DNA of 64,000 nt from Planctomycetota bacterium (GTDB lineage Bacteria > Planctomycetota > UBA1135 > UBA2386). Location of the stretch: NCBI GenBank assembly GCA_025459175.1, contig JALORC010000003.1, positions 6,819 to 70,818 on the forward strand, given 5' to 3'. The position numbers and the translations under genes are program-made. Numbering within the stretch: the stretch's first letter is position 1; every line of letters begins with the position of its first letter. Below the pieces are notes generated by a model that saw only the letters and a list, made by a program, of their open reading frames with translations, was not told where the DNA came from and did no database searches. Shown here one piece after another: positions 1 through 64,000 of the stretch.

Positions 1-166
1 GGCCGCCCGCCCCGGCGCGGAACGGCGACGGCGGCGCCAGCAGCACAGCGACGCGGTCGCGGTGCACGCGGCCGACCACTTCGCCGCCGGCGCACCACGG
101 CACGAACGCGTCGAGGTCGGCGCGATGGCAGACGGCGATGCGCTGCAGCAGACGGGTTTCGATCAT
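1..166 (-). CDS. N-terminal part of a probable DUF4743/NUDIX-type hydrolase (runs off the window)
   Basis: Manual translation from ATG at 166: MIETRLLQRIAVCHRADLDAFVPWCAGGEVVGRVHRDRV..., resembling the N-terminus of DUF4743-NUDIX proteins; divergent from the FIST gene. Confidence 0.5.
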   Translation of the reverse strand, partial: MIETRLLQRIAVCHRADLDAFVPWCAGGEVVGRVHRDRVAVLLAPPSPFRAGAGG

Positions 167-261
167 GACCAACGGCGGCTCATCGCCAGCGGCTCGCGCT
201 CGGATGCGGTGGCTCGATGCAGTATAGGAACAGGCGCGTAACGACCATCGCTGCTGCCGTC

Positions 262-1425
262 ATGCAGTTCCACAGTGCCATCGCCACCGGAGCCGACCTC
301 GAAGCCGCCTGCCGCAGCACGGCCATCGCGGTGCGCAGCGGGCTCGGCCCGGGCCCGGTCGACTTCGCCATCGTGTTCGCACAGCCGCGCTACGGCGCCG
401 TCATCGAGCGCCTGCCGGTCCTGATGCACGACCTGCTGGGGGCGCGCACCCTGGTCGGCTGCAGCGGCGGCGCCATCACCGATCGCCGGCGCACGGTCGA
501 CAACCGCCACGCGCTGGTGGTGCTCGCCGGTCGACTGCCCGGGGTCCGGATCGACGCGGTCGCGGTCAGCAATGCCGATCTGCCGAGCGCCGACGCACCC
601 CCCTCGGCGTGGCGCGATCTGTTGCCGCCGACGGCCAGCCCGAGGGCCGGCTTCCTGGTCCTCGGCGAACCGTTCCACTTCGACACCCAGGCGCTGCTCG
701 CGGGCCTCGACTTCGGCTTTCCGGGCCTGCCGAAGGTCGGCGGTATCGCCAGCGGCAGCCGGCACCCCGACGGCCACGCGCTGTTCGTCGACCGCAGCAC
801 GTTCCACCATGGCGCGGTGATCGTGTCGCTGGCCGGCGACGTGCAGCTCGACACGATCGTGGCCCCGGGCGGCCGGCCGTTCGGGCGGGTCGGCCGGGTC
901 ACCAAGGCCGATCACAACCGGCTGCTGATGGTCGACAACGTTCCCGCGGGCCAGTTCGTCGCCGACCAGCTGGCGGCGCTCGGCGAGTCGGACCGCTCGA
1001 TCGCCGAGCAGAGCCCGCTGTTCCTCGGCATCGCCTGCGATCCGTTCGCCGAACGCCCGGCGGCCGACGAGTTCCTGGTCCGCCACGTGGTCGGCGTCGA
1101 CCAGGAAGGTCACCTCGTCATCGCCGATCCGGTCACGGTCGGGCGTTCGGTGCAACTGCACATGCGCGACAGCGGCACCAGCAGTCGCGAACTGCGGCGG
1201 CGCCTGCAGCGCGCCGATCTGGGTCGCTGCGCGGCGGCCCTGATGTTCCGGTGCCTGGGGCGGCAGAGTGCGGATCGCGAGACGTTCGCCGCGATCGGTG
1301 GCCAGGTGCCGCTGGCCGGCTTCCACTGCAACGGCGAGATCGCGCCGCTCGGGGCGTCGACGTTCCTGCACGGCCATGCGGCGGTGCTGGCGCTGCTGCG
1401 ACCCCGCACCGAGGCGCGACCGTGA
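262..1425 (+). CDS. FIST N/C domain signal-transduction protein (NosP-like)
   Basis: LVGCSGG, KVGGIASG, RPFGRVGRVT, FLVRHVVGVD, FRCLGR and LAGFHCNGEIAP are characteristic FIST motifs. Start chosen at MQFHSA (262); the ORF is open from 217. Confidence 0.85.
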   Translation: MQFHSAIATGADLEAACRSTAIAVRSGLGPGPVDFAIVFAQPRYGAVIERLPVLMHDLLGARTLVGCSGGAITDRRRTVDNRHALVVLAGRLPGVRIDAVAVSNADLPSADAPPSAWRDLLPPTASPRAGFLVLGEPFHFDTQALLAGLDFGFPGLPKVGGIASGSRHPDGHALFVDRSTFHHGAVIVSLAGDVQLDTIVAPGGRPFGRVGRVTKADHNRLLMVDNVPAGQFVADQLAALGESDRSIAEQSPLFLGIACDPFAERPAADEFLVRHVVGVDQEGHLVIADPVTVGRSVQLHMRDSGTSSRELRRRLQRADLGRCAAALMFRCLGRQSADRETFAAIGGQVPLAGFHCNGEIAPLGASTFLHGHAAVLALLRPRTEARP

Positions 1426-3107
1426 ACAAGGCCCGCATCCTGATCGAGAACTGGCTGCACCTGGATTTCTTCGGCGACGCGCGGCGACTGGGCAGCAACC
1501 AGAGCAGCAGCCTGACGACGACGATCTTCGCGCAGTCGTTCCTGGCCTTCCTGTTCGCGGCGATGCTGTATCCGGAAGTGCCGCCGGTGCCGTTCGCGGC
1601 CGCCAACCTGTGCCTGTCGTCGCTGTTGGTGGCGATCGGCTCGCTCGGCGACGAGAGCCGGCCCGGGCGCCGCGCCGCCGACGAACTGCTGCTGGCGACC
1701 TCGCCGGTGCCGCGCCTCGCCGTGGCGATGGCTCGCGCCGGACACGCCGCGTTCTACGTGGTGCTGGTCACGATCGGCATGGCGCTGCCGCCGGGGATCC
1801 TGCTGGCGTGCTGGCTCGACGAACCGATGCAAGCGCTGGCCTACGTCGGCTGCGCCTGCGCCTGCAGCGGCCTCGCCACCGGCGCGCTCGGCGTCGTCGC
1901 GCGCGCCACCGAGCGCTGGCTCGGCACCGACCGCACCGCGCTGCTGCTCGGCACCTCGAAGGCGCTGCTGCTCGGCGGCGGCCTGGTGCTGTTCGCGTTG
2001 GGCCTGCAGCGGCTGCAGGCGACCGCCGACGCGCTGCCGATCGGTCGGTTCGGCGCCGAACTGCTGCCGCCGTACCAGGCGGCACTCTGGCTGCGCGCCC
2101 CGGCGACCGAGAGCTGGCGACTGGTGCCGTTCGCCTTGGGCGGCGCCGTGCTGCTGCTGCTGGCGATGCTGTTCGGCGGCCGCACCGCGGTGCGCGCGCG
2201 GCGCAACCGACACAGCGGCGCGCTCGGCTGGCTGCTGCGGCGGCTGTGCGGCAGCGGACCGCGGCTCGGCATCGCCGAGTTCACGGCCACCAACATGTGG
2301 CGCAGCGCCGGCTTCCGCGCCCGGGTGTTGCCACTGCTCGGCGTGCCGGCCGGCATGGCGTTCCTGTCGCTGCGCGGCAGCGGCGATGGCGAGGGCTTCG
2401 TGCTGCTGTGCCTGCTGCTGCAGTTGCCGGCGATCTACCTGCCGTTCCTGATCGCGTTCCTGCCGCGCGCCGACCAACCGGGCACCAGCTGGGTGTTCGA
2501 CCAGGCGCCCACGCTCGATCCGGCGCTGGTGCGCGACGCGACCTGGCGCGCGCTGGTGAGCCATGTGCTGCTGCCGGTGCAGGCGTTGACGCTGGTGCTG
2601 CTCTTGCTGTCGAGTCGCGTCCCGCTCGCGGCGACCAGCGCCGCGCTGTTCGCGGCCGGTCTCGCGGTCCTGGCGGCGCGACTCATGGTGCGCGCGCTGC
2701 CGGGGGTGCCGTTCACGCGCAATCAAGAAGGCGACCAGGGCGCCGACCTCGGCTCGGCGTTCGCCGCCGCACTGATCCTCGGCGGGCTCGGCACCGGCTT
2801 CGGCATCGCGCTGCCGACGAATCTGCGGTGGCCGGTGGCGATCGCCGCGTGTGCGGCGGCCGCGCTGGCGCTGCGATCGCGGCCGCAGGCCAGCGCCGAA
2901 CCGCTGCATGGCCGGCAGGAACGGACCCCGGAGCGAGCCCAGATCGAGGCGGCCGGGGCGCCGGAAGCGGCTGTAGCGGCAGAAGATCGACGCGCAACGC
3001 CGGCGGCAGCACCAACCTCGCTCGGCCGCGAACTGCGCGCCATCGGGGTGCTCTACGTCGCCGTGTGTGTGCTGCCGCTGCTGGTTGGCACGATGTTCGC
3101 GCGGTGA
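1422..3107 (+). CDS. Polytopic membrane protein (ABC-2 permease-like, unassigned)
   Basis: GTG start overlaps the FIST stop (GTGA); more than 10 hydrophobic segments in the 3' part of ORF 609..3107. Confidence 0.7.
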   Translation: MNKARILIENWLHLDFFGDARRLGSNQSSSLTTTIFAQSFLAFLFAAMLYPEVPPVPFAAANLCLSSLLVAIGSLGDESRPGRRAADELLLATSPVPRLAVAMARAGHAAFYVVLVTIGMALPPGILLACWLDEPMQALAYVGCACACSGLATGALGVVARATERWLGTDRTALLLGTSKALLLGGGLVLFALGLQRLQATADALPIGRFGAELLPPYQAALWLRAPATESWRLVPFALGGAVLLLLAMLFGGRTAVRARRNRHSGALGWLLRRLCGSGPRLGIAEFTATNMWRSAGFRARVLPLLGVPAGMAFLSLRGSGDGEGFVLLCLLLQLPAIYLPFLIAFLPRADQPGTSWVFDQAPTLDPALVRDATWRALVSHVLLPVQALTLVLLLLSSRVPLAATSAALFAAGLAVLAARLMVRALPGVPFTRNQEGDQGADLGSAFAAALILGGLGTGFGIALPTNLRWPVAIAACAAAALALRSRPQASAEPLHGRQERTPERAQIEAAGAPEAAVAAEDRRATPAAAPTSLGRELRAIGVLYVAVCVLPLLVGTMFAR

Positions 3108-3182
3108 TCGGCGCCGGCCGGGTGGTTGTCAGCGTCGCGTCGACTCCATAACGTCTCGACGTTCAGAGCCCGAGGATTGCCC

Positions 3183-3395
3183 ATGGACACATCCGCCGAG
3201 TTGGCGCCTGAGGCCGGTCCCGATCCCATGCCACCGCACCGGCGCCAACGAGCGGTCCAAGGTGGTCCCGCTCCATCCTCCGCCGCTGCGCCCGCCGCGG
3301 GCCGACGGGTCGACCGGGATCCCCGGATCAGCCTCGATCCACTGCGGACGACCGACCGCTACCGCCTGGTGATGCCCTACGCCCAGCGGCTCTGA
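3183..3395 (+). CDS. Small hypothetical protein
   Basis: GAGG upstream of ATG 3183; fills the gap between two + strand genes; no recognised motif. Confidence 0.35.
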   Translation: MDTSAELAPEAGPDPMPPHRRQRAVQGGPAPSSAAAPAAGRRVDRDPRISLDPLRTTDRYRLVMPYAQRL

Positions 3396-3459
3396 CGGCA
3401 GCCCGCGGCCGGCACCGGTCGGAATCAACTCGCGCGGGTAATCGTGCCGATCCAGGCAC

Positions 3460-3819
3460 ATGGAACATGACGACAACCGCCGCCGGGGTTCCCGCGTCCG
3501 GGTTGCTGCCATCGCCGCGCTGGTGACCGAAGGTGCCCTGAACCAAAACAATCAGGCGCTGTGCACGGTCAAGAACGTCTCGCGCACCGGCATCGGCCTC
3601 GAGACCGGACAACCACCGCTGGCCGGCCAGAGCGTCATCGTCCGCCTCGCTCTCGACGACGAGATGCACGAGATGCGCGCCCGCGCGATGCGAGTGCGGC
3701 GCCGTGGCACCACCAACTTCTACGACGTCGGCCTCGACTGGAGCAGCTCGTGCTCGCCGACGCAGCTGGTGTTCCTCGACAAGATCCTCGAGGTCATCGA
3801 GCAGCAGCCGCTCAGCTGA
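3460..3819 (+). CDS. PilZ-domain protein (c-di-GMP receptor-like)
   Basis: RRRGSR (RxxxR) and NVSRTG (D/NxSxxG) motifs; 119 aa. Confidence 0.8.
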   Translation: MEHDDNRRRGSRVRVAAIAALVTEGALNQNNQALCTVKNVSRTGIGLETGQPPLAGQSVIVRLALDDEMHEMRARAMRVRRRGTTNFYDVGLDWSSSCSPTQLVFLDKILEVIEQQPLS

Positions 3820-3844
3820 GCAACTGCGCGCGACGCGCGCGCCG

Positions 3845-4867
3845 TCAATCGCCGTCCGGGGCGTCGAGCAACGCCTGCATGTCCGCCGGCAGCGGCGCGG
3901 TGAAGTTGATCTCGCGCGCCAGCATCGGGTGGAAGAACTGCAGCGTGTGCGAGTGCAGCGCGTGCCGATCGAGCACCAGTCGCTGCCGCTGGGCCTGGTC
4001 CAGCGTGCCGGCGATCTGGTGCAGGAACAGCCGCTCGTCGTGGCCGTAGAGCTTGTCGCCGACCAGCGGACAACCGATCGACGCGAGGTGCACGCGGATC
4101 TGGTGGGTGCGACCGGTCTCCGGCCGCACGTCCAGCAGCGAGTAGCGATCGTTGCCGCGCACATACGCGTAGCGGGTCACCGCCGGCAGACCTTCGCCGG
4201 GCTCGCCGGTGGTCAACTTCAGCCGCACCGTCGACGACCGATCGGGCACCAGCGGCCGATCGATGACGCCGGCCGACTCGGCTGGCCGCCCGTGCACGAC
4301 CGCGAGGTAGCTCTTCTTGACCAGCCGATCCTCGAACTGGCGCGACACGAACTGATGGAACTGCTCGTCGAGGCCGACCGCGACCAGACCCGAGGTCTCG
4401 AGGTCGATCCGGTGCAGCAGCCGCGGCGCGATGTCGCTCTGCGGATCGTCCGGCTTGCGGTAGCGGCGATGCAGTTCCTGGATCAGCGTGCCGGCGAGGT
4501 GGCGGCCCGACGGATGCACCGCCATGCCGGGCGGCTTGTCGACGGCGAGCATCCACTGGTCCTCGTAGAGGATCGGGAAGTCGAGCACGACGCCGGGGTC
4601 CGGCTGCGCCTGCAGCTGGGGCGGGATGTCGATGACGACGACGTCGCCGCACTTCACGCGGCGACCGGGCGCCATGTCGCGCCCGTTGACGCGGACCATG
4701 CCCTGTTCGAGCAAGCGTTGGATGCTCGAACGGGAGCGCCACGTCAGCACGGTCGCCAGCGCCACGTCGAGGCGCTGCCCATCGAGCGCACCGTCGACCA
4801 GGATCTTCACCTGCTCGAGAGGCTTGCTGAGATCGCGCGGGCCTTCGCCGGGGAACTTTGGCAGCAC
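3845..4867 (-). CDS. RluA/RluD-family pseudouridine synthase with S4 domain
   Basis: RLDVAL...SRSSIQ (S4), VDKPPGMAVHP, HRIDLETSG (catalytic Asp), TGRTHQIRVH, GDKLYG. Confidence 0.95.
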   Translation of the reverse strand: MLPKFPGEGPRDLSKPLEQVKILVDGALDGQRLDVALATVLTWRSRSSIQRLLEQGMVRVNGRDMAPGRRVKCGDVVVIDIPPQLQAQPDPGVVLDFPILYEDQWMLAVDKPPGMAVHPSGRHLAGTLIQELHRRYRKPDDPQSDIAPRLLHRIDLETSGLVAVGLDEQFHQFVSRQFEDRLVKKSYLAVVHGRPAESAGVIDRPLVPDRSSTVRLKLTTGEPGEGLPAVTRYAYVRGNDRYSLLDVRPETGRTHQIRVHLASIGCPLVGDKLYGHDERLFLHQIAGTLDQAQRQRLVLDRHALHSHTLQFFHPMLAREINFTAPLPADMQALLDAPDGD

Positions 4868-4901
4868 CGTGATCGAGCGGCGGCGCGCAGGCCGCCGCCG
4901 A

Positions 4902-5228
4902 CTATTCGCCGGACTTCTGGATCGTCGTGTCGGCGGTCAACGGATCGAAATCCGGCTGATCCGAGTTGCGGCGATCGTTGCCCTTGCCCGCCTTGGCGCG
5001 GCGCTTCTTGTTGGAACGCCCCACCGGCGCCCCACCACCGCGCTTGCGCTCGGCCATGACGATGTTGCGCAGACGCTCACGCTCTTCGCGGCGACGGCGA
5101 TCGCTGGTCTTCTCGTGGTAGGCGTGCTTCTTGGCGAGACGGAAGATGCCCGCGTAGTTGCACTGGCGCTTGAAGCGACGCAGAGCAGCTTCCAGCGGCT
5201 CGTTCGGACGGACCTGGACTCGGATCAT
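4902..5228 (-). CDS. rpsU: 30S ribosomal protein S21 with C-terminal extension
   Basis: MIRVQVRPNEPLEAALRRFKRQC...YHEKTSDRRRR is the S21 signature; ATG at 5228; 108 aa. Confidence 0.9.
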   Translation of the reverse strand: MIRVQVRPNEPLEAALRRFKRQCNYAGIFRLAKKHAYHEKTSDRRRREERERLRNIVMAERKRGGGAPVGRSNKKRRAKAGKGNDRRNSDQPDFDPLTADTTIQKSGE

Positions 5229-5397
5229 GCGAAAAGGGAGGAACGCTCGGAGCGGATCGGACGGACTGCCGCGGCCAGGACCGGTTGGCACCGACGAGTG
5301 GCGTCGCTGACGTTGACGACACTCCCTGGACTGGCGAAAGGGCGAGGCAGGATACAGAATCGCGCCCGGAGGGCAATGCTGCCTTCCACCCGCCGCG

Positions 5398-7656
5398 ATG
5401 ACGACTCCCAGCCCCGAACGCGCGGTGACCTTGCAGGGCACGATCGAGCGCTTCACGTTCCGCAACCCGGACACCGGCTGGGCCGTCGTGAAGCTGATCG
5501 ACGAAGCCACCGGGCGGCCGCTGACCGCGGTCGGATCGATGGCAGAACTCAAGGAAGGACAGAGGCTTAAGATCACCGGCACGGAATCCGCCCACGCCAA
5601 GTTCGGGCTCCAGGTCAAGGTCGACCAGTTCGAGGCGATCGCGCCGTGCAGCGTCGAAGGCATCGAAGCCTACCTCGCCTCGGGGCTGGTGAAGGGCATC
5701 GGCCCGGGCACCGCGAAGAAGATCACCGCCGCGTTCGGGCTCGACACGCTGCGGGTCGTCGAGGAGCAGCCCGAGCGGCTGCGCCAGGTGCGCGGCCTCG
5801 GCGACCGGCGCATCGAGGACCTGCAGCAAGCGGTGCGGGCGCAGAAGGACCTGCAGAACGTGCTGGTGTTCCTGCGCACCTACGGGCTCGGCGCGGCGCT
5901 GGCGGCGCGCATCGTGCGCCGCCATGGTGCCAACGCGTCGGCGCTGGTGCAGGCCAACCCGTACCGGCTCGCCGACGAGGGCATCGGCATCGGCTTCCGC
6001 ACCGCGGACCGCCTGGCGGGCCAGCTCGGCATCGCGCCGGAGGCCCCCGAACGACTCGCCGCCGGACTGGAGTTCACGCTCGCGCAGGCGGCGAAGGAAG
6101 GGCACTGCTTCCTGCCGGAGCACGAACTGCTGGAACGCACGGCCGAACTGCTCGCCAGCACCACCGCGGCGCTGCAGCCGCACGTGGTCGAGCTCGCGCA
6201 CGCGGGCCGCATCGCGCGCCAGCTGCCGCCCGGGCCGGCGCTGCTGCACGAGGATCCGCGCCCGATCGTCTACCCGGTGACGCTGGCGACCGCCGAAGCG
6301 GGCGTCGCGCGCGCGCTCGACGGGTTGTTGCGCGGCGACCGCGAACGTCTGCCGGTGCGGCCGGACGCCGCCGTGGCGTGGTTCGAGCAGACCTCGGGCA
6401 TGGCGCTGCCGGACGGGCAGCGCACGGCGCTGGTGCGAGCGCTGTCCGAACCGGTGTCGGTGATCACCGGCGGTCCGGGCGTCGGCAAGACCACGATCGT
6501 GCGCGCGCTGGTGCAGATCCTGGCCCAGAAGGACCGGCGCCTGCTGCTGGCGGCGCCGACCGGGCGCGCCGCCAAGCGCCTCGAGGAATCGACGGGTCAT
6601 CCGGCGACGACGTTGCACCGGTTGCTCGAGTTCACGCCGGGGATCGGCCGCTTCGCCCGGTCGCAGAACAACCTGCTCGAAGGCGACCTGCTGGTCGTCG
6701 ACGAGGCGTCGATGCTCGACATCCAGCTCGCCTATTCGCTGCTGGCGGCGGTGCCGAGGACGATGTCGCTGGTGCTGGTCGGCGACTGCAACCAGCTGCC
6801 GTCGGTGGGCCCGGGCAACGTGCTCGCCGACGTGCTGGCGAGCGGCCGCGTGCCGACCACGGCCCTGACGCAGATCTTCCGCCAGCAGCGCGGCTCCGAC
6901 ATCGTGCGCGTCGCGCACGGCATCCTGCAGGACGAGGTGCCGGCGAGCGGCGGCGAGGGCAGCGACTTCTACTTCGTCGAGGCGCGCAATGCCGCGCACG
7001 CGAGGCTGCTGATCCGCGAGCTGGTGATGCAGCGCATCCCGCGCCGGTTCGGGCTCGATCCGCAGCGCGACGTGCAGGTGCTGTGCCCGATGTACCGCGG
7101 CGAGGTCGGCGCCGACACGATCAATCGCGACCTGCAGGACCTGCTCAACCCCGGCCAGATCGAGATCGAGCGCGGCGGCAAGATCTATCGCACCGGCGAC
7201 AAGGTGATGCAGATCCGCAACGACTACGACCGCGAGGTCTGGAACGGCGACGTCGGCCGCATCACGCACATCGACACCGGCGCCGCGAAGGCGTTCGTGC
7301 GCTTCCCGGAGCGCGAACAGGAGTACCGCTTCGAGGATCTCGGCGACCTGGTGCCGGCCTACGCGATCTCGGTGCACCGCTCGCAGGGCAGCGAGTACCC
7401 GGCGGTCGTGCTGCCGATCACGACCGATCACTTCCTGATGCTGCGGCGCAGTCTGCTCTACACGGCGATCACGCGCGGCAAGCAGCTGGTGGTCGTGGTC
7501 GGCTCGCGCAAGGCGCTCGAACAGGCCGTGCACAACGCCGACGACGGGCACCGCTACTCGGGCCTGCGCGAACGCCTGCGCGACCTCGTGCGCGCCGACG
7601 GCATCCACCCGGAGCGCGCGGCTGGCGGTGCGCCGCCGCGGCAGCACGAAGCCTGA
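5398..7656 (+). CDS. recD2: ATP-dependent RecD-like DNA helicase (RecD2)
   Basis: HhH motif KGIGPGTA, NPYRLA, Walker A ITGGPGVGKTT, APTGRAAKRL, VDEASMLD, GDKVMQIRNDY, AYAISVHRSQGSEY, LLYTAITRGK. Confidence 0.95.
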   Translation: MTTPSPERAVTLQGTIERFTFRNPDTGWAVVKLIDEATGRPLTAVGSMAELKEGQRLKITGTESAHAKFGLQVKVDQFEAIAPCSVEGIEAYLASGLVKGIGPGTAKKITAAFGLDTLRVVEEQPERLRQVRGLGDRRIEDLQQAVRAQKDLQNVLVFLRTYGLGAALAARIVRRHGANASALVQANPYRLADEGIGIGFRTADRLAGQLGIAPEAPERLAAGLEFTLAQAAKEGHCFLPEHELLERTAELLASTTAALQPHVVELAHAGRIARQLPPGPALLHEDPRPIVYPVTLATAEAGVARALDGLLRGDRERLPVRPDAAVAWFEQTSGMALPDGQRTALVRALSEPVSVITGGPGVGKTTIVRALVQILAQKDRRLLLAAPTGRAAKRLEESTGHPATTLHRLLEFTPGIGRFARSQNNLLEGDLLVVDEASMLDIQLAYSLLAAVPRTMSLVLVGDCNQLPSVGPGNVLADVLASGRVPTTALTQIFRQQRGSDIVRVAHGILQDEVPASGGEGSDFYFVEARNAAHARLLIRELVMQRIPRRFGLDPQRDVQVLCPMYRGEVGADTINRDLQDLLNPGQIEIERGGKIYRTGDKVMQIRNDYDREVWNGDVGRITHIDTGAAKAFVRFPEREQEYRFEDLGDLVPAYAISVHRSQGSEYPAVVLPITTDHFLMLRRSLLYTAITRGKQLVVVVGSRKALEQAVHNADDGHRYSGLRERLRDLVRADGIHPERAAGGAPPRQHEA

Positions 7657-7684
7657 GCGGCTGGCGCAGGGCGGGACCTCGCCG

Positions 7685-10600
7685 TCAGCTGCCGATCTGG
7701 ATCTGCAGCCCACCGCTCAACGCCAGGCCGAGGAAGGGCCCAGCCGGGTCGAGCACCGCCCACTGGAAGAACAGGTTGCTGCCGACCAGCGTCGGCACCG
7801 CCGGGATCGGCACCGGCGCGCTGCCGGAGCCCGCGCCGTCGAGGAACACCGTCGCGCCGGAGCCGATCGGGAAGTCGAGCAGCGCGCGGCACAGCCCGAG
7901 CGCGATGTTCGACGAGCCACCGGACCAGAACTGCACCGCGGCGGAGTTCGGCAGGCCCTGCGCGATCGTGTTCGCGAACGCCGCGTTGCCGACCGTCGGC
8001 AGCCCCGCGGCACCGTTGCCCGGCACGCCGTTCGACCCGGCGCAACCGAGCCCGTACGGCAACACGAACGCGATGCCGGCCCCGCTCGGGTCGTAGACCC
8101 ACGGCTCGATGCCGTTGATGCCGTCGTCGCAGGCGAAGTAGGTCTTGCTGCCGAGGCTGAAGAACTGGCTCAGCGACACCGCGCCGACCCCACCACCACC
8201 GAAGTTCGAGACCTGGCGCGTGTTCGCCGCGGTGCCGTCGGACAGCCACAGCTGCAGACCGCTCGCCAGATCGACGGCACCGAACAGCACCTGCGTGCCA
8301 CCGAGTGCAGCGGTCACGGTGCCGGCGAGCGGACCGTTCGCGAGCCCCGGCGCGACGTCGGCGACGAGGCGCGTGCCGATCGTCGTGCCGTCGGTGAGCC
8401 ACAGCTCGGTGCCGGCCCCGGTCAGGTCGTCGTGCAGGAAGAACAGCCCCGCCTGCGTCGCCACCAGATCGGTGTACGGAGTGAGTCGGCCGAACGCGGT
8501 CGTGGTGACCGGCACCGTGCCGAGCGCGGTGCCGTCGCTGACCCAGAGCTCGCGCTGCCCCGCCACCACCGCCGTGAAGAACAGCCGATTGCCGGCAGCC
8601 ACCAGTCGGTCCGGCGTCGAACTCACGAGGCCCGGTGCCAGATCGCGCACCAGCATCGTGCCGCCCGGCGTGCCGTCCGATCGCCAGAGTTCGCGCCCTG
8701 AGCCGGCGATCTGTGCGGTGAAGTAGCAGATCGAGCCCACGGCGCAGAGTTCGTCCGGCTGCGAGTTCGCGCTGCCGGGGTTGAGGTCGAGGCCGAACGT
8801 GCCCGCCGCCGTCCCGTCGGTGATCCACAACTCCGCACCGGCCAGGCCGTCGTTGGCGGTGAAGAACGCGCGGCTGCCGGCGGCGGTGAAGTTCTCGGCC
8901 AACAGCGAGAAGCTGTCGGCGCTGCCCGGCCGGATGTCGCGCAGCTCGAACGTGCCGACCGCGGTGCCGTCGCTGACCCAGAGCTCGCGACCGTTCGCCG
9001 AGATGCCCGAGAACAGCACCAGCGAGCCCAGCGTCGCGAGGCCGCGCGGCGCCACCGCCGGCACCTGGAACGTCAGCCTGGTCGTGACCCCGGTCAGCGA
9101 ATCGCTGCGGAACAGCTGCTGCCCCTGCTGGAACAGATTGCCGACGCAGAACACGTCGCTGCCGCGCGTCGTCGGATACTCCGGGTTGGAGCCGAACGAA
9201 CCCGGCTGCAGGTCGATCAGCATCGACGTCCCGGCCAGCGTGCCGTCGCTGACGTACGGCTCGGTGCCGTTGTTGTTGCTGCCGGCGGCGAACCAGACCC
9301 GACCGCCGTAGTCGCGGAAGTCGCGCGGCGAGCTGCTGGTGTAGGGCCGATTCACGTCCGCGAGCAGCAGCGTGCCGGCCACGGTGCCGTCGGTGCGGCA
9401 CGGCTCGTCACCGGCACCGCCGAACGCGGACGTCATCAGCACCGACGCGCCGAACGCGGTGATCGCATCCGGTACCGTCGACAGGTTGCCCGTCGACAGA
9501 TCGGCGACCAGCGCGGTGCCGGCGATGGTGCCATCGGTGCGGTGCAGTTCGACGCCTACCGACGGCGCCTGCGCCGCGAACCACAGCTCGGTGCCGATCG
9601 GTGCGAACGCGCCGGGGTTCGACGAACCCGAGCCCGGGATCAGATCCGCGAGCCGGAACGTGCCCGGACCGGTGCCGTCGCTGCGCCACGGCTCGCGCCC
9701 CGCTGCGTCGACCGCGCTGAACACGACCACGCTGCCGATCGTGGTCAGCTCGACAGGATCACCGCCGACCGGCCCCGGCTGCAGGTCGGCGACCAGCTGC
9801 GTGCCCACCGCGGTGCCGTCGGTGCGGTAGAGCTCGCGGCCGACGCCGGCGCCATCGGCGGAGAACCATGCAGTGCTGCCGGTGGTGACGAACTCGCGCG
9901 GCAGCGACCCGGTGGCGCCCGGCTGCAGTTCGGCGAGCTGGAACGTGCCGGCCGGGGTGCCATCGCTGACGAACGGTTCCTGGCCACCGCCGACCTCGGC
10001 TGCGAACAACAGCCGCGCGCCGAAGGCCGCCAACTGCGTGTAGGTCGTGTTCCCTGTGCCTGGGTTCAGATCGGCCACCAGCGTGGTGCCGAGCGCGGTG
10101 CCGTCCGTGCGATGCAGTTCGAAACCGGTGGCGGTCGTCTGGGCGACGAAAAACAACGTCGAGCCGACCACGGTCAACTGCGCCGGGCTCGAGGACGGTC
10201 CGCCGACGACCAGATCGGCGACCAGCGTGGTGCCCGCCGCCGTGCCGTCGCTGCGCCACAGCTCGGTGCCGGTGCTGCCATCGCTGGCGCTGAAGTAGAC
10301 GAAGCCCCCCATGCGCACGAGATGGTCGGGGTTGCTGGCGGCGGTCCCGGCGCGCAGGTCGCGCACCAGCACGGTGCCGGCGGTGGTGCCGTCGGTCTTC
10401 CACAGCTCGCGGCCGAAGCCCGGCACCTCGGCGGCGAACAGGACCTCGCTGCCGAGCACCACGAAGTCGTCGGGGAAGCTGTTGCCCGCCGGCATCAGGT
10501 CCAGCAGCAGATGCGTGCCCGCCTGGCTGCCGTCGGTGACCCATGGCTCGATGCCATGGCCGCTGGTGGCGCGGAACACGGCGCGATTGCCGATCACGTG

Positions 10601-10732
10601 GAAGGCCGGGATCGCGCTGCCGACCTGGCCGCTGGTCGTGGTGACGAGGTTGCCGACCAGCGACTGCGCGGCAGCGGCAGCCGACAGCGTCGCGACAGCG
10701 AGAACGGACCGGGACAGTGAGGTACGGCGCAT
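7685..10732 (-). CDS. Secreted ELWxxDGT-repeat beta-propeller protein with shared C-terminal domain
   Basis: Signal peptide MRRTSLSRSVLAVATLSAAAAAQ; about 18 G-x-E-L/P-W-x-x-D-G-T repeats; ends YGLGCAGSNG...FFQWAVLDP...SGGLQIQIGS. Confidence 0.9.
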   Translation of the reverse strand: MRRTSLSRSVLAVATLSAAAAAQSLVGNLVTTTSGQVGSAIPAFHVIGNRAVFRATSGHGIEPWVTDGSQAGTHLLLDLMPAGNSFPDDFVVLGSEVLFAAEVPGFGRELWKTDGTTAGTVLVRDLRAGTAASNPDHLVRMGGFVYFSASDGSTGTELWRSDGTAAGTTLVADLVVGGPSSSPAQLTVVGSTLFFVAQTTATGFELHRTDGTALGTTLVADLNPGTGNTTYTQLAAFGARLLFAAEVGGGQEPFVSDGTPAGTFQLAELQPGATGSLPREFVTTGSTAWFSADGAGVGRELYRTDGTAVGTQLVADLQPGPVGGDPVELTTIGSVVVFSAVDAAGREPWRSDGTGPGTFRLADLIPGSGSSNPGAFAPIGTELWFAAQAPSVGVELHRTDGTIAGTALVADLSTGNLSTVPDAITAFGASVLMTSAFGGAGDEPCRTDGTVAGTLLLADVNRPYTSSSPRDFRDYGGRVWFAAGSNNNGTEPYVSDGTLAGTSMLIDLQPGSFGSNPEYPTTRGSDVFCVGNLFQQGQQLFRSDSLTGVTTRLTFQVPAVAPRGLATLGSLVLFSGISANGRELWVSDGTAVGTFELRDIRPGSADSFSLLAENFTAAGSRAFFTANDGLAGAELWITDGTAAGTFGLDLNPGSANSQPDELCAVGSICYFTAQIAGSGRELWRSDGTPGGTMLVRDLAPGLVSSTPDRLVAAGNRLFFTAVVAGQRELWVSDGTALGTVPVTTTAFGRLTPYTDLVATQAGLFFLHDDLTGAGTELWLTDGTTIGTRLVADVAPGLANGPLAGTVTAALGGTQVLFGAVDLASGLQLWLSDGTAANTRQVSNFGGGGVGAVSLSQFFSLGSKTYFACDDGINGIEPWVYDPSGAGIAFVLPYGLGCAGSNGVPGNGAAGLPTVGNAAFANTIAQGLPNSAAVQFWSGGSSNIALGLCRALLDFPIGSGATVFLDGAGSGSAPVPIPAVPTLVGSNLFFQWAVLDPAGPFLGLALSGGLQIQIGS

Positions 10733-10871
10733 GGGATCGGGATGGAGAGGCCCATGGGGTCCACGCGGAATGCCGCCCCTCGAGCCTTCAACATTATCCC
10801 ACGGCCGCCGTGCGATCGCCCCGAGCACCGTTCCGGTCAGCGCGTCCCCCCACACGCCGATGGCACCGGTC

Positions 10872-11348
10872 TCAGCCGCCGAGCGTCGCGTGCAGGAACC
10901 ACGCGTGCTTCTCGAACTGCGCGATCATGCCGGTCAGCAGGTCGAACGAGTCCTCGTCCGCGTGCTCCTTCGCGACCTCGCGCGCCGCGCGCATGCCGTC
11001 GAGAAGCGTGCCGATGCGCTCGGCGAGCAGCGCCACGTGCTCGAGGTCCTTGGTCACGTCCTGCGGGTAGTCCGGCAGCCGCGACTTCTTCGCGACGTGC
11101 TTCGCGGTGCCGACGGCGAGGTGACCGAGCGTCAGGATGCGCTCGGCGACCTCGTCGTTGTTGGCGGCCTGGTCGGTCGCGAACGTGTCGAACAACGGGT
11201 GCAGCGCGGCGAACTGCGGGCCCTTGATGTTCCAGTGCGCGACCTTGATCTGCGTGTAGAGGTCGAGACCGTCGGTCAGCACCGCGCGCAGCGCTTCGCA
11301 GACCTTCTTGCGAGCGTCGGCGGACAAGTGGCTCGGGGTGTTCTTCAT
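10872..11348 (-). CDS. dps: Dps/ferritin-like DNA protection protein
   Basis: AHWNIKGPQFAALHPLFD, DEVAERILTLG, EKHAWFL; start MKNTPS overlaps the ahpD stop. Confidence 0.93.
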   Translation of the reverse strand: MKNTPSHLSADARKKVCEALRAVLTDGLDLYTQIKVAHWNIKGPQFAALHPLFDTFATDQAANNDEVAERILTLGHLAVGTAKHVAKKSRLPDYPQDVTKDLEHVALLAERIGTLLDGMRAAREVAKEHADEDSFDLLTGMIAQFEKHAWFLHATLGG

Positions 11349-11905
11349 GGCGAGTTCGGGGACGGTTGGTTCGGGATCACCTGCTCCGACCACGATAGGG
11401 CGACCGCGGCGGCGTTGACCACCGCGGCGATGCGGATCGCGTCGTGCACCTGCGCGGTCGTCAGGCCGCCGTCGGTGACGACCTTCTCGTGCGCCTGCAC
11501 ACAGGTGCCGCAGCCGTTCACCGCGCTGACCGCGAGCGCGAACAACTCGAAGTCGAGCTTGTCGCCGGCCGGCGCCGCCAGTCGCTGCATGCGCAGCCGC
11601 GGCGGCAGCTGTTCGTAGTCCGGTTTGCCGACCATGTGCCGGAACCGGTAGTAGACGTTGTTCATCGCCATCAGCGCGGCGGCCGCCTGCGCGTCGGCCT
11701 CGGTGGCCGCCGGCAGCTCGGCGCCGGCGGCAGCCTGCACCGCGGCGGCGAGCCGGGTCGAACGCGCGGCCAACGCAACCGCGAGTGCCACGCCGAACCG
11801 CTGCGGCCCGGTCAGCGCGCCGCCCTGCAGCACGCTGCCGAGGTTGAGGCGGATGTCCTTGGCGGCGTCCGGCAGCACCGCCACGAGTTCCTGGAGCGCT
11901 TGCAT
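11345..11905 (-). CDS. ahpD: Alkyl hydroperoxide reductase AhpD (CMD family)
   Basis: LPDAAKDIRLNL, MAMNNVYYRFRH, AVSAVNGCGTCVQAHE (CxxC); start abuts the ahpC stop. Confidence 0.92.
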   Translation of the reverse strand: MQALQELVAVLPDAAKDIRLNLGSVLQGGALTGPQRFGVALAVALAARSTRLAAAVQAAAGAELPAATEADAQAAAALMAMNNVYYRFRHMVGKPDYEQLPPRLRMQRLAAPAGDKLDFELFALAVSAVNGCGTCVQAHEKVVTDGGLTTAQVHDAIRIAAVVNAAAVALSWSEQVIPNQPSPNSP

Positions 11906-12444
11906 CACTTCACCTCGAGGGTCTTGTCGCCCTTCTTCCAGTTGCACGGGCACAGCTCGCCGGTCTGCAGCGCGTCCAGCGTGCGCAGCACCTCGTCGAC
12001 GTTGCGACCGACGTCGAGGTCGTGCACCGACACGAAGCGGATCACGCCCTGCGGGTCGACGATCCACGTCGCGCGCAGGGGGATGCCTTCCTGCGGGTGC
12101 AAGATGCCGAGCGCCTGGCACAGCTCGCGCTTCTTGTCGGCGAGCATCGGGAACGGCAGCGCCTTCAGGTCCGGGTGGTGCTGGCGCCAGGCCAGGTGCA
12201 CGAACTCGCTGTCGCACGACAGGCCGAGCAGCTGTGCGTCGCGATCGGCGAAGTCGCCGTTGCGCTTGCCGAACTCGGCGATCTCGGTCGGGCACACGAA
12301 CGTGAAGTCGAGCGGCCACGAGAACACCACCATCCACTTGCCGGGGAAGGTGTCGTTCTGGATGTCCTGGAACTGCTTGCCGGCCTCGAGCGAGACGGCG
12401 GCGGGGAGGCGGAAGTGCGGGAAGTGGTTGCCTACGGTCAGCAT
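11905..12444 (-). CDS. ahpC: Peroxiredoxin AhpC
   Basis: PLDFTFVCPTE, GRNVDEVLRTLDALQTGELCPCNW. Confidence 0.95.
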   Translation of the reverse strand: MLTVGNHFPHFRLPAAVSLEAGKQFQDIQNDTFPGKWMVVFSWPLDFTFVCPTEIAEFGKRNGDFADRDAQLLGLSCDSEFVHLAWRQHHPDLKALPFPMLADKKRELCQALGILHPQEGIPLRATWIVDPQGVIRFVSVHDLDVGRNVDEVLRTLDALQTGELCPCNWKKGDKTLEVK

Positions 12445-12476
12445 GTCTGCGTCCTCTTGTTGGATACGATGTTGTT

Positions 12477-12491
12477 TTGGACTTTGTCTAA
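12477..12491. promoter_or_regulatory. Candidate Fur/PerR-type operator TTGGACTTTGTCTAA upstream of ahpC
   Basis: 15-bp imperfect palindrome TTRGAC-N3-GTCYAA in an AT-rich spacer; matches the box upstream of the regulator gene. Confidence 0.7.
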
Positions 12492-12529
12492 TCTCAGGTT
12501 GCGAGCGAAGCTGGCAATCTCCACTCGCT

Positions 12530-12952
12530 TCAGCGGCGGCGTCCCGGCTTGCGGCGCCCGCGCACGACGACCATGTATTCGCGGACGTCGACGCCCTCGA
12601 GCTCGTCTACCTTGCCGACCCGCAGCGCCTGCCACGGGATGTCCTCGATGATCCCGGTCTCGTCGTCGACGAAGTGGTGGTGCGGCTCGACGTTGGGGTC
12701 GAACACGACACTGCCCTCGGCCAGCACCAGCTGCTGCACGAGCCCGTGCTCGCGGAACGTCTGCAGCGTGTTGTAGACGGTGGCGCGGGACACCATCGGG
12801 AACTCGGCCTTGACCCGGCTCCACACCTGATCGGCGGTCGGGTGGTCCTTCGTGTCGAGCACGTAGGCAGCGATCGCGACGCGCTGCGCCGAGGGCCGGA
12901 TGCCGGCGCGCTCGAGGCGGTCGATCAGGGGTTGCTGGGGAGTGCTGCTCAC
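12530..12952 (-). CDS. Fur-family regulator (PerR/Irr-like, no Cys)
   Basis: GIRPSAQRVAI, HPTADQV, VSRATVYNTL, HHHF; lies directly upstream of ahpCD-dps. Confidence 0.92.
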   Translation of the reverse strand: MSSTPQQPLIDRLERAGIRPSAQRVAIAAYVLDTKDHPTADQVWSRVKAEFPMVSRATVYNTLQTFREHGLVQQLVLAEGSVVFDPNVEPHHHFVDDETGIIEDIPWQALRVGKVDELEGVDVREYMVVVRGRRKPGRRR

Positions 12953-12959
12953 GACGTTC

Positions 12960-12974
12960 TTAGACTACGTCCAA
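12960..12974. promoter_or_regulatory. Candidate autoregulatory operator TTAGACTACGTCCAA upstream of the Fur-family gene
   Basis: Same TTRGAC-N3-GTCYAA palindrome, a few nt upstream of the GTG start at 12952. Confidence 0.7.
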
Positions 12975-13013
12975 TCTTCGGCTCGGTCAAGCTGAAACTG
13001 TAGGGTGCGAAGC

Positions 13014-13280
13014 TCAGGATCGGCGCCAGGCCGCGTCCAGTCGCGCTGCCACCGACGGATCGACGTCGTGCTCGCGCCCGTCGGATCCCGCCCGCAACCG
13101 CTCACGCAGTCCGGCCAACACCACTGCAAAGGCACCGCCGAACCGTTCGCAGTCGCGGCAGCCCGCCACGTGTTCGCGGACGCGAGCCGCGAACGGCGCC
13201 GGCAGCGCCCCGTCGAGGAACTCCGACAGGTTCGCCAACACCTCGGCACAGCCGAGCCCACCGAGCGGAACCGCATTCAT
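13014..13280 (-). CDS. Zinc-finger (zf-HC2) anti-sigma factor
   Basis: CAEVLANLSEFLDG...HVAGCRDC (HxxxCxxC); start overlaps the sigma stop. Confidence 0.85.
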   Translation of the reverse strand: MNAVPLGGLGCAEVLANLSEFLDGALPAPFAARVREHVAGCRDCERFGGAFAVVLAGLRERLRAGSDGREHDVDPSVAARLDAAWRRS

Positions 13281-13858
13281 GCTTCCTCTCCAGTCGGCAG
13301 ACGCCGACGCAACTCCGCGACCAGACGCAAGCGCGCCCGGTGCAACCGGCTCTTCATCGCCTCGAGCGACAGGCCGAGCACCTCGGCCACCTCGTCCCCA
13401 CTGCGCTGTTCGAGCTCGCGCAACACCAGCACCTCACGATCGGCCGGCGGCAGCGCCGCCAGCGCCTCGTGCACGATCGCACGCGACTCCAACAACTGGG
13501 CGAAGGCGACGGGGTTGGCCGCCGGGTCGGCGAAGCCGGCTTCGCTGCCGAGCGTCGTCAATGACACCGTCGGCGCCGCTGCGACCTGGCGCCAGCGCCG
13601 CGCCGCCGCGTTGCGCGCGATGGTCAGCAACCAGGCGCTGGCCCCGAGCTCGACCCGCGCCGAGCTCGCGTGCCGCCACGCCTGCACGAACGTGTCCTGC
13701 AGGATCTCCTCGGCAAGCTGACGATCGTGCAGCAGCAGCCCGACGAAGCGATACACCGCCGCGCGGTGCCGGACGACGAACTCGGCGAACGCAGAGTCAT
13801 CCCCTTCGGCACTGCGAGCCAGCAGCTCCGCGTCGGTTCGTGAGCCCGATTCCGGCAT
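13277..13858 (-). CDS. ECF RNA polymerase sigma-70 factor
   Basis: AEEILQDTF, AWLLTIARN, LPPADREVLVLRELE, MKSRLHRAR. Confidence 0.92.
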   Translation of the reverse strand: MPESGSRTDAELLARSAEGDDSAFAEFVVRHRAAVYRFVGLLLHDRQLAEEILQDTFVQAWRHASSARVELGASAWLLTIARNAAARRWRQVAAAPTVSLTTLGSEAGFADPAANPVAFAQLLESRAIVHEALAALPPADREVLVLRELEQRSGDEVAEVLGLSLEAMKSRLHRARLRLVAELRRRLPTGEEA

Positions 13859-13870
13859 GCGGTCCTCGCG

Positions 13871-14083
13871 TCAGGACGCCTTGCAGACCCCGCCCGAGCA
13901 GGTGCTCAGCCCGAGCGCGGTATAGAGCGGGCAGCTACCGATCAGGCCGGTCAGCAACGGCACGAGACCGAGCCAACCCCACGGGGTGACCGGGCCGACG
14001 AAGGTGATGCTGAGCAGGCCGATGCCGAGCAGCACGCGGAAGACGCGGTCGATCGGGTGTTCGTTCTTGGGCAGGATGTTCAT
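13871..14083 (-). CDS. DUF2892/YgaP-like small membrane protein
   Basis: KNEHPIDRVFRVLLG...GLVPLLTGLIGSCPLYTALGLSTC. Confidence 0.85.
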   Translation of the reverse strand: MNILPKNEHPIDRVFRVLLGIGLLSITFVGPVTPWGWLGLVPLLTGLIGSCPLYTALGLSTCSGGVCKAS

Positions 14084-14206
14084 GATCGGGTCCTCGTTCG
14101 CGGCCCGCGACGGCGGGCACAACCAAGGGAGTCCCGCAGCGGCAGCGAGGATTCACCCCGGCACCGAACGACGAGTGCGCAGAGCCCGGCGGCCTTCGTG
14201 CGTAGT

Positions 14207-14779
14207 TCAGCCACCGAGCTTGCCGGCCACCTGCAGCAGTCGCTGCACGACCTTCTGCGCCGCGGTGGCCTGCTTGCCGTCGGCCAGCGCGCCGTCGGAC
14301 GCGAACGCCGTGCTTGCCCCACCGAGCGCGAACTGCTCGGTGATCACCAGCACCCCGAGGTTCATCAACACCTGCCGCAGGTGCACCAGCGCGCGCATGC
14401 CGCCGAGCGCCCCCGGCGAAGCCGCCATCACCGCCGCCACCGCCCCACCGAACGCGGACACGTTCGGCTCCTTGTCGTACGGCCGCGACAGCCAGTCGAG
14501 CGCGTTCTTCAACACCGCCGGCAGCGACGCGTTGTACTCGGGCGTCACCACCAGCAACGCCTGGTGCTGCCGCACGAGCGCCCGCAACCGCACCGCACCT
14601 TCGGGCAGTCCCTGCGCCGCCTCGAGGTCGCCGTCGTAGAGCGGCATCGGAAAGTCGCGCAGATCGACGAACGTCGCCACCGCGCCACAGGCCTCGGCGA
14701 GGCGGACCACGGCGCGCGCCAACTGCTTGCTGAACGATCCGGAACGGGTCGACCCGGCGAGGACGAGGAGCTTGCTCAT
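14207..14779 (-). CDS. NADPH-dependent FMN reductase
   Basis: LAGSTRSGSFS, TPEYNASLPAVLKNALDWLSR, ASPGALGG. Confidence 0.92.
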   Translation of the reverse strand: MSKLLVLAGSTRSGSFSKQLARAVVRLAEACGAVATFVDLRDFPMPLYDGDLEAAQGLPEGAVRLRALVRQHQALLVVTPEYNASLPAVLKNALDWLSRPYDKEPNVSAFGGAVAAVMAASPGALGGMRALVHLRQVLMNLGVLVITEQFALGGASTAFASDGALADGKQATAAQKVVQRLLQVAGKLGG

Positions 14780-14800
14780 TCGGCGCGGATGGTACGGCGA

Positions 14801-15103
14801 TCAGACGGCGAACGACAGCGCGGCGGTGACGGCATTGGCGAGCGCGGCCATGAGCCATGCCCTTCCGATCGGCAACCGCGTGCAGCCGACGTAGACCAAG
14901 GCTTCGGCAACCACCACACCGCCTTCGACGAGCCACCACGACGCGCCGAGTTCGCGCACCGCGTACCAGGCCAGCGGATGGGTGAGCAGGTTGGCGGCGG
15001 CGCCGTCGAGCAGCGTTCGCCGCCGCCGTTCGGCCGGCGCCAGCAGCGCCAGCAACGGCAGCTCGACGGCGAGCGTAAACAGGAACGCCGACAGCCAGGT
15101 CAT
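14801..15103 (-). CDS. Small membrane protein
   Basis: MTWLSAFLFTLAVELP...ANLLTHPLAW...VEGGVVVAEAL...LANAVT; start overlaps the upstream stop (ATGA). Confidence 0.75.
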   Translation of the reverse strand: MTWLSAFLFTLAVELPLLALLAPAERRRRTLLDGAAANLLTHPLAWYAVRELGASWWLVEGGVVVAEALVYVGCTRLPIGRAWLMAALANAVTAALSFAV

Positions 15104-16059
15104 GTACCGTTCCCCACCGCACCACGCGCAGCCATCCCGCAAGCCAGCAACAGCACCGGGATCTCCAGCCACGCGTGCAGTGCCGCGGCGATCGCGTAGC
15201 CGCTGCGCGCCGAGGCGAACGCGCCGGCGAACGCGATCGTCATCAGCGCGCCGAGCCCGACCACCACGAGCCGCCCGTGCCGCGGCCAACGCCAGCGGGC
15301 GCCGGCGACCTCGCTGCCGCCGCCGAGCCGCGGCAGCACGTGCAACACGACCGCGTAGTGCAGGCACTGCAGGTAGGCCGCCATCGCGAACAGGTCGGGA
15401 GCGCGCTCGCTGCCGAGCAGCGAAGGCAGCACCAGCGCCGGCAGCTCGGCGGTCAATGGACCGAGCCCGAACGGCCCCGAGTCCGTACGCGGCCAGACCG
15501 CGTGCAGCAGTTCGGCGGCGGTGCCGCTCGCGATCAGCACCGGCACGATCCCGAACGCGACCGCACAACCGAGCATCGCCAGCATCCGCGTCCGGCCGCG
15601 CAGCCGTTCGCCGAGGAACGCCACCGGGGTCACGTTGTGCAGCACCGCGAACGCGGCGAGCGTGTCGAGCGGCGACCACAGCACACCGACCGCCAGCACC
15701 ATCGCCACAGCCCACGCGAGGCCGTTGCCGCGCCGCATGCCGAGCCCGGCTGCCGCCAGCACCGCGAGGCCGAACCCGGCCAGCAGCTCACCGCGGATGC
15801 GCAACTCGCTGCTGCCGACCCCCGCCGCCGCGCCAACGCGGATCGCCACCACCACAGCCAGCAAGCCACCACCGAGCCACACCGCGGTGCGCCCGATGCG
15901 CGCGCCGAACCGCTCGTCGACATACCGCAGCTCGACCAGCACGTGGGGCAGCCCGAAGGCAGCCAGCGACAGCGCATAGGTCCACAGCGGCGCCGCGGTG
16001 GCGACCGCCGCGGTCACGGCCACGCCGACCGCGAGCGCGAGCGCCGTTGCGAACGTCAC
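15100..16059 (-). CDS. Polytopic membrane protein with His motifs (possible intramembrane metalloenzyme)
   Basis: GTG start overlaps the LysM-gene stop; FGLPHVLVELRY, LHNVTP, YLQCLHY, LHAWLE. Confidence 0.7.
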   Translation of the reverse strand: MTFATALALAVGVAVTAAVATAAPLWTYALSLAAFGLPHVLVELRYVDERFGARIGRTAVWLGGGLLAVVVAIRVGAAAGVGSSELRIRGELLAGFGLAVLAAAGLGMRRGNGLAWAVAMVLAVGVLWSPLDTLAAFAVLHNVTPVAFLGERLRGRTRMLAMLGCAVAFGIVPVLIASGTAAELLHAVWPRTDSGPFGLGPLTAELPALVLPSLLGSERAPDLFAMAAYLQCLHYAVVLHVLPRLGGGSEVAGARWRWPRHGRLVVVGLGALMTIAFAGAFASARSGYAIAAALHAWLEIPVLLLACGMAARGAVGNGT

Positions 16060-16862
16060 GCCGGCGCGAGCTCCGGCCGCCGCGCGCGCCACAGCAGCGC
16101 CCCACCACCGGCTGCGGCCAGCAGCAGCAACAGCAGTGCGTCCTCGCGCTGCTTGGCCGGGACCTCGACCGACACTTCCTTGCCGTTCTTGTCGAAGCCA
16201 GTGCTCTTGCACCCGATCGCGAACGAGCCGTCACCCTTCGCCTCGACGACATGGCGATCGACCCGGCGCACCATCGGGTGCTCGGTCGGCACACTGTGGT
16301 CGGCGTTCTTCGCGACCAGCTGGGTGACCAACCGGGCATCGATCTGCTTCTGCACGCCTTCCGGCAGCTTCCAACCCGGGCCGCGGCGGCGCCATTCGGC
16401 CTCGAAGGACGCCTGCTCGGCGGCTGGCACCAGATAGATGCGGAACATGCCGCCCTGCCGGCCGACGGCCAGCTGCGCCCCGACCACCAATGGTCGCACC
16501 GTGCGCTGGTGACCGTCTTCGGCGTCGGAGTAGACGAACATCCGCGTCGCCGGCTCGGCCGCCGCGACCTTCGGATCGGCCGGCGGCAACCAGAGCAGCT
16601 GCCCGATCTGCAGCCGCGTCGGGTCGAGTCCGGGGTTCAGCTGTTCGATCTGCTGCCAGCGACCGGCGTCACCCAGCCGGAGCTGGGCGATCGCCATCAG
16701 GGTCTCGTCCTTGCCGACGACGTGGGCGAGGCAGTGCGTGCGCGCCAGCACCGACGCGTCGAGGTGGGACTCGATGGCGACGCTGCGCACTCCTGCGACC
16801 ACGAGGTCCGGCGGCGGCAGCAGCGACAGGGCGGCGAGCAGAGGCAAGGCGACAGGGTGCAT
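16056..16862 (-). CDS. LysM-domain protein with signal peptide and C-terminal TM anchor
   Basis: HVVGKDETLMAIAQLRLGDAGRWQQIEQLNPGLDPTRLQIGQLLWLP (LysM); C-terminal LLLLLLAAAGGGALLW-RARR. Confidence 0.8.
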   Translation of the reverse strand: MHPVALPLLAALSLLPPPDLVVAGVRSVAIESHLDASVLARTHCLAHVVGKDETLMAIAQLRLGDAGRWQQIEQLNPGLDPTRLQIGQLLWLPPADPKVAAAEPATRMFVYSDAEDGHQRTVRPLVVGAQLAVGRQGGMFRIYLVPAAEQASFEAEWRRRGPGWKLPEGVQKQIDARLVTQLVAKNADHSVPTEHPMVRRVDRHVVEAKGDGSFAIGCKSTGFDKNGKEVSVEVPAKQREDALLLLLLAAAGGGALLWRARRPELAPA

Positions 16863-16962
16863 GGATCGATCTCCGTTTCGGCAAGGAAAGCGCGCGGCAA
16901 CGCCACCGATCGCGGTCGGTTCCGCACGCCAGTCTATTGCCAGCCACGGCCAGCTGCACGGA

Positions 16963-18741
16963 TCAGCGTTCGACGACGACCCGTGCGGCCAGTCCCTCGC
17001 GACGAATCACCCGGATCCGCGTCGAACGCGGCGGCTGCGCCAGCAGGTCGCGCCGCACGTGGCACAGGTCCGACTGCAGCAGCGGCTGCGCCACGAACTC
17101 GACCGGCACGTAGTCGCGCTCGAAGCGGGGGTCGGCCCAGAACCGCGAGGCGCCGGCGGCGAAGCGGTCCTTGACGCCGAACACGAACTCGGGCCGCTGC
17201 TCGTCGAGGATGTAGCGACGCAGGAACTCCGGGTCGCGGATGTTCTTGGCGATGGTGCGGCTGCCGAGGCCGCCGAGGTCGAGCAGGCGGATGCCGGCGT
17301 CGTGGCTGGTGCCGCCGGCGTCGTGGTGCGCCAGCAGCGGATCGGCGCTGCCGAGGTCGCTGCACAGGCGCTTGATCTCGCCGCCGATCGTCGCGACGAC
17401 CGCGAGCGGTGTGGTCGGCGCGGCGAGGAAGGCGAAGTACTGGCTGGTGGTGCCGAGCACGAGCACGAACGCCGCGACCGCCGGGAGCCCCAGCGAGGCA
17501 CGTTCCGCTCGTTCCGGCAGCGAATCGCCCTCGCTGTCCACGGCGTTCACGCCGTCGCGCGCGCCACTCGCCCAACCGACCAGCAGCGCGAGGCACGGCA
17601 GGGCCGGCGCCACGAACCGCCAGCAGCCCATCCAGTCCGAGGCATAGAGCACGAACACGGCCTGGGCCGCGAGCAGCGCCAGCGCCAGTGCGATCGGCAG
17701 CGGCAGCGGTCGCCGCCGCAGCGCCGCGAGCAGCGACGGCAGCAGCACCAGCACGCCACTGCCGAAGGCCCACGAGGTCAGATAGTGCCAGTGCCCCCCG
17801 AACGGGTTCAGCAGCGACAGGAAGGTCGCCTCGCCGGCCTTGGCGTAGAACGGGTTCGGCAGCGGATCACCGAAGTACCACAGCCGGAACGCCAGCAACG
17901 CCGTCCAGGCGACGAACGGCAACAGCGCCACCGGCAGCGCGGCGCGCAGGCGAACCCGCCAGTCGCGGCCGACCGACGGATGCGCGACCAGCACCAGGAA
18001 GCACGCGACCACCGCCAGCGGCGCCTCGGGTCGCACCAGCACCGGCACGCACAGCACGATGCCGATCCAGACCGCGGCGTGCCGCGACGACAGCCACGGC
18101 AGGCTCGCGGCCAGCAACATCGCCAGCCCCTGCAGACCGTGCTCGAGCCCGGACACCGACCAGACCAACTGCGGCGCGCCGAGCAACACCAGACTGGCCA
18201 GCAGCCACGCCGCGGCGCTGCGACCCTGATCGAGCGCGCGATGCAGCACCAGCACGGTCGCGAAGCCGATCGCCAGCGACGACCACTTCGCCGCCACCGC
18301 CATCGGCACACCGCACCAGCGCAGCAGCGCCAGCCACAACAGCCACAGCGTGTTCGAATACGCCTCTTCGGGCGGCAGTCCCGGATGCAGCACGAGGCCG
18401 TGGCCGCGCACGAGGTTCTCGCTGTATGCGAAGGTGATGCCGGCGTCGTCGACCATCCAGTCGTGCAGGCAGTGCGTCAGCAGCAGGAACGCCACCGCGG
18501 TCGCCAGCAGCCGCACCCGCCCGGGCCACGGCCGCGGCAGGCCGCCCGACACTCCGGCCAGCCCCATCGCGACGAACGCGCCGGCGAGTGCTTCGGCGAG
18601 CCGCAGGCTGGCGGCGGCGGCCGCCGTCGAACTGCCGGCGCCGAACAGTCGCGCCGCCAGCAGCTGCGGCTTGACCAGCAGCACGGCGCCGATGACCACC
18701 AGGGCAGTGCAGACGATGGTCGTGGTTCGAGGCACGTTCAT
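16963..18741 (-). CDS. GT-C-type membrane glycosyltransferase-like protein (AftB-like)
   Basis: VDDAGITFAYSENLVRGHGLV, EAYSNTLW, SGLE, RPE, YFGDPLPNPFYAK, WRFVAP, DLGGL. Confidence 0.7.
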   Translation of the reverse strand: MNVPRTTTIVCTALVVIGAVLLVKPQLLAARLFGAGSSTAAAAASLRLAEALAGAFVAMGLAGVSGGLPRPWPGRVRLLATAVAFLLLTHCLHDWMVDDAGITFAYSENLVRGHGLVLHPGLPPEEAYSNTLWLLWLALLRWCGVPMAVAAKWSSLAIGFATVLVLHRALDQGRSAAAWLLASLVLLGAPQLVWSVSGLEHGLQGLAMLLAASLPWLSSRHAAVWIGIVLCVPVLVRPEAPLAVVACFLVLVAHPSVGRDWRVRLRAALPVALLPFVAWTALLAFRLWYFGDPLPNPFYAKAGEATFLSLLNPFGGHWHYLTSWAFGSGVLVLLPSLLAALRRRPLPLPIALALALLAAQAVFVLYASDWMGCWRFVAPALPCLALLVGWASGARDGVNAVDSEGDSLPERAERASLGLPAVAAFVLVLGTTSQYFAFLAAPTTPLAVVATIGGEIKRLCSDLGSADPLLAHHDAGGTSHDAGIRLLDLGGLGSRTIAKNIRDPEFLRRYILDEQRPEFVFGVKDRFAAGASRFWADPRFERDYVPVEFVAQPLLQSDLCHVRRDLLAQPPRSTRIRVIRREGLAARVVVER

Positions 18742-18785
18742 GGCAGGCCGCGCACCTTACCGGTCGCGGCTCGCAGCCGCGCCCA

Positions 18786-19256
18786 TCACTGCTCGAACAG
18801 CGCGCGCAGATCCTTGTGCTTCTCGATCGCGGCGACATCCGCCTTCAGGTTGTCCGGCACGTTGCCCGACTTGACCGCACTCATCACGGTCCCGAGGCGG
18901 GCCACCAGGCCGGTCAGCTCGCTGACCTTGAGGCCGTTCTTCTCGGCGATGACCTTGATGTCCTTTGCCTTGGCGACCAGCGTCTTCATGTCCTTGGCCT
19001 GTGCCGCGCCGTCTTTGCCGAGTTCGGCCTGCAGGTCCTTGGCGACCGCGGCGAGCCGCGTCAGCGACTTGTCGTCGAGCGGCGTGGTGGCAGCCTCCTT
19101 CATGTTGGCGGCCGCTTCCTTGACCTTGTCGGTCATGCTCTTCTGCGGCACCGGGTTGTCGGCGGCCGGGGTCTTGCCCGCACCCTGGGTGCCGGCATCG
19201 GGCTTCGAGCAGGCGAACAGCAACACGAGCGGCAGCAGCAGCGTGAGTGGTTTCAT
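18786..19256 (-). CDS. Lipoprotein, hypothetical
   Basis: MKPLTLLLPLVLLFAC lipobox; helical, Lys/Ala-rich body. Confidence 0.75.
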   Translation of the reverse strand: MKPLTLLLPLVLLFACSKPDAGTQGAGKTPAADNPVPQKSMTDKVKEAAANMKEAATTPLDDKSLTRLAAVAKDLQAELGKDGAAQAKDMKTLVAKAKDIKVIAEKNGLKVSELTGLVARLGTVMSAVKSGNVPDNLKADVAAIEKHKDLRALFEQ

Positions 19257-19362
19257 GACGAGCGGGGAACATACCCGGACCATCCGCACCGCCGCCGCCG
19301 GCCCATCGCCAACACCATGATTCGCTCCGGTCGCCGCGCCGGCGCGGCCGATGCCATCGGCG

Positions 19363-20451
19363 ATGGAGACCAATTGCCCGTATCGCGGCCTGCCCGACCG
19401 CGCCGTGTGGCGGCAGTGCGTCGGTCGGCGCACGATCGAGACGATCCTGCCGCTCGACGACGACTCGGCGCCGATCGCCCGCGGCACCAAGATCGCCTCC
19501 GCCGGCAGCTGCTTCGCGCAACGCATCGCCGAACACGTGGCAGGACTCGGACTCGAACACCTCGTCACCGAGCCGGGGCCGTCCTTCCTCGCGCCACCCG
19601 AACGCAAGCAGCTCGGCTACGGCATCTACTCGGCGCGCTACGGCAACGTCTACACCGCCGAACAGCTGGCGCAGCTGCTCGAACGCGCCTACGGCCACTT
19701 CGCTCCGAGCGAGCCGCCGTGGCGGAAGGGCGAACGCCACGTCGATCCGTTCCGGCCCGGCATCAACCACACCGGGTTCGTGTCGGTCGACGAGTGCCTC
19801 GAGGACCGCCGCCAGCACCTCGCCGCGGTGCGCATGCTGATCGAGCGCGCCGAGGTGTTCGTGGTCACGCTCGGCCTCACCGAGGCGTGGCGCAGCCGCG
19901 CTGACGGCGCCGTGTTCCCGGCCTGTCCGGGCTGCGGTCACGGTGGCGACTTCGATCCGGAACGGCACGAGTTCGTCGACTTCCGCCTGGAGCAAGTGGT
20001 CGCCGCACTCGATCGCTTCGTGACGCTCGCGCGTCACCACAATCCCGACCTGCGGTTCGTGCTGACGGTGTCGCCGGTGCCGCTGCTGGCGACGTTCACC
20101 CGGCGCCACGTGCTGACCGCGACCACCGCGGCGAAGGCCGTGCTGCGGGTCGCCTGCGACGAACTGCGGCGCCGCCACCGCGGCATCGACTACTTCCCGG
20201 CCTTCGAGCTGGTGCAGGCCGGTGGCCCCGGGTGGGCGTTCGCCGACGATCGGCGCACGGTGCAGCCGCGCGCGGTCGCGCACATCATGGCGTGCTTCGC
20301 GGCCCAGTTCGGGCTCGATGTGGCACCGGCCTTCGGCCAGCTACCGAGCGCCGCGCCGGCGACCGAACCGGTGACGAGGATCCCGCCGCGGCCCGTGGTA
20401 TGTGACGAGGACACGATCCTCGCCGCGATGCTGCAGGAACGCGGCCGATGA
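19363..20451 (+). CDS. GSCFA-domain protein
   Basis: IASAGSCFAQ, YSARYGNVYT, VVTLGLTEAW, LTVSPVPL, YFPAFE, CDE. ATG 19351 is an alternative start. Confidence 0.9.
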   Translation: METNCPYRGLPDRAVWRQCVGRRTIETILPLDDDSAPIARGTKIASAGSCFAQRIAEHVAGLGLEHLVTEPGPSFLAPPERKQLGYGIYSARYGNVYTAEQLAQLLERAYGHFAPSEPPWRKGERHVDPFRPGINHTGFVSVDECLEDRRQHLAAVRMLIERAEVFVVTLGLTEAWRSRADGAVFPACPGCGHGGDFDPERHEFVDFRLEQVVAALDRFVTLARHHNPDLRFVLTVSPVPLLATFTRRHVLTATTAAKAVLRVACDELRRRHRGIDYFPAFELVQAGGPGWAFADDRRTVQPRAVAHIMACFAAQFGLDVAPAFGQLPSAAPATEPVTRIPPRPVVCDEDTILAAMLQERGR

Positions 20452-21908
20452 CGCCGGTCGAACGGATCGAACCGCTGCACTGCCTCGGCGAGAGTCATTG
20501 CCTGCGCTTCCGCGATCGACTGTGGCGCGGCGAACGACCGGCGCGGCTGCTGCACGCGCGCAGCCATTTCCTGCCGGGTGTCGAGGCGAACAACTTCACC
20601 GCCGACGACGGCCTGCACGCGGACCTGGCGGCGGCACTGCTCGCGGCCGGCTTGTGCAGCGAGCACCGGCACGAGGACGGCAGCGTCACGGTCGAAGCGA
20701 GCCATCGTCCGACCACGTTCGCGACCCGGGTGCTGGCGGCGCGCCACGCGGCCCTCGCCGACGAACCGCTGCAGGCGCCGGCGCTGCTGCTGTTCGCCGG
20801 CGACAAGGAACTGCACTCGCTGGCGATGGCGATCGGGCCCGCGGTCGACTTCGAACTGCCGGGCGATCCGGGCTACGGCGCCGTGACGGGTGCCACCAGG
20901 GTGCCGTACGACACCGTCGAGGCCGCGTTCGCGGCGCGGCTCGAACCGTTCGGAGTGGGACTGCGCATGCTGCGGGACGCCGGCTTCGACCGCACGCTGG
21001 TGCACGGTCTGCTGCCGCGGGTCCGCGACGACGCGCGCAACGCGCAGTGGTGCCACGGCACGCAGCTGCCGGCCATCCTGCGCAGCAAGCTGGCGATCGT
21101 CGGCAATCGGCTGCTGGCCGCGGCGTGCCAGCGCGCCGGCATCGGTTTCGTCGACGTCTGGCCCGAGCTGGCCACTTCGGGCTATCTCGATCCGCGCTTC
21201 GACCTCGACGGCCTGCACGCCAATCACCTCGCCACCGAAGTGTCGCTGCCGACGATCGCGGCGGCGCTCGCGCGGCTGGAGTCCGCATGCATCAACGACG
21301 CCCAGTACGAGCTGCTGCACGAACTGGCGGTCGAGCGCGAGCCGGCGGCGGAGCCGCGCAGCGCGACGTTCGCCGCGGCCGGCTACTCGCTGTGGCCGGC
21401 ACCGATGGAGCCGTTGCGCGCCGGGGCTGGCGACGAACGGGTCGCGGCCGCGCTCACGCAGCCGGCGCTGCGCGACCTGCTGGAGGCCGGCTGGTCCCGC
21501 GAGTGCGGCCTGATCGGCATCACCGACGGAACCGGATCCGATCACCATGCAACGCCAACCAAGGCGGACACGGCCCGCGCGGCGATCTACGCCGCGGACC
21601 AGCCGCTTCAGGTTCGTTGCCTGCCGAGGGACGAATCGACCACTGCATCCAATCTGTCGCTGGCGGCCGGCGCCCTGCTGGTGTTCGACCCGGCGCGGGT
21701 GTCCGTTCAGTGTGAGTCACCGGGCCACGGGGCGCTGCAGCTGTACGTATTGCCGAGGCTGCCGGCCGAGGCGTTGCAAGTCGTGCGCCTGCCGACCGCC
21801 GCCTGGCCGGTCGATCCGTTCCGCGTCGCCGATGCGAACCCGGGCGCACCGGGCATCGTACGCCGCTGGCGTGAGGTCGCGGGCCGCACCGTGCTCACGA
21901 CGCCCTGA
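20448..21908 (+). CDS. Hypothetical protein with SGNH-hydrolase-like motifs
   Basis: CLGESH near the N-terminus and DGLHAN (DxxH); ATGA overlap with the GSCFA gene. Confidence 0.6.
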   Translation: MTPVERIEPLHCLGESHCLRFRDRLWRGERPARLLHARSHFLPGVEANNFTADDGLHADLAAALLAAGLCSEHRHEDGSVTVEASHRPTTFATRVLAARHAALADEPLQAPALLLFAGDKELHSLAMAIGPAVDFELPGDPGYGAVTGATRVPYDTVEAAFAARLEPFGVGLRMLRDAGFDRTLVHGLLPRVRDDARNAQWCHGTQLPAILRSKLAIVGNRLLAAACQRAGIGFVDVWPELATSGYLDPRFDLDGLHANHLATEVSLPTIAAALARLESACINDAQYELLHELAVEREPAAEPRSATFAAAGYSLWPAPMEPLRAGAGDERVAAALTQPALRDLLEAGWSRECGLIGITDGTGSDHHATPTKADTARAAIYAADQPLQVRCLPRDESTTASNLSLAAGALLVFDPARVSVQCESPGHGALQLYVLPRLPAEALQVVRLPTAAWPVDPFRVADANPGAPGIVRRWREVAGRTVLTTP

Positions 21909-22140
21909 ACGAGCCGCTGTCGCACCGCGCGATGCCATGGCGGTTCGGGCGACGGATCGGGCTGCACTCCCACGACGCGAGAACGACGACGCGACCGACG
22001 CGAATCCCCTGCCATCTACCGCGGGATCGAGCTGACGTCCGGTGGTATGGTGCGCCGGACACGGCGAGTCGGCCGGACGGTCGCGGTTTGTTCGGCCCCA
22101 CTGGCCAGGCCTCTTGCCACTGCCGAAGACGAACGTGCAC

Positions 22141-23178
22141 ATGCTCCGATCCCTCCTGCACGTCCTCCTGTTCCTCGCCGGGCTGCTCGGCACTGCGGCC
22201 ACCGTCCTCCACTGCGATGCGCTGCCGTTCTGGAGCTGGGCGCGCCAGAAGCTGGGCTACGCGCAACAGACGCTCGATCAGTGGGACACCCTGTTCGTCG
22301 GCAGCAGTCGTGTGCACCGCGGCATCGACCCGGCGGAGTTCGACCGGCGAGCCGCCGAGCTCGGCGTCGCCACCAGTTCGTACAACCTGGGCCTCGCCGG
22401 CGTGCGACCGATCGATTTCGTCCAGGTGATCGCATGGCTGTGCCAACAGCCGAAGCTGCGGGCGAAGCGCTGCATCATCGAGATCCACGGCCACGACCAG
22501 GTGCGCGCGCAGGCGAACCGGATGTCCGACACGATCATCGAAGTGCACCCGCCGAGCCTGCTCCCGCTCCGGGTCGAGGCGGCCTTCTGCTATCCGTACA
22601 CGAACCGGAAGCGGCTCGAACTGCTCGGCAACATCGGTGCGCACACGCTGGTCAACGGACTGCGCGTCGGACAAGGCACGCGCCTGCTCGACGATCTGCT
22701 GCGGACCGATCCGTTCGGGCCTCCATCCCCCGGCTACCAGGGGTTCGACGACGTGAAGTCCGAGCTGCAACAGCCCGAACGCAGGCGCAACAACGAGGAG
22801 TGGCTCGGGAACCCGGCAAAAGCCCAGGGCTATCTCGACTGGAAGGTCAAGGTGCCGCTACCGCCGCCGCTGGTCGGCGGACTCTCGACGGCCGTGATAC
22901 GCGAGCAAGCTCGCCTGCTGCGCGAGGTGGGCATCCGGCCGATCTTCGTGGTCATGCCGGTCTGGTCGCAGAGCCTGCAGGGGCGCGATGCGCTGCCCGA
23001 GCTCGCCAAGGAACTGGACATCGTCGTGCTGGACCGCCCGGACGAGTTCCCCGACCTGTTCCGGCACGAGGACTACTTCGACTCCGACCACCTGACAGCA
23101 GCCGGTGCCCAGCGGTTCTCGAAGTTCTTCGCCGAGACCCTGATCGAGCGCAAGCTGCTGACGGCGGACTCGCGCTGA
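22141..23178 (+). CDS. SGNH-like (DUF1574/DltD-like) exported protein
   Basis: N-terminal TM; FVGSSRVHRGIDP, YNLGLAG, FDSDHLTAAGA. Confidence 0.7.
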   Translation: MLRSLLHVLLFLAGLLGTAATVLHCDALPFWSWARQKLGYAQQTLDQWDTLFVGSSRVHRGIDPAEFDRRAAELGVATSSYNLGLAGVRPIDFVQVIAWLCQQPKLRAKRCIIEIHGHDQVRAQANRMSDTIIEVHPPSLLPLRVEAAFCYPYTNRKRLELLGNIGAHTLVNGLRVGQGTRLLDDLLRTDPFGPPSPGYQGFDDVKSELQQPERRRNNEEWLGNPAKAQGYLDWKVKVPLPPPLVGGLSTAVIREQARLLREVGIRPIFVVMPVWSQSLQGRDALPELAKELDIVVLDRPDEFPDLFRHEDYFDSDHLTAAGAQRFSKFFAETLIERKLLTADSR

Positions 23179-23206
23179 TCGCCGCGCCGAACGGCTGGTG
23201 TGCCCC

Positions 23207-25414
23207 TCAGCCGCCGATCGTGCTGCGCGCCGCGCCGGAGACGACGAAGCCGAACGAGTTGACGCTCGGATCGAACACCAGCCACTGGTGGTAGAGCCGA
23301 CCGCCGATCAGCGCCGCCTGGTCCGGGATCGGCAACGGCAGCGCAGCGCTGCCGCCCGCGTCGGTCGCGACGACCGCGGACAGGTCACCGGACGCGAACA
23401 GCTGGCACGGCCCCGCACCCGGGATCGTCCACGGCAGCGGGATGCCGGCGTAGCTGGTGTCCGAGAAGCCGGTCGCCAGCACCCCGAGGCTCAGGCCCTT
23501 GGCCCGCGCCAACGTGATCGAGAAGGTGCTGGCGACGATCGGCAACCCGGCGTTGCCGAGGGTCGGCACCGCGTTGTTGACGCCGCCGCCGCAACCGAGG
23601 CGCACCGCCGGCTGCTGGATCAACGTGGACTGCTGCCAGGTGCCGGTGCCCGGCGTGCGGTAGCAACCGACGCCCGCACTGCCCGCGGTCAACTCGCTGA
23701 CCGTGGTGGTCTGCGCCGAGTGGTCGATCGACACCCAGAAGGTGCCGTTCACCGCCACCGGGGTCGGCAGCGTCGCCGTGTAGAAGGCACCCACCGGCCC
23801 GACCGTGATGCTGGTCGACGCGAGCGGCGTGCCCGACGGCAGCGTGCCGTTCGTCGCGTAGACGTAGGCGCCGACCGTGACGTTGCCGCCGGTCGTGCTG
23901 CGCAGGAACACGTCGAACGACGACAGCGTCTCCGGCTGCGCGCTGCTGACGCGATAGGCGTACTCCCAGCTGCGCGTGAGGCCCTCGAGCACACCGCCGC
24001 CGGTGTTGACGCCGACGCAGGTCGGTGGCACCACGCCAGTGCCGGCGCAACCCTGCCCGTACGGCTCGAACAGCGCCGGATTGGCGAGTGCGGGCTCGGC
24101 GAGCTCGGCCAGGCCGGCGAGCACCGACTGCGTGATCATGCGCGACCGCACGAAGTCGTTGGTCGACTGCACGAAGTCGTCGTTGCTGGTGTGGATGAAG
24201 GGCGTCCAGTTGCCGAGATCCTCGAACGGGAACGCCGCGGCGAAGCCGTTCTCGAAGAACGCGCGGTGGTCGCTGGTGCCGGCACTCAGCGGACCGACGT
24301 TGGTCTGCAGCGCCGGCACGTAGGTCTGCGTCCAGCCGACCAGCGCGGTGATCAGGCTCGGGGTCGAGTCGTTGGTGACGTAGTCGACCGAGTAGGTGTC
24401 CCCGGGCGCCCGGTAGGCATTCATGTCGGTGTTGATGTAGGCGACGATCTGCTGGTTCTGCGCCGCCGCGTTCTGCGCGTATGCGCGCGATCCGACCAGT
24501 CCGAACTCCTCGGCGTTCCACCACGCGAAGCGCACCGTGCGACGGAACTGCCGGGTCGAGAAGATGCGCGCGATCTCGAGCACCGCGGCGGAGCCGGAGG
24601 CGTTGTCGTCGGCACCGGGCGAACGATTGGCGGCGGTGCCCGCGATCGAGTCCAGGTGCGCCCCGACCATCACGATCTCGTTCGCGAGTTCGGTGCCGGG
24701 AATCTCGACGACGATGTTGGGGCCGTACTGGGTGCTGAAGGTCTGCGTCGTGAACGGCAGGCCGAGCTGCGTCAGCCGGTTGGTCACGTAGGTGACGGCC
24801 TGCGCGTTCTCCGCCCGATTGGCGCGGCGGGTGAAGATCGCCGCCAGCGCCTGCACGTGGCTCGACAGGTTGGCCTGATTGACCTCCGCGACCATGGTCG
24901 CGATCCGCGGATCAGGGCCGGTGCCCAGCAAGCTCGCGGTCGCGGCGACCGGCGCCGTGCCCGTTCCGCGCGGCGCCGCATACGGCTGCGCCAGCGAGAA
25001 CACCTGCACGCCGCCGTGGAAGCCGGAGCTGTGGCAGTCGCTCGGCAACGTGGCCGGCACCGCAGCCGTGACGAACCAGCTGCGGCGCGCGCGCAGCAGG
25101 CGACCGTGGATCGCGCCCGCACCGCTGCGGGTGCGCGCCGAGACCACCAGCACTTCGCCGGGCTGGACCGGACCGAGCAGCTCGGTGGTGACGCCGGCCA
25201 CCGCGGCCTGCGCGGCGGCGGAGCCGAGCCGGGCGAGGCCGGTCCGACCGAGGTCGCCGTAGAACGCGCCGGCCTGGATCAGCGCCGTGCGCACGGTCAG
25301 GTCGGTGCCGAAGTCGACGAGGTGCAGGTCGCTGATCGGTTGGCCCGCGCTCTGCGCGGCGGGCGCGGCGGTCAGGAACGGCAGGACGAGGAGGGCGGAA
25401 AGCAGTCGGCGCAT
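23207..25414 (-). CDS. Secreted M28-family (leucyl) aminopeptidase with shared C-terminal domain
   Basis: Signal peptide; GAHLDS, PGADDNASG, NAEEFGLVGS, NTDM, SDH, IHTSND; ends YHQWLVFDPSVNSFGFVVSGAARSTIGG. Confidence 0.9.
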   Translation of the reverse strand: MRRLLSALLVLPFLTAAPAAQSAGQPISDLHLVDFGTDLTVRTALIQAGAFYGDLGRTGLARLGSAAAQAAVAGVTTELLGPVQPGEVLVVSARTRSGAGAIHGRLLRARRSWFVTAAVPATLPSDCHSSGFHGGVQVFSLAQPYAAPRGTGTAPVAATASLLGTGPDPRIATMVAEVNQANLSSHVQALAAIFTRRANRAENAQAVTYVTNRLTQLGLPFTTQTFSTQYGPNIVVEIPGTELANEIVMVGAHLDSIAGTAANRSPGADDNASGSAAVLEIARIFSTRQFRRTVRFAWWNAEEFGLVGSRAYAQNAAAQNQQIVAYINTDMNAYRAPGDTYSVDYVTNDSTPSLITALVGWTQTYVPALQTNVGPLSAGTSDHRAFFENGFAAAFPFEDLGNWTPFIHTSNDDFVQSTNDFVRSRMITQSVLAGLAELAEPALANPALFEPYGQGCAGTGVVPPTCVGVNTGGGVLEGLTRSWEYAYRVSSAQPETLSSFDVFLRSTTGGNVTVGAYVYATNGTLPSGTPLASTSITVGPVGAFYTATLPTPVAVNGTFWVSIDHSAQTTTVSELTAGSAGVGCYRTPGTGTWQQSTLIQQPAVRLGCGGGVNNAVPTLGNAGLPIVASTFSITLARAKGLSLGVLATGFSDTSYAGIPLPWTIPGAGPCQLFASGDLSAVVATDAGGSAALPLPIPDQAALIGGRLYHQWLVFDPSVNSFGFVVSGAARSTIGG

Positions 25415-25580
25415 GATCGAACGGTCCGGGGGCGAGCGGGCAGGCAGCGGCGAGACGATACGAGGCCCGCGCGCCCCCGCCAACCCACCCGGCGGCGCGG
25501 CCGCGGCCGCATCGCGCGACGCCCCGACCGCGGCCGGCCCGTGGCATGGCGGGGTCGTCGAGTGCCCCGGGGCCCCGCGA

Positions 25581-26306
25581 TCAGCCGAGCCGCCGCAGCA
25601 CGACCACCATCTCACGTTCGTTGGCGACGAACTCGGCGAGCTCGAAGCGCGGATACCCGGACCGCGTCTGCAGCGTCGTCAGCAGCTGCAGGAACCCGGT
25701 CTGCGACCAGCAGTGGAAGTGGATCCGGAAGTCCTTCGTCTCCAGGTCCGCGACCGCGGTCGCGATCGCGGCCTCGCCCTCGACCTTCATCGCGTCACGC
25801 ACGACCTCGACATAGTGCTCGTGCCGCGAACCGGCCGGTCCCTGTTCGTGATCGCGCAGCACGTGTTCGACGCTGGTCGGCGTGCGCTCGCGATCGAACG
25901 TGTGCCGCATGTCGGGCACCGACAGGTAGACGACGCCACCCGGCCGCACCACGCGCAGCAGATTGCGCAGCGTGCCGACCGGGTCCTCGCAGTGTTCGAA
26001 GAAGTGATTGGCGGCGACGAAGTCCTGGCTGCCGTCGGCGATCGTCCCGAGCTTCTCGCCGTCGTCGACGACATCGACCGGCACCAGGTGCCGGCGCGCC
26101 TTGCGCGGATACATGCGCCGCAGCGCCTCGGTCGGCGCGATGTCGACGTAACGCACCTTGACGCCCTTGGGCATCGGCATCGGGTCCTGCAGCGCGCCGA
26201 TCTCGAGCCCGCTGCCACGCAGATGGCGATCGATGACAGTGAGCCGGCCGAGGTACTGGCGGAAGGGTGTCACCAGCTTCTTGGCCAGGCGCCGCAGGTC
26301 GAGCAT
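25581..26306 (-). CDS. SAM-dependent methyltransferase (type 11)
   Basis: GLEIGAL, DFVAANHFFEH, LRVVRPGG, TFDRER. Confidence 0.88.
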   Translation of the reverse strand: MLDLRRLAKKLVTPFRQYLGRLTVIDRHLRGSGLEIGALQDPMPMPKGVKVRYVDIAPTEALRRMYPRKARRHLVPVDVVDDGEKLGTIADGSQDFVAANHFFEHCEDPVGTLRNLLRVVRPGGVVYLSVPDMRHTFDRERTPTSVEHVLRDHEQGPAGSRHEHYVEVVRDAMKVEGEAAIATAVADLETKDFRIHFHCWSQTGFLQLLTTLQTRSGYPRFELAEFVANEREMVVVLRRLG

Positions 26307-26452
26307 GCCGCGGTGCTATCGGGCGTTCGGCGGCGGGGCTTGAGCGGGGGCGTCGCGGCATGACGCCGCCGACGGCCGCGGATCCTGTTGCGTTCGCGCC
26401 GTGACGGCACTCACCAGGACGGCTGCCGCGACGGTAGCCTCTGCGCGGAACG

Positions 26453-29400
26453 ATGGCCGAACCAGACGACGAGGATCCGATCGAGCGGATCATGGCATCC
26501 CTGCTCGCGGTCTCGCCGCTGCCCTCGGATGCCGAGGTCGAGGCGGCGGTGTCGTCGCATCCGGAGCATGCGGCGACCTTGCGCCAGCGGGTCCGGTTTC
26601 TGCGGGCGGTGACGCCGCCCCCACCATCGGCCTTCGCGACGCGGCTCGGCGGCTACGAACTCGGCGACCGGATCGGCGGCGGTGGCATGGGGATCGTGCA
26701 TCGCGCCCGGGAGCTGGCGACCGGGCGTTGCGTCGCGCTGAAGCAGATCCGCCCGGAGCAACAGTGGCTGCCGGCAGCCCGGGCACGTTTCCGGCGCGAG
26801 ATCGCCGCCGTGGTCGCCCTGTCGCACCCGGGCATCGCCACGGTCTACGGCGCCGGCGAGACGGACGACGTGCCGTGGCTGGCGATGGAGCTGGTCGAAG
26901 GCACTTCGCTGCAGGCCCGTCTCGAGACACTGCGCCCTGCCGACCCGGCGACGCTGTCGGCCGCCGCGTTGGCCGGCGACCCAGTGGGGAACTACGCGGA
27001 TGCCGTCGTGCGCCTGGTGTCGCAGGTCGCCGAGGCGCTGGTGCACGCGCACGGCCGCGGGGTCGTGCACCGCGACATCAAGCCCAGCAACATCATGGTC
27101 GAGGCAGGCGGACGCACCCGCCTGATCGACTTCGGCCTGGCCTGGTTCGAAGGTGCCGACAGCTTGACGGGGACCGGCACGCAGCCGGGCTCGTTGGCGT
27201 GGATGTCGCCCGAACAGGTGCGCGGCGAACCGGTCGACGCTCGCACCGATGTGTGGTCGCTCGGCACGGTGCTGTACGAAGCACTGACGCTGCACTCGCC
27301 GTTCTTGATGCCGACGGAGGCGGCGACGCGGGCGAGCATCCTGTCGGCCCGTCCTGCCCCGCTGCGCGACCACAATGCGCGGGTCACGGCCGACCTGCTG
27401 GCGGTGGTCGCGACCGCTCTGGCCCCCGAACGCCACCGCCGCTATGCGACGATGGCCGCGTTCGCCGGCGACCTGCGGGCGCTGCTGGCTCACCAACCCG
27501 TGGCGGCGCGGCAGCCGAGTTCGTTCGTGCGCCTGTCGCGGCTGTGCCGGCGCCACCCGGTGCGCACCCTGCTGGCGCTGACCGGAATGTCGCTGTTGCT
27601 GCTGCCCACGGCACTGCTGTGGCAAGAGCGCCAGGCCGGCTTCCGAATCCAACGCGAAGCGGATCGCGCCGCCGCGGCCGAACGGAAGAGTCGCGCCGAT
27701 GCGTCGGCGGCCTGGCAGGTGGTCGGGTTCCTCGAGAACGTGTTCGAGGAGGCGGCGCCGGAGTACGGCGACGGCAGCAACGCGACCCTGCGCGATGCCC
27801 TCGAACGGGGCATCCGCGAGATCCGTTCCGGTGTGCACGCCGATCCCGCGCTGCGCGCTCGCTTGCTCGAAGCGATGTCGCGCGCGTGCCTGAAGACCGG
27901 CTGGGCCGAGGAAGCGGTGGCGCTGATGGGTGAAGCCGATGCGCTGCTCGACCAGCTGCCGGCGCCCGAGGCACGCGAACGCGAGCAGCGGGCGTGGCAT
28001 CGAGCGCAGTTGCTGCGCCTCCAAGGGCGGTGGCACGACTACGGCGAGGCGGTGCAGAACCTGCTGGACCAACCGGGAGTGCAGCCGGCGTTCGCGGCCA
28101 CGCTGCAGCTCCAGCTCGCCGAACTGGCGCGGCGCGACGGCCGGTTCGACGAGGCCCGAGCACGGTTCGAAGCTGGCCTGTCGGCGATGCGAGCGACGGC
28201 GGGAACCGAGGATCGCGCGCTGGTCAGACCACTGCTCGGTTACGCCGAACTGCTGCTGCACACCGAAGGCGCCGGGGCCACGGTGCCACACGTCGAAGCT
28301 GCCGCCGCGATCAGTGCACGGATCCCGATCCACCTGCCCGAGCGCGGTTGGGCGCTGGCCAGGATCGCGTGGTTCTACGAAGCCTGGGCGCGCTACGAAG
28401 AGGCGCGCAAGCTGGCCGAGGTCGCACTCGCCGAAGCCGACACCGGCGGCATCGCGCCACGGCACCCGCTGCGTGGGATCCTGCATTGCCTGATCGCGAC
28501 GCAGACCTCGCTGCTGAACGACCGGCGGGCGGCCATGGTGCACGGCGAGCGAGCGATCGATCTGTTGCGCGGCGCGTCCACCGCCACCGGCGTGCATCTC
28601 GCCCGCGCCCTCAACGTGACCGCCGATGCAGCGCTGTTCCTCGGCGATGCCGCCCGCGGTCGGCAATGGGCGGACGAAGCGCTGCAGGTCGCGAGCAAGC
28701 TGGCGGAACCAGACGAACGGCTGCTCGCGCAGATCCACTTCACCCGCGCCACCTCGCCGGCGTTCCCGCTGACACGCGAACAACGCATCGCGGAGTACGA
28801 GCTGATGCTGCAGCACGCGGCGAACGCCCCCACCATGCAGCCCGACCTGATCAGCCGAGCCATGGCGGAACTGGCGCAGGCGCTGGTGCGAGCCGGCCGT
28901 TCCCCGGAGGCATCGACGGTCATGGAACGACTGCGCACCCGGATGGCTGGCGCTGCGACCGAACCGTCGGTGCTGCGGGCACAGGTGCTCGCGCTGAGCT
29001 GCTGGACGACCGCCAAGTTGGGCGACCTGCCGGCGGCGGCAACGTTGGCCGAACAGGCCTGGGCGATGCTCGAAGCGTGCCGAGCGACCGACAGTCCCAC
29101 CGGCGCCCTGACCGCCAGGTATCTGGGCTGGATCCGCATGCAGTCCCGACAGTTCGAACCGGCAGCGGCATCGCTGGAGCAGGCGCTGGGCCTGATCCGC
29201 AAGCACCACGGACCAGCGCAGTGCGGCGAAGTGGTCGACATGCTGGTGACCACCAACTTCCGCCTGGGCCGCTTCGCCGCCAACGAGCCGCTGTTGCGGG
29301 AATCGCTGACGATCGAGAACCCGCCGCCGGGAACCTCCCCGCGGCCACTGCGCCACTCGATGCTGGGCCGCGTTCTCCACGAGCTCGGCCGCCACGACGA

Positions 29401-29626
29401 AGCCACCGAGCAGATCGACCTGGCGTTGACGGCATTCGAGAAATGGGAACGGGTCCACCTCGAACTGTCGGCCCAGACCATCGAGACCGCGCTGTTGATC
29501 GCGCAGGGGCAGGCCGACGCCGGCAGCCGACGCACGCGACTCGAGCGGGTGCGGGCATTCGCCTTGCGCGTGTTGCCGGCCGAACACCGGCTCCACGGCA
29601 AGATCGCCGAGGCACTGGCGCAGTGA
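26453..29626 (+). CDS. Hanks-type Ser/Thr protein kinase with TM and TPR-like C-terminus
   Basis: IGGGGMGIVH, VALK, HRDIKPSN, IDFGLA, WMSPEQ, DVWSLG; central hydrophobic segment; helical repeats. Confidence 0.93.
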   Translation: MAEPDDEDPIERIMASLLAVSPLPSDAEVEAAVSSHPEHAATLRQRVRFLRAVTPPPPSAFATRLGGYELGDRIGGGGMGIVHRARELATGRCVALKQIRPEQQWLPAARARFRREIAAVVALSHPGIATVYGAGETDDVPWLAMELVEGTSLQARLETLRPADPATLSAAALAGDPVGNYADAVVRLVSQVAEALVHAHGRGVVHRDIKPSNIMVEAGGRTRLIDFGLAWFEGADSLTGTGTQPGSLAWMSPEQVRGEPVDARTDVWSLGTVLYEALTLHSPFLMPTEAATRASILSARPAPLRDHNARVTADLLAVVATALAPERHRRYATMAAFAGDLRALLAHQPVAARQPSSFVRLSRLCRRHPVRTLLALTGMSLLLLPTALLWQERQAGFRIQREADRAAAAERKSRADASAAWQVVGFLENVFEEAAPEYGDGSNATLRDALERGIREIRSGVHADPALRARLLEAMSRACLKTGWAEEAVALMGEADALLDQLPAPEAREREQRAWHRAQLLRLQGRWHDYGEAVQNLLDQPGVQPAFAATLQLQLAELARRDGRFDEARARFEAGLSAMRATAGTEDRALVRPLLGYAELLLHTEGAGATVPHVEAAAAISARIPIHLPERGWALARIAWFYEAWARYEEARKLAEVALAEADTGGIAPRHPLRGILHCLIATQTSLLNDRRAAMVHGERAIDLLRGASTATGVHLARALNVTADAALFLGDAARGRQWADEALQVASKLAEPDERLLAQIHFTRATSPAFPLTREQRIAEYELMLQHAANAPTMQPDLISRAMAELAQALVRAGRSPEASTVMERLRTRMAGAATEPSVLRAQVLALSCWTTAKLGDLPAAATLAEQAWAMLEACRATDSPTGALTARYLGWIRMQSRQFEPAAASLEQALGLIRKHHGPAQCGEVVDMLVTTNFRLGRFAANEPLLRESLTIENPPPGTSPRPLRHSMLGRVLHELGRHDEATEQIDLALTAFEKWERVHLELSAQTIETALLIAQGQADAGSRRTRLERVRAFALRVLPAEHRLHGKIAEALAQ

Positions 29627-29653
29627 CCTCGGGGCGCCGCGGCACCGACGACC

Positions 29654-31000
29654 TCAGGAGCCGACGACGACCGCCAACGCGTTGCTGGTTGCCAGCGGCA
29701 GCGCCGCCGGCAGCAGCGGATCCAGCGCCGCCCCCTGCACCCGCAAACTGAATCCGTAGAGCGCCGGGTCGCAGGGCAGCGGGAGCGTCGAACTCGCCGC
29801 GCCACTGTGAACCACCGCGACGTTGACGTCGGGCTGCACGTACGCGAGGCAGCCCGCCGGCAGGCCACCGACCGCCAGACCCGGCAGCGGCGTGACCCCG
29901 TAGAGGAACAGCGCGATCCCGTTCGGCAACCCCGTCATGCGGGTCGTGAACGAGGTGCCGATCATCGGCGAGGTCGTCGCCTGCAGCACCACCGGACCGA
30001 GGCTCGAGTTGCAGCCGGCTCCGACCGAGTTCAACGAGAAGGTCTGCGGGTTGCCGGCGTCGAGCAACCAGGTCTGGTTGGAGGTCGTGGCGCCGTCATC
30101 GCCACCGAAGACCACCACGCGCTGGTTCGCGGCGTGGTAGGCAGCCTGGAACACGCGGCGCGACGACGGCACATTGATGCCACACTCGCGGTGCCAGACG
30201 GCACCGTCCCAGGTCCACTGGCAGAGCTGGCCACCTTCGCCCATGCACAACATCGCGCGCTGCCGCCCGGGGTGCCAGATCAGACCGGCGTTGCTGTCGC
30301 CCAGCGGCCCGGCATTGCTGAGGAACGTCCAGTTGGTGCCGTTGTAGGCCCACAGGTCGCGGAAGTCGACGCCGGCCGCGTTGCCGCCGAACGCGAGCAA
30401 ACGCTGGGTGACCGGGTTGTAGCAGACCGTCATGTCGCTGCGCGCCGAGGGCTGCTGGGCCGGGAAACGTCGTGTCCAGTTGCTGCCGTTCCACTCCCAG
30501 GTCTGGTTGTCCTCGACCGAAGGCGACAAGTAGCCACCGAACAGCACGGTGACCTGCCGCACCGGGTCGTAGGCGAGCGTTGACCCGCTGCGCGGTGATG
30601 GCGAATTGGCCGGCTGGCGCTGCAGCCAGTTGCTGCCGTCGTACTCCCAGGTGTCGCCGAACGTGGAGCCCGCGATGTAGCCGCCGAACAGCACGATGCG
30701 GTTGCGCACGCTGTCGAATGCCAGCATGCAGTGGGAACGAGCCGACGGCGCGCTGGCGGTCTGGATCTGGCTCCACGCCGTGCCGCCCCATTCCCACGTC
30801 TGCGAGTTGAACAGACCGTTCGGATAGTTCCAGCCGCCGAACATGACGGTGCGTTGACGCGCGGAGTCGTAGGCCATGCCTTGCAGCGACCGCAGCCCGG
30901 GTTGGGTTCCGGTGAGCGACTGCGTCCAGGACGGCGGGGTCTGCGCGATGGCCATCGCCGCGGTCGCGGCGAGCGAGAGGAATTGAGGCAGGATGTGCAT
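29654..31000 (-). CDS. Secreted Kelch-like (AYD..R..VLFGG..TWEWDG) beta-propeller with shared C-terminal domain
   Basis: Signal MHILPQFLSLAATAAMAIAQ; about 6 repeats; ends VQGAALDP...TSNALAVVVGS. Confidence 0.88.
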   Translation of the reverse strand: MHILPQFLSLAATAAMAIAQTPPSWTQSLTGTQPGLRSLQGMAYDSARQRTVMFGGWNYPNGLFNSQTWEWGGTAWSQIQTASAPSARSHCMLAFDSVRNRIVLFGGYIAGSTFGDTWEYDGSNWLQRQPANSPSPRSGSTLAYDPVRQVTVLFGGYLSPSVEDNQTWEWNGSNWTRRFPAQQPSARSDMTVCYNPVTQRLLAFGGNAAGVDFRDLWAYNGTNWTFLSNAGPLGDSNAGLIWHPGRQRAMLCMGEGGQLCQWTWDGAVWHRECGINVPSSRRVFQAAYHAANQRVVVFGGDDGATTSNQTWLLDAGNPQTFSLNSVGAGCNSSLGPVVLQATTSPMIGTSFTTRMTGLPNGIALFLYGVTPLPGLAVGGLPAGCLAYVQPDVNVAVVHSGAASSTLPLPCDPALYGFSLRVQGAALDPLLPAALPLATSNALAVVVGS

Positions 31001-31132
31001 GGTTTGTACGGCCCACGAAGGGGCTGCGGTCAGGAGTGCCGAGGCAGCTGGCCGCGCAACAGGAATCCAGGTCTGGCGGCGGCGCGGACACCGATGCGCT
31101 CGACGTTTGCTCCGAGTGGGTAGACTGCGGCC

Positions 31133-31723
31133 GTGGACCAAGGCTCGGTTGACCCGTTCGGCCCGCTGGTGGAGGCCGCGCTCGCCGGCGAACAGCAGGC
31201 ACTGGCGCAGTTGTTCCGGCTCTGCCTGCCGGTGATCCAGGGGTGCGTCGACCGCGAGATGGGCCAGCACCTGCGCCAGCAGGAGTCCCGCGCCGACGTC
31301 GTGCAGTCCGTCTGCCGCGAAGTGCTCGAGGACTTCCGCCGCCAGATCTTCGAGTTCCGCGGCGAGGCGGAGTTCCGCGAGTGGTTGAAGCAGGCGACGT
31401 TGCACAAGGTGCAGGGGCGGGCGCGCTGGTTCTCGGCCCAGAAGCGAGACGCCGATCGGGCCGTTCCACTCGACTCCGGCATCACCGCGCAATTGGCGGA
31501 CTCGCGAACGCCCAGCCGCGCCGCCGCCGACCACGAGGAAATCGTGCGCTTCCGACAGGCGATGCAGCGCCTCGACGGCACGTCGCGCCAGGTGGTCGAG
31601 CTGGCGTGGTTCCAGCAGCTGTCCCACCGGGAGGTGGGCGAACGCCTGGGCATCACCGAGGCCCATTCGCGGGTGCTGCTGTCGCGCGCGTTGGCGCGCA
31701 TCGCGAAGCTGGCGACCGAGTGA
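31133..31723 (+). CDS. ECF sigma factor (planctomycete STK-associated type)
   Basis: ESRADVVQSVCRE, FEFRGEAEFREWL, TPSRAA, LSHREVGERLG, LLSRALARI. Confidence 0.88.
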   Translation: MDQGSVDPFGPLVEAALAGEQQALAQLFRLCLPVIQGCVDREMGQHLRQQESRADVVQSVCREVLEDFRRQIFEFRGEAEFREWLKQATLHKVQGRARWFSAQKRDADRAVPLDSGITAQLADSRTPSRAAADHEEIVRFRQAMQRLDGTSRQVVELAWFQQLSHREVGERLGITEAHSRVLLSRALARIAKLATE

Positions 31724-31830
31724 CGAGGCCGGGGCAGTTCGCCCGCGTCACTCGCCGCACGCATCCGCGCGAACCCCGACAGCGAAGGCTGCGCGGTGCG
31801 TCGCCCCGACGCCCGAACCAACCGCCCACC

Positions 31831-33585
31831 ATGCCGCTCCCTCTGCACCTCACCACGATCCTCCTGGCCACCACGGCCGTCCTCACGCCCACGGCCCTGG
31901 CGCAGTCCCTGCGCCTCGACTTCCAGGACGGGATCGGTGCGTGGAGCACCGTGCTCGACGGGGTCATGGGTGGCCTCTCGACCGGCAAGGTCAGCCAGCC
32001 GCAGCCGGGCCTGCTGCGCTTCACCGGCGAACTGTCGCTCGAGAACAACGGCGGCTTCTCGCAGATGCGCACCGCGGTGCGCGAGGGCAGCTGCACCGGC
32101 GCGCGCGGCTTCCTGATCGAGGTCAAGGGCGACGGCCGCAGCTACACGTTCGACGTGCGCGTCAGCAACGTGCGCATGATGGCCGGCTCGTTCCAACAGA
32201 AGTTCGACACCGTGGCCGGCGAGTGGACCAAGGTCGAACTGCCGCTCGACGGCTTCCGCCTCTACAGCTTCGGTCGCGAGATGCGCGATGCCCCTGCCCT
32301 CGACGCCGCCAAGATCGAGTCGATCGGCGTCACGCTCGCCGACAAGAAGGCCGGCGCGTTCGCGCTCGAAGTGCGCTCGATCGCGACCTTCGGCGCGACC
32401 GACGCGGCGACCGGCGACGAGCGTGGACTGGCGGCGGTGGCCGGCCGCGCCGGGCTGAAGAAGCTGCTCGCCTGCGTCGCGGCGAGTGGCCTCGAGCTGC
32501 CCGAGGGACCGGTGACGATCCTCGCCCCGACCGACGCCGCATTCGACGCGCTGCCGGCCGGCACCGTCGAGTCACTGCTGCGGCCGCAGAACAAGGCGAA
32601 GCTGCGCACGATCCTGCTGCAGCATGTCGTCGAGGGGCGTCTCGGTTCCGCCGAAGTGCTCAACCAGCGCGCGCTGTCGACGCTGGCGGGCCAGCAGCTC
32701 GCGGTCGACTTCGCGCTGCAGCGCGTCGGCGGGGCGAGCTTCGTCGCCACCGACGTGCCGTTCGAAGGTGGCATCGTGCACGTGATCGACAAGGTGCTGC
32801 TGCCGGAGAGCCGTTCGATCGCCGAGCTGGCGGTCGCCAGCGACCAGCTGAAGACCCTGGTCACCGCGGTGAAGGCGGCGGGCCTGGTCGACCAGCTCGG
32901 GCCCGACAACGGTCCGTGGACGGTGTTCGCGCCGGTCGACAGCGCGTTCGCGAAGCTGCCGAAGGCCACGCTCGAGGGACTGCTGCAGCCGGCGAACCGC
33001 GCGGCGCTGACCCAGATCCTCGGCCTGCACGTCGTGCCCGGACGCATCGCCGCGCGCGAGCTGCTGCAGAAGCAGAAGCTGACGACGCTGATGGGCGCAC
33101 CGATCGAAGCGCGCCTGGTCGGCGGCAAGCTGACGATCGGCGGTGCGGGCTTCGTCGCCACCGATCTGCAGGCCGGCAACGGCGTCATCCACCTGATCGA
33201 CACGGTGATCACGGAGCCGGCCGGCGGCGGCTCGGCCGGGGCGACCGGTCGCGAACGCGCGGTCGCGAGCGCCGCGGACGTCTCGGTGCTGCCCGGGCTG
33301 CGCGCGATCTACGAGCTGGCGATCGACCGCGGCATTCCGCTGTTCAATCGCGGCGAGGTCGAGGGCTGTGCAGCGGTCTACGAGGTGGCAGTGCAGAGCG
33401 CGCTGCAGCTGACCCGCGGGCGCGTGGCGCCGGAGCTGCTCGCCGAACTCGAGGGCGCCGCGAAGAAGGCCGCGGCGATCGAGGATGCGCGCGCTCGGGC
33501 CTGGGCGTATCGCCGCGCGATGGATCAGGCCTACCAGGCGGCCGAGCAGCTGGTCGCGGCCAGGGTTCGCGGCGGCAAGCAGTAG
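31831..33585 (+). CDS. Secreted CIA30 + tandem fasciclin (FAS1) domain protein
   Basis: WSTVLDGVMGGLS, LSLENNGGF, VKGDGRSY (CIA30); two TI/VFAPxDxAF...HVID repeats (FAS1); helical C-terminal domain AIDRGIPLFNRG. Confidence 0.9.
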   Translation: MPLPLHLTTILLATTAVLTPTALAQSLRLDFQDGIGAWSTVLDGVMGGLSTGKVSQPQPGLLRFTGELSLENNGGFSQMRTAVREGSCTGARGFLIEVKGDGRSYTFDVRVSNVRMMAGSFQQKFDTVAGEWTKVELPLDGFRLYSFGREMRDAPALDAAKIESIGVTLADKKAGAFALEVRSIATFGATDAATGDERGLAAVAGRAGLKKLLACVAASGLELPEGPVTILAPTDAAFDALPAGTVESLLRPQNKAKLRTILLQHVVEGRLGSAEVLNQRALSTLAGQQLAVDFALQRVGGASFVATDVPFEGGIVHVIDKVLLPESRSIAELAVASDQLKTLVTAVKAAGLVDQLGPDNGPWTVFAPVDSAFAKLPKATLEGLLQPANRAALTQILGLHVVPGRIAARELLQKQKLTTLMGAPIEARLVGGKLTIGGAGFVATDLQAGNGVIHLIDTVITEPAGGGSAGATGRERAVASAADVSVLPGLRAIYELAIDRGIPLFNRGEVEGCAAVYEVAVQSALQLTRGRVAPELLAELEGAAKKAAAIEDARARAWAYRRAMDQAYQAAEQLVAARVRGGKQ

Positions 33586-33608
33586 CTGCGGATTGGCGCG
33601 AGGGCCGA

Positions 33609-33631
33609 TGGTGCCACCGAAGGAACTCGAA
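33609..33631 (-). other. Possible 3'-tRNA fragment (att-like scar)
   Basis: Reverse complement TTCGAGT-TCCTT-CGGTGGC-A-CCA has T-loop/T-stem/acceptor/discriminator/CCA spacing, but no pairing 5' half; lies at the left edge of the accessory region. Confidence 0.3.
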
Positions 33632-33825
33632 CTGGCGCCAGCGGAGTTCGACCTGCTGTCGAGCGCGTGCAGGCGGGTGAAGAGGTCGCGTCCTGTCGCG
33701 AACTCGGCGAGGGCGCGGGGCTCGGCGAACTGGTCTACGCAGTTGTCCTGACCCACTGCGCGGTCACGGCGACTGCGCGCGGCCGTCGCTTGCCCATCGG
33801 CAACTCACGATCAGCGCTTCCCGCG

Positions 33826-36363
33826 TCACTTGCCGGACTTCTCGCCCTTGTTGGCTTCATCGAATGCGTAGACACACAGATCGACGAACGAGACCTTGTT
33901 CTCCTGGGCGATCGCGAACAGCCGGCGAAAACTCTCCTCGACCTCGACGGGGAACTTGCCACCGCGGTACTCCTCGACCCAACGGATCTGGTCCTGGATC
34001 AGGCGCAAGGCGCGTTTGCCGTCTTGAACGTAGATGAAGAAGGGATGCTTCTTGCCGGAGAAGTCGACCGGCACCGTCCACCTCCTCATGGGCCGCTTCT
34101 CGAAAGCCCCCCGGTCGCCCTCTTCGACGTCGGGAGGAGCGACACCGCGGGGGGACAGGACTTTGTACTTCGCGAGAAGTTCCTCTTTGCCGTCGATCCA
34201 CAGGATCTCGCGCCAGCCTCGCCGCAGGAGTTCTTGCTGTCGGGTCCCAGCGCCGACTGCACGACAGGCCTCGGCGACGTCGAAGAACGTCGCCTGCAGG
34301 TTGCTGCGCACATACCACTCCCAGGGGCGCAACTCGAGGACCGATTCGGCCGCTGCCACGATGTCGTCGAGCAGACGGAACGCCTCCGCTTGTCGATCGA
34401 GGCGCACCATGGCCATGACGCCGAAGTTCGCGTGGGAGACGAGCGATTCGATTTCGCCATCGATACAGCTCCTCACATCGATGCCCCCGAACGCATCCCG
34501 CCACAAACCTGCCACGCGCCGGTAGTCGCCATCGGCGATCCACGCCTTGACCACATCGACGGTCAAGTTCGTGAAGGTCGCCAGGTGATCCCTCCGGGCG
34601 AGCAGCCCCTCGCGTCGATACGTCGCGATCAGGCGATCGAGCATGCGAACGTACAGGGACTTTGCTTGGCGGGCTTGGTCGGTGTTCAGCTGGTCGGATG
34701 CCAGACGGACCTGTTCGTGATCGAGCAGGGTCAGCACCCCGACCATCGGCATGCCCTCGATCTCCTGAGCCGTCTCGGCGAGGACCGCGAGCGCCGCAGG
34801 GCGCTCGGCATCCGGGCCGACGGCAGCCGTCAACTGGCTCGCCAGGGTTGGCGCCATCCGCTGTGCCTTGGCTCGCCAATCGCCGGCATCGGCGGCACGG
34901 CGCAGCCACTGCTCGGCGAGCGCAGCGTCCGGTTTGGCTCCCGTACCGGTGTCGGCATGGAACGACGCCAGCCGCCGCATCGCGCGCGTGCTGCCGAGCG
35001 CCGCCGCACGCTCATAGAGTCCCATGGCACGGGGCCGGTCGACCGCGAAGCCGTTCTGCCCCCAACGGTAGCTGTCGGCAAGGTTCGTCATCGCCAATGG
35101 CGCGCCGGCATCCGCAGCTTGCTGCACCAAGCGGGTGTAGCGCGCCATGTCGACGGGAGTGCCGGTGCCCGACAGGTAGTTGATGGCCAGCGTATTGAGC
35201 GCGTGCGGGTCGTTGCTCGCGGCAGACTTGGCGATCCAGCGGTGACCTGCAACGGGGTCCTTCTCGACACCAAGGCCCTCCATCAAGCAGCGCCCCACGA
35301 ATCCCTGTGCGCGAAGGTTGCCGAGCTGCGCGAACCGCATCCAGGCCTCGTAGCGGCCCGGAGCCCGGGAATCGTAGAACGGCGTCGTATCGCCGAGAGT
35401 CACGTGGCGCAGCCATTCGCGGATGTCGTCTTCGAGGGACTCGTCAGTGGGCTGAGCCGGCTGCCCAGGTTCGGTGGCAGTGAGTTGGCGCAACGGCAGG
35501 TCCGTGCTCGAGCCATTCCAGAACAGGTGTGGTTGCTGCCGAACGTGCCCGTACTTGATGCTCAGTTCGGCGAGACCGTCGGTCGTGTAGTCGGCGACCT
35601 CGCGAAACGTGACGATTCGGTCCGTGCGTGCTCGGCGCCCCGTGTCAGCCTCGCCGCGCAACCCGCGCAGCAGGTAGTGGGTGAACAGCCCGTTCTCGAT
35701 CGTGTTGCCCGACTCGTCCTGCATTCCCGAATCCGGTTCGTACGACAGGGTGCCTGCCCAGGTCGAGAACAGCATGATCGATCCGCGCGCCTCCGCGTAG
35801 CGAGCGAGTGACGGACCGGTGTCGTCCGCCGACTTGTCGTTCCGCTTGCGGCACATGTCGATGATGAGCACCGACTGCTTGCAACCGGTGTCCTGGAAGC
35901 GATCGCGGACGGCATCGAGGTCCAGCGCAGTGCTAGGCAGCTGCTTGCGGTCGGCGCCGAACGGGCACAGGAACACACGCCCGTCGGCGAGCTCGAAGCC
36001 GTGGCCGGAGAAGAAGAAGAACAGCACCGTGTCCGGGTCGGCGAGGCGGCACAGGTTCTCCACCTGGTTGAGAATCGCCCCGCTGCTCAGCGGCTTGGTT
36101 TCGCCGACCGCGCCACCGACGCGCATGCGCACCACGGAGAATCCGATCTGCTCCAGTTCGCGGCCTACGTCATCGGCGTCACGTTCGGCGCAACGCAGCG
36201 GGGACAGGGTCTCGTAGTCGTTGCAGCCGACCACCAGCGCGAGCCGGCGCTCGGTGCGCTCCCCCGGGCCGGATGGTCGCACGGCGACGTCGCGCCCGAC
36301 CTGGGCGAACAGTGAGGCCGTGAGCAGGAGCAGGGACGAGAACAGTCGGAATGGGACGAGCAT
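33826..36363 (-). CDS. Secreted caspase-family (C14) peptidase with Sel1 repeats and DUF2610-like C-terminal domain
   Basis: Signal peptide; RLALVVGCNDY, FFFSGHG (His), IIDMCR (Cys), NGLFTHYLLRGLRGEAD; Sel1 repeats; C-terminal WTVPVDFSGKKHPFFIYV...RGGKFP...ENKVSFVDLCVYA. Confidence 0.85.
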   Translation of the reverse strand: MLVPFRLFSSLLLLTASLFAQVGRDVAVRPSGPGERTERRLALVVGCNDYETLSPLRCAERDADDVGRELEQIGFSVVRMRVGGAVGETKPLSSGAILNQVENLCRLADPDTVLFFFFSGHGFELADGRVFLCPFGADRKQLPSTALDLDAVRDRFQDTGCKQSVLIIDMCRKRNDKSADDTGPSLARYAEARGSIMLFSTWAGTLSYEPDSGMQDESGNTIENGLFTHYLLRGLRGEADTGRRARTDRIVTFREVADYTTDGLAELSIKYGHVRQQPHLFWNGSSTDLPLRQLTATEPGQPAQPTDESLEDDIREWLRHVTLGDTTPFYDSRAPGRYEAWMRFAQLGNLRAQGFVGRCLMEGLGVEKDPVAGHRWIAKSAASNDPHALNTLAINYLSGTGTPVDMARYTRLVQQAADAGAPLAMTNLADSYRWGQNGFAVDRPRAMGLYERAAALGSTRAMRRLASFHADTGTGAKPDAALAEQWLRRAADAGDWRAKAQRMAPTLASQLTAAVGPDAERPAALAVLAETAQEIEGMPMVGVLTLLDHEQVRLASDQLNTDQARQAKSLYVRMLDRLIATYRREGLLARRDHLATFTNLTVDVVKAWIADGDYRRVAGLWRDAFGGIDVRSCIDGEIESLVSHANFGVMAMVRLDRQAEAFRLLDDIVAAAESVLELRPWEWYVRSNLQATFFDVAEACRAVGAGTRQQELLRRGWREILWIDGKEELLAKYKVLSPRGVAPPDVEEGDRGAFEKRPMRRWTVPVDFSGKKHPFFIYVQDGKRALRLIQDQIRWVEEYRGGKFPVEVEESFRRLFAIAQENKVSFVDLCVYAFDEANKGEKSGK

Positions 36364-36654
36364 GGGCCGATTGCGGGCGGGACCACATCACACGCAGCAA
36401 GGCAGTCGCCCGTCGTGTGAAGGGGACAGGGCGATCACCACCACCCTGCGGACCGGCTCGTACCCAGCGGGCGGAGCGGATCCGTTTTCATCCCCACCAA
36501 GGCGTCGGCTTCTGCTCGTGCGCCCGCCCCCACCCACACCAGCTGGTTCACGATCGCTTTCGCGGCCTGCTCGCGGTCGACCGGCACCTGAGTCCAGGGG
36601 CGCCAACTTCGCAAAATCCTGCAACGCGGCCGCCCGCACGATCCAGTATCGGCG

Positions 36655-39600
36655 ATGTTCGATCGGCCGACCCGACTGTTCCTGCGCTGGCGTGATCGCG
36701 GCGATGCCGCGGCGCTGGCCGAACTGTTCGATCGCACCGCCCCGGAGCTGCTGCGCCTGGCCGTGCACCTGTGCCGGCACGCGGTCGACGCGGAGGACGT
36801 GCTGCAGGCGACGTTCCTGGCGGCGATCGAGAGTGCGCAGCGCTTCGAACGCGGCCAGCGCGTGATGCCGTGGCTGACCGGGATCCTGACGCACCGAGCG
36901 CTGGCGGAGCATCGGCGGCGGCAGCGGCTGCCGGTGGCGGCGGCCGACGGGGAGCGTGCGGGCGGCGGCGCGGAGCCGTTCCAGCATGCGCAATCGAGCG
37001 AACTGCACGCGAGCACGCGCGCGGCGATCGATCGCCTGCGCGAGCCGTATCGCCAGCCCACCATGCTGCGCCTCGTGCACGGCATGGAACCGGCCGAGAT
37101 CGCGTTGCTGCTGCAGCGCAGCCCCGGCACCGTGCGGGCGCAACTGCATCGCGGGCTCGAACAGCTGCGGCGTCTGCTGCCGGCCGGCATCGCGACGTCG
37201 CTGGCGGTCGGCGCGTTCGCGGGCCGTGGAATGGCGGCCGTGAAGCAGGCCGTGCTCGCCGCGTCGCACACGCACGTGGTCGCAGCGAGTGTGGTCACCA
37301 CCTCCGGATTCATCGCGGGAATGCTCATGGGGAAGAAGATCGTCGTCGGTGCAGGTGTGTTGCTCGCGTGGCTCGGCTGGTTCGCATGGGCCGCCGCGTG
37401 GCCTGACGAAACCGATGCGGAACCCGTGGCATTGGTCACGGCGAGCACGCCGGAGGTCACGCAGAGCGAGGTGGCGACCGCGGCGCCGACGTCCACCGTG
37501 ACGCTGCCCGCGCCCGAACGCACGGACTCGACCCCGTCGCACGCGGGCACGCCGTGGCCGCTGCGCGGGCAGGTCGTCGATGGCGCGACCGGCGCGCCGA
37601 TCGCGGGCGCAATCGTGTCGTTGACGGGGCCGCGGCGGCTGACGCTGCTCGACGTGCAGCGCGAACTCGGCGCCGCTGCCCCACCGCAGGCCGACGGTGT
37701 GCCGGTGGGTTGCGGCGCGCCATGGCGGACACTTCGTCCACCTCCTGCCGTGCTCAGTGGCGATGTGCCGCACGACTTCCTGCTGCCGCCGACCGCGTCG
37801 ATGCCGCGGCTCGCCACGACCACGACCGATGCCGCCGGGAGGTTCGATCTCGCCGTGCCCCCGACCGGTGGCATGGTGCGCGTCGAGCAGGCTGGCTACG
37901 GGGTCCGCTACGAGTCGATCGCCGAGGCACCCCAGCACCCGGTGCGGATCGAACTGTGCAAGCTGCGCACGGTGCGCGGACACGTGCGCACCGACGACGG
38001 CACGCCGCTGCCGCACCCCGTGCAACTGGTGCTGCGCGCGATCGAGGGCGTGTGGTTCGCCACCACCGATCCCACGGGCCGCTTCACGGTCGACGTCGCG
38101 GCGCCGCAGCTGAGCACCGAGAGCCACACTCACGGTCTGGTCGTGGTCGGTGGCGAGCTGCTGCGCAGCTTCGACGGCGAGGAGGAGCTCGTGCTGACGC
38201 GCTTCGGCGGCCCGCGCCTGCACGTCGTCGATGCAGCCACCCAGCGCCCGATCGAAATCGTCCGGCTGGTGTCGTGGGACACCGCAGGGTACCCCCAGCG
38301 GGCGGCCGCGTTGTTCGCGCCGAACGGCTATGTGTGGCTGCATTCGCCAGAGGGCCTGTCGGCAGGGTTGCACCCGCGGCCGAACGAGCGGCGCGACCCA
38401 CTCGTGCCGCGGCTCGTCGTCTGGAGCGATGGCTATGGCAGCGAGGAACTGCGCGACCTGCCGATGCCGGGCAAGGACCCTGCGACCATCGAGGTGCGAC
38501 TGCATCGAGGCGCGGTGGCCGCGCTGCGCGGAACGATCTCGCGCGCGGGCACCCCGCTGTCGGGTGTGACCACGCTGCTGCGCCCGGCGGCGCGCCTGCA
38601 ATGGGGCGACCACGAATGGAAGACGATCGCGGCAGCCACGACGGACGAGCACGGCCGATTCGAACTGACGGCACCCGCTGGCGACCACCTGTTCGAAGCC
38701 CGCGATGCGAGCGGTCTGCGCATCCAGCAGCAAGTCACGGTCCCATCAGCGGCGTTGGTGCTCGACATCGAAGACGGCGCGTTCCTCGAGGTGCAGTTGA
38801 CCGACGCGGCGGGTTCACCAGCCGTCGGCCACCTGGTCGCCGCCCAAGGCGCCACGGGACAGCAGCACAGCGCGAAGACGGATGCCGTCGGCAACGCCAG
38901 GATCGGGCCCTATCAGCCCGGCCCGGTGACGATGTTCGCGGAACGGGTGGCGGGTCGTTGGGAGGACCGCCTCACCGAAGATCTCACGCTCGGCAGAGGG
39001 GAGCGTCGGACGGTTCCACTTCGCATCACACCACCACCCCGCCTTCGCGTGCGCATCGCCTTCGACGGCGACGCGCCGCCGGAAGGCCTCGCAGGCTTCC
39101 GCGCCACTTGGTACGGGCAGTATGAGCCGTCACCGGTCGCGCCGGACGGCACCGTCGAGGCACAAGCACCACCCGACACGGAAGTCGCCATCCTCGGCCC
39201 TGGGTCGAGGACGTGGACGCGAACGATCCCGGCCGATGCTGTCGGCGAACACACGCTGCGGCTGCAGTGGCGCGGGCTCGCGTACTTCGGCACTCTGCAG
39301 GACCTGGATGGGAACGCGTTGCCGGGAGTCTCCGTGCGCGCTTACCCGATCGGGCTCAGCGGGGGGACGCAAGTCGTCACGCAGCGGGACGGTTCGTTCC
39401 GGCTCGACGGTCTGCTGCCGGTGCGCCACCGCATCAGCTTCGGGGATCAACCGCCGCATGAGGGCAAGAGCTTCCTGACTGCCGAGCCCCCGACTGCTTC
39501 GGGCGTCGAACTGGCACTACGCATCCCACTCGGCAACGAACCGTCGCAAGGTTCGCGGCTGCTGACCGGCACCGTGGCGGATGCGAACGGGCCGATCGCT

Positions 39601-39834
39601 GGCGTGCAGTACATCATCGAATCGCTCTACCCGCAGTCCGCCGGCGTGCTCGCCGTGCTTGCCGCAGAAGGGGTCCAGCGTACGGGGCACGACGGCGCCC
39701 TCCGGGGCAACGTCGCCGCGGCGCCGCGCCATCGTCTGCGGGTGTGGCCCGGGGCCGGCAAGCCCGCACTCGAGGAGGAGTTCACGTTGCCGGCGGGCAC
39801 CGACGCGGTAGTGCGCGACTTCGTGCTGCGCTGA
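36655..39834 (+). CDS. ECF sigma factor fused via TM to extracytoplasmic carboxypeptidase-regulatory-like domains
   Basis: DAEDVLQATF, PWLTGIL, PGTVRAQLHRG; TM near aa 225; repeated LRGQVVD..G.PI.GA / TTD..GRF beta-sandwich motifs. Confidence 0.88.
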   Translation: MFDRPTRLFLRWRDRGDAAALAELFDRTAPELLRLAVHLCRHAVDAEDVLQATFLAAIESAQRFERGQRVMPWLTGILTHRALAEHRRRQRLPVAAADGERAGGGAEPFQHAQSSELHASTRAAIDRLREPYRQPTMLRLVHGMEPAEIALLLQRSPGTVRAQLHRGLEQLRRLLPAGIATSLAVGAFAGRGMAAVKQAVLAASHTHVVAASVVTTSGFIAGMLMGKKIVVGAGVLLAWLGWFAWAAAWPDETDAEPVALVTASTPEVTQSEVATAAPTSTVTLPAPERTDSTPSHAGTPWPLRGQVVDGATGAPIAGAIVSLTGPRRLTLLDVQRELGAAAPPQADGVPVGCGAPWRTLRPPPAVLSGDVPHDFLLPPTASMPRLATTTTDAAGRFDLAVPPTGGMVRVEQAGYGVRYESIAEAPQHPVRIELCKLRTVRGHVRTDDGTPLPHPVQLVLRAIEGVWFATTDPTGRFTVDVAAPQLSTESHTHGLVVVGGELLRSFDGEEELVLTRFGGPRLHVVDAATQRPIEIVRLVSWDTAGYPQRAAALFAPNGYVWLHSPEGLSAGLHPRPNERRDPLVPRLVVWSDGYGSEELRDLPMPGKDPATIEVRLHRGAVAALRGTISRAGTPLSGVTTLLRPAARLQWGDHEWKTIAAATTDEHGRFELTAPAGDHLFEARDASGLRIQQQVTVPSAALVLDIEDGAFLEVQLTDAAGSPAVGHLVAAQGATGQQHSAKTDAVGNARIGPYQPGPVTMFAERVAGRWEDRLTEDLTLGRGERRTVPLRITPPPRLRVRIAFDGDAPPEGLAGFRATWYGQYEPSPVAPDGTVEAQAPPDTEVAILGPGSRTWTRTIPADAVGEHTLRLQWRGLAYFGTLQDLDGNALPGVSVRAYPIGLSGGTQVVTQRDGSFRLDGLLPVRHRISFGDQPPHEGKSFLTAEPPTASGVELALRIPLGNEPSQGSRLLTGTVADANGPIAGVQYIIESLYPQSAGVLAVLAAEGVQRTGHDGALRGNVAAAPRHRLRVWPGAGKPALEEEFTLPAGTDAVVRDFVLR

Positions 39835-39859
39835 CCGAACACGTCGCGCTCGGACGCCC

Positions 39860-40230
39860 GACAGCCGCGGTTGGGCAGGCGGTCGAACACGTAGGAGTTT
39901 TCGATGCTCTCCAGGCTGGTGGCGACGACTTCGGAGCGCGCCGCGGTCGGTGCGCACGATGCCGTCGGTCTGGACCGGCTCGCCGGCGGGCAGCGCGAGC
40001 GGAACGCCGCCGACGGCTGCCCCGGCGAGTTCGAAGCGCAGCGGGAAGTTGCGCGGCGCCTGCGAGCCGAAGAACGGGATCACCGTGAAGCCGGTGTTGT
40101 CGAAGCTGGCCTTCCACGCGGTGCCGATCGCCCACAGCGGGTCGTCGGCGCGCGGGCGGTCGAACAGCACGCGCTGCTGGGGTCGCTGGCCGGCGCGCTG
40201 GGCCAGTTGATCGGCCTGTGCAGGGGTCAC
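39860..40230 (-). pseudogene. Truncated, frameshifted fragment of a secreted protein
   Basis: ...VLFDRPRADDPLWAIGTAWKASFDNTGFTVIPFFGSQAPRNFP...TDRGAL, then a shift near 39935 continues EVVATSLESIENSYVFDRLPNRG and ends against the convergent gene. Confidence 0.6.
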
Positions 40231-40389
40231 TGCCCGCGTGACGGCGGCGACCGCTTCCTCAGCGTGGGGCGGCAGGGAGGCGGTCGGACCCGGCGACTGC
40301 GACCTTCGGCGGCTCGCACGCCACCGGATTGTCGATCGGCAACTGACGTGGCGGTGCAGGCGGGCGCGGCTGCGTCGAGCGCCCTGCTT

Positions 40390-42804
40390 TCAGAGCGCGC
40401 CGATCGTCAGGGTCAGGGCGTTGCTGCTGGTGTTCTCGAGAAACAGCAGGTTCGGGTCGACCTCGAGCAGGACGAGTTGCTGGTACAGCTGGAGGCCAGC
40501 GAGAGCCACGATGTCGGGGATGGCGAGCTGCGTGTCGATGGTGCCGGCGGTGGCGACGGCCAACTCGTAGAGGTCCGGCGTGACCAGCAGGTTGCACGTC
40601 GGTGGACTCAGCGGCAGCAGGCTGGACAGCGGGACGCTGATCTGCGTCAAGCCGGTGGCGACGACGACCAATGCGAGCGACGGAATGGTCGTGCTGCGGG
40701 CCCGGAACATCGTGCCGATCCAGGGCAGGTTGGTAGCGCTGTAGGTGTTGGGGCCGCCGGAGCCGGGGCAGGCGATGCCGGTGGTGACCGTCGTGGCGGG
40801 GCAGGTTGGTGCGTAGCGTGCGAAATGGGTGGAGACGAACCCACCGGCGGTACTGAAGTCGCCGCCCGCCACGACGTCGCCATTCGGCAGCACGGCCAGG
40901 GCATGGACAGAGTCGTTCATGCCGCTGCCGAGCGCCGACCAGGTGCCGCCCTTCCAGCGCGCGATGCGGTTCGCGGCCACGCCGCCCGCGGTCGTGAAGG
41001 AGCCGCCCGCCACGAGGGAGCCGTTCGGCAGCACGGTCAGGACATTGACGGTAGGGAAGATGCCGGTCATGCCGCTGCCGAGCGCCGACCACGCGCTGCC
41101 ATCCCAGCGCGCGATGTTGTTCGCGGGGGTGCCGCCGGCAGTCGTGAAGGAGCCGCCCGCCACGAGGTCGCCGTTCGGCAGCACGGTCAGAGCATAGACA
41201 ATGCCGCCCATGCCGCTGCCGAGCGCCGACCATGTGCTGCCATTCCAGCGCGCGATGTAGCTCGCGGCGGTGCCACCGGCGGACGTGAAGAAGCCGCCCG
41301 CCACGAGGTCGCCGTTCGGCAGCACGGTCAGGACATTGACCGAGCCGAAGGGGCTCACGCCGCTGCCGAGTGCCGACCACGTGCTGCCATTCCAGCGCGC
41401 GATGCAGTTCGCGGACACGCCGCCGGCATTCGTGAAGTTGCCGCCCGCCACCAGGTCGCCGTTCGGCAGCACGGTCAGGGCGTGGACATCGTTTCTCATG
41501 CCGCTGCCGAGCGCCGACCACGTGCTGCCATTCCAGCGCGCGATGCGGTTCACGACGGCGCCGCCAGCGGTCGTGAACGAGCCACCCGCCACCAGGTCGC
41601 CGTTCGGCAGCACGGTCAGGGCAAGGACATCGTGGCTGATGCCGATGCCGATGGCGAGCGCCGACCACGAGCTGCCATTCCAACGCGCGATGTTGTTCGC
41701 GGCCGTGCCGTCGGCAGTGCCGAACACGCCGCCTGCCGAGAGGTCGCCGTTCGCCAGCACGGTCAGGGCATTGACAGAGCTGTCCATGCCGCTGCCCAGC
41801 GCCGACCACGTGCTGCCATTCCAGCTCGCAATGCGACTCGCGCTGAGGCCGCCTGCGAGCGAGAAGGCGCCGCCCACCACGAGGTCGCCGTTCACCAGCA
41901 CGGTCAGGGCATTGACCGTGCTGGTCAAGCCACTGCCGAGCGCCGACCACGTACTGCCACTCCAGCGCGCGATGAAGTTCGCGGAACCACCGCCAGCGGT
42001 CGTGAAGAAGCCGCCCGCCACGAGGTCGCCGTTGGGCAGCACGGTCAGGGCAGAGACAGTGTTGTCCATGCCGCTGCCCAGCGCCGACCACGTGCTGCCA
42101 TTCCAGCGCGCGATGCGGTTCGCGGCGGTGCCGCCGGCGGTCGTGAAGCTGCCGCCCGCCACGAGGTCCCCGTTCGGCAGCAAAGTCAGGGCGTTGACTG
42201 TGTTGTCCATGCCACTGCCCAGCGCCGACCACGTGCTGCCATTCCAGCTCGCGATGCGGCTCACGGCGGTGCCGCCGGCGGTCGTGAAGCTGCCGCCCGC
42301 CACGAGGTCGCCGTTCGCCAGCACGGTCAGGGCGCGGACCGTGCCGCTCATGCCGCTGCCGAGCGCCGACCACGTGCTGCCATTCCAGCGCGCGATGCGG
42401 TTCGCGGCGGTGCCGCCGGCGGTCGTGAAATCACCGCCCGCCACGAGGTCGCCGTTCGGCAGCACGGTCAGGGCATGGACTTGGAAGTTCATGCCGCTGC
42501 CGAGCGCCGACCACGTGCCGAGCAGCGGGTCGTAGGTGGCGATTTGGCTCGCCAGTACATTGCCGGCCAGCGCGAAGAATCCAGCGACGACGAGCAAGGG
42601 GGCCGCTGGGCCCGCGCCATCTGGATCCCAGCTCACAGTTGCGCTCACCGTGCCAGCGACTCCAGGCACCCCATCCCCTGGCAGCCATTGTGGTTGGCAC
42701 TGAGCCATCGCCGACGAAGCGCCCCAAGAAAGCGCGCCTGCAATCAGGAGGCTGCGCAGGCGCGAACAGTGCAGGGAGAGGAAGCCAGATGCCGGGGAGT
42801 TCAT
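40390..42804 (-). CDS. Secreted tandem-repeat beta-propeller (LTVLPNGDLVAGGxFTTAGG..ANRIARWNGSTWSALGSG) with shared C-terminal domain
   Basis: 12 near-identical ~47-aa repeats; signal peptide ending ASSAMAQ; ends YQQLVLLE...SSNALTLTIGAL. Confidence 0.9.
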   Translation of the reverse strand: MNSPASGFLSLHCSRLRSLLIAGALSWGASSAMAQCQPQWLPGDGVPGVAGTVSATVSWDPDGAGPAAPLLVVAGFFALAGNVLASQIATYDPLLGTWSALGSGMNFQVHALTVLPNGDLVAGGDFTTAGGTAANRIARWNGSTWSALGSGMSGTVRALTVLANGDLVAGGSFTTAGGTAVSRIASWNGSTWSALGSGMDNTVNALTLLPNGDLVAGGSFTTAGGTAANRIARWNGSTWSALGSGMDNTVSALTVLPNGDLVAGGFFTTAGGGSANFIARWSGSTWSALGSGLTSTVNALTVLVNGDLVVGGAFSLAGGLSASRIASWNGSTWSALGSGMDSSVNALTVLANGDLSAGGVFGTADGTAANNIARWNGSSWSALAIGIGISHDVLALTVLPNGDLVAGGSFTTAGGAVVNRIARWNGSTWSALGSGMRNDVHALTVLPNGDLVAGGNFTNAGGVSANCIARWNGSTWSALGSGVSPFGSVNVLTVLPNGDLVAGGFFTSAGGTAASYIARWNGSTWSALGSGMGGIVYALTVLPNGDLVAGGSFTTAGGTPANNIARWDGSAWSALGSGMTGIFPTVNVLTVLPNGSLVAGGSFTTAGGVAANRIARWKGGTWSALGSGMNDSVHALAVLPNGDVVAGGDFSTAGGFVSTHFARYAPTCPATTVTTGIACPGSGGPNTYSATNLPWIGTMFRARSTTIPSLALVVVATGLTQISVPLSSLLPLSPPTCNLLVTPDLYELAVATAGTIDTQLAIPDIVALAGLQLYQQLVLLEVDPNLLFLENTSSNALTLTIGAL
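40850..42520 (-). repeat. Coding tandem repeat, ~141-150 nt unit x12
   Basis: Near-identical DNA units (gccgctgccgagcgccgaccacgtgctgccattccagcgcgcgatg...) inside the propeller gene. Confidence 0.9.
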
Positions 42805-42930
42805 GAGGCGTGCCGAGCGAAAAGGGAACCGAATGCACCGATCGTGGTGAAACAAACTGCGGTCCCGGGCCCTCTCGAACCAAGGGCCATCCTCCCACAC
42901 CCGCACGACCGCGTCCGGCCGTTCACTCCC

Positions 42931-42973
42931 GCCCGGTCCCGCCGTTTCGCACCCCGCCGGAGCCGCCTTCGCG
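42931..42973 (+). repeat. Intergenic junction repeat, copy 1
   Basis: 36/43 identical to 43325-43367 by manual alignment. Confidence 0.7.
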
Positions 42974-42996
42974 TCCACGGGCACAGCGCTCCTCGC

Positions 42997-43215
42997 CGTG
43001 ACCTGCGCGACGCGCTCGAGGCCAGGGTTGAAGCCTGGTAGGTCCCGCTCGAACGGAAGAACTGGAAGGTAGCAGAAAACAAGGCACTCATGCTGTTGCT
43101 CGGGCTCGAGCTGGCGCCAGCCGGGATCGAGTCCGCGGTGGGCCCGGCGCCGCAGGTCATCGTGTTCAAAGCAGTCAGGCCGCGGCCCCGGATCATCCGG
43201 AACCCGCAGCCAGCA
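42997..43215 (+). pseudogene. Possible degraded C-terminus of a site-specific (large serine) recombinase
   Basis: RDLRDALEARVEAW*VPLERK...LELAPAGIE with an internal stop; recalls the coiled-coil and xPxGxE ends of such recombinases; flanked by the junction repeats. Confidence 0.3.
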
Positions 43216-43324
43216 TCCCCTCTCACGTCAGCACGCGACGCCGCCCTTCAGCTTTTCGGCAGGTCTTGGAGCGCGCTCGCCGCACAGGCAGAAGCCGCGC
43301 GGCCAGCCGCTCACTCGCCCGATC

Positions 43325-43367
43325 GCCCGATCCCGGCGTTTCGCGCCACTCCGCAGCCGGCTTCGCG
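43325..43367 (+). repeat. Intergenic junction repeat, copy 2
   Basis: 36/43 identical to 42931-42973. Confidence 0.7.
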
Positions 43368-43542
43368 CCAACCTAGCAGCCGAGCTCGGCCGGCGCGGGC
43401 CAGTGGTCCTGCGCTGCAGGCCGGCCGGGGCCACGCAGAGAGTTCGAAACCGATTGTCTCTCACTCTCTGCGGCAAGCCGGAGCTCACTGCAGGAGGACC
43501 ACCTGCAGGCAGATCACGCCGGCAACATCACGCAGACCGATA

Positions 43543-45465
43543 TCACTGCAGACCGATCGTGTGCTTGATCGCGTTGCTGGAGCGCGTGATCAGGTTGCCG
43601 CCGGTCGGCAACACACCATCGAGCACGACGAACTGCGCGTAGATGTCGACGCCCAGCAGGCCGCTCGGGACCAGCAACGGCACCGTGCCGGTCACCGAGG
43701 CTGGCGGCAGGATGAACGTCTCCCACAGGAGCGCGCCCGTCGTCGTACTGAGCACGCACCCAGGCGCAGTGATGCCCGGGACCTGGAAGCCCGGCCGGGT
43801 CGCGCCGACGTCGAGCAGCTGCGCGCCGATCACACCCGCCACGTTGTTGGCGTTCCAACGCAGAGTCTGGCCGGCGAACATGCGACCCGAGTACTGCGCG
43901 CCACCGGCCACGGGCGTCGCCACGGCGGTCTGGCCCATGTTGTTGGCACCGGCCAACTCGACGCTGGTCGTGAACGGCACTTCGATCGAGAGGTCGCGGG
44001 ACTGCGGATCGGCCGAACTCACGGTGCCGATGCGGCCGCGCGTGAACCCGACCAGGGCCGCCGACGTGCTGGCGCTGGCGTTGGCCATCGCCGGCAAGGT
44101 GCCGTAGCGGAACTCGACGATGCCGGTCGCCTCGAAGAACACGCACTGCAGCTGGTTGACCGAGTGACCGCCGACGCCCACGGCCGACACGACGTTGAAG
44201 GGCGCCACATCGAACCACGTCACATAGCAGATCTGGCTGCCGACGGGGCCCTCCGTCAACACGTGCAAGCCGGAGTTCGGGTTGGTGGCGACGTTCTCGG
44301 CCATGTCGAAGTCGAACCACAACGGCATCATGCGAGCCGTCAGACCCGCCGCCGACCCGAGCATCTCGGCCACGGTCGGCGTGAAGTCCGCGATGGTCGG
44401 CGCGCTGTCCAACCACACATAGCCGTTGGTGCACGGCTTGATCGTCGCCGTCGAGCCACCCGGGAAGTTGAAGGTCCAGCCGAGCGCGTGGCTGACCAGG
44501 CCGTCGTCGAGAGAGCCGCTGAACAGCGTGTTGGGGGCCGCATTGACCTTGCTGGCGTCGAACGGCGGCGCGCCGCCCACGACGGTGTAGGTCGTCGGGG
44601 CCGAGACACTGTCCGGAATCAGCGTGAGCCCGGTCAGATCCGCCACCTGGCCATTCAGGAACGACTGGTAGAACGTCGACGGCGAACCGCCACAGGCAGC
44701 GCCGTAGAACTCATTGCGGGCCGGAATCAGCGCGGCGTAGCCGCCAGCGCCGGCGAACTCGAGGCCAACCACCGGTGGGGCCGCGGAGGTCGTGCCGGTC
44801 ACCGCGCCAGGCGTCGCCGCGGTGACACCTTCGCCGCGGACCAGCGCCGCGCCGCCGCTGGTGTCCTGGATGGGCATCATGGCGCCAGCGAACGGCGGCA
44901 GCGTGCCCGCCGTCGGCATCGTGATGTCGATGAGGAGGTTGCGCTGCACGCTCGTCGGATCGAAGACGATCGAGGCGCCGATCGCCGCGAGGTCGATTTC
45001 GATGCTGAAGTTGTTCGGCGTCGAGCCGGTGGACGGCAGCTCGGTCACCGTGGTCGTGCCGAGCGCCCCCATGGTCGTGGTCGCGGCCAGGCGGTTCGTC
45101 GCGAACGTGGTGCTCATGTTCGTGTTGTCCAGCGACGTCGAGCCGAGTTCGACGGTGACCCCGGTCCAGCTGTGACCGCCGGAGTTCTGCTCGCCATCCT
45201 CACCGCGGAACTTGAGCTTGGTGATCACGATGGGCCCGGTGATGCCGGCATTGCCCGTGAAGTGGCTGGCCTCGTAGATGATCTGGAACCGGCCGCCAGC
45301 GCCACCCGTGGCGGGTGCGCGCCACCAGGTGGTCGCCCCGGCGCTGCCGAGCTGGGTCGCGGATTCCGTGAGGTGGTGGTTGTCCGGCAGCAGGAGCTGC
45401 CGCTGGGCCGGCAGCGCCAGAGCCGCGCTGAACAGAACGCCGAAGGAAACAGACGTGCGGATCAT
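43543..45465 (-). CDS. Secreted protein with nidogen-like domain and shared C-terminal domain
   Basis: Signal peptide; YGAACGG; LGWTFNFPGG..TNGYVWL..MMPLWFDFD..YVTW..LQCVFFEATGIVEFRYG; ends YAQFVVLD...SSNAIKHTIGLQ. Confidence 0.85.
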   Translation of the reverse strand: MIRTSVSFGVLFSAALALPAQRQLLLPDNHHLTESATQLGSAGATTWWRAPATGGAGGRFQIIYEASHFTGNAGITGPIVITKLKFRGEDGEQNSGGHSWTGVTVELGSTSLDNTNMSTTFATNRLAATTTMGALGTTTVTELPSTGSTPNNFSIEIDLAAIGASIVFDPTSVQRNLLIDITMPTAGTLPPFAGAMMPIQDTSGGAALVRGEGVTAATPGAVTGTTSAAPPVVGLEFAGAGGYAALIPARNEFYGAACGGSPSTFYQSFLNGQVADLTGLTLIPDSVSAPTTYTVVGGAPPFDASKVNAAPNTLFSGSLDDGLVSHALGWTFNFPGGSTATIKPCTNGYVWLDSAPTIADFTPTVAEMLGSAAGLTARMMPLWFDFDMAENVATNPNSGLHVLTEGPVGSQICYVTWFDVAPFNVVSAVGVGGHSVNQLQCVFFEATGIVEFRYGTLPAMANASASTSAALVGFTRGRIGTVSSADPQSRDLSIEVPFTTSVELAGANNMGQTAVATPVAGGAQYSGRMFAGQTLRWNANNVAGVIGAQLLDVGATRPGFQVPGITAPGCVLSTTTGALLWETFILPPASVTGTVPLLVPSGLLGVDIYAQFVVLDGVLPTGGNLITRSSNAIKHTIGLQ

Positions 45466-46320
45466 GATGTGACGAGTTGTTGAGGGAATGGACCCGATGA
45501 CCCGGCAACCGGCCGGACCAAAGGCATGTGCCGATTGCGTATCTCGGCTGCGCGAGCGAGCAAGCTACCTCTGGGTCGTCATCGGACCACCCCCTCGAAG
45601 CGAATGCCGCGGGCCAGCTGGCGAATCAGGGCGAGCCGCCACACCGGTGATCTTCCCACCCCGGGAAAGGTGCCTCGTAAGTCGGCGTCCATGACGCACC
45701 ACAGTACGCCGCGGAGCCTTGACGGCGCCCGCGGAAGATGCGCAAGGACGAGGCCCTGTGCGCACGAGCCAGAAATCCCACAGACTCAGGCGCGTCGACC
45801 TCTGGAAGTTCAGCGACAGACGACGGATGGGGCTCGCGGAACCACGATCCATCGCCTTGGATGGCTGTCGAGGATGCCGAGCCATCTGCATGCTGATGCT
45901 CTACACCGACTCGCCGTCATTTCCCTTCGGGGCCCCTCTTGCTCGCCTCGAACGAAGACTGCGAATGCCTGCTTGGAATCTCCTTCCCCTCGTTTCCCAT
46001 CCAATCGCAACCGCAAGTAAACTGACACGCGAAAGAGCAACTCTTCGGTCGCGTCCGCATTCGGCGTAACCCAGCGCTGCTTCGGGCCGGATGGGCCGGC
46101 AGGACGATGTTCGAGCTCGACGCCGGCACCATGGCGCTGCATATGCTGCCCGAACGCCTGCAGTCGACAACGGCGCCCAATGAGGTGCTGCCCGCAGGCG
46201 GCTGGGCACACTATGCTCCTTGTGGATCCCCCTCGGCACCGCCGAGGCTTGCGTCGGGGCAACCACGACCGTGGAGCTCCGCCTCCCGACCGACTGGGAC
46301 CGCTGAACCGGGAATAGCTC

Positions 46321-47820
46321 ATGAATACGACCAACCTCGCCTGTGCCCTCGTGCTCTGGTGCTCTCCCCTGCTCGCCCAAGTCGCCAACGATGAATGCGT
46401 CGGCGCCATCCCGGTCGGGAACGGCGTGTTCGGCCCCTTCGACAACTTCGGCGCCACCACCTCGGCACCAGCCTGGCCCATCCCGGCGAGCCAGGACGTG
46501 TGGTTCTCCTACTCGGCCGGCACGACCGGCCTGCTGACCGTCGACACCTGCGGCTCGGGGCTCGACACCGTCATCCAAGTGTTCGACGGCTACTGCGGTG
46601 CCTTGACGTCGCTGGGATTCAACGACGACGGCTGCCCCTCCGGAGCGGGCAGCCGCGTCACGGTCTCGGTGGCACCCGGTCCCTGTTGGATCCGCGTCGG
46701 CGGCTTCGGCACCGGCCCCGCCAGTTCTGGCTCGTTCAACCTCGCTGTCAGCGGGCCACTCGGTTTCGGCGCCATGGCGACCAACACGATGCTGGGGCGC
46801 GGCTGTGGCGACGTCGATGCGTCGGTCTACGAACCCTACCTCGCCGCTGGCTTCGACCTGAACAACACGACGCTGCGCTGGCAACCCGGTGCTGGCAACT
46901 ACCGGTTCGAGGTCATCGCCGGTGCCAACATCGTGCCGCCGACCGCAGCCGCGACGACGGTGGCGGGTTCGCCGACCAATCAACAGCAGTTCGTGCTGCC
47001 CACGCCGCTGCCGACGCCGTTCGGCCCGGTGACCACGCTCAACGTGACCACGTTCGGTCAACTCGAACTCGGCACCGCGGCGCTGCCCGCGGCCTCCGAC
47101 CAGCCGTCGCCGGCCGCGCTGCTCGCGTGGCCGCGTGCCGTGTTCGCCTGCTGGCACGACTGGAACCCCGCCCTGCCGGGCAGCGGCCCGGTCACCTTCG
47201 AGGTCCTCGGCGGCGTTGCCTACGCGACCTGGAACGGCGTCATGCCACTGCAGCCCTTGGCCTGGGCGCCCAGCACCTTCCAGTTCCAGCTGGACCTCGC
47301 GACCGGCGAGGTGCGACTGGTGCTCGCGTCGCTGGCGTTGAGCACCCATCCCGGGATGGTGCCGCTGGTCGTCGGCTTCTCTCCCGCCGGACCCGACGCC
47401 GACCCCGGGGCAACCGATCTGTCGGCCTGGACCGGATCGCTGCAGCTCGGGCCGGATCGGCCAGGCCTCGTGCTGGTCGCGGCCAATCGCCCCGTGGTGG
47501 GCACGACGTGGAGCCTGCAGGCGAATCAGCTGCCGGCCAGCGGCGTCCTCGGTGTCCAGGTGTTCGGACTCGGCGACCCTGGCTTCGACGATCTCACGGC
47601 CCTTGGTTTGCCGCGCTGCGGCCTGCGCGCCACGCTCGACGCGGTGGTGTCGTGGCCGGCGAGCGGCCCGACCCAAGCCGCTTCGCTGCCGATCCCCAAC
47701 ACGCTGACGATCCTCGGCCTCGATGTGTTCACGACGGCGGCCCTGTGGACGGTGCCGGCGGAGAACCCGTTCGGCGCGTTCACGACCAATGGGCTGCGCG
47801 GGCGCGTGGGCAGTTTCTGA
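46321..47820 (+). CDS. Secreted protein: ANDEC..DVWF (PPC-like) domain, nidogen-like domain and shared C-terminal domain
   Basis: Signal peptide; ANDECVGAIPV, DVWFSY, DTVIQVFDG, NDDGC; LGRGCG; ends NPFGAFTTNGLRGRVGSF. Confidence 0.85.
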   Translation: MNTTNLACALVLWCSPLLAQVANDECVGAIPVGNGVFGPFDNFGATTSAPAWPIPASQDVWFSYSAGTTGLLTVDTCGSGLDTVIQVFDGYCGALTSLGFNDDGCPSGAGSRVTVSVAPGPCWIRVGGFGTGPASSGSFNLAVSGPLGFGAMATNTMLGRGCGDVDASVYEPYLAAGFDLNNTTLRWQPGAGNYRFEVIAGANIVPPTAAATTVAGSPTNQQQFVLPTPLPTPFGPVTTLNVTTFGQLELGTAALPAASDQPSPAALLAWPRAVFACWHDWNPALPGSGPVTFEVLGGVAYATWNGVMPLQPLAWAPSTFQFQLDLATGEVRLVLASLALSTHPGMVPLVVGFSPAGPDADPGATDLSAWTGSLQLGPDRPGLVLVAANRPVVGTTWSLQANQLPASGVLGVQVFGLGDPGFDDLTALGLPRCGLRATLDAVVSWPASGPTQAASLPIPNTLTILGLDVFTTAALWTVPAENPFGAFTTNGLRGRVGSF

Positions 47821-48036
47821 GCCACCCACGTCGAGTTCGGGTGATCTCGCGACGGACATCGGGCGCTGGCTGCCGGCCGTTTCCGCCAGACGCCATCGAG
47901 CATGCCAATGCGACCGGCCGCTGCACCGCCGCTTCGCTTTCACAGTGGTTTGTCCGAGCACGAGACCACTAAGCGTCTTCCACGCGGCAGCGTCAAACCG
48001 CCAGCCCGTCGCGCTCCCTCGTGAACAGGTGCCGTT

Positions 48037-48936
48037 CTATGGATTCGGCGGCGCCGTGGTCCGAGCGGAGCGAATGCGGCGGCAGTGCGACGACCAGTGA
48101 GACGCTGGATCCGTGCCCCGCCAGTGGCGGTGCAGGAACCACACAGAACCTACCGCGGCGAGCGTGCACACGGTGAGGATCGCCACCATGGGGGCTACCC
48201 CCCCGTAGGACTCGACCAGCGGAGGCTGCTCCCGAACCGCCTCCGCCGTGTCCCAGCACAGACGCAGCATGAACCCGGTGCCGTTCGCCGCCATGTGGAT
48301 CAGGACACAGGCGAGCAGGCTCCGGGAGCGGTAGTAGACCCAGCCGGCGAATGCACCGAGGATCGTGCCCGTCACGAACTGGATCGAGTTCATGTGGATG
48401 ATGCCGAAAAGGAGACTCGAGACGAGGATCGCCGTGCGCGCCGAGTAACCGCGCAGCAGCCCGTCGAGGATCACGCCGCGGAAGTGCACCTCCTCCAGCA
48501 CCGGGGCCGCGACCACGAACACCAGCAGGCTCGCGACCCCCGTTTGCCCGGCCAGCTCGGCGAGCTGTTCTGCGGACTCCTCGGACATCGGTAGCAACGA
48601 AGCGACCGGGGCGACGACGCCGAGCAAGAGGCCGACGCTGCCCAACGCGAGTGGTAGCCAGGTCGACACGGGCGGAACTCGCAGGTCGAAGGACGAGCAC
48701 TCGAGCGGAAGCCGGCGGATCTTGCAGGCGATCACCACTGCGAGGCCCATGCCGAGCGAGTAATAGATGAGCAGAGTGGCTTCCCGCCCGAGCATGGGCT
48801 TCAAGAGCAAGGCGAGGGCGCTGACGATCATGGCCGCGACTGCGCCCAGAACCGCGACGATGCTCTGCGCAATCGTCATCGGCGGCAGGGGGAGCTCTAC
48901 AGATGGGTCGCTGGCCGTGGGCTCCATCGTGGGCAT
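48037..48936 (-). CDS. CPBP-family (CAAX/Abi) intramembrane metalloprotease
   Basis: APVLEEVHFRG, LLFGIIH, IHMAAN. Start uncertain. Confidence 0.85.
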   Translation of the reverse strand: MPTMEPTASDPSVELPLPPMTIAQSIVAVLGAVAAMIVSALALLLKPMLGREATLLIYYSLGMGLAVVIACKIRRLPLECSSFDLRVPPVSTWLPLALGSVGLLLGVVAPVASLLPMSEESAEQLAELAGQTGVASLLVFVVAAPVLEEVHFRGVILDGLLRGYSARTAILVSSLLFGIIHMNSIQFVTGTILGAFAGWVYYRSRSLLACVLIHMAANGTGFMLRLCWDTAEAVREQPPLVESYGGVAPMVAILTVCTLAAVGSVWFLHRHWRGTDPASHWSSHCRRIRSARTTAPPNP

Positions 48937-49148
48937 CGGAGTCGGGTAGTTCGTCCGGCTGGGTAGTGTAGTGTTCCGCCAGACCTGGGCCACGGTGCGT
49001 CCCGACGAACGACCGCGACCGAAGTGCGAAGGAAGAAGCCGGTGGTGATCGCCAGCGGTTGTCCGTTGCCAGCACCTTGTCACGACGGCATTCGCCTGTC
49101 CCCGTCCGCTGCTCCGACCAAGACCTGTCCGTCCCTGCGCCTGTCACC

Positions 49149-50510
49149 ATGCAAGCACGTTCCCTGGCTGCGGTTGTCGTCGTCACCACCCTGCTGTCGT
49201 CCGCGGTCGCTCAGGTCCGCTGGACCCCGCGCTTCGAGGAGGCCATGCAGTTGGCCAGGGCCGAATCCAAGGTGGTCCTGCTCGCCTTCAACCTCGCCGG
49301 GGAGCGAGCCAACGACGAGTTGGTCGCGGATCACTACAAGGACCCGGTCCTGGGCAAGCTGTCGCAGTTCACCGTCAACGTGTTCTGCTCGATCGCGACC
49401 GAGCCACGGGTGCCCGGGGTCACGGCCCAACAGCAGCAGTCCGCCGAGCAGCAGGCGCGGCTGCAGGTGCTGAAGATCGGCCCGGGCGAGGACGTCATCG
49501 CGCCACAGCATGTGTTCGTCGGTCCGGACGGCGCGGTGTTGAGTGCGGTTTCGTACCGCATCACCAAGGGGGAGCTGGAGTGGGCCTGGGTGGACGCGAT
49601 CAGGAAGGTCGATCCCGGGTTCCAGTGGGAACTGAGCAACAGCGCCCGCGCCCCGGGTCGACTCAGTTTCGGTGCCGTCGAACGTGGTCAGAACGGCAAG
49701 CCGCCGACCAAGGAAGAGGTGGTAGAGGCGCTCAAGGAGGTCCGGAAGTCCCGCATGGCAGCGATGCGCAACCTGGCCGAGATCGAGTTGCTGATGAAGA
49801 GCGATCAACCCGAGGCGATCGGCTTCGTCGACTCCACGCTGAACGGCCTGCAGGCGAACTGGGTCGCCGGCGCTCTCGACACGATGGGCATGATATCGCC
49901 GAAGGCCTACCACACCGTGATCGGCGGCCATCTGTCGCACCGCGACGAGTCCGTTCGTCTCGCCGCTGCCGGCGCACTCGAGCGCCTGGCCGAACCGAAG
50001 GCCTGGGCGGCGCTGGCCAAACAGTACAAGCTGGAGAAGGCCGACAAGGTGCGCGGTCGTCTGCTGCGGGCGATGGCGAGTTGTGGTCCGACGCAGAAGG
50101 AGACTCTCACCCAGATCGACAAGGTGATGGCGAAGGAACCCGATGCGGGAATGCGCTCGCAGGCGTTGCTGGCGCTGGCCCAGGTCGACGACAAGCCGAA
50201 AGTCCACGAGGGGCTGCGTGCCGCGCTGCGCGATCCGTCGGCCAAGGTGCGGTCGACAGCGGCGTTCGTGCTCGCCTCGCGGCGTGACGCGGAGTTCGCG
50301 CTGACGCTCGAAGAGGCCGCTGCGCGCGAAGAGGAGCTGGAGACCAAGGCATGGCTCGAAGCTGCGGCCAAGGTGGTGCGCGGCGGCGATGGTGCGGCGT
50401 TCAAGAACTTCCTGCAACAGGTGCTCGGCGAGGTGGTGCCGCGTGCGGGTCTCGGGGGACTCGGCGGGCGGGGGGCTGGCGCCGGCGGTGGTCGAGGTGG
50501 CGGCGGCTGA
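49149..50510 (+). CDS. Exported thioredoxin-fold + HEAT-repeat protein
   Basis: Signal peptide; VRWTPRFEEAMQLARAESKVVLL, APQHVFVGPDG; HEAT-like VRLAAAGAL, VRSTAAFVL; Gly-rich tail. Confidence 0.75.
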   Translation: MQARSLAAVVVVTTLLSSAVAQVRWTPRFEEAMQLARAESKVVLLAFNLAGERANDELVADHYKDPVLGKLSQFTVNVFCSIATEPRVPGVTAQQQQSAEQQARLQVLKIGPGEDVIAPQHVFVGPDGAVLSAVSYRITKGELEWAWVDAIRKVDPGFQWELSNSARAPGRLSFGAVERGQNGKPPTKEEVVEALKEVRKSRMAAMRNLAEIELLMKSDQPEAIGFVDSTLNGLQANWVAGALDTMGMISPKAYHTVIGGHLSHRDESVRLAAAGALERLAEPKAWAALAKQYKLEKADKVRGRLLRAMASCGPTQKETLTQIDKVMAKEPDAGMRSQALLALAQVDDKPKVHEGLRAALRDPSAKVRSTAAFVLASRRDAEFALTLEEAAAREEELETKAWLEAAAKVVRGGDGAAFKNFLQQVLGEVVPRAGLGGLGGRGAGAGGGRGGGG

Positions 50511-50663
50511 GTCGCTGCGAGCGAATCCTGATGCAGCCGCGCTGCGTGCTCCGATGGCCGTACCGTCGCGCCAGCGCGTCTTCAGGGCATACCCGATCCG
50601 TCGATCAGCCGATCAGCCAGGGGGTCTGATGCTGGTGCGGCCGGGCCGCTACCATGGGCGACC

Positions 50664-52856
50664 ATGCCTCGACTCACACTCGTGCTGGTGCTGTGCGCCT
50701 TCGGGCCACTGCGCTCGCAACAGCTCAACTGGACTCCAGGCACGGCCGTCGAACCGTTCGGCACGCCCAATCTCGCGTTCGACGAACGTCGCAATCGCGC
50801 GGTGCTGGTGATGGACGACCAGACCTGGGAGTTCGATGGTGCGGCGTGGATACGGGCCGCTGCGACCCACGCCCCCGGCAACCGCACGTTACCAGGGCTG
50901 ACCTACGACCGCACAGGCGGCGTCACGTGGCTGTTCGGCGGCCTGCTCTCCGGTGCCGCGCAGAACGATCTGTGGACATGGGACGGCGCGGCCTGGACCG
51001 CAGTCGCGGCGCCAGCGGCGCCGCGCCCCGCACCTCGTTACGACACGGCGATCGCGCACGACACGGCCCGCAACCGGCTCGTGGTGTACGGCGGTCGCAC
51101 CCCGACGGGCTTGTCGAGCGAAACCTGGGAGTTCGATGGCGCGGCGTGGTCGCTGGCAACGCCCACGATCTCGCCGACGGCGCGACTCGGCCACGAACTC
51201 GTCTACGACCAACTCCGGGGGGTCACCGTGCTGTTCGGCGGCCTCGACTCCTCGCTGGCAACCCCGCTGGCGGAGACGTGGGAGTGGAACGGCACCAACT
51301 GGTCGCTGCGCAACTTGCCGCAGAACCCGTCTCCGCGCTACGCCGCCGGTCTCGCCTACGACCGCGCCCAGGCGCGCGTGTTGCTGCACGGCGGTCGCAT
51401 CAGCACGAGCGTCACGGGCTACGTGACCGACACCTGGGCCTATGACGGCGCGACGTGGACGGCGCTGCCGACCGGCGGCACGGTTCCACCCATCGAGGTG
51501 CCGGTGCGACTCTGCTTCGATCCCGCGCGCGGCGAAGCGGTCACCGTCCGCAGCAGAGCCGGCAGCTTGCAGACGTGGGCGTACGACGGTTCCACCTGGC
51601 GTTCCGTGCTGTCGAACCCGCAGCCGGGAGCACGCGACTTCAACACCTGCACCTACGATCCGGCGCGTGGCGTCGGCGTGATGTTCGGAGGTGGCGCCGG
51701 CACAGGCATCTCCTTCAACGACACCTACGACTACCGCGGCGGTGTCTGGCGCCGCATCCCCACCGCTGCGTGGCCTCCCGGGCAGGAGCCACTGGCCTAC
51801 GACCCGGTGAACGCGTCAGTGCTCATGTGGTTGGGCAACGCGGTGTGGCTGTTCGACGGCAACGCATGGACCTCACGGCAGCCGGCGGTGGTGCCGCCGT
51901 GGCGGGGTGGCTATGCGATGGCCACCGACCTCGCGCGTTCCCGCATCGTGCTGTTCGGCGGCGCCAACTTCTTCGGGACGATCAGCGGCGAAACCTGGGA
52001 GTGGGACGGCACCGTGTGGAGCCTGCGGCAGCCAGCGACAGCCCCGGCACCGCGCATATGGGCCGGCATGACCTACGATTCGCTGCGTCAGCGCATCGTG
52101 CTCTACGGTGGCAGTACTTCGACCCCGACGGAGACCGCTGCCAGTGACCACTGGGAATGGGACGGCACCACGTGGTTGCAGCGGAGTCCGGCAGCAGCAC
52201 CGGGCGATCGCATAGCGCCCGGCCTGGTCTTCGACGCGCAGCGCGGCGTCGTGCTGATGCATGGTGGCTCCTACTTGGTGTTCGGCTTCCGGATGCCTCG
52301 CAACGACACCTGGCAATGGAACGGTGTGGCTTGGACGATGCTTCCGGTTGCGTCGCCGCCGCCGACGCGCCGACACATCCCACTGTTCTACGACGCGGGC
52401 CTCGGACGCACGGTGCTGTTCAGCGGCGACCTGCGCAACGACGAATGGCTGCTGGGGCCGGTCTCGGCAGTGGCGGTGGCGAGCTACGGCACCGGCTGCC
52501 CGGGCACGTTCGGGGTGCCACACCTGCGCGGGCGTGGGCTGCCAGTTCCGGGCAACCGGTGGTTCGGCCTGCAGGTGTCGGCGATGGCACCCAACGCATT
52601 CACGGTAGTCGGCCTCGCCAGCAGCCCGCGGAACGCACCCATCGGCGGCGGTTGCACTCTGCTGATCGACGCACCGACGCTGCTGTGGGGCCTCGCCGAT
52701 GCCCGCGGTCAGCTCGAGTTCAACCTACCGCTCCCGAACGTGCCGGCGCTGCTGGGCGGCACCTTGTTCGCGCAGATCGCCGGGCTCGACCCCGCCGGTG
52801 CGTTCGGCGGCGTGCTGGCCGTCAGCCCCGGGCTGCGCATCGACATCGACCGCTGA
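50664..52856 (+). CDS. Secreted Kelch-like (TWEWDG) double propeller with shared C-terminal domain
   Basis: About 12 AYD..R..VLFGG..TWE/xWDG repeats; ends YGTGCPGTFG...FAQIAGLDP...SPGLRIDIDR. Confidence 0.88.
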   Translation: MPRLTLVLVLCAFGPLRSQQLNWTPGTAVEPFGTPNLAFDERRNRAVLVMDDQTWEFDGAAWIRAAATHAPGNRTLPGLTYDRTGGVTWLFGGLLSGAAQNDLWTWDGAAWTAVAAPAAPRPAPRYDTAIAHDTARNRLVVYGGRTPTGLSSETWEFDGAAWSLATPTISPTARLGHELVYDQLRGVTVLFGGLDSSLATPLAETWEWNGTNWSLRNLPQNPSPRYAAGLAYDRAQARVLLHGGRISTSVTGYVTDTWAYDGATWTALPTGGTVPPIEVPVRLCFDPARGEAVTVRSRAGSLQTWAYDGSTWRSVLSNPQPGARDFNTCTYDPARGVGVMFGGGAGTGISFNDTYDYRGGVWRRIPTAAWPPGQEPLAYDPVNASVLMWLGNAVWLFDGNAWTSRQPAVVPPWRGGYAMATDLARSRIVLFGGANFFGTISGETWEWDGTVWSLRQPATAPAPRIWAGMTYDSLRQRIVLYGGSTSTPTETAASDHWEWDGTTWLQRSPAAAPGDRIAPGLVFDAQRGVVLMHGGSYLVFGFRMPRNDTWQWNGVAWTMLPVASPPPTRRHIPLFYDAGLGRTVLFSGDLRNDEWLLGPVSAVAVASYGTGCPGTFGVPHLRGRGLPVPGNRWFGLQVSAMAPNAFTVVGLASSPRNAPIGGGCTLLIDAPTLLWGLADARGQLEFNLPLPNVPALLGGTLFAQIAGLDPAGAFGGVLAVSPGLRIDIDR

Positions 52857-52935
52857 AGGTCGCGGTCGCGGTCGCGCGCGCACACGCGACCACGCCCATC
52901 GACTGGCACGCATCGCCATCCAGGCAGGCCGTCAC

Positions 52936-53300
52936 TCAGACGTTCCCCAGACGCCATTCCAGGCCATTGCTGAGGATGACGCCGATGGGGTTCGCGCCGG
53001 GCGCTACCGCCCACGCCTGCAGGTACAGGCTTTAGCCGAGTGCCACCGTCAAGTTGGGCAGCGCCAGTTCATATTGCAGCCCGCCAGCGCCGACCGGAGT
53101 GGTGCCGAAGCCAGCGCCGAGATCTGCTGAATGCAGCAGATCGCAGCCGGGCATCCCGATCGGGGCGAGCGACACCGGGATCGGGGCGCCATTGAAGTTC
53201 GCGCGGCTCCAGCCCAGCGCCACGAAGAGGCAACGGACTGTGGGCATGATCGGGTTTCCGAATTTCGTCCGCGCAGGCCCACAATAGCAGGAGTTGGCCG
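52936..53300 (-). pseudogene. Orphan remnant of the shared C-terminal domain with in-frame stop
   Basis: ..LFVALGWS..IPVSLAPIGMPGCDLLHS..LALPNLTVALG*(TAA 53032-53034)SLYLQAWAVAPGANPIGVILSNGLEWRLGNV*; no passenger domain. Confidence 0.75.
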
Positions 53301-53379
53301 ATGGAGGCTCCGGGAATGGTGCGCGAGGGTGCCGGGCGGGGCGCCGCGCCGCAGGTCGATCGCAGCTGGTTGCCGCCAG

Positions 53380-55107
53380 TCAGTTGCCGATGGTACAGAG
53401 CAGGCCGTTGGAGGTCTGCAGTCCCATTGCAGTGTGCGGCGAGAACGCCACCGACTGCCCGCCGAACGAACTGCCGAGCAGGCTGGCACTGCCTGGCACG
53501 GTCAACGGGAACGTCGCGCTCCCGTTGTTGATCGGCAGGACCGCCGAGCCCAGAAACCCGCTGAGGTGGATCCAGCAGGACGGCGCACCGGTCGCGCCGA
53601 GGTCCACACCCGGGACAGTGTCGGACGCAAGAATCAGCAGCCCGAACGGGGCGAACACCGGCACGTTGGTGGTCGTGAACAGCATCGTGGTGCCCAGTGC
53701 GGGCGGGCTGCCGGCAAGGGTCAGCGGCAGCACGTTCGCGGTTCCGAGCGTGAACTGCACCGAGGGCTGCGAGATGTCGATCGGCAGCGGCAGGCGGTGC
53801 GTCGAATTCGGTTGGGGGCCGGGCGACCAGCCGACCAGGATCGTGCCGGTCGCCGTCGGCGGCATCTGCGCCACGCGATAGCGGTACTCGAAGTCGCCGT
53901 TGCTGCGCAGCGCGATCTGGAACGTGATCAGCGACTGTTGTGGCAATGGTGCGCTGGCGCCGTCGAGGGCGCACTCGCGCCAGGTCACGAAGGCGGTCTG
54001 GTTGTCCGGCGCGACGTCGAAGTAGACGCCGGCCGCGCCGCCGTTCACGTCGGGCCGCAGCGGGGCCCACAGCGGCGCCATCTTCGGCAGGCCGTTGACG
54101 AGGGTGTTGCCGTCCGCCTGCAAGTCGTCGGACGTGGCACTGTTGGGGCCCAGCAGCAGCAGCCCGTTCACCGATGCGTGCACGACCGACGTACTGCCGC
54201 CGCCGATCGGGAACGCGAACGGCAGGACCAGCGGTCGGGTGATGGAGTCCTGGCCGAGCGGCAGACCGCTGCCATTGGTGGTCAGCGGCGCGCCGCCGGG
54301 TTGGAACCAGCCGCCGACACCACTGCTGACGCTGTAGCCGCCCGCGCTCCGCGTGTGGATGAGTCGCCGCTCCTGCCCCGGGGCGCTGCCGAGATCGAAG
54401 GTTCCGGGCGACAAGAAGATCTTGTAGTAACCTGTATTGCTGTCCAGGCAGCCGTTGCCGACCGTGTTGACGGTGGCGCAGGTGGTGGACGGCGCGAAGG
54501 TGAGCCGCACCTGCATGGCACTGTGCGCACTTCCCGTGATCGGCACCTGACTCGACGGGGTAGCCGTCTCGGTGGAGATCCATGAATGGCCGGATGTGCG
54601 CAGCCAAAGGGTGCCGGACGGATTGGCGGCGATCGAAATGCGGATGCCGATGTCTCGCACGCCGTCCCACACGAAGCCGGCCGACTGCACACCGGGCAAC
54701 GAGACCCATTGGTTGGCCACCCAGGGGAGCGAGAACAGCCCTTGGGCCGGGGCGAACACGGTCACCGGTTGGTCGAGGTTGGTGTTCCAGTTGCCCGGGA
54801 TCGGTGGCGACACCGTCAGGTGGCCGATCTGGACCAACGCCGAACTGCACTGGAACACGCCGCTCGGGCCATTGGCATTGACCCCGGAAGCGGCGATCGC
54901 GAAATCGAGCAGCTGGGAGTTTGCACAGACCCCCGAGACCTTCAGGCGCGAGGCCGGGTAGAAGTGAATCGATGTGCGGCCGTTGGGGGCTGGATTGAGA
55001 AAGGGGCCGAGTGGGAAGCCGGTCGTGAAAGTGCTGTCGATGCCGACCACCTGCGCAGACAGCGGGGTGAGCAGCAACAGCCCGAACGAGACCAAATGAC
55101 AACGCAT
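53380..55107 (-). CDS. Secreted protein with nidogen-like domain and shared C-terminal domain
   Basis: Signal peptide; VGNGC; LPFAFPIGG..VNGLLLLG..MAPLW..VYFD..FVTW..TFQIALRSNGDFEYRY; ends MGLQTSNGLLCTIGN. Confidence 0.85.
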   Translation of the reverse strand: MRCHLVSFGLLLLTPLSAQVVGIDSTFTTGFPLGPFLNPAPNGRTSIHFYPASRLKVSGVCANSQLLDFAIAASGVNANGPSGVFQCSSALVQIGHLTVSPPIPGNWNTNLDQPVTVFAPAQGLFSLPWVANQWVSLPGVQSAGFVWDGVRDIGIRISIAANPSGTLWLRTSGHSWISTETATPSSQVPITGSAHSAMQVRLTFAPSTTCATVNTVGNGCLDSNTGYYKIFLSPGTFDLGSAPGQERRLIHTRSAGGYSVSSGVGGWFQPGGAPLTTNGSGLPLGQDSITRPLVLPFAFPIGGGSTSVVHASVNGLLLLGPNSATSDDLQADGNTLVNGLPKMAPLWAPLRPDVNGGAAGVYFDVAPDNQTAFVTWRECALDGASAPLPQQSLITFQIALRSNGDFEYRYRVAQMPPTATGTILVGWSPGPQPNSTHRLPLPIDISQPSVQFTLGTANVLPLTLAGSPPALGTTMLFTTTNVPVFAPFGLLILASDTVPGVDLGATGAPSCWIHLSGFLGSAVLPINNGSATFPLTVPGSASLLGSSFGGQSVAFSPHTAMGLQTSNGLLCTIGN

Positions 55108-55156
55108 TGTGTGGCTCCAGGTGGGTGGACAGTTTCGCCGTGACGATCGCCAGGGA

Positions 55157-55240
55157 CTATAGACCGACCTGCGCTCGCAGGTCGGTCGGGGTGTGCAATC
55201 CCATCGCGTTGGGCAGGGGCAGGAAGTTCAAGCAGCAGTC
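55157..55240 (-). pseudogene. Terminal remnant of another shared-CTD protein
   Basis: LNFLPLPNAMGLHTPTDLRAQVGL* matches the N.xG..tSNgL...vG end of the domain. Confidence 0.5.
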
Positions 55241-55319
55241 CCGAACCACCCGGAACCCACCCGCCGCAGCTTGCCGCCCGAACCCCGCCCCGTCCAACGT
55301 CGCGTTCGACACCGCGACT

Positions 55320-55442
55320 GCGGCACGACGAGTCCAGCGCGGCATCGCCGCCCTCGACGTGCGCTTGTAGGGCGGCCTCGACCAGCGCGGTGATCGGGTC
55401 GTCGCTGCCGCCATGCGCCTCGTCCGCACGCGTTTCCGTCAT
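55320..55442 (-). pseudogene. N-terminal stub resembling planctomycete Ser/Thr kinase leaders
   Basis: MTETRADEAHGGSDDPITALVEAALQAHVEGGDAALD; compare the DDEDPIERIMASLLA leader of the kinase at 26453. No kinase domain follows. Confidence 0.35.
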
Positions 55443-55579
55443 CGGAGCGGGCATGCTGGCGTTGGCCGGCCTTGTGGTCAAAGCCCCGCGGTTTCGCGGT
55501 TCGGCGCCGGCTGACGACGTCGTTCGAAGTCTCTGTCGTGGAGAGGTGCGGTGACCTCGCGACCGACCTTCGGCCGCAC

Positions 55580-56131
55580 CTAATCGTCGTCGATGCAGTC
55601 CTGCAGCGCTTCGATCGACAGATCCAGGAACTCGGCGAAACTCGGTGCGACGTGCACGATCTCGTCAGGGTCGTGCACGAAGGCGAGGATCTGCCCGCTC
55701 TTGCCGTTCGCCGACGGCGAGCCATCGGAGAGGAACAACAGCGTGGCACCGCCGAAGGCCGCGAACGGCAACCAACCCGGCTCGAACCAGCCGGCCCTGA
55801 TGCGCGCGTCACGCGGTTCCGCCGCCTCGTAGTCGCGATACTGCGGGGCGCGCCTGGCCATCGCCTCGCGCGCGTCGAGCGCGTCCTCGATGGTCAGAAA
55901 GTCCAACCCGGTCAGGAAGCCTGGCCGCGCAAACACGGGCGCATAGCTGCCCCCGCCATCGGCCACCGTCCACGCTTCGCGAAGTGCCGGATCGAGGCAG
56001 CCTCGCATCGTCGCGTCGAGCTTCTCGAGCGCGCGCGTGTTGGCCGGTGCACGCAGACCCGGGTCTTGATCCGGATCGTCCATCGCTCCGTAGATCGCGA
56101 GCAGCCGATTCTTGTAGGCAGAGAAGTCCAT
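55580..56131 (-). CDS. SMI1/KNR4-family (immunity-like) protein
   Basis: LRAPA...LDPALREAWTVADG, PGWLPFAAFGG, GQILAFVHDPDEIVHVAPSFAEFL. Confidence 0.85.
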   Translation of the reverse strand: MDFSAYKNRLLAIYGAMDDPDQDPGLRAPANTRALEKLDATMRGCLDPALREAWTVADGGGSYAPVFARPGFLTGLDFLTIEDALDAREAMARRAPQYRDYEAAEPRDARIRAGWFEPGWLPFAAFGGATLLFLSDGSPSANGKSGQILAFVHDPDEIVHVAPSFAEFLDLSIEALQDCIDDD

Positions 56132-56321
56132 CGCAACTTCGGGTCGGACCACGACGACTCTACCGCAGACGTTCCGCCAGAGTGCCTTCGCGTTGCCGGA
56201 ACGCGCGATCCGCCGCGACCAGCGTACGCACGGGACGTCACGCCGCTTGTTGCTGGCCAACCCGAGATCCGAGCCGCGACGCCGGCTTGGGCCAAGAGCT
56301 CAGCGTAGAGCGGAGGATACG

Positions 56322-56606
56322 ATGGATGACATGACACAGGAGCCGAGAGCGCCAACTCGCCATCTCCCAGCGACTCGAACGTCAACCAGCGCTTCTCGTA
56401 GGGTGCCCTTGCCCAGGATGCACGTTGCAGGACGTCTCCGCTTCTTGCGGACACTGGAGTCAATCAACATCGTGCTGGTTCCCGGCGCGCTCGTCGGGTT
56501 CTGGTGGCGCCGACTTCGTGAATCGGCGCTGGCAACCGACCTGCGCCGGGTTCGTGAACGTGCGGCGCTTTCACGGAACGCAAGCAATGGACGCCAGGAT
56601 GCCTGA
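56322..56606 (+). pseudogene. Possible truncated membrane-protein fragment
   Basis: GGAGG before the ATG; one hydrophobic segment (INIVLVPGALVGFWW), then degenerate sequence. Confidence 0.25.
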
Positions 56607-56643
56607 CCAGGGGTAGCACTCGACACACGGCATCCGCCAGCAC

Positions 56644-56769
56644 CCCGGCTGCCCGCTGCACCAGAGCACCGAGGCGAGCTTCGTGTTCGCCAGCAACGCG
56701 GCCGGTCCGGTGACCACGGCGGCCACCGTGCCGGACAACCAGACCCTGGTCGGGCTGACGCTGCCGTAG
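56644..56769 (+). pseudogene. Internal remnant of the shared C-terminal domain
   Basis: PGCPLHQSTEASFVFASNAAGPVTTAATVPDNQTLVGLTLP* matches the PGC....G.......P....LvG..L segment. Confidence 0.6.
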
Positions 56770-56774
56770 TCCGA

Positions 56775-57920
56775 TCACGACGGCGCGACGAGGTCACGCA
56801 ACATGGTCAAGGGCACACACTCGATGCCTTCGTCCAGCGCATACCGACGCGTCCCTGGATAGATCACGAACAGCCGATCGAGACGAAGGTCCGCCTGCGT
56901 CACCCGCATCGACTTGGTGACCCGCGGCGCGTCCTCGCGCTTCATCTCGACGCCGATGCGTTGACCGCGGTGCAGGAAGAACAGATCGAGTTCGGCACCC
57001 GCGTGCACCGAGTAGAACCACGCCTGATCCGGGCGGAACACTCGTAGCACTTCCTCGACGACGAATCCCTCCCAGGAGGCGCCGTGCTTCGGGTGCATCA
57101 ACAGCTGGGTGGAGTCCTGGATGCCCTGCAGCGCGTGGAACACACCGCTGTCGCGCAGATAGATCTTCGGACTCTTCACGGTGCGCTTGCCGAGGTTCTC
57201 GTGCCAGGGCTGCAGCACACGGACCATGAACGTCTGCTCCAGCGCGTCGAGATACTTGCGCGTCGTGTGTGGCGAGACGCCCATCGCCGATGCGATCTCG
57301 GCGCCGTTCCAGATCTGGCCGTGGTAGTGCGACAACATCGACCAGAAGCGACGCATTGCCGCCGGCGCCATGCCGAAGCCGAGTACACCGAGGTCGCGCT
57401 CGAGGAACGTGGTGAGGAAGTTCTGCCGCCAGCGGTAGCTGGCGCCGTCATCGGCGGCCAGGAACGAGCGCGGGAAGCCGCCGCGCACCCATAGCTTGTC
57501 GACGGCACCTCCACCGACCTCGCCGAGGTCGAAGCCGCGCAGTTCGACGATGTCGACCCGACCGGCGAGGGACTCGGCCGACTGGCGCGAGAGCTCGGGC
57601 GAGGCACTGCCGAGCACCAGGAACTTCGCCGGGGCCTCCGGCCGGTCGGCCAGCACGCGCAGGACCGGGAAGAGGTCGGGCTGGCGCTGGGCTTCGTCGA
57701 GAACGACCAACCCGCGGAGCGAACGCAGCACGGTCATCGGTTGCGCCAGTGCCGCCGCGGCGGCCGGGTCTTCGAGATCGAAGAAGTGCACCTCACCTGA
57801 CGGCGATAAGTCCCTTGCCATGGTTGACTTACCACACTGCCTCGGCCCGACCAGCAAGGCCACGGGGCTGCGCTCGAGGGCCACACGCAGCTCCAGCTTG
57901 TAGCTATCCCTCGAGATCAT
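56775..57920 (-). CDS. AAA_14 ATPase with DUF4143 (PD-(D/E)XK-like C-terminus)
   Basis: LVGPRQCGKST, VLDEAQR, LGSAS, ESLAGR, RGGFP, VKSPKIYLRDSG, GASWEG, ELDL..GVEMK. Confidence 0.92.
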   Translation of the reverse strand: MISRDSYKLELRVALERSPVALLVGPRQCGKSTMARDLSPSGEVHFFDLEDPAAAAALAQPMTVLRSLRGLVVLDEAQRQPDLFPVLRVLADRPEAPAKFLVLGSASPELSRQSAESLAGRVDIVELRGFDLGEVGGGAVDKLWVRGGFPRSFLAADDGASYRWRQNFLTTFLERDLGVLGFGMAPAAMRRFWSMLSHYHGQIWNGAEIASAMGVSPHTTRKYLDALEQTFMVRVLQPWHENLGKRTVKSPKIYLRDSGVFHALQGIQDSTQLLMHPKHGASWEGFVVEEVLRVFRPDQAWFYSVHAGAELDLFFLHRGQRIGVEMKREDAPRVTKSMRVTQADLRLDRLFVIYPGTRRYALDEGIECVPLTMLRDLVAPS

Positions 57921-58050
57921 GGGTGAAATCATGCACTCACAGTGCAATATTTCAACCATCGGACAGCTACGCGGGCGCGGTCGCAAAGCCGCCCCGCGAT
58001 CAGGCATTCGGCAGTCCCGAAGCGCCGCCCCCGCTCGGGACCTCGCCGCC

Positions 58051-60828
58051 TCACTGATTCACGATCGCCCCCGCCCCACCGCGCGGCGTGCGGTCCGCAT
58101 CGATCCAGTTGTTCAGCACGATGCCCGTCGCCGGATCCGCCAGCTTCCGCGCCAGCGTCCCGCCGAGCGGCCCCGCCATGTTCGGATCGGTCGCCCCGTC
58201 GCGCCGGTTCGGCCCCACCACCGGCAGGTCCAGCGGCTGGTTGCTCGAACCGTTGCTGACGCCGTTGCTGTCGACCACGCGGTCGAGGTCGTACTTCACC
58301 TGCGCCGGGTTGAACTGATTCGCCGGCGCCACACCGTCACTGCCGTAGCGGTTCGGGTTCTGGTCGAGCGGGTTCTGCGCCGCGCCGTTCTGGTCGAACA
58401 ACCACAGCCCGGTGCCGAGCCCCGCCACCATGTGCACGAAGAACGGCGAGTCCATCTGGTTGCCCGGGTTGCGGCCGATGTGCTGCTTCAGCAGCTGGAA
58501 CGGCAGGTTGCCGAAGTCGTTGTTCGCCAGGGTGGTGCGGAACTGCTGGTACTGCGCGCCATAGGTCGCGACCGAGTTGTCGGTCAGGTGGCACGACACG
58601 CAGTAGCGCGGCCCCTCGTCGGTCGGGCTCACGCGGCCGCGGATGCTGTGCGCGAGGAACGCGTTGTGGCCGAGCGACGGATACGGCCGCGCCTGCGTGT
58701 TGCCGCCGCCGCCGTTGCGGTCGGTGAACGCGAACACCGGCGTGCGGTCGTCGTTGAGGTCCTTGTAGCGGAAGAACACCTTGGTGTTGGTCGCCGACGT
58801 GCGGACCTTGTTGTCCATGCCGATGCCGAGGAAGAACGGCACCGGCGACTGGTAGACGAACTCGGCGAACCGCTGGCGGAACACGATGCGCTCGCCGGTG
58901 ATGTTGCTGAAGTTGTTGCCCTCGTTGTACTCACCCTCGAGGTGGCAACCGATGCAGCTGTTGCTCCACGCCGAGTGGCACGACGCGCACTGCATCGAGT
59001 CCATGTGGCTGAAGCCGGCGTGCGGGTTGTTCTGCTGCGGGCCGATGCCCGTGGCCGGGTCGCCGTCGTCGCGGCCCATCGCGAAGCTGCCCATCGCCGT
59101 GTAGATCGCCTCGCCCGTGGTCGGGTGCAGCTTGCCGCTGTCGACGATCACGTCGCGGACCTGGCGGATGTAGTGACGGCGGCCGTCGAGCTTGCTGGTC
59201 AGCCAGAAGTTGCCCGACGCGTCGCGTTCGACGTGGCGCAGCGGGTTGCCCTCGCTGTCGACGCCGAGCGTGGCGGTCTGACCGCTGTAGTTCTCGCCGG
59301 TGGTCGTGTTGGCGTAGGCGGTGGCGCTGCCGTGGCAGTCCTCGCAGCGGATCGTGATCGCGTGACCCATGCGGCTGACGATGTCGCCGCCGTTCGGCGC
59401 ACTCACGTTGCCGTGCAGGTCGACGGTGCCGTGGCAGTCGACGCAGCCCATGCCGGCCTCGTAGTGCACGTCGGCCGGCGTGTCGTCACGACCGTCGCCG
59501 TCGTAGTCCTCGCGCAACAGGTACTGGTTGTGGTTGCGACCGTTGAAGGTGCGGTTGTCGACCGCCGGGTCGAACAGGCGCGTGTCGTTGCGCGTGGTCG
59601 TGAAGCTGACCGGGTTGGCCGGGTACTGGAAGCCGCGCACCACGTCCTGGTTCTGGTCGAGGCGGATGCCCCAGTACTGCATCACCATGCGGTTGCTGCC
59701 CTGGTGGCAGCCCGCACAGGTGTGGTCGTCGATGCCCTGCACCGTGGTGCCGTTGGCGAGTGTGCGGGCGACGCCGCGCACGCGGTGCGAACGGATGTGC
59801 GCGCGCTCCGGGTCGTCGATGTCGTCCGGGTCGAGCGGCTCGTTCTTCGGCACGTTCGGGTCCTGGCTGCGGCTGCGACCGTCCTGGCTGTACGGCATGT
59901 GACAGGCCGAACAACCCGACGGGCGGAAGTCGCCGTAGCGGTTGTTGGCGCCGCTGCTGCCGAGGTGGCAGTCACCGCACGTGAACGCGACCTGCTCCTG
60001 GTAGAGCTTCGCGAGCCGCGAGCCACTGATCAGCGAACCATCCGGGTTCACGTCGTTGACCAGGTTGGCGGCGGTGAAGTCCTGGTTGCGGAAGATGTTC
60101 TCCGGCGCCTGCACCCGCTTGCTCCACACCTGCGGCTCGATCAGCCGACCGATCTTGCCCTCGTTGAGCGGATCGTGCACATGGGTCGGGTCCTCGACCG
60201 CGCGCCAGCCGTAGTCGGCGGCGTTGTCCTCGAACAGCCCGCGGTGCTCCGGGATCGCGTTCTCGATGCCGACGGCATAGAACGCGCCCGAGAAGATGCC
60301 CATCTCGGTGCCGAGCGGCGCCCGGCTCATGCTGGTCGCGTGCGCCGGGTGGCACTCACCACAACCGCGCTCGCGGCTGGTGACGCGCAGGTCGCCGGGG
60401 TTGAGGAACTGCAGGTAGTCGATGCCGGTGTAGGTGACGCCGTTGACCGTGTAGTCGGCGACCTTGTCGATGCCGGCCAGCGTCAGCTTGTTGAACCACG
60501 CATGCGCGTCGATGTCCTGCTGCGCACGGTCACCGATCGACGGCGGCGGCGGCACGTGGCTGCTCAGCATGTCGATGCCGTCGGGATTGCCGCCGTGGCA
60601 CTTCGTGCACAGCAGCATCTCGGCATCGCCGGGGAACGCGTGCGGGTTCTCCAGACCGGGACCGGCGTAGTCGTTGTGCAGCGAGCCGTTGTGGCACTTC
60701 ATGCACGACTCGGCGGTGGTGACCGCACCGGTGCGGCCCGACTGGTCGACGCACGACGTCTGCAAGGCCGAGGTCACCAGCACCACGGCGGTGCCGGCCA
60801 GAGCCAGATAGCGAATCGGATGATGCAT
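58051..60828 (-). CDS. 11-heme c-type cytochrome lipoprotein
   Basis: Probable lipoprotein signal ..VLVTSALQTSC; CxxCH motifs CMKCH, CTKCH, CGECH, CGDCH, CSACH, CAGCH, CVDCH, CEDCH, CASCH, CIGCH, CVSCH. Confidence 0.92.
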   Translation of the reverse strand: MHHPIRYLALAGTAVVLVTSALQTSCVDQSGRTGAVTTAESCMKCHNGSLHNDYAGPGLENPHAFPGDAEMLLCTKCHGGNPDGIDMLSSHVPPPPSIGDRAQQDIDAHAWFNKLTLAGIDKVADYTVNGVTYTGIDYLQFLNPGDLRVTSRERGCGECHPAHATSMSRAPLGTEMGIFSGAFYAVGIENAIPEHRGLFEDNAADYGWRAVEDPTHVHDPLNEGKIGRLIEPQVWSKRVQAPENIFRNQDFTAANLVNDVNPDGSLISGSRLAKLYQEQVAFTCGDCHLGSSGANNRYGDFRPSGCSACHMPYSQDGRSRSQDPNVPKNEPLDPDDIDDPERAHIRSHRVRGVARTLANGTTVQGIDDHTCAGCHQGSNRMVMQYWGIRLDQNQDVVRGFQYPANPVSFTTTRNDTRLFDPAVDNRTFNGRNHNQYLLREDYDGDGRDDTPADVHYEAGMGCVDCHGTVDLHGNVSAPNGGDIVSRMGHAITIRCEDCHGSATAYANTTTGENYSGQTATLGVDSEGNPLRHVERDASGNFWLTSKLDGRRHYIRQVRDVIVDSGKLHPTTGEAIYTAMGSFAMGRDDGDPATGIGPQQNNPHAGFSHMDSMQCASCHSAWSNSCIGCHLEGEYNEGNNFSNITGERIVFRQRFAEFVYQSPVPFFLGIGMDNKVRTSATNTKVFFRYKDLNDDRTPVFAFTDRNGGGGNTQARPYPSLGHNAFLAHSIRGRVSPTDEGPRYCVSCHLTDNSVATYGAQYQQFRTTLANNDFGNLPFQLLKQHIGRNPGNQMDSPFFVHMVAGLGTGLWLFDQNGAAQNPLDQNPNRYGSDGVAPANQFNPAQVKYDLDRVVDSNGVSNGSSNQPLDLPVVGPNRRDGATDPNMAGPLGGTLARKLADPATGIVLNNWIDADRTPRGGAGAIVNQ

Positions 60829-60920
60829 GGTTGTGCTCCCCTTCTCGGACCCGCGCACGGGCCCCGGTTGCCCGAGTGTCGAACTCATCGACACGCGGAC
60901 GTCATTCACGAAGTCCCCGG

Positions 60921-60955
60921 TCCCGGAACGGGACGGCAGCCGTCCCGCGCCGGGA
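60921..60955. terminator. Intercistronic stem-loop
   Basis: tcccgg-aa-cgggacgg-cag-ccgtcccg-cg-ccggga directly after the 7-heme gene stop; no U-tract. Confidence 0.5.
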
Positions 60956-60960
60956 TCCCC

Positions 60961-61611
60961 TCATCGCACCGTCGCCGGCCGCCAGCCGACCGGCATGTGA
61001 CAGCGGTCGCAGCGATCGACCCAGCCGAGCCCGATGTGCGGCGGGTTGGTCGTGCGCGCCGCCTCGTCGAAGTGGCAGCTCGAGCAGTCGGGATCGGTCG
61101 GTCGGAAGTTCTGCACCGACGCCCCGGCATGGCAACGATGGCAGGCGACCTGCAGGTGCGCGCCGGTCAGCGGCAAGCGCGTGTGCAGGTGCGCGGTGCG
61201 GGCGGTCGGCACGAACCACGTCGACTCGTCGTGGCAGCGCGCGCAGTCGAGCCCGAGCTCGCCGTAGTGCACGTCGGCGTGACAGCCGGCACAGCCCTGC
61301 ACGTGGAACGTCGCCACCGGACCACGGTCGTTGTGACAGCGCAGACACGCCGCCTCGGCGTGCGCGCCGTTCAGCGGCACCCCGGTGCGCGCGCCGTGGT
61401 CGAACACGAAGTCGGTGACCATCTCGTTCCACGACGCGCCGGCATGACACAGCTTGCAGTCGCCGGGGAACGACTCGTGCGGCACGACCAGGCCGAAGCC
61501 GGCCCACCACCGATGCAGCTCCCCCCGACCGGGGGCCGTGACCGTGCAGGCGACGATCGCCAGCGCCATCGCCAGCATCGTGAACAGACCGAAGTGAGGT
61601 TTCTTGTCCAT
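60961..61611 (-). CDS. 7-heme c-type cytochrome lipoprotein
   Basis: MDKKPHFGLFTMLAMALAIVAC lipobox; CKLCH, CLRCH, CAGCH, CARCH, CHRCH, CSSCH, CDRCH. Confidence 0.92.
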   Translation of the reverse strand: MDKKPHFGLFTMLAMALAIVACTVTAPGRGELHRWWAGFGLVVPHESFPGDCKLCHAGASWNEMVTDFVFDHGARTGVPLNGAHAEAACLRCHNDRGPVATFHVQGCAGCHADVHYGELGLDCARCHDESTWFVPTARTAHLHTRLPLTGAHLQVACHRCHAGASVQNFRPTDPDCSSCHFDEAARTTNPPHIGLGWVDRCDRCHMPVGWRPATVR

Positions 61612-61622
61612 GGCGGTCGTCC

Positions 61623-63290
61623 TCAGAAGTGCCGCTGCACGTAGATGCCGATGCCGAACGACAGCTGGTCGTCCCACAGGGTGCCGTCGCCGAAGAAGGT
61701 CGCGTTCCAGTTGCCGCCGAGGTCGGTGGTCCACAGGCCGCCGAGCCGATGCTGCAACAGGTCGTCGCGGTCGTTCGGGAAGCCCTGGTGGTGCACGAAG
61801 CCGAGCTCGTAGAGCAGGTCCAGGCGCCCGAACGAGTATTGCCCGCCGTGCTGGATGCGCCCGCCGAACAGGTTGGTGGCGAGCCCCTGCACCTGGAACA
61901 GCGCCAGCGTCGTGCGCGCCCGTTCCTGCAGCAGACCGTCGACCTCGACGCCGAGCTCGGCGGCGCCGCCGCTGCGCTCCTCGTCGATCCAGCCGGTGAG
62001 CCGGGTGAACCACCGCGAGCCATCGCTGCCGAACACGTACCCGTGCAGCGAGATGCGGTCCTGGTGCGCGTCGACCAGCGTCGCCGGCTGGATCGTCTGC
62101 GGCAGCTCCCTGCGCAGCAGCTCGGGATACTCCTCGTGGTCGTAGAGGAACTCGAGGCCGCCCTGCTTCGCCCAGCGCCGACTGGCGAACAAGTTCGCGC
62201 GCGACAGCTCGACGTTCTCGTCCTTGAGGTCGTCACCGGCGGTGTAGAAGTCGATCCACAGCGCCCCCTGCAGGTCCCAGCCCTCGAGCGGCAGATAGCG
62301 GCCTTTCAGCACCACGAGGTCGCGATCGGCGTCCCAGCGATGCCAGGTCTTCTGGTAGCCGACGGCGAAACTCAAGCGCTCGGCGACGTCCTGGTTCCAC
62401 ACGTACCAGGCCGCGAGCTGCAGGTCGGCGAACGACTCGAGATCCTCGTCGAGCTCGGGCAGGTAGCCGAAGCTGGCGCCGAAGCGATCGCCGCCCTCGC
62501 TGCGATGGCCGACCTCGACGCCGTCGAGGATGCCGAACTCGGGCATGTCGCGCTGCAGGAAGCGGCCGACCTGCCAGCGCCACGGTTCGAAGCGGTTGCC
62601 GCCGCGTTCGTAGCTGAGTTCGAAGAGGCGCAGGTCGGTGCCGGTGTTCTCCGACGTCTCGGTGCTCCAGTTCAGATCGCCGTGGAACCGCAGGATGCCA
62701 CCGTCGCCGCGCAGGTTGTCGATCTCGACGTCGGCGCCGGTGTTCAGGAACGACTGCGACCACGAGTTCAGCGTGCGCACGAGGTTGGCGGAGCCGTACA
62801 GGCGACCGGTCATCGAACTCGGCCGCTCGGCGGGCCGCGGCGGGCGCGTGGTACCGAGCAGCGGCATGCCCGGCTGCCACTCGTCCTCGGCCGGCGCCGG
62901 CTTCGGTGCCGGCTCCGTGGCGGTCCCTGGCGCGGTCGGAGCGACGGACGTCGATGGCGCCGCGGCGGCGCGCCGCGCGCTCGGCACCATCACGTGACCG
63001 CGGGTGCCGACCTGGATCACCACACTCGGATCGGCGAGCTCGACGACCGCGACGCGATCGCCGACCTCGACCACGGTGCCGGGCAGCGGCTGACCGTTGC
63101 GCGGCGCGAGCAGCACCCGGTCGCCGACCTCGACGAGATCGCGCTTGCCACGATCGACGACGCAGGCGCCGTTCGGCCGCAGCGACGACACGCGCAGCGC
63201 CACCTGCTCGACGGCGCCGTCCTGGGCCAGCGCCAGCGCACCGGTCGCCAACACGGCCAACAGCGATCGTGGTTCGTTTCGCATCGTCAT
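61623..63290 (-). CDS. Outer-membrane beta-barrel (putative cytochrome-associated porin) with N-terminal small beta domain
   Basis: Signal peptide; Pro/Ala linker; alternating amphipathic strands; C-terminal FGIGIYVQRHF (terminal Phe, BAM-type beta-signal); ATGA overlap with the upstream cytochrome. Confidence 0.8.
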   Translation of the reverse strand: MTMRNEPRSLLAVLATGALALAQDGAVEQVALRVSSLRPNGACVVDRGKRDLVEVGDRVLLAPRNGQPLPGTVVEVGDRVAVVELADPSVVIQVGTRGHVMVPSARRAAAAPSTSVAPTAPGTATEPAPKPAPAEDEWQPGMPLLGTTRPPRPAERPSSMTGRLYGSANLVRTLNSWSQSFLNTGADVEIDNLRGDGGILRFHGDLNWSTETSENTGTDLRLFELSYERGGNRFEPWRWQVGRFLQRDMPEFGILDGVEVGHRSEGGDRFGASFGYLPELDEDLESFADLQLAAWYVWNQDVAERLSFAVGYQKTWHRWDADRDLVVLKGRYLPLEGWDLQGALWIDFYTAGDDLKDENVELSRANLFASRRWAKQGGLEFLYDHEEYPELLRRELPQTIQPATLVDAHQDRISLHGYVFGSDGSRWFTRLTGWIDEERSGGAAELGVEVDGLLQERARTTLALFQVQGLATNLFGGRIQHGGQYSFGRLDLLYELGFVHHQGFPNDRDDLLQHRLGGLWTTDLGGNWNATFFGDGTLWDDQLSFGIGIYVQRHF

Positions 63291-64000
63291 TGCCTCCGGC
63301 GCCGGAACGCCGCACCGCCCTCTTCCCGTCCGTGACAGTCGACACACTCCACCGGCAACGGCTTGAAGCGCGTCACCGTCTTGCCCTCGATCGACTCCGG
63401 CTTGTGACAGCTCGCGCACGGCACCTTGCTGTGCTGGTCGCCGAGCTGGAAGCGCGAGTCGAGGTTGTGGCGGAACGACAGCGTCGCGAACGTGGTCGTG
63501 CTCTTGTGGCAGCGGTTGCAGTCGGTCTGACCGAGCCGCTCGAACTGCCGCTGGTGCGGATCCCGATGGCAATCGGCGCAGTCGCGGCCCGCGGCCTGCC
63601 GCCAGGTGCGACCGGCCGCGTCCGCGGTCGGCAGTCGTTCGTGGCAGCTCGTGCAGTCGAGCTCGGCGTGCCGCCCGGCCAGCACGTAGCCGGTCGCGGC
63701 GCCGTGGTCGAAGCCGTGCGGCAACGCGCGGAACGACGCGGTGTCGTGGCACCGCACACAGCCGGATCGACCGTCGATCGCGGTCGGCAGCGCGCCGCGA
63801 TCGAACGCCCCGGCGTGCGGGTCGCCGTGGCAGGTCGCACACGATGCGACCCCGGCACCGTGCTCGGGGATGCGCCCGAAGCGCCGCCCCAGTGGATCGG
63901 GGGCCGACGTGCGCGCGTGGCAATCGGTGCACTCGATCTGCGCGTGGGCGCCGTCGATGCGGAAGCCGGTCCAGTCGGCGTGGTCGAAGCGAGCGTGATC
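63287..64000 (-). CDS. C-terminal part of a large modular multiheme cytochrome c (5' end outside the window)
   Basis: Frame is open to the window edge; 8 CxxCH (CTDCH, CATCH, CVRCH, CTSCH, CADCH, CNRCH, CASCH, CVDCH) in repeated FDH..TG/SF.L.G.H modules. Confidence 0.92.
   Translation of the reverse strand, partial: DHARFDHADWTGFRIDGAHAQIECTDCHARTSAPDPLGRRFGRIPEHGAGVASCATCHGDPHAGAFDRGALPTAIDGRSGCVRCHDTASFRALPHGFDHGAATGYVLAGRHAELDCTSCHERLPTADAAGRTWRQAAGRDCADCHRDPHQRQFERLGQTDCNRCHKSTTTFATLSFRHNLDSRFQLGDQHSKVPCASCHKPESIEGKTVTRFKPLPVECVDCHGREEGGAAFRRRRQ

Follow-up and report, generated by a model that had tools for sequence, protein, structure and literature searches.

A single-copy, mostly C-terminal beta-sandwich domain on several hundred proteins of a planctomycete genome: a candidate envelope docking module

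Secretion, sorting and surface-assembly machines have repeatedly been discovered by way of terminal tags carried by diverse proteins, such as the C-terminal domains of the type IX secretion system (T9SS), PEP-CTERM signals and dockerins. The stretch of planctomycete DNA analysed here (64,000 nucleotides; the window) raises the question of whether another such tag exists: a preliminary description had proposed that eight secreted proteins with varied passengers end in one undescribed C-terminal domain (hereafter CTD), read as a lineage-specific targeting or surface-assembly module. All eight genes lie where that description had placed them (Table 1), and homology extends over the last ~135 residues of their products, with pairwise BLASTP E-values down to 2e-21 and each tail tied to several others at E<1e-4. 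We built an HMM from these tails and applied it to the six-frame ORFs of the source genome (~7.55 Mb; n=60,045; cut-off i-E<1e-3), identifying 290 domains and, after three iterations, 412 ORFs. The same 60,045 ORFs in reversed sequence gave 0 matches to the eight-tail HMM, excluding chance as the source of the homology. The proposed alignment of the tails therefore holds for a family far larger than first noted, and the motif string read from eight proteins agrees with the profile consensus. The domain spans ~125 residues and occurs as one significant copy per ORF, with no tandem arrangement in any of the 412.

Table 1. CTD-bearing genes of the window and their domains.
Feature	Position	Strand	Evidence
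ELWxxDGT-repeat protein with signal peptide MRRTSLSRSVLAVATLSAAAAAQ	7685..10732	-	TIGR04534, 682 bits
Compact CTD of gene 7685	7688-8071	-	CTD profile i-E 6e-23
M28 peptidase with signal peptide MRRLLSALLVLPFLTAAPAAQ	23207..25414	-	PF04389, 132.7 bits
Compact CTD of gene 23207	23210-23605	-	i-E 2.8e-28
Kelch-repeat protein with signal peptide MHILPQFLSLAATAAMAIAQ, start revised	29654..31000	-	Kelch families
Compact CTD of gene 29654	29657-30043	-	i-E 1.5e-28
Rax2/DUF5122/delta-60 beta-propeller protein with signal peptide	40390..42804	-	PF12768, PF17164, TIGR02608
Compact CTD of gene 40390	40393-40809	-	i-E 4.3e-33
Passenger without known family, insertion-bearing CTD	43543..45465	-	no Pfam/NCBIfam match
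CTD of gene 43543, beta module inserted	~44703 (G-A-A-C strand); core 43546-43947	-	i-E 1.1e-10; Cys258 and Cys570
Short Cys-rich passenger, insertion-bearing CTD	46321..47820	+	CTD i-E 4.9e-22, Cys columns aligned
CTD of gene 46321	~46795 (GRGC) to 47817; core 47464-47817	+	AF2 model, residues 125-499
Kelch-repeat protein with signal peptide	50664..52856	+	Kelch families
Compact CTD of gene 50664 (tail used for AF2)	52464-52853	+	i-E 2.1e-26
Passenger without known family, insertion-bearing CTD	53380..55107	-	CTD i-E 3.3e-22
CTD of gene 53380	~54459 (GNGC) to 53383; core 53383-53745	-	Cys220 and Cys511
Ninth CTD copy, truncated relic	53032-53379	-	i-E 5.6e-7, translation

Gene 29654 and its CTD stand as first described, but its start is most likely at 31000 (MHILPQ...) rather than 31666; genes 7685, 23207 and 40390 start at 10732, 25414 and 42804. 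The relic copy lies directly downstream of gene 53380, covers profile positions 44-105 only and ends ahead of the conserved Gln, and no CTD-related sequence was found in positions 55108-56769 of the window.

Searched with 42 tails, Pfam and NCBIfam gave no family that covers them even at E<=1, whether characterised or uncharacterised, so that the profile corresponds to no characterised ligand-binding family in these collections, and sequence comparison with the PDB gave nothing below E 0.6. Likewise, no title or abstract opening returned by a full-text literature search describes such a domain, in keeping with the original view of it as undescribed. The family is nevertheless very large, with ~13,800 matching clusters of metagenome proteins (50% identity) and as many as ~400 genes in a single genome; wherever a member has a recorded name, that name is 'hypothetical protein'. 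With a family model, thousands of proteins would gain a name, and the surface or secreted proteome would be delimited for several uncultured planctomycete lineages. A word-index homologue search with the gene 50664 tail returned only 8 relatives, a yield limited by the word index, and a related-locus search with one consensus-like tail found no loci.

Position within the protein is highly constrained. A stop codon ends 382 of the 412 copies in the source genome; of the rest, a contig end interrupts 4, and 26 end otherwise. With those 4 set aside, ~97% of the remaining 408 copies are terminal, and 276 of the 291 copies that reach the end of the profile have only 0-5 residues after it. A further 31-42 residues follow the domain in 13 copies. 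The expectation that it would always be terminal was therefore largely borne out, except that in ~8 proteins the order is signal peptide, CTD, passenger, placing it at the mature N-terminus instead of the C-terminus; among the best 150 metagenome matches, 148 are C-terminal and 2 N-terminal. The cargo is diverse: single-linkage clustering groups the 379 passengers analysed into 104 clusters, including 78 singletons, and beta-propellers form the largest (120/379). The median length ahead of the domain is 586 aa, and domain-only proteins are almost absent. As had been noted, Sec-type signal peptides are present in all eight window proteins, ending in AQ or SQ; genome-wide, a crude heuristic, applied where contig ends interrupt many ORFs, was positive for 265 of the 412 CTD ORFs versus 187 of 600 control genes.

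An AF2 model of the gene 50664 tail (pLDDT 92.2, pTM 0.84) is all beta, with 11 strands and neither helix nor transmembrane segment, consistent with the earlier claim that the domain has no TM helix. The modelled fold class is an Ig-like beta-sandwich, confident but generic. Foldseek against the PDB returned nothing at E<=1e-3 for the compact CTD and only low-TM rows (<=0.22) for the insertion-bearing form, and a wide VIA structure comparison returned generic Ig/FN3/macroglobulin-like sandwiches, adhesin and CBM sandwiches among them, tied at Z 7-8.6. Since the best score (8.6) lies in the common range, the fold carries no functional implication. Complex prediction for two CTD copies scored 0.01. 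Two cysteines of the profile, Cys15 and Cys72, co-vary as a disulfide pair would, in line with the bond suggested earlier: both are present in 233 of 412 copies and neither in 97, with Cys72 alone in 70 and Cys15 alone in 12. A third Cys, at profile column 4, occurs in 85 copies.

The end pattern ascribed to all eight proteins matches the family consensus, but its G-x-x-C strand is absent from the last 135 residues of genes 43543, 46321 and 53380; there, an all-beta module of ~210-250 aa inserted in the CTD places the strand 271-312 residues upstream of the second Cys. An AF2 model of gene 46321 residues 125-499 (pLDDT 82.6) is likewise all beta, and insertion-bearing rows keep both cysteines, 260-312 residues apart (16/17 rows of one alignment; the 17th seen separately). 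Much of the class with Cys72 alone is plausibly this insertion variant, carried by a 60-member passenger cluster.

Across genomes, the CTD was found in 57 of 301 sampled members of the source phylum versus 1 weak match in 151 genomes of another phylum, in agreement with the proposed lineage specificity, and its distribution is all-or-none by family (4/4, 7/7 and 5/5 genomes in families f1, f2 and f14 versus 0/15 in both f7 and f15). Within the source order, four genomes have at least 87 (G456), 142 (G458), 75 (G460) and 126 (G461) CTD matches, from no more than 150 first-look candidates scored per genome, and 0 to Dockerin_1, which also has 0 matches in the source genome. The sole CTD-free genome tested in this order, G457 (0/19 candidates), has 39 Dockerin_1 matches, and 10/10 of those examined sit 14-20 aa from the stop. 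None of 10 dockerin-tagged G457 proteins is homologous to a CTD passenger of the source genome, implying that this reciprocity concerns the tags and not the cargo. G457 represents a natural case of loss and replacement, offering a handle on a receptor or machine through phylogenetic profiling.

Replacement of the tail can also be observed on homologous passengers. We compared the C-terminal tails of Kelch homologues of gene 50664 encoded at 80 loci, of which 34 carry the CTD, all in records labelled as Planctomycetota-lineage or 'bacterium'. Elsewhere the same position is taken by known anchoring or sorting modules: Dockerin_1 (L015, 59 bits; L039, 26 bits), the GC-type dockerin NF041540 (L077, 37 bits), MYXO-CTERM (L049, 23.9 bits), or a Cys, a transmembrane segment and an Arg-rich tail (L018, L024, L055, L067).

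Dockerins, GC-type dockerins and CTERM anchors hold proteins at a shared site in other lineages, and dockerins may sit at either protein end. Like dockerins (PF00404, NF041540), the CTD is terminal, mostly C- and occasionally N-, on many unrelated Sec-exported proteins per genome, holds the same place on Kelch passengers, and is reciprocal with them in distribution inside one order. Unlike dockerins, which are duplicated Ca-binding helical modules of ~60 aa, it is a ~125-aa all-beta sandwich with no identified cohesin-like partner, and neither dockerin model matched the eight proteins or, to E<=1, the 42 tails. PEP-CTERM, MYXO-CTERM and LPXTG signals resemble it in marking many exported proteins per lineage, but are stretches of ~25-35 aa (motif, transmembrane helix, basic tail) served by a membrane sortase, whereas the CTD is a folded domain whose tails end in a beta-strand with I/V-G plus 0-5 residues, without helix or basic tail. 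Given that it occupies the place where other bacteria have dockerins or sorting signals, the CTD most likely docks or sorts proteins at the envelope, and we tentatively favour, at somewhat less than an even chance, a common docking or anchoring module there. N-terminal signal peptides would route the passengers through Sec, and the CTD would fold outside the cytoplasm as a clade-specific, usually disulfide-stapled Ig-like sandwich, most likely tethering cargo as different as beta-propellers, peptidases and many unknowns to a single envelope site via a common receptor, which may be a protein or an envelope polymer. The targeting or surface-assembly reading first offered is partly supported, the computational tests that might have refuted it having all come out in its favour.

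The same anatomy could instead belong to a secretion signal: an outer-membrane translocon not yet known would recognise the folded sandwich in the periplasm, with possible cleavage, much as for T9SS C-terminal domains in Bacteroidota. The CTD resembles these (TIGR04183, type A) in general anatomy, with a sandwich modelled as Ig-like at the very C-terminus of varied signal-peptide cargo in hundreds of copies; its stop codon falls 0-5 residues past the last strand, and F, Y or W is the last residue in 124 of 382 C-terminal copies versus 5.4% of other ORFs. The PorU CTD (6za2_B) is also a structural neighbour (Z 7.1, rmsd 3.2, 94 aligned residues, rank 43), but its score lies inside the generic range. 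The CTD differs in being longer, in its usual Cys pair, in its N-terminal copies and insertion-bearing form, and in occurring in Planctomycetota-labelled genomes. As the preliminary description had held, TIGR04183 does not match it, either in the eight whole proteins (E<=0.01) or in 42 tails (E<=1), its 2 borderline matches genome-wide being on other ORFs, and SprA, PorV and GldM (TIGR04189, NF033710, TIGR03517) gave 0 matches in the 93.75%-complete source genome, controls being silent for SprA and GldM; these components are likely absent. The ~8 N-terminal copies speak for docking or anchoring rather than for a secretion signal obligately at the C-terminus; the 13 copies with extra residues also weigh against the latter, and we consider a secretion signal unlikely. 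Of similarly low probability is an address tag of a so far unknown envelope-sorting or outer-membrane export pathway in uncultured Planctomycetota, equipped with a dedicated receptor or translocon and not related to T9SS, sortases or cohesins; were it real, each cell would send several hundred substrates along it, corresponding to about one crude gene call in eleven.

An alternative without any cellular address is that the CTD is a ligand-binding or adhesive Ig-like module, terminal by chance, whose proteins share an external target such as a glycan, particle or prey surface. Its generic fold with adhesin and CBM neighbours, its presence at either terminus and the abundance among passengers of propellers typical of binding proteins are all compatible with this, but single, never tandem copies in overwhelmingly terminal position are not what it would predict. 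Moreover, no CBM or adhesin family is matched in Pfam or NCBIfam (E<=1) or by sequence in the PDB, few passengers resemble carbohydrate-active enzymes, and homologous passengers elsewhere bear modules for cell anchoring, not binding, making this explanation improbable. Far less probable still is a structural cap that stabilises the passenger, for example by closing beta-propellers, without a role of its own: propellers are the largest cluster and the column-4 Cys could pair with a passenger Cys, but the same domain caps an M28 peptidase, ELWxxDGT repeats and the 78 singletons, and is modelled as an independent domain. The docking or anchoring reading fits these observations better than an obligate C-terminal secretion signal does.

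No receptor, scaffold or processing enzyme for the CTD was identified in our searches. A gene for a CPBP/Rce1-like protease (48040-49143, minus strand), the only one of CPBP type near the CTD genes, has five of them around it and no second copy in the genome, and was therefore considered as a possible sortase. Its best match within the genus is distant (E 1e-10, 31% identity), leaving it without a close orthologue even there, tblastn against related loci gave a single weak 85-aa match (L007), and generic CPBP matches occur in 270 of 301 genomes. The protease is not co-distributed with the CTD, and we reject it as a sortase. PEP-CTERM has 3 matches genome-wide, all on other ORFs. In the source genome, with genes taken from a crude GC3-based caller, the neighbourhoods of CTD genes are enriched not in envelope parts but in regulators, namely ECF sigma factors, sigma-CarboxypepD_reg fusions and Ser/Thr kinases.

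The eight genes singled out in the preliminary description, identified by first coordinate (7685, 23207, 29654, 40390, 43543, 46321, 50664 and 53380) in a window of 70% G+C, are open frames with a GC3 of 0.84-0.93, as in real genes, and the proposal that their products end in one terminal domain (CTD) is borne out by alignment of their last ~135 residues. BLASTP E-values between these tails reach 2e-21 (50664 vs 7685) and 8e-16 (23207 vs 7685), and the most divergent tail, that of 43543, still matches others down to E 3e-5. The motif string read by eye coincides with the profile consensus of the family, ..YGxGCxGSxGxPxL...GxPxLGxxFxLxLxG...PGCxLLxSxD...LPIPNxPxLxGxxLYxQxxxLDPxxNxLGxxxSNGLxxxIG-stop. 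All eight proteins also carry the N-terminal signal peptide ascribed to them, ending AQ or SQ, which requires revised starts for four genes (10732, 25414, 31000 and 42804). Scans of the whole proteins with Pfam-A and NCBIfam identified the passengers, i.e., the rest of each protein, as ELWxxDGT repeats, an M28 peptidase, two Kelch proteins and a Rax2/DUF5122/delta-60 propeller, and returned no family for the other three passengers and no match in any of the eight tails. A truncated relic (Table), probably the leftover of a tandem duplicate, spans profile positions 44-105 and stops short of the conserved Gln.

Nothing in the libraries and literature that we searched describes the CTD family. 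Comparing 42 tails to Pfam and NCBIfam at E<=1 yielded passenger remnants only, a profile search of PDB sequences gave nothing under E 0.6, and no description of the domain turned up in the portions of articles reached by a full-text literature search. In the ESM Atlas, all 30 nearest clusters are labelled 'hypothetical protein' and lack a Pfam family, with Planctomycetota as the commonest phylum, and relatives are recorded as 'hypothetical protein [Planctomycetota bacterium]'. A HMMER search over 1.84 billion representative proteins returned 13,848 matches at E<=1e-3 and 4,063 at E<=1e-10; among the best 150 of the 13,848, the CTD ends within 5 residues of the protein end in 148, and lies at the N-terminus in the remaining two (metagenome representatives P0045 and P0118).

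The domain postulated from the eight proteins recurs throughout their own genome, a 7.55-Mb draft in 258 contigs (93.75% complete, 5.78% contamination). An HMM of the eight tails detected 290 domains (i-E<1e-3), one per ORF, among 60,045 stop-to-stop ORFs (minimum length 60 aa), 256 of the domains ending within 10 residues of the stop. Three rounds of rebuilding increased the set to 378, 403 and finally 412 ORFs, about one gene in eleven relative to a crude 4,628 gene calls, and reversed versions of the same ORFs gave no matches with either the first or the last profile. The expected terminal position holds for 382 of the 412 copies, which are C-terminal once incomplete profile ends are allowed for; contig ends truncate 4, and the other 26 are placed otherwise. 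Thirteen copies have 31-42 extra residues after the CTD (Table), which in the 12 inspected close with a hydrophobic, strand-like run (...VLRLTTQ, ...VRLTVQ, ...LVTLFQ) and include no transmembrane segment, and another 13 are followed by 236-676 residues. In about eight of the latter a signal peptide is followed directly by the CTD and then by the passenger (Kelch, esterase-like and others), and at least one (contig C15) resembles non-coding read-through. These exceptions make the CTD a terminal, rather than strictly C-terminal, domain.

The cargo of these copies is diverse. Single-linkage clustering of the 379 passengers that exceed 150 residues gives 104 clusters, 78 of them singletons and the largest holding 120 (Kelch/delta-60 propellers), 60 (an insertion-bearing form), 31, 19 and 10 (ELWxxDGT) members; the median length ahead of the CTD is 586 residues, and the short cases are nearly all contig-edge fragments. 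A crude signal-peptide heuristic was positive for 265 of the 412 CTD ORFs vs 187 of 600 other genes picked at random from those of 300 aa or more, weak evidence alone given that the rule is unspecific and many ORFs are truncated. Adjacent pairs of CTD genes are found 82 times vs ~37 expected, and the enriched non-CTD neighbours are regulators, namely ECF sigma factors and Ser/Thr kinases. The sigma factors form a family of 77 members, many fused to long CarboxypepD_reg repeats, of which 34 are at most two genes away from a CTD gene (binomial p 7e-5). Each CTD gene or cluster, these associations suggest, has its own envelope-signal regulator. Elsewhere in the window, the CIA30/fasciclin protein and the multihaem cytochrome c are likely envelope proteins. 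The CPBP/Rce1-like intramembrane protease was considered as a CTD partner and rejected, as it has no close orthologue even within the genus and its family is generic; across genomes its conservation does not follow that of the CTD.

Table. Further features of the window and copies of the CTD with short extensions
Feature	Location	Strand	Remarks
Truncated CTD relic	53032-53379	-	Ninth copy in the window, straight after the stop of gene 53380
Regulator adjoining CTD genes (ECF sigma / Ser/Thr kinase with TPR)	36592-39834	+	
Regulator adjoining CTD genes (ECF sigma / Ser/Thr kinase with TPR)	26438-29626	+	
Regulator adjoining CTD genes (ECF sigma / Ser/Thr kinase with TPR)	13277-13870	-	
Caspase-like Peptidase_C14 with Sel1 repeats and C-terminal DUF2610	33826-36387	-	Between CTD genes
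CIA30 + double-fasciclin protein	31153-33585	+	No CTD
Multihaem cytochrome c, ~970 aa, c3/c7-type motifs	58051-60960	-	No CTD
CPBP/Rce1-like intramembrane protease	48040-49143	-	Single-copy; amid the densest CTD cluster of the window (between five CTD genes)
HEAT-repeat protein	48972-50510	+	Likewise embedded between five CTD genes
CTD copies with 31-42 extra residues	Contigs C232, C27, C53, C184, C169, C8, C110, C187, C114, C52, C210, C153, C254		

An AlphaFold2 model of the 50664 tail, computed from the alignment of 42 tails, is all-beta with 11 strands (mean pLDDT 92.2, pTM 0.84), and since low confidence is confined to the first ~9 residues, the CTD is about 125 residues long. Foldseek found no match to the compact CTD in the PDB at E<=1e-3. 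VIA-align, run over 48,161 chains, returned near-tied sandwiches of the Ig-like, FN3 and macroglobulin kinds, led by 5gni_A (Z 8.6, rmsd 2.7, 94 aligned), with the PorU CTD (6za2_B) at rank 43 and a Z of 7.1, in a range that the tool rates as common; the fold class is clear, but with neighbours so generic it carries no information on function. The best-conserved positions among the 412 copies are Pro99 (391), Gln112 (387), Gly33 (365) and Gly106 (362). The two cysteines (Cys15 and Cys72), for which a disulfide had been suggested, do co-vary, with both present in 233 copies, neither in 97, the second only in 70 and the first only in 12. An aromatic residue (F, Y or W) closes 124 of the 382 C-terminal copies (F alone in 83) vs 5.4% of other ORFs. 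G-x-F and G-x-L are frequent endings, and this bias could be a feature of core packing or of recognition.

The second-cysteine-only class is plausibly, in large part, the insertion-bearing form. The passengers of 43543, 46321 and 53380 share one cluster with 57 further passengers, their common region being the 210-250 residues right before the core, and in an alignment of this form the G-x-G-C strand stands at the start of that region, which shows that a module interrupts the CTD after its first strand. The tail pattern drawn for all eight genes thus stands in these three for a homologous core, and fails at the Cys strand, which the inserted module displaces upstream. Both cysteines persist at a spacing of 260-312 residues (in 16 of the 17 rows of one alignment; the 17th, gene 43543, is shown separately). 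Taken with the signal peptides, their retention despite the insertion would fit a disulfide made outside the cytoplasm. A 375-residue model of the insertion form is all-beta (pLDDT 82.6), with no informative neighbour in the PDB (TM <=0.22). A third cysteine, at profile column 4 in the T-C-P-A that starts the CTD, occurs in 85 copies, and in propeller-type CTD proteins (gene 40390 and others genome-wide) several signal peptides close with A-Q-C; conceivably, a disulfide between the N- and C-termini closes the propeller.

As proposed, the domain is lineage-specific: in a phylum-wide sample of 301 genomes the CTD profile has matches in 57, and a family has it either throughout or not at all. Among the positive families are f1 (4/4), f2 (7/7), f3 (2/2), f4 (2/2), f14 (5/5), f21 (2/2) and f25 (6/6), and among the negative ones f7 (0/15), f15 (0/15), f24 (0/10) and f28 (0/10). 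All 15 sampled genomes of its own order are positive, and four other genomes of the order hold at least 142, 126, 75 and 87 matches (up to 150 candidates scored in each). The profile matched in 0/5 genomes of other lineages holding Kelch homologues without the CTD, and the phylum of one of these (a MAG labelled Myxococcales) gave one weak match (E 1.6e-5) among 151 genomes.

Related cargo ends differently elsewhere. The CTD ends 34 of 80 loci encoding relatives of Kelch protein 50664, 32 of them in records labelled Planctomycetota, Planctomycetia or 'Brocadiaceae' and two in records labelled just 'bacterium'. When 14 tails of non-CTD Kelch loci were scanned for known modules, Dockerin_1 scored above cut-off in L015 and L039, a GC-type dockerin above it in L077 and slightly below in L015, L026 and L039, and MYXO-CTERM above it in L049; by eye, L018, L024, L055 and L067 have a Cys, a hydrophobic stretch and an Arg-rich end. 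The CTD-rich genome itself has no Dockerin_1 and three PEP-CTERM matches, and across 61 genomes of its order dockerin matches number none in 48, one or two in 12, and 39 in a single genome, G457 (loci L119-L123; 2.9 Mb, 91% complete). G457, with 0/19 CTD candidates, is the sole CTD-free genome among five tested, and is a natural tag replacement. Ten of its 39 matches were examined: in frames of 270-797 aa, 14-20 residues separate the end of the dockerin from the stop, and the ten C-terminal, dockerin-like tails are closely alike (C-x-G-Y-L-P-G-D-V-N-G-D-G ... W-N-G-x-S-L-P, in some followed by C-P-N or C-P-G); the cargo of these ten proteins has no homology to the CTD cargo of the window's genome.

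By its sequence, the CTD falls outside the T9SS-CTD, dockerin and PEP/MYXO-CTERM families, because their defining sequence features were looked for and not found in it. Among known kinds the dockerin would, by analogy, be its nearest match in behaviour: the CTD is a folded module found once per protein, at either end but mostly C-terminal, dockerins and CTERM anchors can take its place on the same cargo, and its distribution is reciprocal with that of dockerins. A common localisation module fits these data, and the CTD may dock or anchor its passengers to a common envelope receptor, a reading to which we give slightly less than even chances. That the CTD is instead an export signal for a so far unknown outer-membrane route appears unlikely, as copies occur at the N-terminus and no T9SS parts were found: SprA, PorV and GldM each had 0 matches in the genome, in searches whose controls were silent for two of the three. 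Binding of an external ligand by the CTD is likewise improbable in our judgement, and a role as a mere structural cap very improbable.

In addition to the dockerin and CTERM tails that stand in the place of the CTD, seven Kelch homologues (L045, L052, L054, L065, L075, L082 and L086), from records labelled Myxococcales, Anaeromyxobacter, Myxococcota or just 'bacterium', have another conserved C-terminal ending in common, ...ALDY/FVELRVRYQ..., which had no Pfam or NCBIfam match in the two tested (L052 and L086) and could be a second such module, likewise undescribed.

Follow-up and report, generated by a model that had tools for sequence, protein, structure and literature searches.

The locus described here raises the question of whether a planctomycete encodes a route for electrons through its outer membrane. 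Extracellular electron transfer is known mainly from Shewanella and Geobacter, where electrons exit the quinone pool via CymA-, ImcH- or CbcL-type proteins and surface cytochromes show rapid evolution; the Planctomycetota, apart from the anammox bacteria, are not known to respire metals. A sequence-only reading of our window, a 64,000-nucleotide stretch of Planctomycetota contig JALORC010000003.1, had proposed a trans-outer-membrane conduit at one end of it. Our analyses support this proposal in part: a barrel model was obtained and the barrel gene is almost always linked to multiheme cytochrome genes, while the gene set proved to be larger than the window.

A linked six-gene cluster in the Planctomycetota

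All of the features described within the window lie on the minus strand and constitute the distal part of a six-gene cluster with the order DUF2959–oxred–mhcA–barrel–lipo7–lipo11. The window ends inside mhcA, leaving within it the C-terminal 237 residues (63287..64000) and 8 CxxCH motifs; the contig sequence past the window completes the gene (window-equivalent positions 63287-65350, minus strand), which encodes 687 aa with 23 CxxCH motifs and thereby supplies the heme count that the sequence-only reading had proposed to obtain from the upstream sequence. Downstream of mhcA are the genes for a 555-aa barrel protein with a signal-peptide-like N terminus and a C-terminal Phe (61623..63290), a compact lipoprotein-like cytochrome of 216 aa and 7 CxxCH motifs (lipo7; 60961..61611) and a lipoprotein-like cytochrome of 925 aa, counted from the chosen ATG, with 11 motifs (lipo11; 58051..60828). 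Upstream of mhcA, and outside the window, are oxred (window-equivalent 65347-67578; 743 aa) and, beyond it, the DUF2959 gene (about 67591-68175, window-equivalent). The cluster as a whole has 41 CxxCH motifs, 26 of which fall within the window. Thus, the motif counts given previously (8 in the visible part of the first cytochrome, 7 and 11 in the two lipoprotein-like genes and at least 26 overall) were correct, as was the description of a co-oriented gene set with an ATGA overlap and an ~11-nt gap.

The genes are closely coupled. The start of mhcA overlaps oxred as GTGA (translational coupling), the mhcA TGA stop overlaps the barrel ATG as ATGA, and 11 nt separate the barrel stop from lipo7. 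Among the relatives, the oxred/mhcA overlap is found in 50 of 54 loci and the mhcA/barrel overlap in 39 of 57, and the barrel/lipo7 gap is ≤60 nt in all 58 loci. While these junctions overlap or are short, lipo7 and lipo11 are separated by a 132-nt spacer (60829..60960, minus strand), and the corresponding gap in relatives has a median of 138 nt and a minimum of 79 nt (45 loci). A long GC-rich hairpin lies immediately 3' of the lipo7 stop (fold energy −81.2 kcal/mol, z = −2.06); a search of the spacer for a consensus promoter or terminator found neither. A six-frame scan of the whole assembly (7.5 Mb) revealed 19 stop-to-stop frames with four or more CxxCH motifs, three of which are genes of the cluster. 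Because such frames are so rare genome-wide, the multiheme cluster is not a product of chance.

The synteny sample comprised 80 related loci from Planctomycetota MAGs, 47 of them with room on both sides. The five core genes (oxred, mhcA, barrel, lipo7 and lipo11) are colinear and in the same order in 45 of these 47, and a DUF2959 gene precedes them in 47 of 54 loci. The same type of cluster is found at ~24% barrel identity: in three genomes with barrels 22-25% identical, the barrel is accompanied by oxred and by two cytochromes, one with 20 hemes and the other with 10 or 15, and the 11-heme protein was seen in two of the three, with no match in the stretch fetched from the third. Hence, linkage of barrel homologs to multiheme cytochromes, on which the conduit proposal had been made to depend, holds almost throughout the sample. 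The barrel is present in at least 35 of 401 sampled Planctomycetota genomes, and MAGs carrying it are labelled as originating from wastewater, groundwater, marine and cave studies. A homolog of lipo11 that is 60% identical is recorded for the cultured strain Poly30, which may make the ideas discussed below testable at the bench.

Related genes have been reported before. The accessible part of PMC10732223 (2023) reports porin-cytochrome genes in Planctomycetota, and several of our related loci are OFTM MAGs from that study. In PMC13264449 (2026), one group of porin-cytochrome clusters is described as built around cytochromes with 11 or >20 hemes; such clusters are reported from two Planctomycetota MAGs, and ferredoxin-NADP+ reductase genes adjoin another cluster group. 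In the available text of these two reports, the operon, the barrel family, the fused b-heme flavoprotein and the conservation pattern are not described. The isolate label of one related locus (L043), SAR44, follows the naming used in PMC13264449; this name does not occur in the main text of that paper.

The predicted barrel and the 23-heme cytochrome

The sequence-only reading had made its proposal hinge on the 61623-63290 product being a β-barrel, and AlphaFold2, supplied with 43 sequences, indeed models it with 22 strands at a pLDDT of 85.9. In this model the protein comprises a signal peptide, a small β domain (residues 27-103), a disordered linker (residues 111-140) and the barrel (residues 159-554), followed by the C-terminal Phe; the last residue is Phe in 70 of 74 homologs. 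Thus, the earlier description of a signal-peptide barrel ending in Phe, with a barrel region of ~400 aa, was accurate, but the additional N-terminal β domain and the linker had been missed. The protein matched nothing in Pfam or NCBIfam at E ≤ 0.01, and its profile (43 sequences) retrieved nothing but two spurious matches from the PDB sequences at E ≤ 10. The best Foldseek matches in the PDB were usher and porin barrels, with TM scores of 0.3-0.44, and MtrB was absent among the 50 matches listed. Given the lack of a family match or PDB sequence relative and the absence of MtrB from the listed folds, we rejected the assignment of the barrel to the MtrB/PioB family. By sequence, it looks like a new family, one without relatives in Pfam, NCBIfam or the PDB. 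With ushers and general porins as the nearest folds of the model, the barrel could also be a solute channel.

In mhcA, the 23 heme motifs and exactly 23 other His residues are invariant (alignment A4), and the heme count is 23 in 59 of 62 relatives; its hemes are probably all bis-His ligated. The protein has one hydrophobic segment only, at the N terminus, and is probably tethered to the inner membrane via this helix. Residues 500-682 match the DmsE/MtrA model TIGR03508 with an E-value of 2.5e-13. However, the score of 50.1 bits is below the cut-off of 192.2 and mhcA has 23 hemes as opposed to 10, and we therefore rejected its assignment as a DmsE/MtrA-family decaheme. In a PDB profile search, the best match was the GSU1996-type dodecaheme 3ov0, and the MtrA chain 6r2q_A aligned weakly with the C-terminal 180 residues.

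Two of the three components by which outer-membrane conduit clusters are recognized in Geobacter (PMC6148476) are thus predicted here, namely a multiheme cytochrome with an N-terminal export or anchor segment (mhcA, with its 23 CxxCH motifs) and an integral outer-membrane β-sheet protein (the modelled 22-strand barrel, with its signal peptide and C-terminal Phe); lipo7 and lipo11, described below, are candidates for the third.

The lipoprotein-like cytochromes and the membrane flavoprotein

The small cytochrome lipo7 is heme dense, with about 28 aa per heme and a Pfam match to Cytochrome_C7 (32 bits), and its count of 7 motifs recurs in 59 of 60 homologs. A Cys directly follows its hydrophobic N-terminal stretch; this Cys is kept in all 60 homologs, of which 58 fit a loose lipobox. 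The N terminus of lipo11 (...LQTSC) likewise has a conserved Cys after a hydrophobic stretch, with 13 of 54 homologs falling outside even the loose lipobox pattern. All 54 relatives of lipo11 have 11 hemes, and C26, the 11 motifs and exactly 11 additional His residues are invariant across the 36 sequences of alignment A2; no CxxCK or other variant heme motif was found in the protein. This equality of invariant nonmotif His residues and hemes, with no variant motif, suggests that all lipo11 hemes are six-coordinate electron carriers.

ExtM of the selenite/tellurite operon is among the nearest named families of lipo11 in NCBIfam and the Atlas. However, lipo11 scored 67.5 bits against the ExtM cut-off of 800, and mhcA scored 29 bits against the ExtN cut-off of 200 (NCBIfam), so far below these equivalog thresholds that both identities were rejected. 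Similarly, a score of 18.1 bits against the MtrC/MtrF domain II/IV model PF22113 (cut-off 30) did not place lipo11 among the MtrC/OmcA-type decahemes; some homologs carry a precomputed PF22113 match. The lipo11 model (pLDDT 69.5) matched no PDB fold at E ≤ 0.001, and weak motif-level matches to NrfA and MccA occurred around its CHMPY-type heme sites (E 0.004 to 0.9). Among the five core genes, lipo11 has the highest identity in 43 of 45 loci, and it stays 58-61% identical where barrel identity is ~24%. Such conservation is easier to reconcile with a specific enzyme than with a promiscuous mineral reductase, and we consider lipo11 the candidate terminal (surface) redox protein.

Pfam searches of oxred revealed Fer4 and Pyr_redox_3 domains, the latter with 121 bits against a cut-off of 30. 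Across 30 sequences, seven Cys residues, the two GxGxxG-type motifs (181-188 and 333-340) and the His pairs H548/H562 and H713/H727 are invariant; the second Fe-S motif has three conserved Cys only. The above-threshold Pyr_redox_3 match and the two dinucleotide motifs assign oxred, by sequence, to the thioredoxin-reductase-like FAD/NAD(P)H oxidoreductase type, with NAD(P)H as its putative electron donor. No named NCBIfam family was reached, the best being YpdA at 140 bits (cut-off 340). Six hydrophobic segments are predicted, and the His-x13-His pairs are assigned to segments 549-567 and 715-733 (transmembrane helices 4 and 6), with flanking charges that place each pair across the membrane. 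The C-terminal domain scored below the Pfam gathering cut-offs for DUF4405 (23 bits; 26.7), Ferric_reduct (16.9; 28) and Cytochrome_B (12.2; 27.2), with these subthreshold matches sitting on the His-bearing helix; some homologs carry Pfam matches to the same families, and one source names the protein "thioredoxin reductase/cytochrome b561." The two invariant transmembrane His pairs, as expected for a di-heme b carrier, suggest a di-heme b membrane wire. The sequence-only reading had suggested looking upstream for a quinol oxidase or cytochrome b partner. The upstream sequence revealed oxred, a fused flavoprotein that combines Fe-S and di-heme-b-like membrane domains; a NapC/CymA-type quinol dehydrogenase was found neither there nor elsewhere in the operon.

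As in FRE and NOX proteins, oxred would join a cytoplasmic-side, nucleotide-dependent flavin domain to membrane helices with two His pairs 13 residues apart, positioned for one heme near each membrane face. It differs from them in having a two-Rossmann Pyr_redox_3/thioredoxin-reductase-like domain plus a ferredoxin-like domain rather than an FNR-type NOX dehydrogenase, and its proposed acceptor is a 23-heme cytochrome rather than oxygen or Fe(III).

The cluster resembles MtrCAB in that a heme-dense periplasmic cytochrome, an outer-membrane β-barrel and a large lipoprotein cytochrome are encoded together, with a weak MtrA/DmsE match at the mhcA C terminus and a faint MtrC/MtrF domain II/IV signal in lipo11. 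However, all three MtrCAB family models are missed or subthreshold here. The barrel is predicted to have 22 strands, against 26 in MtrB, and carries an additional N-terminal domain; the periplasmic cytochrome is a 23-heme protein with a membrane helix of its own; and the CymA-type quinol dehydrogenase is replaced by a fused Fe-S flavoprotein with a b-heme-like domain. The sequence-only reading had also held the locus to be unlike MtrAB, which agrees with the lack of any MtrAB-family match, but its argument from two lipoprotein cytochromes was wrong, since Geobacter ExtABCD has two as well, a small one with 5 hemes and a large one with 12, together with an 18-strand barrel (PMC6148476, in the part available). 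The same part of that report describes the outer lipoproteins as the most variable components of Geobacter conduits; here, in the opposite pattern, the large lipoprotein is the most conserved. The cluster also differs from the Geobacter Ext/Omc systems in family membership, with the ExtM and ExtN cut-offs missed, and in its inner-membrane input.

The proposed electron path and its alternatives

We favor, at a probability of roughly 60%, the reading that the locus encodes a self-contained electron-transfer chain of the porin-cytochrome kind across the whole envelope. With its cofactor sites occupied, as we infer, electrons would flow outward from NAD(P)H through the cytoplasmic flavoprotein domain (FAD) and the ferredoxin-like Fe-S domain to two b hemes, all in oxred, the latter held by the His-x13-His pairs of transmembrane helices 4 and 6. 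The b hemes would reduce the 23-heme mhcA, predicted to be long enough to cross the periplasm, and the outer membrane would be crossed at the 22-strand barrel, threaded by the MtrA-like C terminus of mhcA and/or lipo7. A surface-exposed lipo11 would then pass the electrons to an extracellular or cell-surface acceptor, for which the candidates are Fe(III), Mn(IV) and humic substances, as well as a specific soluble oxidant. Such an operon would add to the known systems a conduit family in the Planctomycetota, a different entry point, in which a flavoprotein with its own b-heme wire connects the cytoplasmic NAD(P)H pool to the cell surface, and a strongly conserved terminal cytochrome, which points to a defined substrate. 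If active, it would matter for how abundant heterotrophs cycle iron, manganese and humic substances.

A bolder version of this reading is possible but tentative. It would make the operon a quinone-independent wire from cytoplasm to surface, akin to a bacterial NOX/FRE lengthened through the outer membrane, in which an NAD(P)H-oxidising Fe-S flavoprotein with its own di-heme b wire feeds a 23-heme periplasm-spanning cytochrome and, in turn, a new 22-strand barrel family with two lipoprotein cytochromes. The conserved lipo11 would be a surface enzyme for one specific extracellular reaction, and the system would occur widely in a little-studied planctomycete radiation, to which the shapeshifting Saltatorellus clade belongs.

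Several observations count against a conduit: the high conservation of lipo11, the barrel's lack of sequence relationship to MtrB/PioB or any PDB chain, the porins and ushers as its nearest folds, the low scores of oxred against every named NCBIfam family, the three conserved Cys in its second Fe-S motif, and the presence in the host of aerobic oxidases and of a separate, more canonical NapC-fed cluster with an MtrC domain, which could serve ordinary extracellular electron transfer instead. The conservation of lipo11 and the nearest folds of the barrel would also suit a multiheme reductase that acts on a specific soluble substrate in the periplasm or at the inner leaflet of the outer membrane, in which lipo11 would be a periplasm-facing enzyme fed by mhcA and lipo7 and the barrel a channel for substrate and product. 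A parallel is offered by the porin-like ExtI of Geobacter, required for selenite and tellurite reduction according to the accessible text of PMC5877670, and ExtM is among the nearest named families of lipo11. We nevertheless regard this explanation as unlikely. The NrfA/MccA matches at the CHMPY-type sites that would point to an enzyme are weak, the 11 invariant nonmotif His residues for 11 hemes suggest carriers, and a periplasmic enzyme would need neither a 23-heme wire with a 7-heme lipoprotein nor tight coupling to a barrel.

The conduit reading has a subcase with another physiological purpose, in which NAD(P)H would drive nonrespiratory surface reduction (assimilatory ferric reduction to acquire iron, deliberate superoxide production outside the cell, or detoxification) by a functional analogue of the eukaryotic FRE/NOX enzymes extended through the outer membrane. 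The flavoprotein-then-two-b-hemes logic across the membrane, the lack of a quinol-dehydrogenase gene in the operon and the conservation of lipo11 are all consistent with this purpose; moreover, NAD(P)H electron export would conserve no energy, and the host has aerobic oxidases and a separate NapC-fed cluster. Yet 41 hemes would be costly for iron uptake, by visual reading no iron-transport or Fur-type genes are evident beside the operon in the contig, and nothing ties the system to oxygen, making this subcase improbable. Inward flow from extracellular Fe(II), Mn(II), reduced humics or a partner cell, as in MtoAB/PioAB, earns little credence from us. In its favor, a porin-cytochrome system could in principle run in either direction, PMC13264449 cites undecaheme cytochromes for the iron-oxidising Tenderiales, and several related OFTM MAGs come from iron-/manganese-oxidising biofilm studies (PMC10732223). 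Against it, the module at the inner membrane terminates in a flavoprotein of the NAD(P)H type rather than an oxidase or the quinone pool, and by established bioenergetics NAD(P)+ reduction from Fe(II) would be uphill and inward electrons would oppose the membrane potential.

The outward conduit that we favor is also consistent with the genetic complement of the host. The assembly encodes, alongside heme-copper oxidase genes, Omp85, Lgt and CcsA-type cytochrome assembly genes, which point to a capacity to assemble such a system.

Layout and heme-motif content of the operon

From sequence alone, the stretch at 58051..64000 had been read as a candidate porin-multiheme cytochrome conduit of four co-oriented genes, and these genes are indeed present on the minus strand, with the ATGA overlap, the 11-nt gap and the 8, 7 and 11 CxxCH motifs of that description. 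They are the C-terminal part of mhcA, a multiheme cytochrome cut by the window end (63287-64000; 8 CxxCH); barrel, which encodes a predicted beta-barrel protein of 555 aa (61623-63290) and whose ATG overlaps the TGA stop of mhcA; lipo7, encoding a lipoprotein-like cytochrome of 216 aa with 7 CxxCH (60961-61611), which follows barrel by 11 nt; and, after a spacer of 132 nt (60829-60960), lipo11, whose lipoprotein-like product has 925 aa and 11 CxxCH (58051-60828). The window spans 6819-70818 of contig C180, and the sequence past it (locus L001) completes the cytochrome that the sequence-only reading could count only in part: full-length MhcA has 687 aa, 23 CxxCH motifs and one N-terminal hydrophobic segment. 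Its GTG start overlaps, as GTGA, the stop of oxred, the gene for a 743-aa membrane Fe-S flavoprotein, and a DUF2959 lipoprotein-like gene ends ~12 nt ahead of oxred. Thus, the unit is DUF2959-oxred-mhcA-barrel-lipo7-lipo11. It holds 41 heme motifs when complete, and its genes account for three of just 19 stop-to-stop frames with at least four CxxCH in the 7.5-Mb assembly.

A long GC-rich hairpin lies immediately 3′ of the lipo7 stop, within 60829-60960 (minus strand), and may have a processing, stabilising or attenuating function that separates lipo11 from the upstream genes. Scanning 57900-64000 for promoters and terminators found sites, none usefully above shuffled controls; the sole promoter-like site (57955-57928) is downstream of lipo11 and the sole terminator-like site is inside it. 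Metatranscriptome runs X23 and X24, which were picked by this sequence and whose libraries may contain DNA, gave contigs of 130-350 nt, 90-97% alike and mainly across lipo11, the uncovered parts being uninformative. At most, these contigs hint at RNA from relatives, not from the window's strain.

On the same strand, 43 nt downstream of lipo11, starts a 410-aa ORF (56775-58007, minus) with a Walker-A-like GPRQCGKST motif and, by eye, the look of an AAA ATPase, presumably of the DUF4143 kind. Two large, secreted-looking proteins are encoded at 50664-52856 (plus; 730 aa) and 53380-55107 (minus; 575 aa), the former with many W-x-F/W-D-G-x-x-W repeats that appear Kelch- or propeller-like by eye.

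Synteny and distribution

Scanning one genome per species yielded 80 loci, labelled nearly all as Planctomycetota or unclassified bacterial MAGs and once as Paracoccaceae. The order oxred, mhcA, barrel, lipo7, lipo11 was found in 45 of the 47 loci with enough flanking sequence on both sides; in the exception L042, both upstream genes are missing. DUF2959 lies upstream in 47/54 loci. Heme numbers are likewise stable, with 23 in MhcA (59/62), 7 in Lipo7 (59/60) and 11 in Lipo11 (54/54). The genes are also tightly packed: oxred overlaps mhcA in 50/54 loci, mhcA overlaps barrel in 39/57, and the distance from barrel to lipo7 is ≤60 nt in all 58 loci. The gap between lipo7 and lipo11 has a median of 138 nt and is never below 79 nt (45 relatives measured).

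Some loci depart from this layout. At L079, the other exception among the 47, MhcA has 26 motifs, the lipo7 position (11614-12936) encodes a 440-aa lipoprotein-like cytochrome with 17 CxxCH, and no lipo11 was found within 10 kb downstream. In some relatives (L017, 12293-16550; also L027, L036, L044, L054 and L073), lipo7 and lipo11 are separated by an insert of several kilobases; the one in L017 contains an 867-aa ORF that by eye resembles a hybrid sensor kinase/response regulator, and two opposite-strand genes.

Among 41 relatives of the window's genome, barrel is present in 25, some of which carry two copies ~40% identical to one another. An even sample of the phylum, scanned with a stricter filter and hence giving a minimum, has barrel in at least 35 of 401 genomes. 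Three further loci, L082, L083 and L084 (genomes G382, G234 and G165), hold Barrel homologs only ~22-25% identical, in the changed order oxred, a 20-heme cytochrome, a 10- or 15-heme Lipo7 relative, barrel. In L082 and L083, barrel is followed by an 11-heme protein; the fetched stretch of L084 gave no Lipo11 match. The linkage of barrel to cytochromes proposed at the outset is therefore borne out both by colinearity in 45/47 loci and beside homologs at 22-25% identity, and since it persists in these divergent clusters, the association is old and strict. Chance co-location of the genes is rejected by these synteny counts.

Predicted properties of the encoded proteins

Oxred begins with a hydrophobic helix and an Arg-rich stretch, followed by a ferredoxin-like domain (Fer4_10, 40.9 bits) and a two-Rossmann flavoprotein domain (Pyr_redox_3, 121 bits). 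No named NCBIfam equivalog was reached; the highest score, for YpdA, was 140 bits (cut-off 340). Aligning 30 sequences showed full conservation of both dinucleotide-binding motifs and of seven cysteines, which form a full CxxCxxCxxxCP motif and a second, three-Cys motif. The last 290 residues hold five further hydrophobic segments, two of which each bear a pair of invariant histidines 13 residues apart (H548/H562 and H713/H727). The Lys/Arg distribution suggests that the large domains are cytoplasmic and that each pair places one His near either membrane face. The C-terminal region gave sub-threshold DUF4405, Ferric_reduct and Cytochrome_B matches, some homologs carry Pfam matches to these families, and one is named "thioredoxin reductase/cytochrome b561" by its source. 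Read most simply, Oxred would be a flavoprotein whose electrons pass via Fe-S clusters to a pair of b hemes across the inner membrane. Neither a NapC/CymA-type nor an NrfD-type gene was found in the operon.

MhcA is composed of c7/c3-type units, and its nearest PDB relative is the GSU1996-type dodecaheme 3ov0. Chain 6r2q_A, which we take to be MtrA and which is labelled otherwise in the match table, was matched lower in the list, and the last 180 residues gave a DmsE/MtrA model match below cut-off. Besides the 23 motifs, exactly 23 other histidines are invariant, the pattern expected if all hemes were bis-His ligated. The N-terminal segment is a candidate anchor or cleaved signal peptide. Lipo7 has the same heme density as MhcA, ~28 residues per heme.

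No Pfam or NCBIfam family matched Barrel at E ≤ 0.01. A database search returned 235 homologs; among the best 120 of the 235, all named proteins are "hypothetical" and organism labels are nearly all Planctomycetes/Planctomycetota. The AlphaFold2 model (mean pLDDT 85.9; 43 sequences) supports the beta-barrel predicted earlier for the 61623-63290 product. Specifically, a signal helix is followed by a small beta domain (residues 27-103), an apparently disordered, Pro/Ala-rich linker (111-140) and 22 modelled strands (159-554). The C-terminal residue is Phe in 70/74 homologs. The closest PDB folds in Foldseek, at TM scores of 0.3-0.44, belong to ushers and porins, and MtrB is not among the best 50 matches; a profile search of PDB sequences gave no real relative, and the N-terminal domain gave a weak, below-cut-off MreC-barrel-like match (E 0.0027). 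From these results, we conclude that Barrel is a predicted outer-membrane barrel whose family has no described relative. A complex prediction of Barrel 150-555 with MhcA 430-687 scored 0.00 in two runs made without controls and is uninformative on binding either way.

Lipo11 has one heme per 84 residues only, with 11 further invariant histidines and an invariant Cys after a signal-like segment. Its model, built without hemes, is of moderate quality (pLDDT 69.5), and a fold search with it returned 0 PDB matches at E ≤ 0.001. Against PDB sequences, only motif-level matches to NrfA and MccA were found, so that neither PDB search gave a convincing relative and Lipo11 is therefore not assigned as an NrfA- or octaheme-type enzyme. 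As a lead only, its nearest neighbours in a language-model atlas are generic c7/c3 multiheme families, including ExtM-like and MtrC-domain ones. Of the five proteins, conservation is highest for Lipo11 in 43/45 loci and lowest for Barrel in 44/45; in L082 and L083, Lipo11 is 58-61% identical where Barrel is only 22-25%. A 942-aa Lipo11 homolog, P0351 (60% identical), bears a locus tag of the cultured "Planctomycetes bacterium Poly30", which is Saltatorellus ferox (preprint 10.1101/817700); the word "cytochrome" is absent from the text of that preprint. Poly30 is thus a candidate culturable organism for studies of the system.

Proposed electron path and known systems

Judged from these sequence features, the operon most likely encodes a porin-cytochrome type of electron path across the cell envelope, one that includes its own entry in the cytoplasm. 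Electrons would pass from NAD(P)H to FAD, the Fe-S clusters and the two b hemes of Oxred; the 23-heme MhcA would carry them over the periplasm; the outer membrane would be crossed at Barrel, with the MhcA C-terminus and/or Lipo7; and Lipo11 would hand them to the acceptor. Bioenergetics favours outward flow, because export from NAD(P)H would be downhill and along the membrane potential and the reverse would be neither. Alternatively, Lipo11 might act enzymatically on a defined soluble substrate, with Barrel as its channel, a reading kept alive by the unusual conservation of Lipo11.

By prediction, the operon agrees with the Geobacter conduit clusters in two of the three architectural criteria used for them, and for the third, Lipo7 and Lipo11 are candidate outer lipoproteins; ExtABCD, too, pairs a small lipoprotein cytochrome with a large one (PMC6148476). 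None of the sequence tests for Mtr or Ext family membership was passed, in line with the original impression that the operon is not MtrAB-like. A 2026 MAG survey (PMC13264449) describes a group of porin-cytochrome clusters built around undecaheme or >20-heme cytochromes, reports clusters of the porin-cytochrome type in two Planctomycetota MAGs, and notes ferredoxin-NADP+ reductase genes adjoining another cluster group. One related locus is labelled isolate SAR44, naming as in that survey, whose main text does not mention SAR44. According to PMC10732223, Planctomycetota MAGs of the OFTM series carry porin-cytochrome genes, and several OFTM MAGs are among the related loci. "Planctomycet" does not occur in the text of PMC11475568, and the preprint 10.64898/2026.05.27.727921 concerns Acidobacteriota and Verrucomicrobiota clusters. 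Literature searches, which covered article texts, returned no account of the operon, of the Barrel family or of the flavoprotein with its fused, predicted b-heme domain.

The host assembly encodes heme-copper oxidases, Omp85-family proteins, Lgt and a CcsA-type cytochrome c assembly protein; therefore, the machinery for building such a system is present and the host is not an obligate anaerobe. It also has a second porin-cytochrome-like cluster, on contig C145 at ~16190-23340 (L085 4188-11337, minus), with a NapC/NirT-type 5-heme membrane cytochrome, a 703-aa ORF without a Pfam family and ending in TWTF, a 13-heme cytochrome and a decaheme protein of 934 aa that clearly matches MtrC/MtrF domain II/IV (137 bits). 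This cluster is more canonical, which suggests a separate role for the window's system. A third multiheme locus, on contig C230 at ~9830-19140 (L086 1833-11139, plus), encodes a 10-heme protein of 1523 aa with LVIVD repeats, a Pyr_redox_3 flavoprotein of 809 aa whose C-terminus gave a weak 2Fe-2S match, and a 17-heme cytochrome; it resembles the group "large decaheme plus ferredoxin-NADP reductase" described in PMC13264449.
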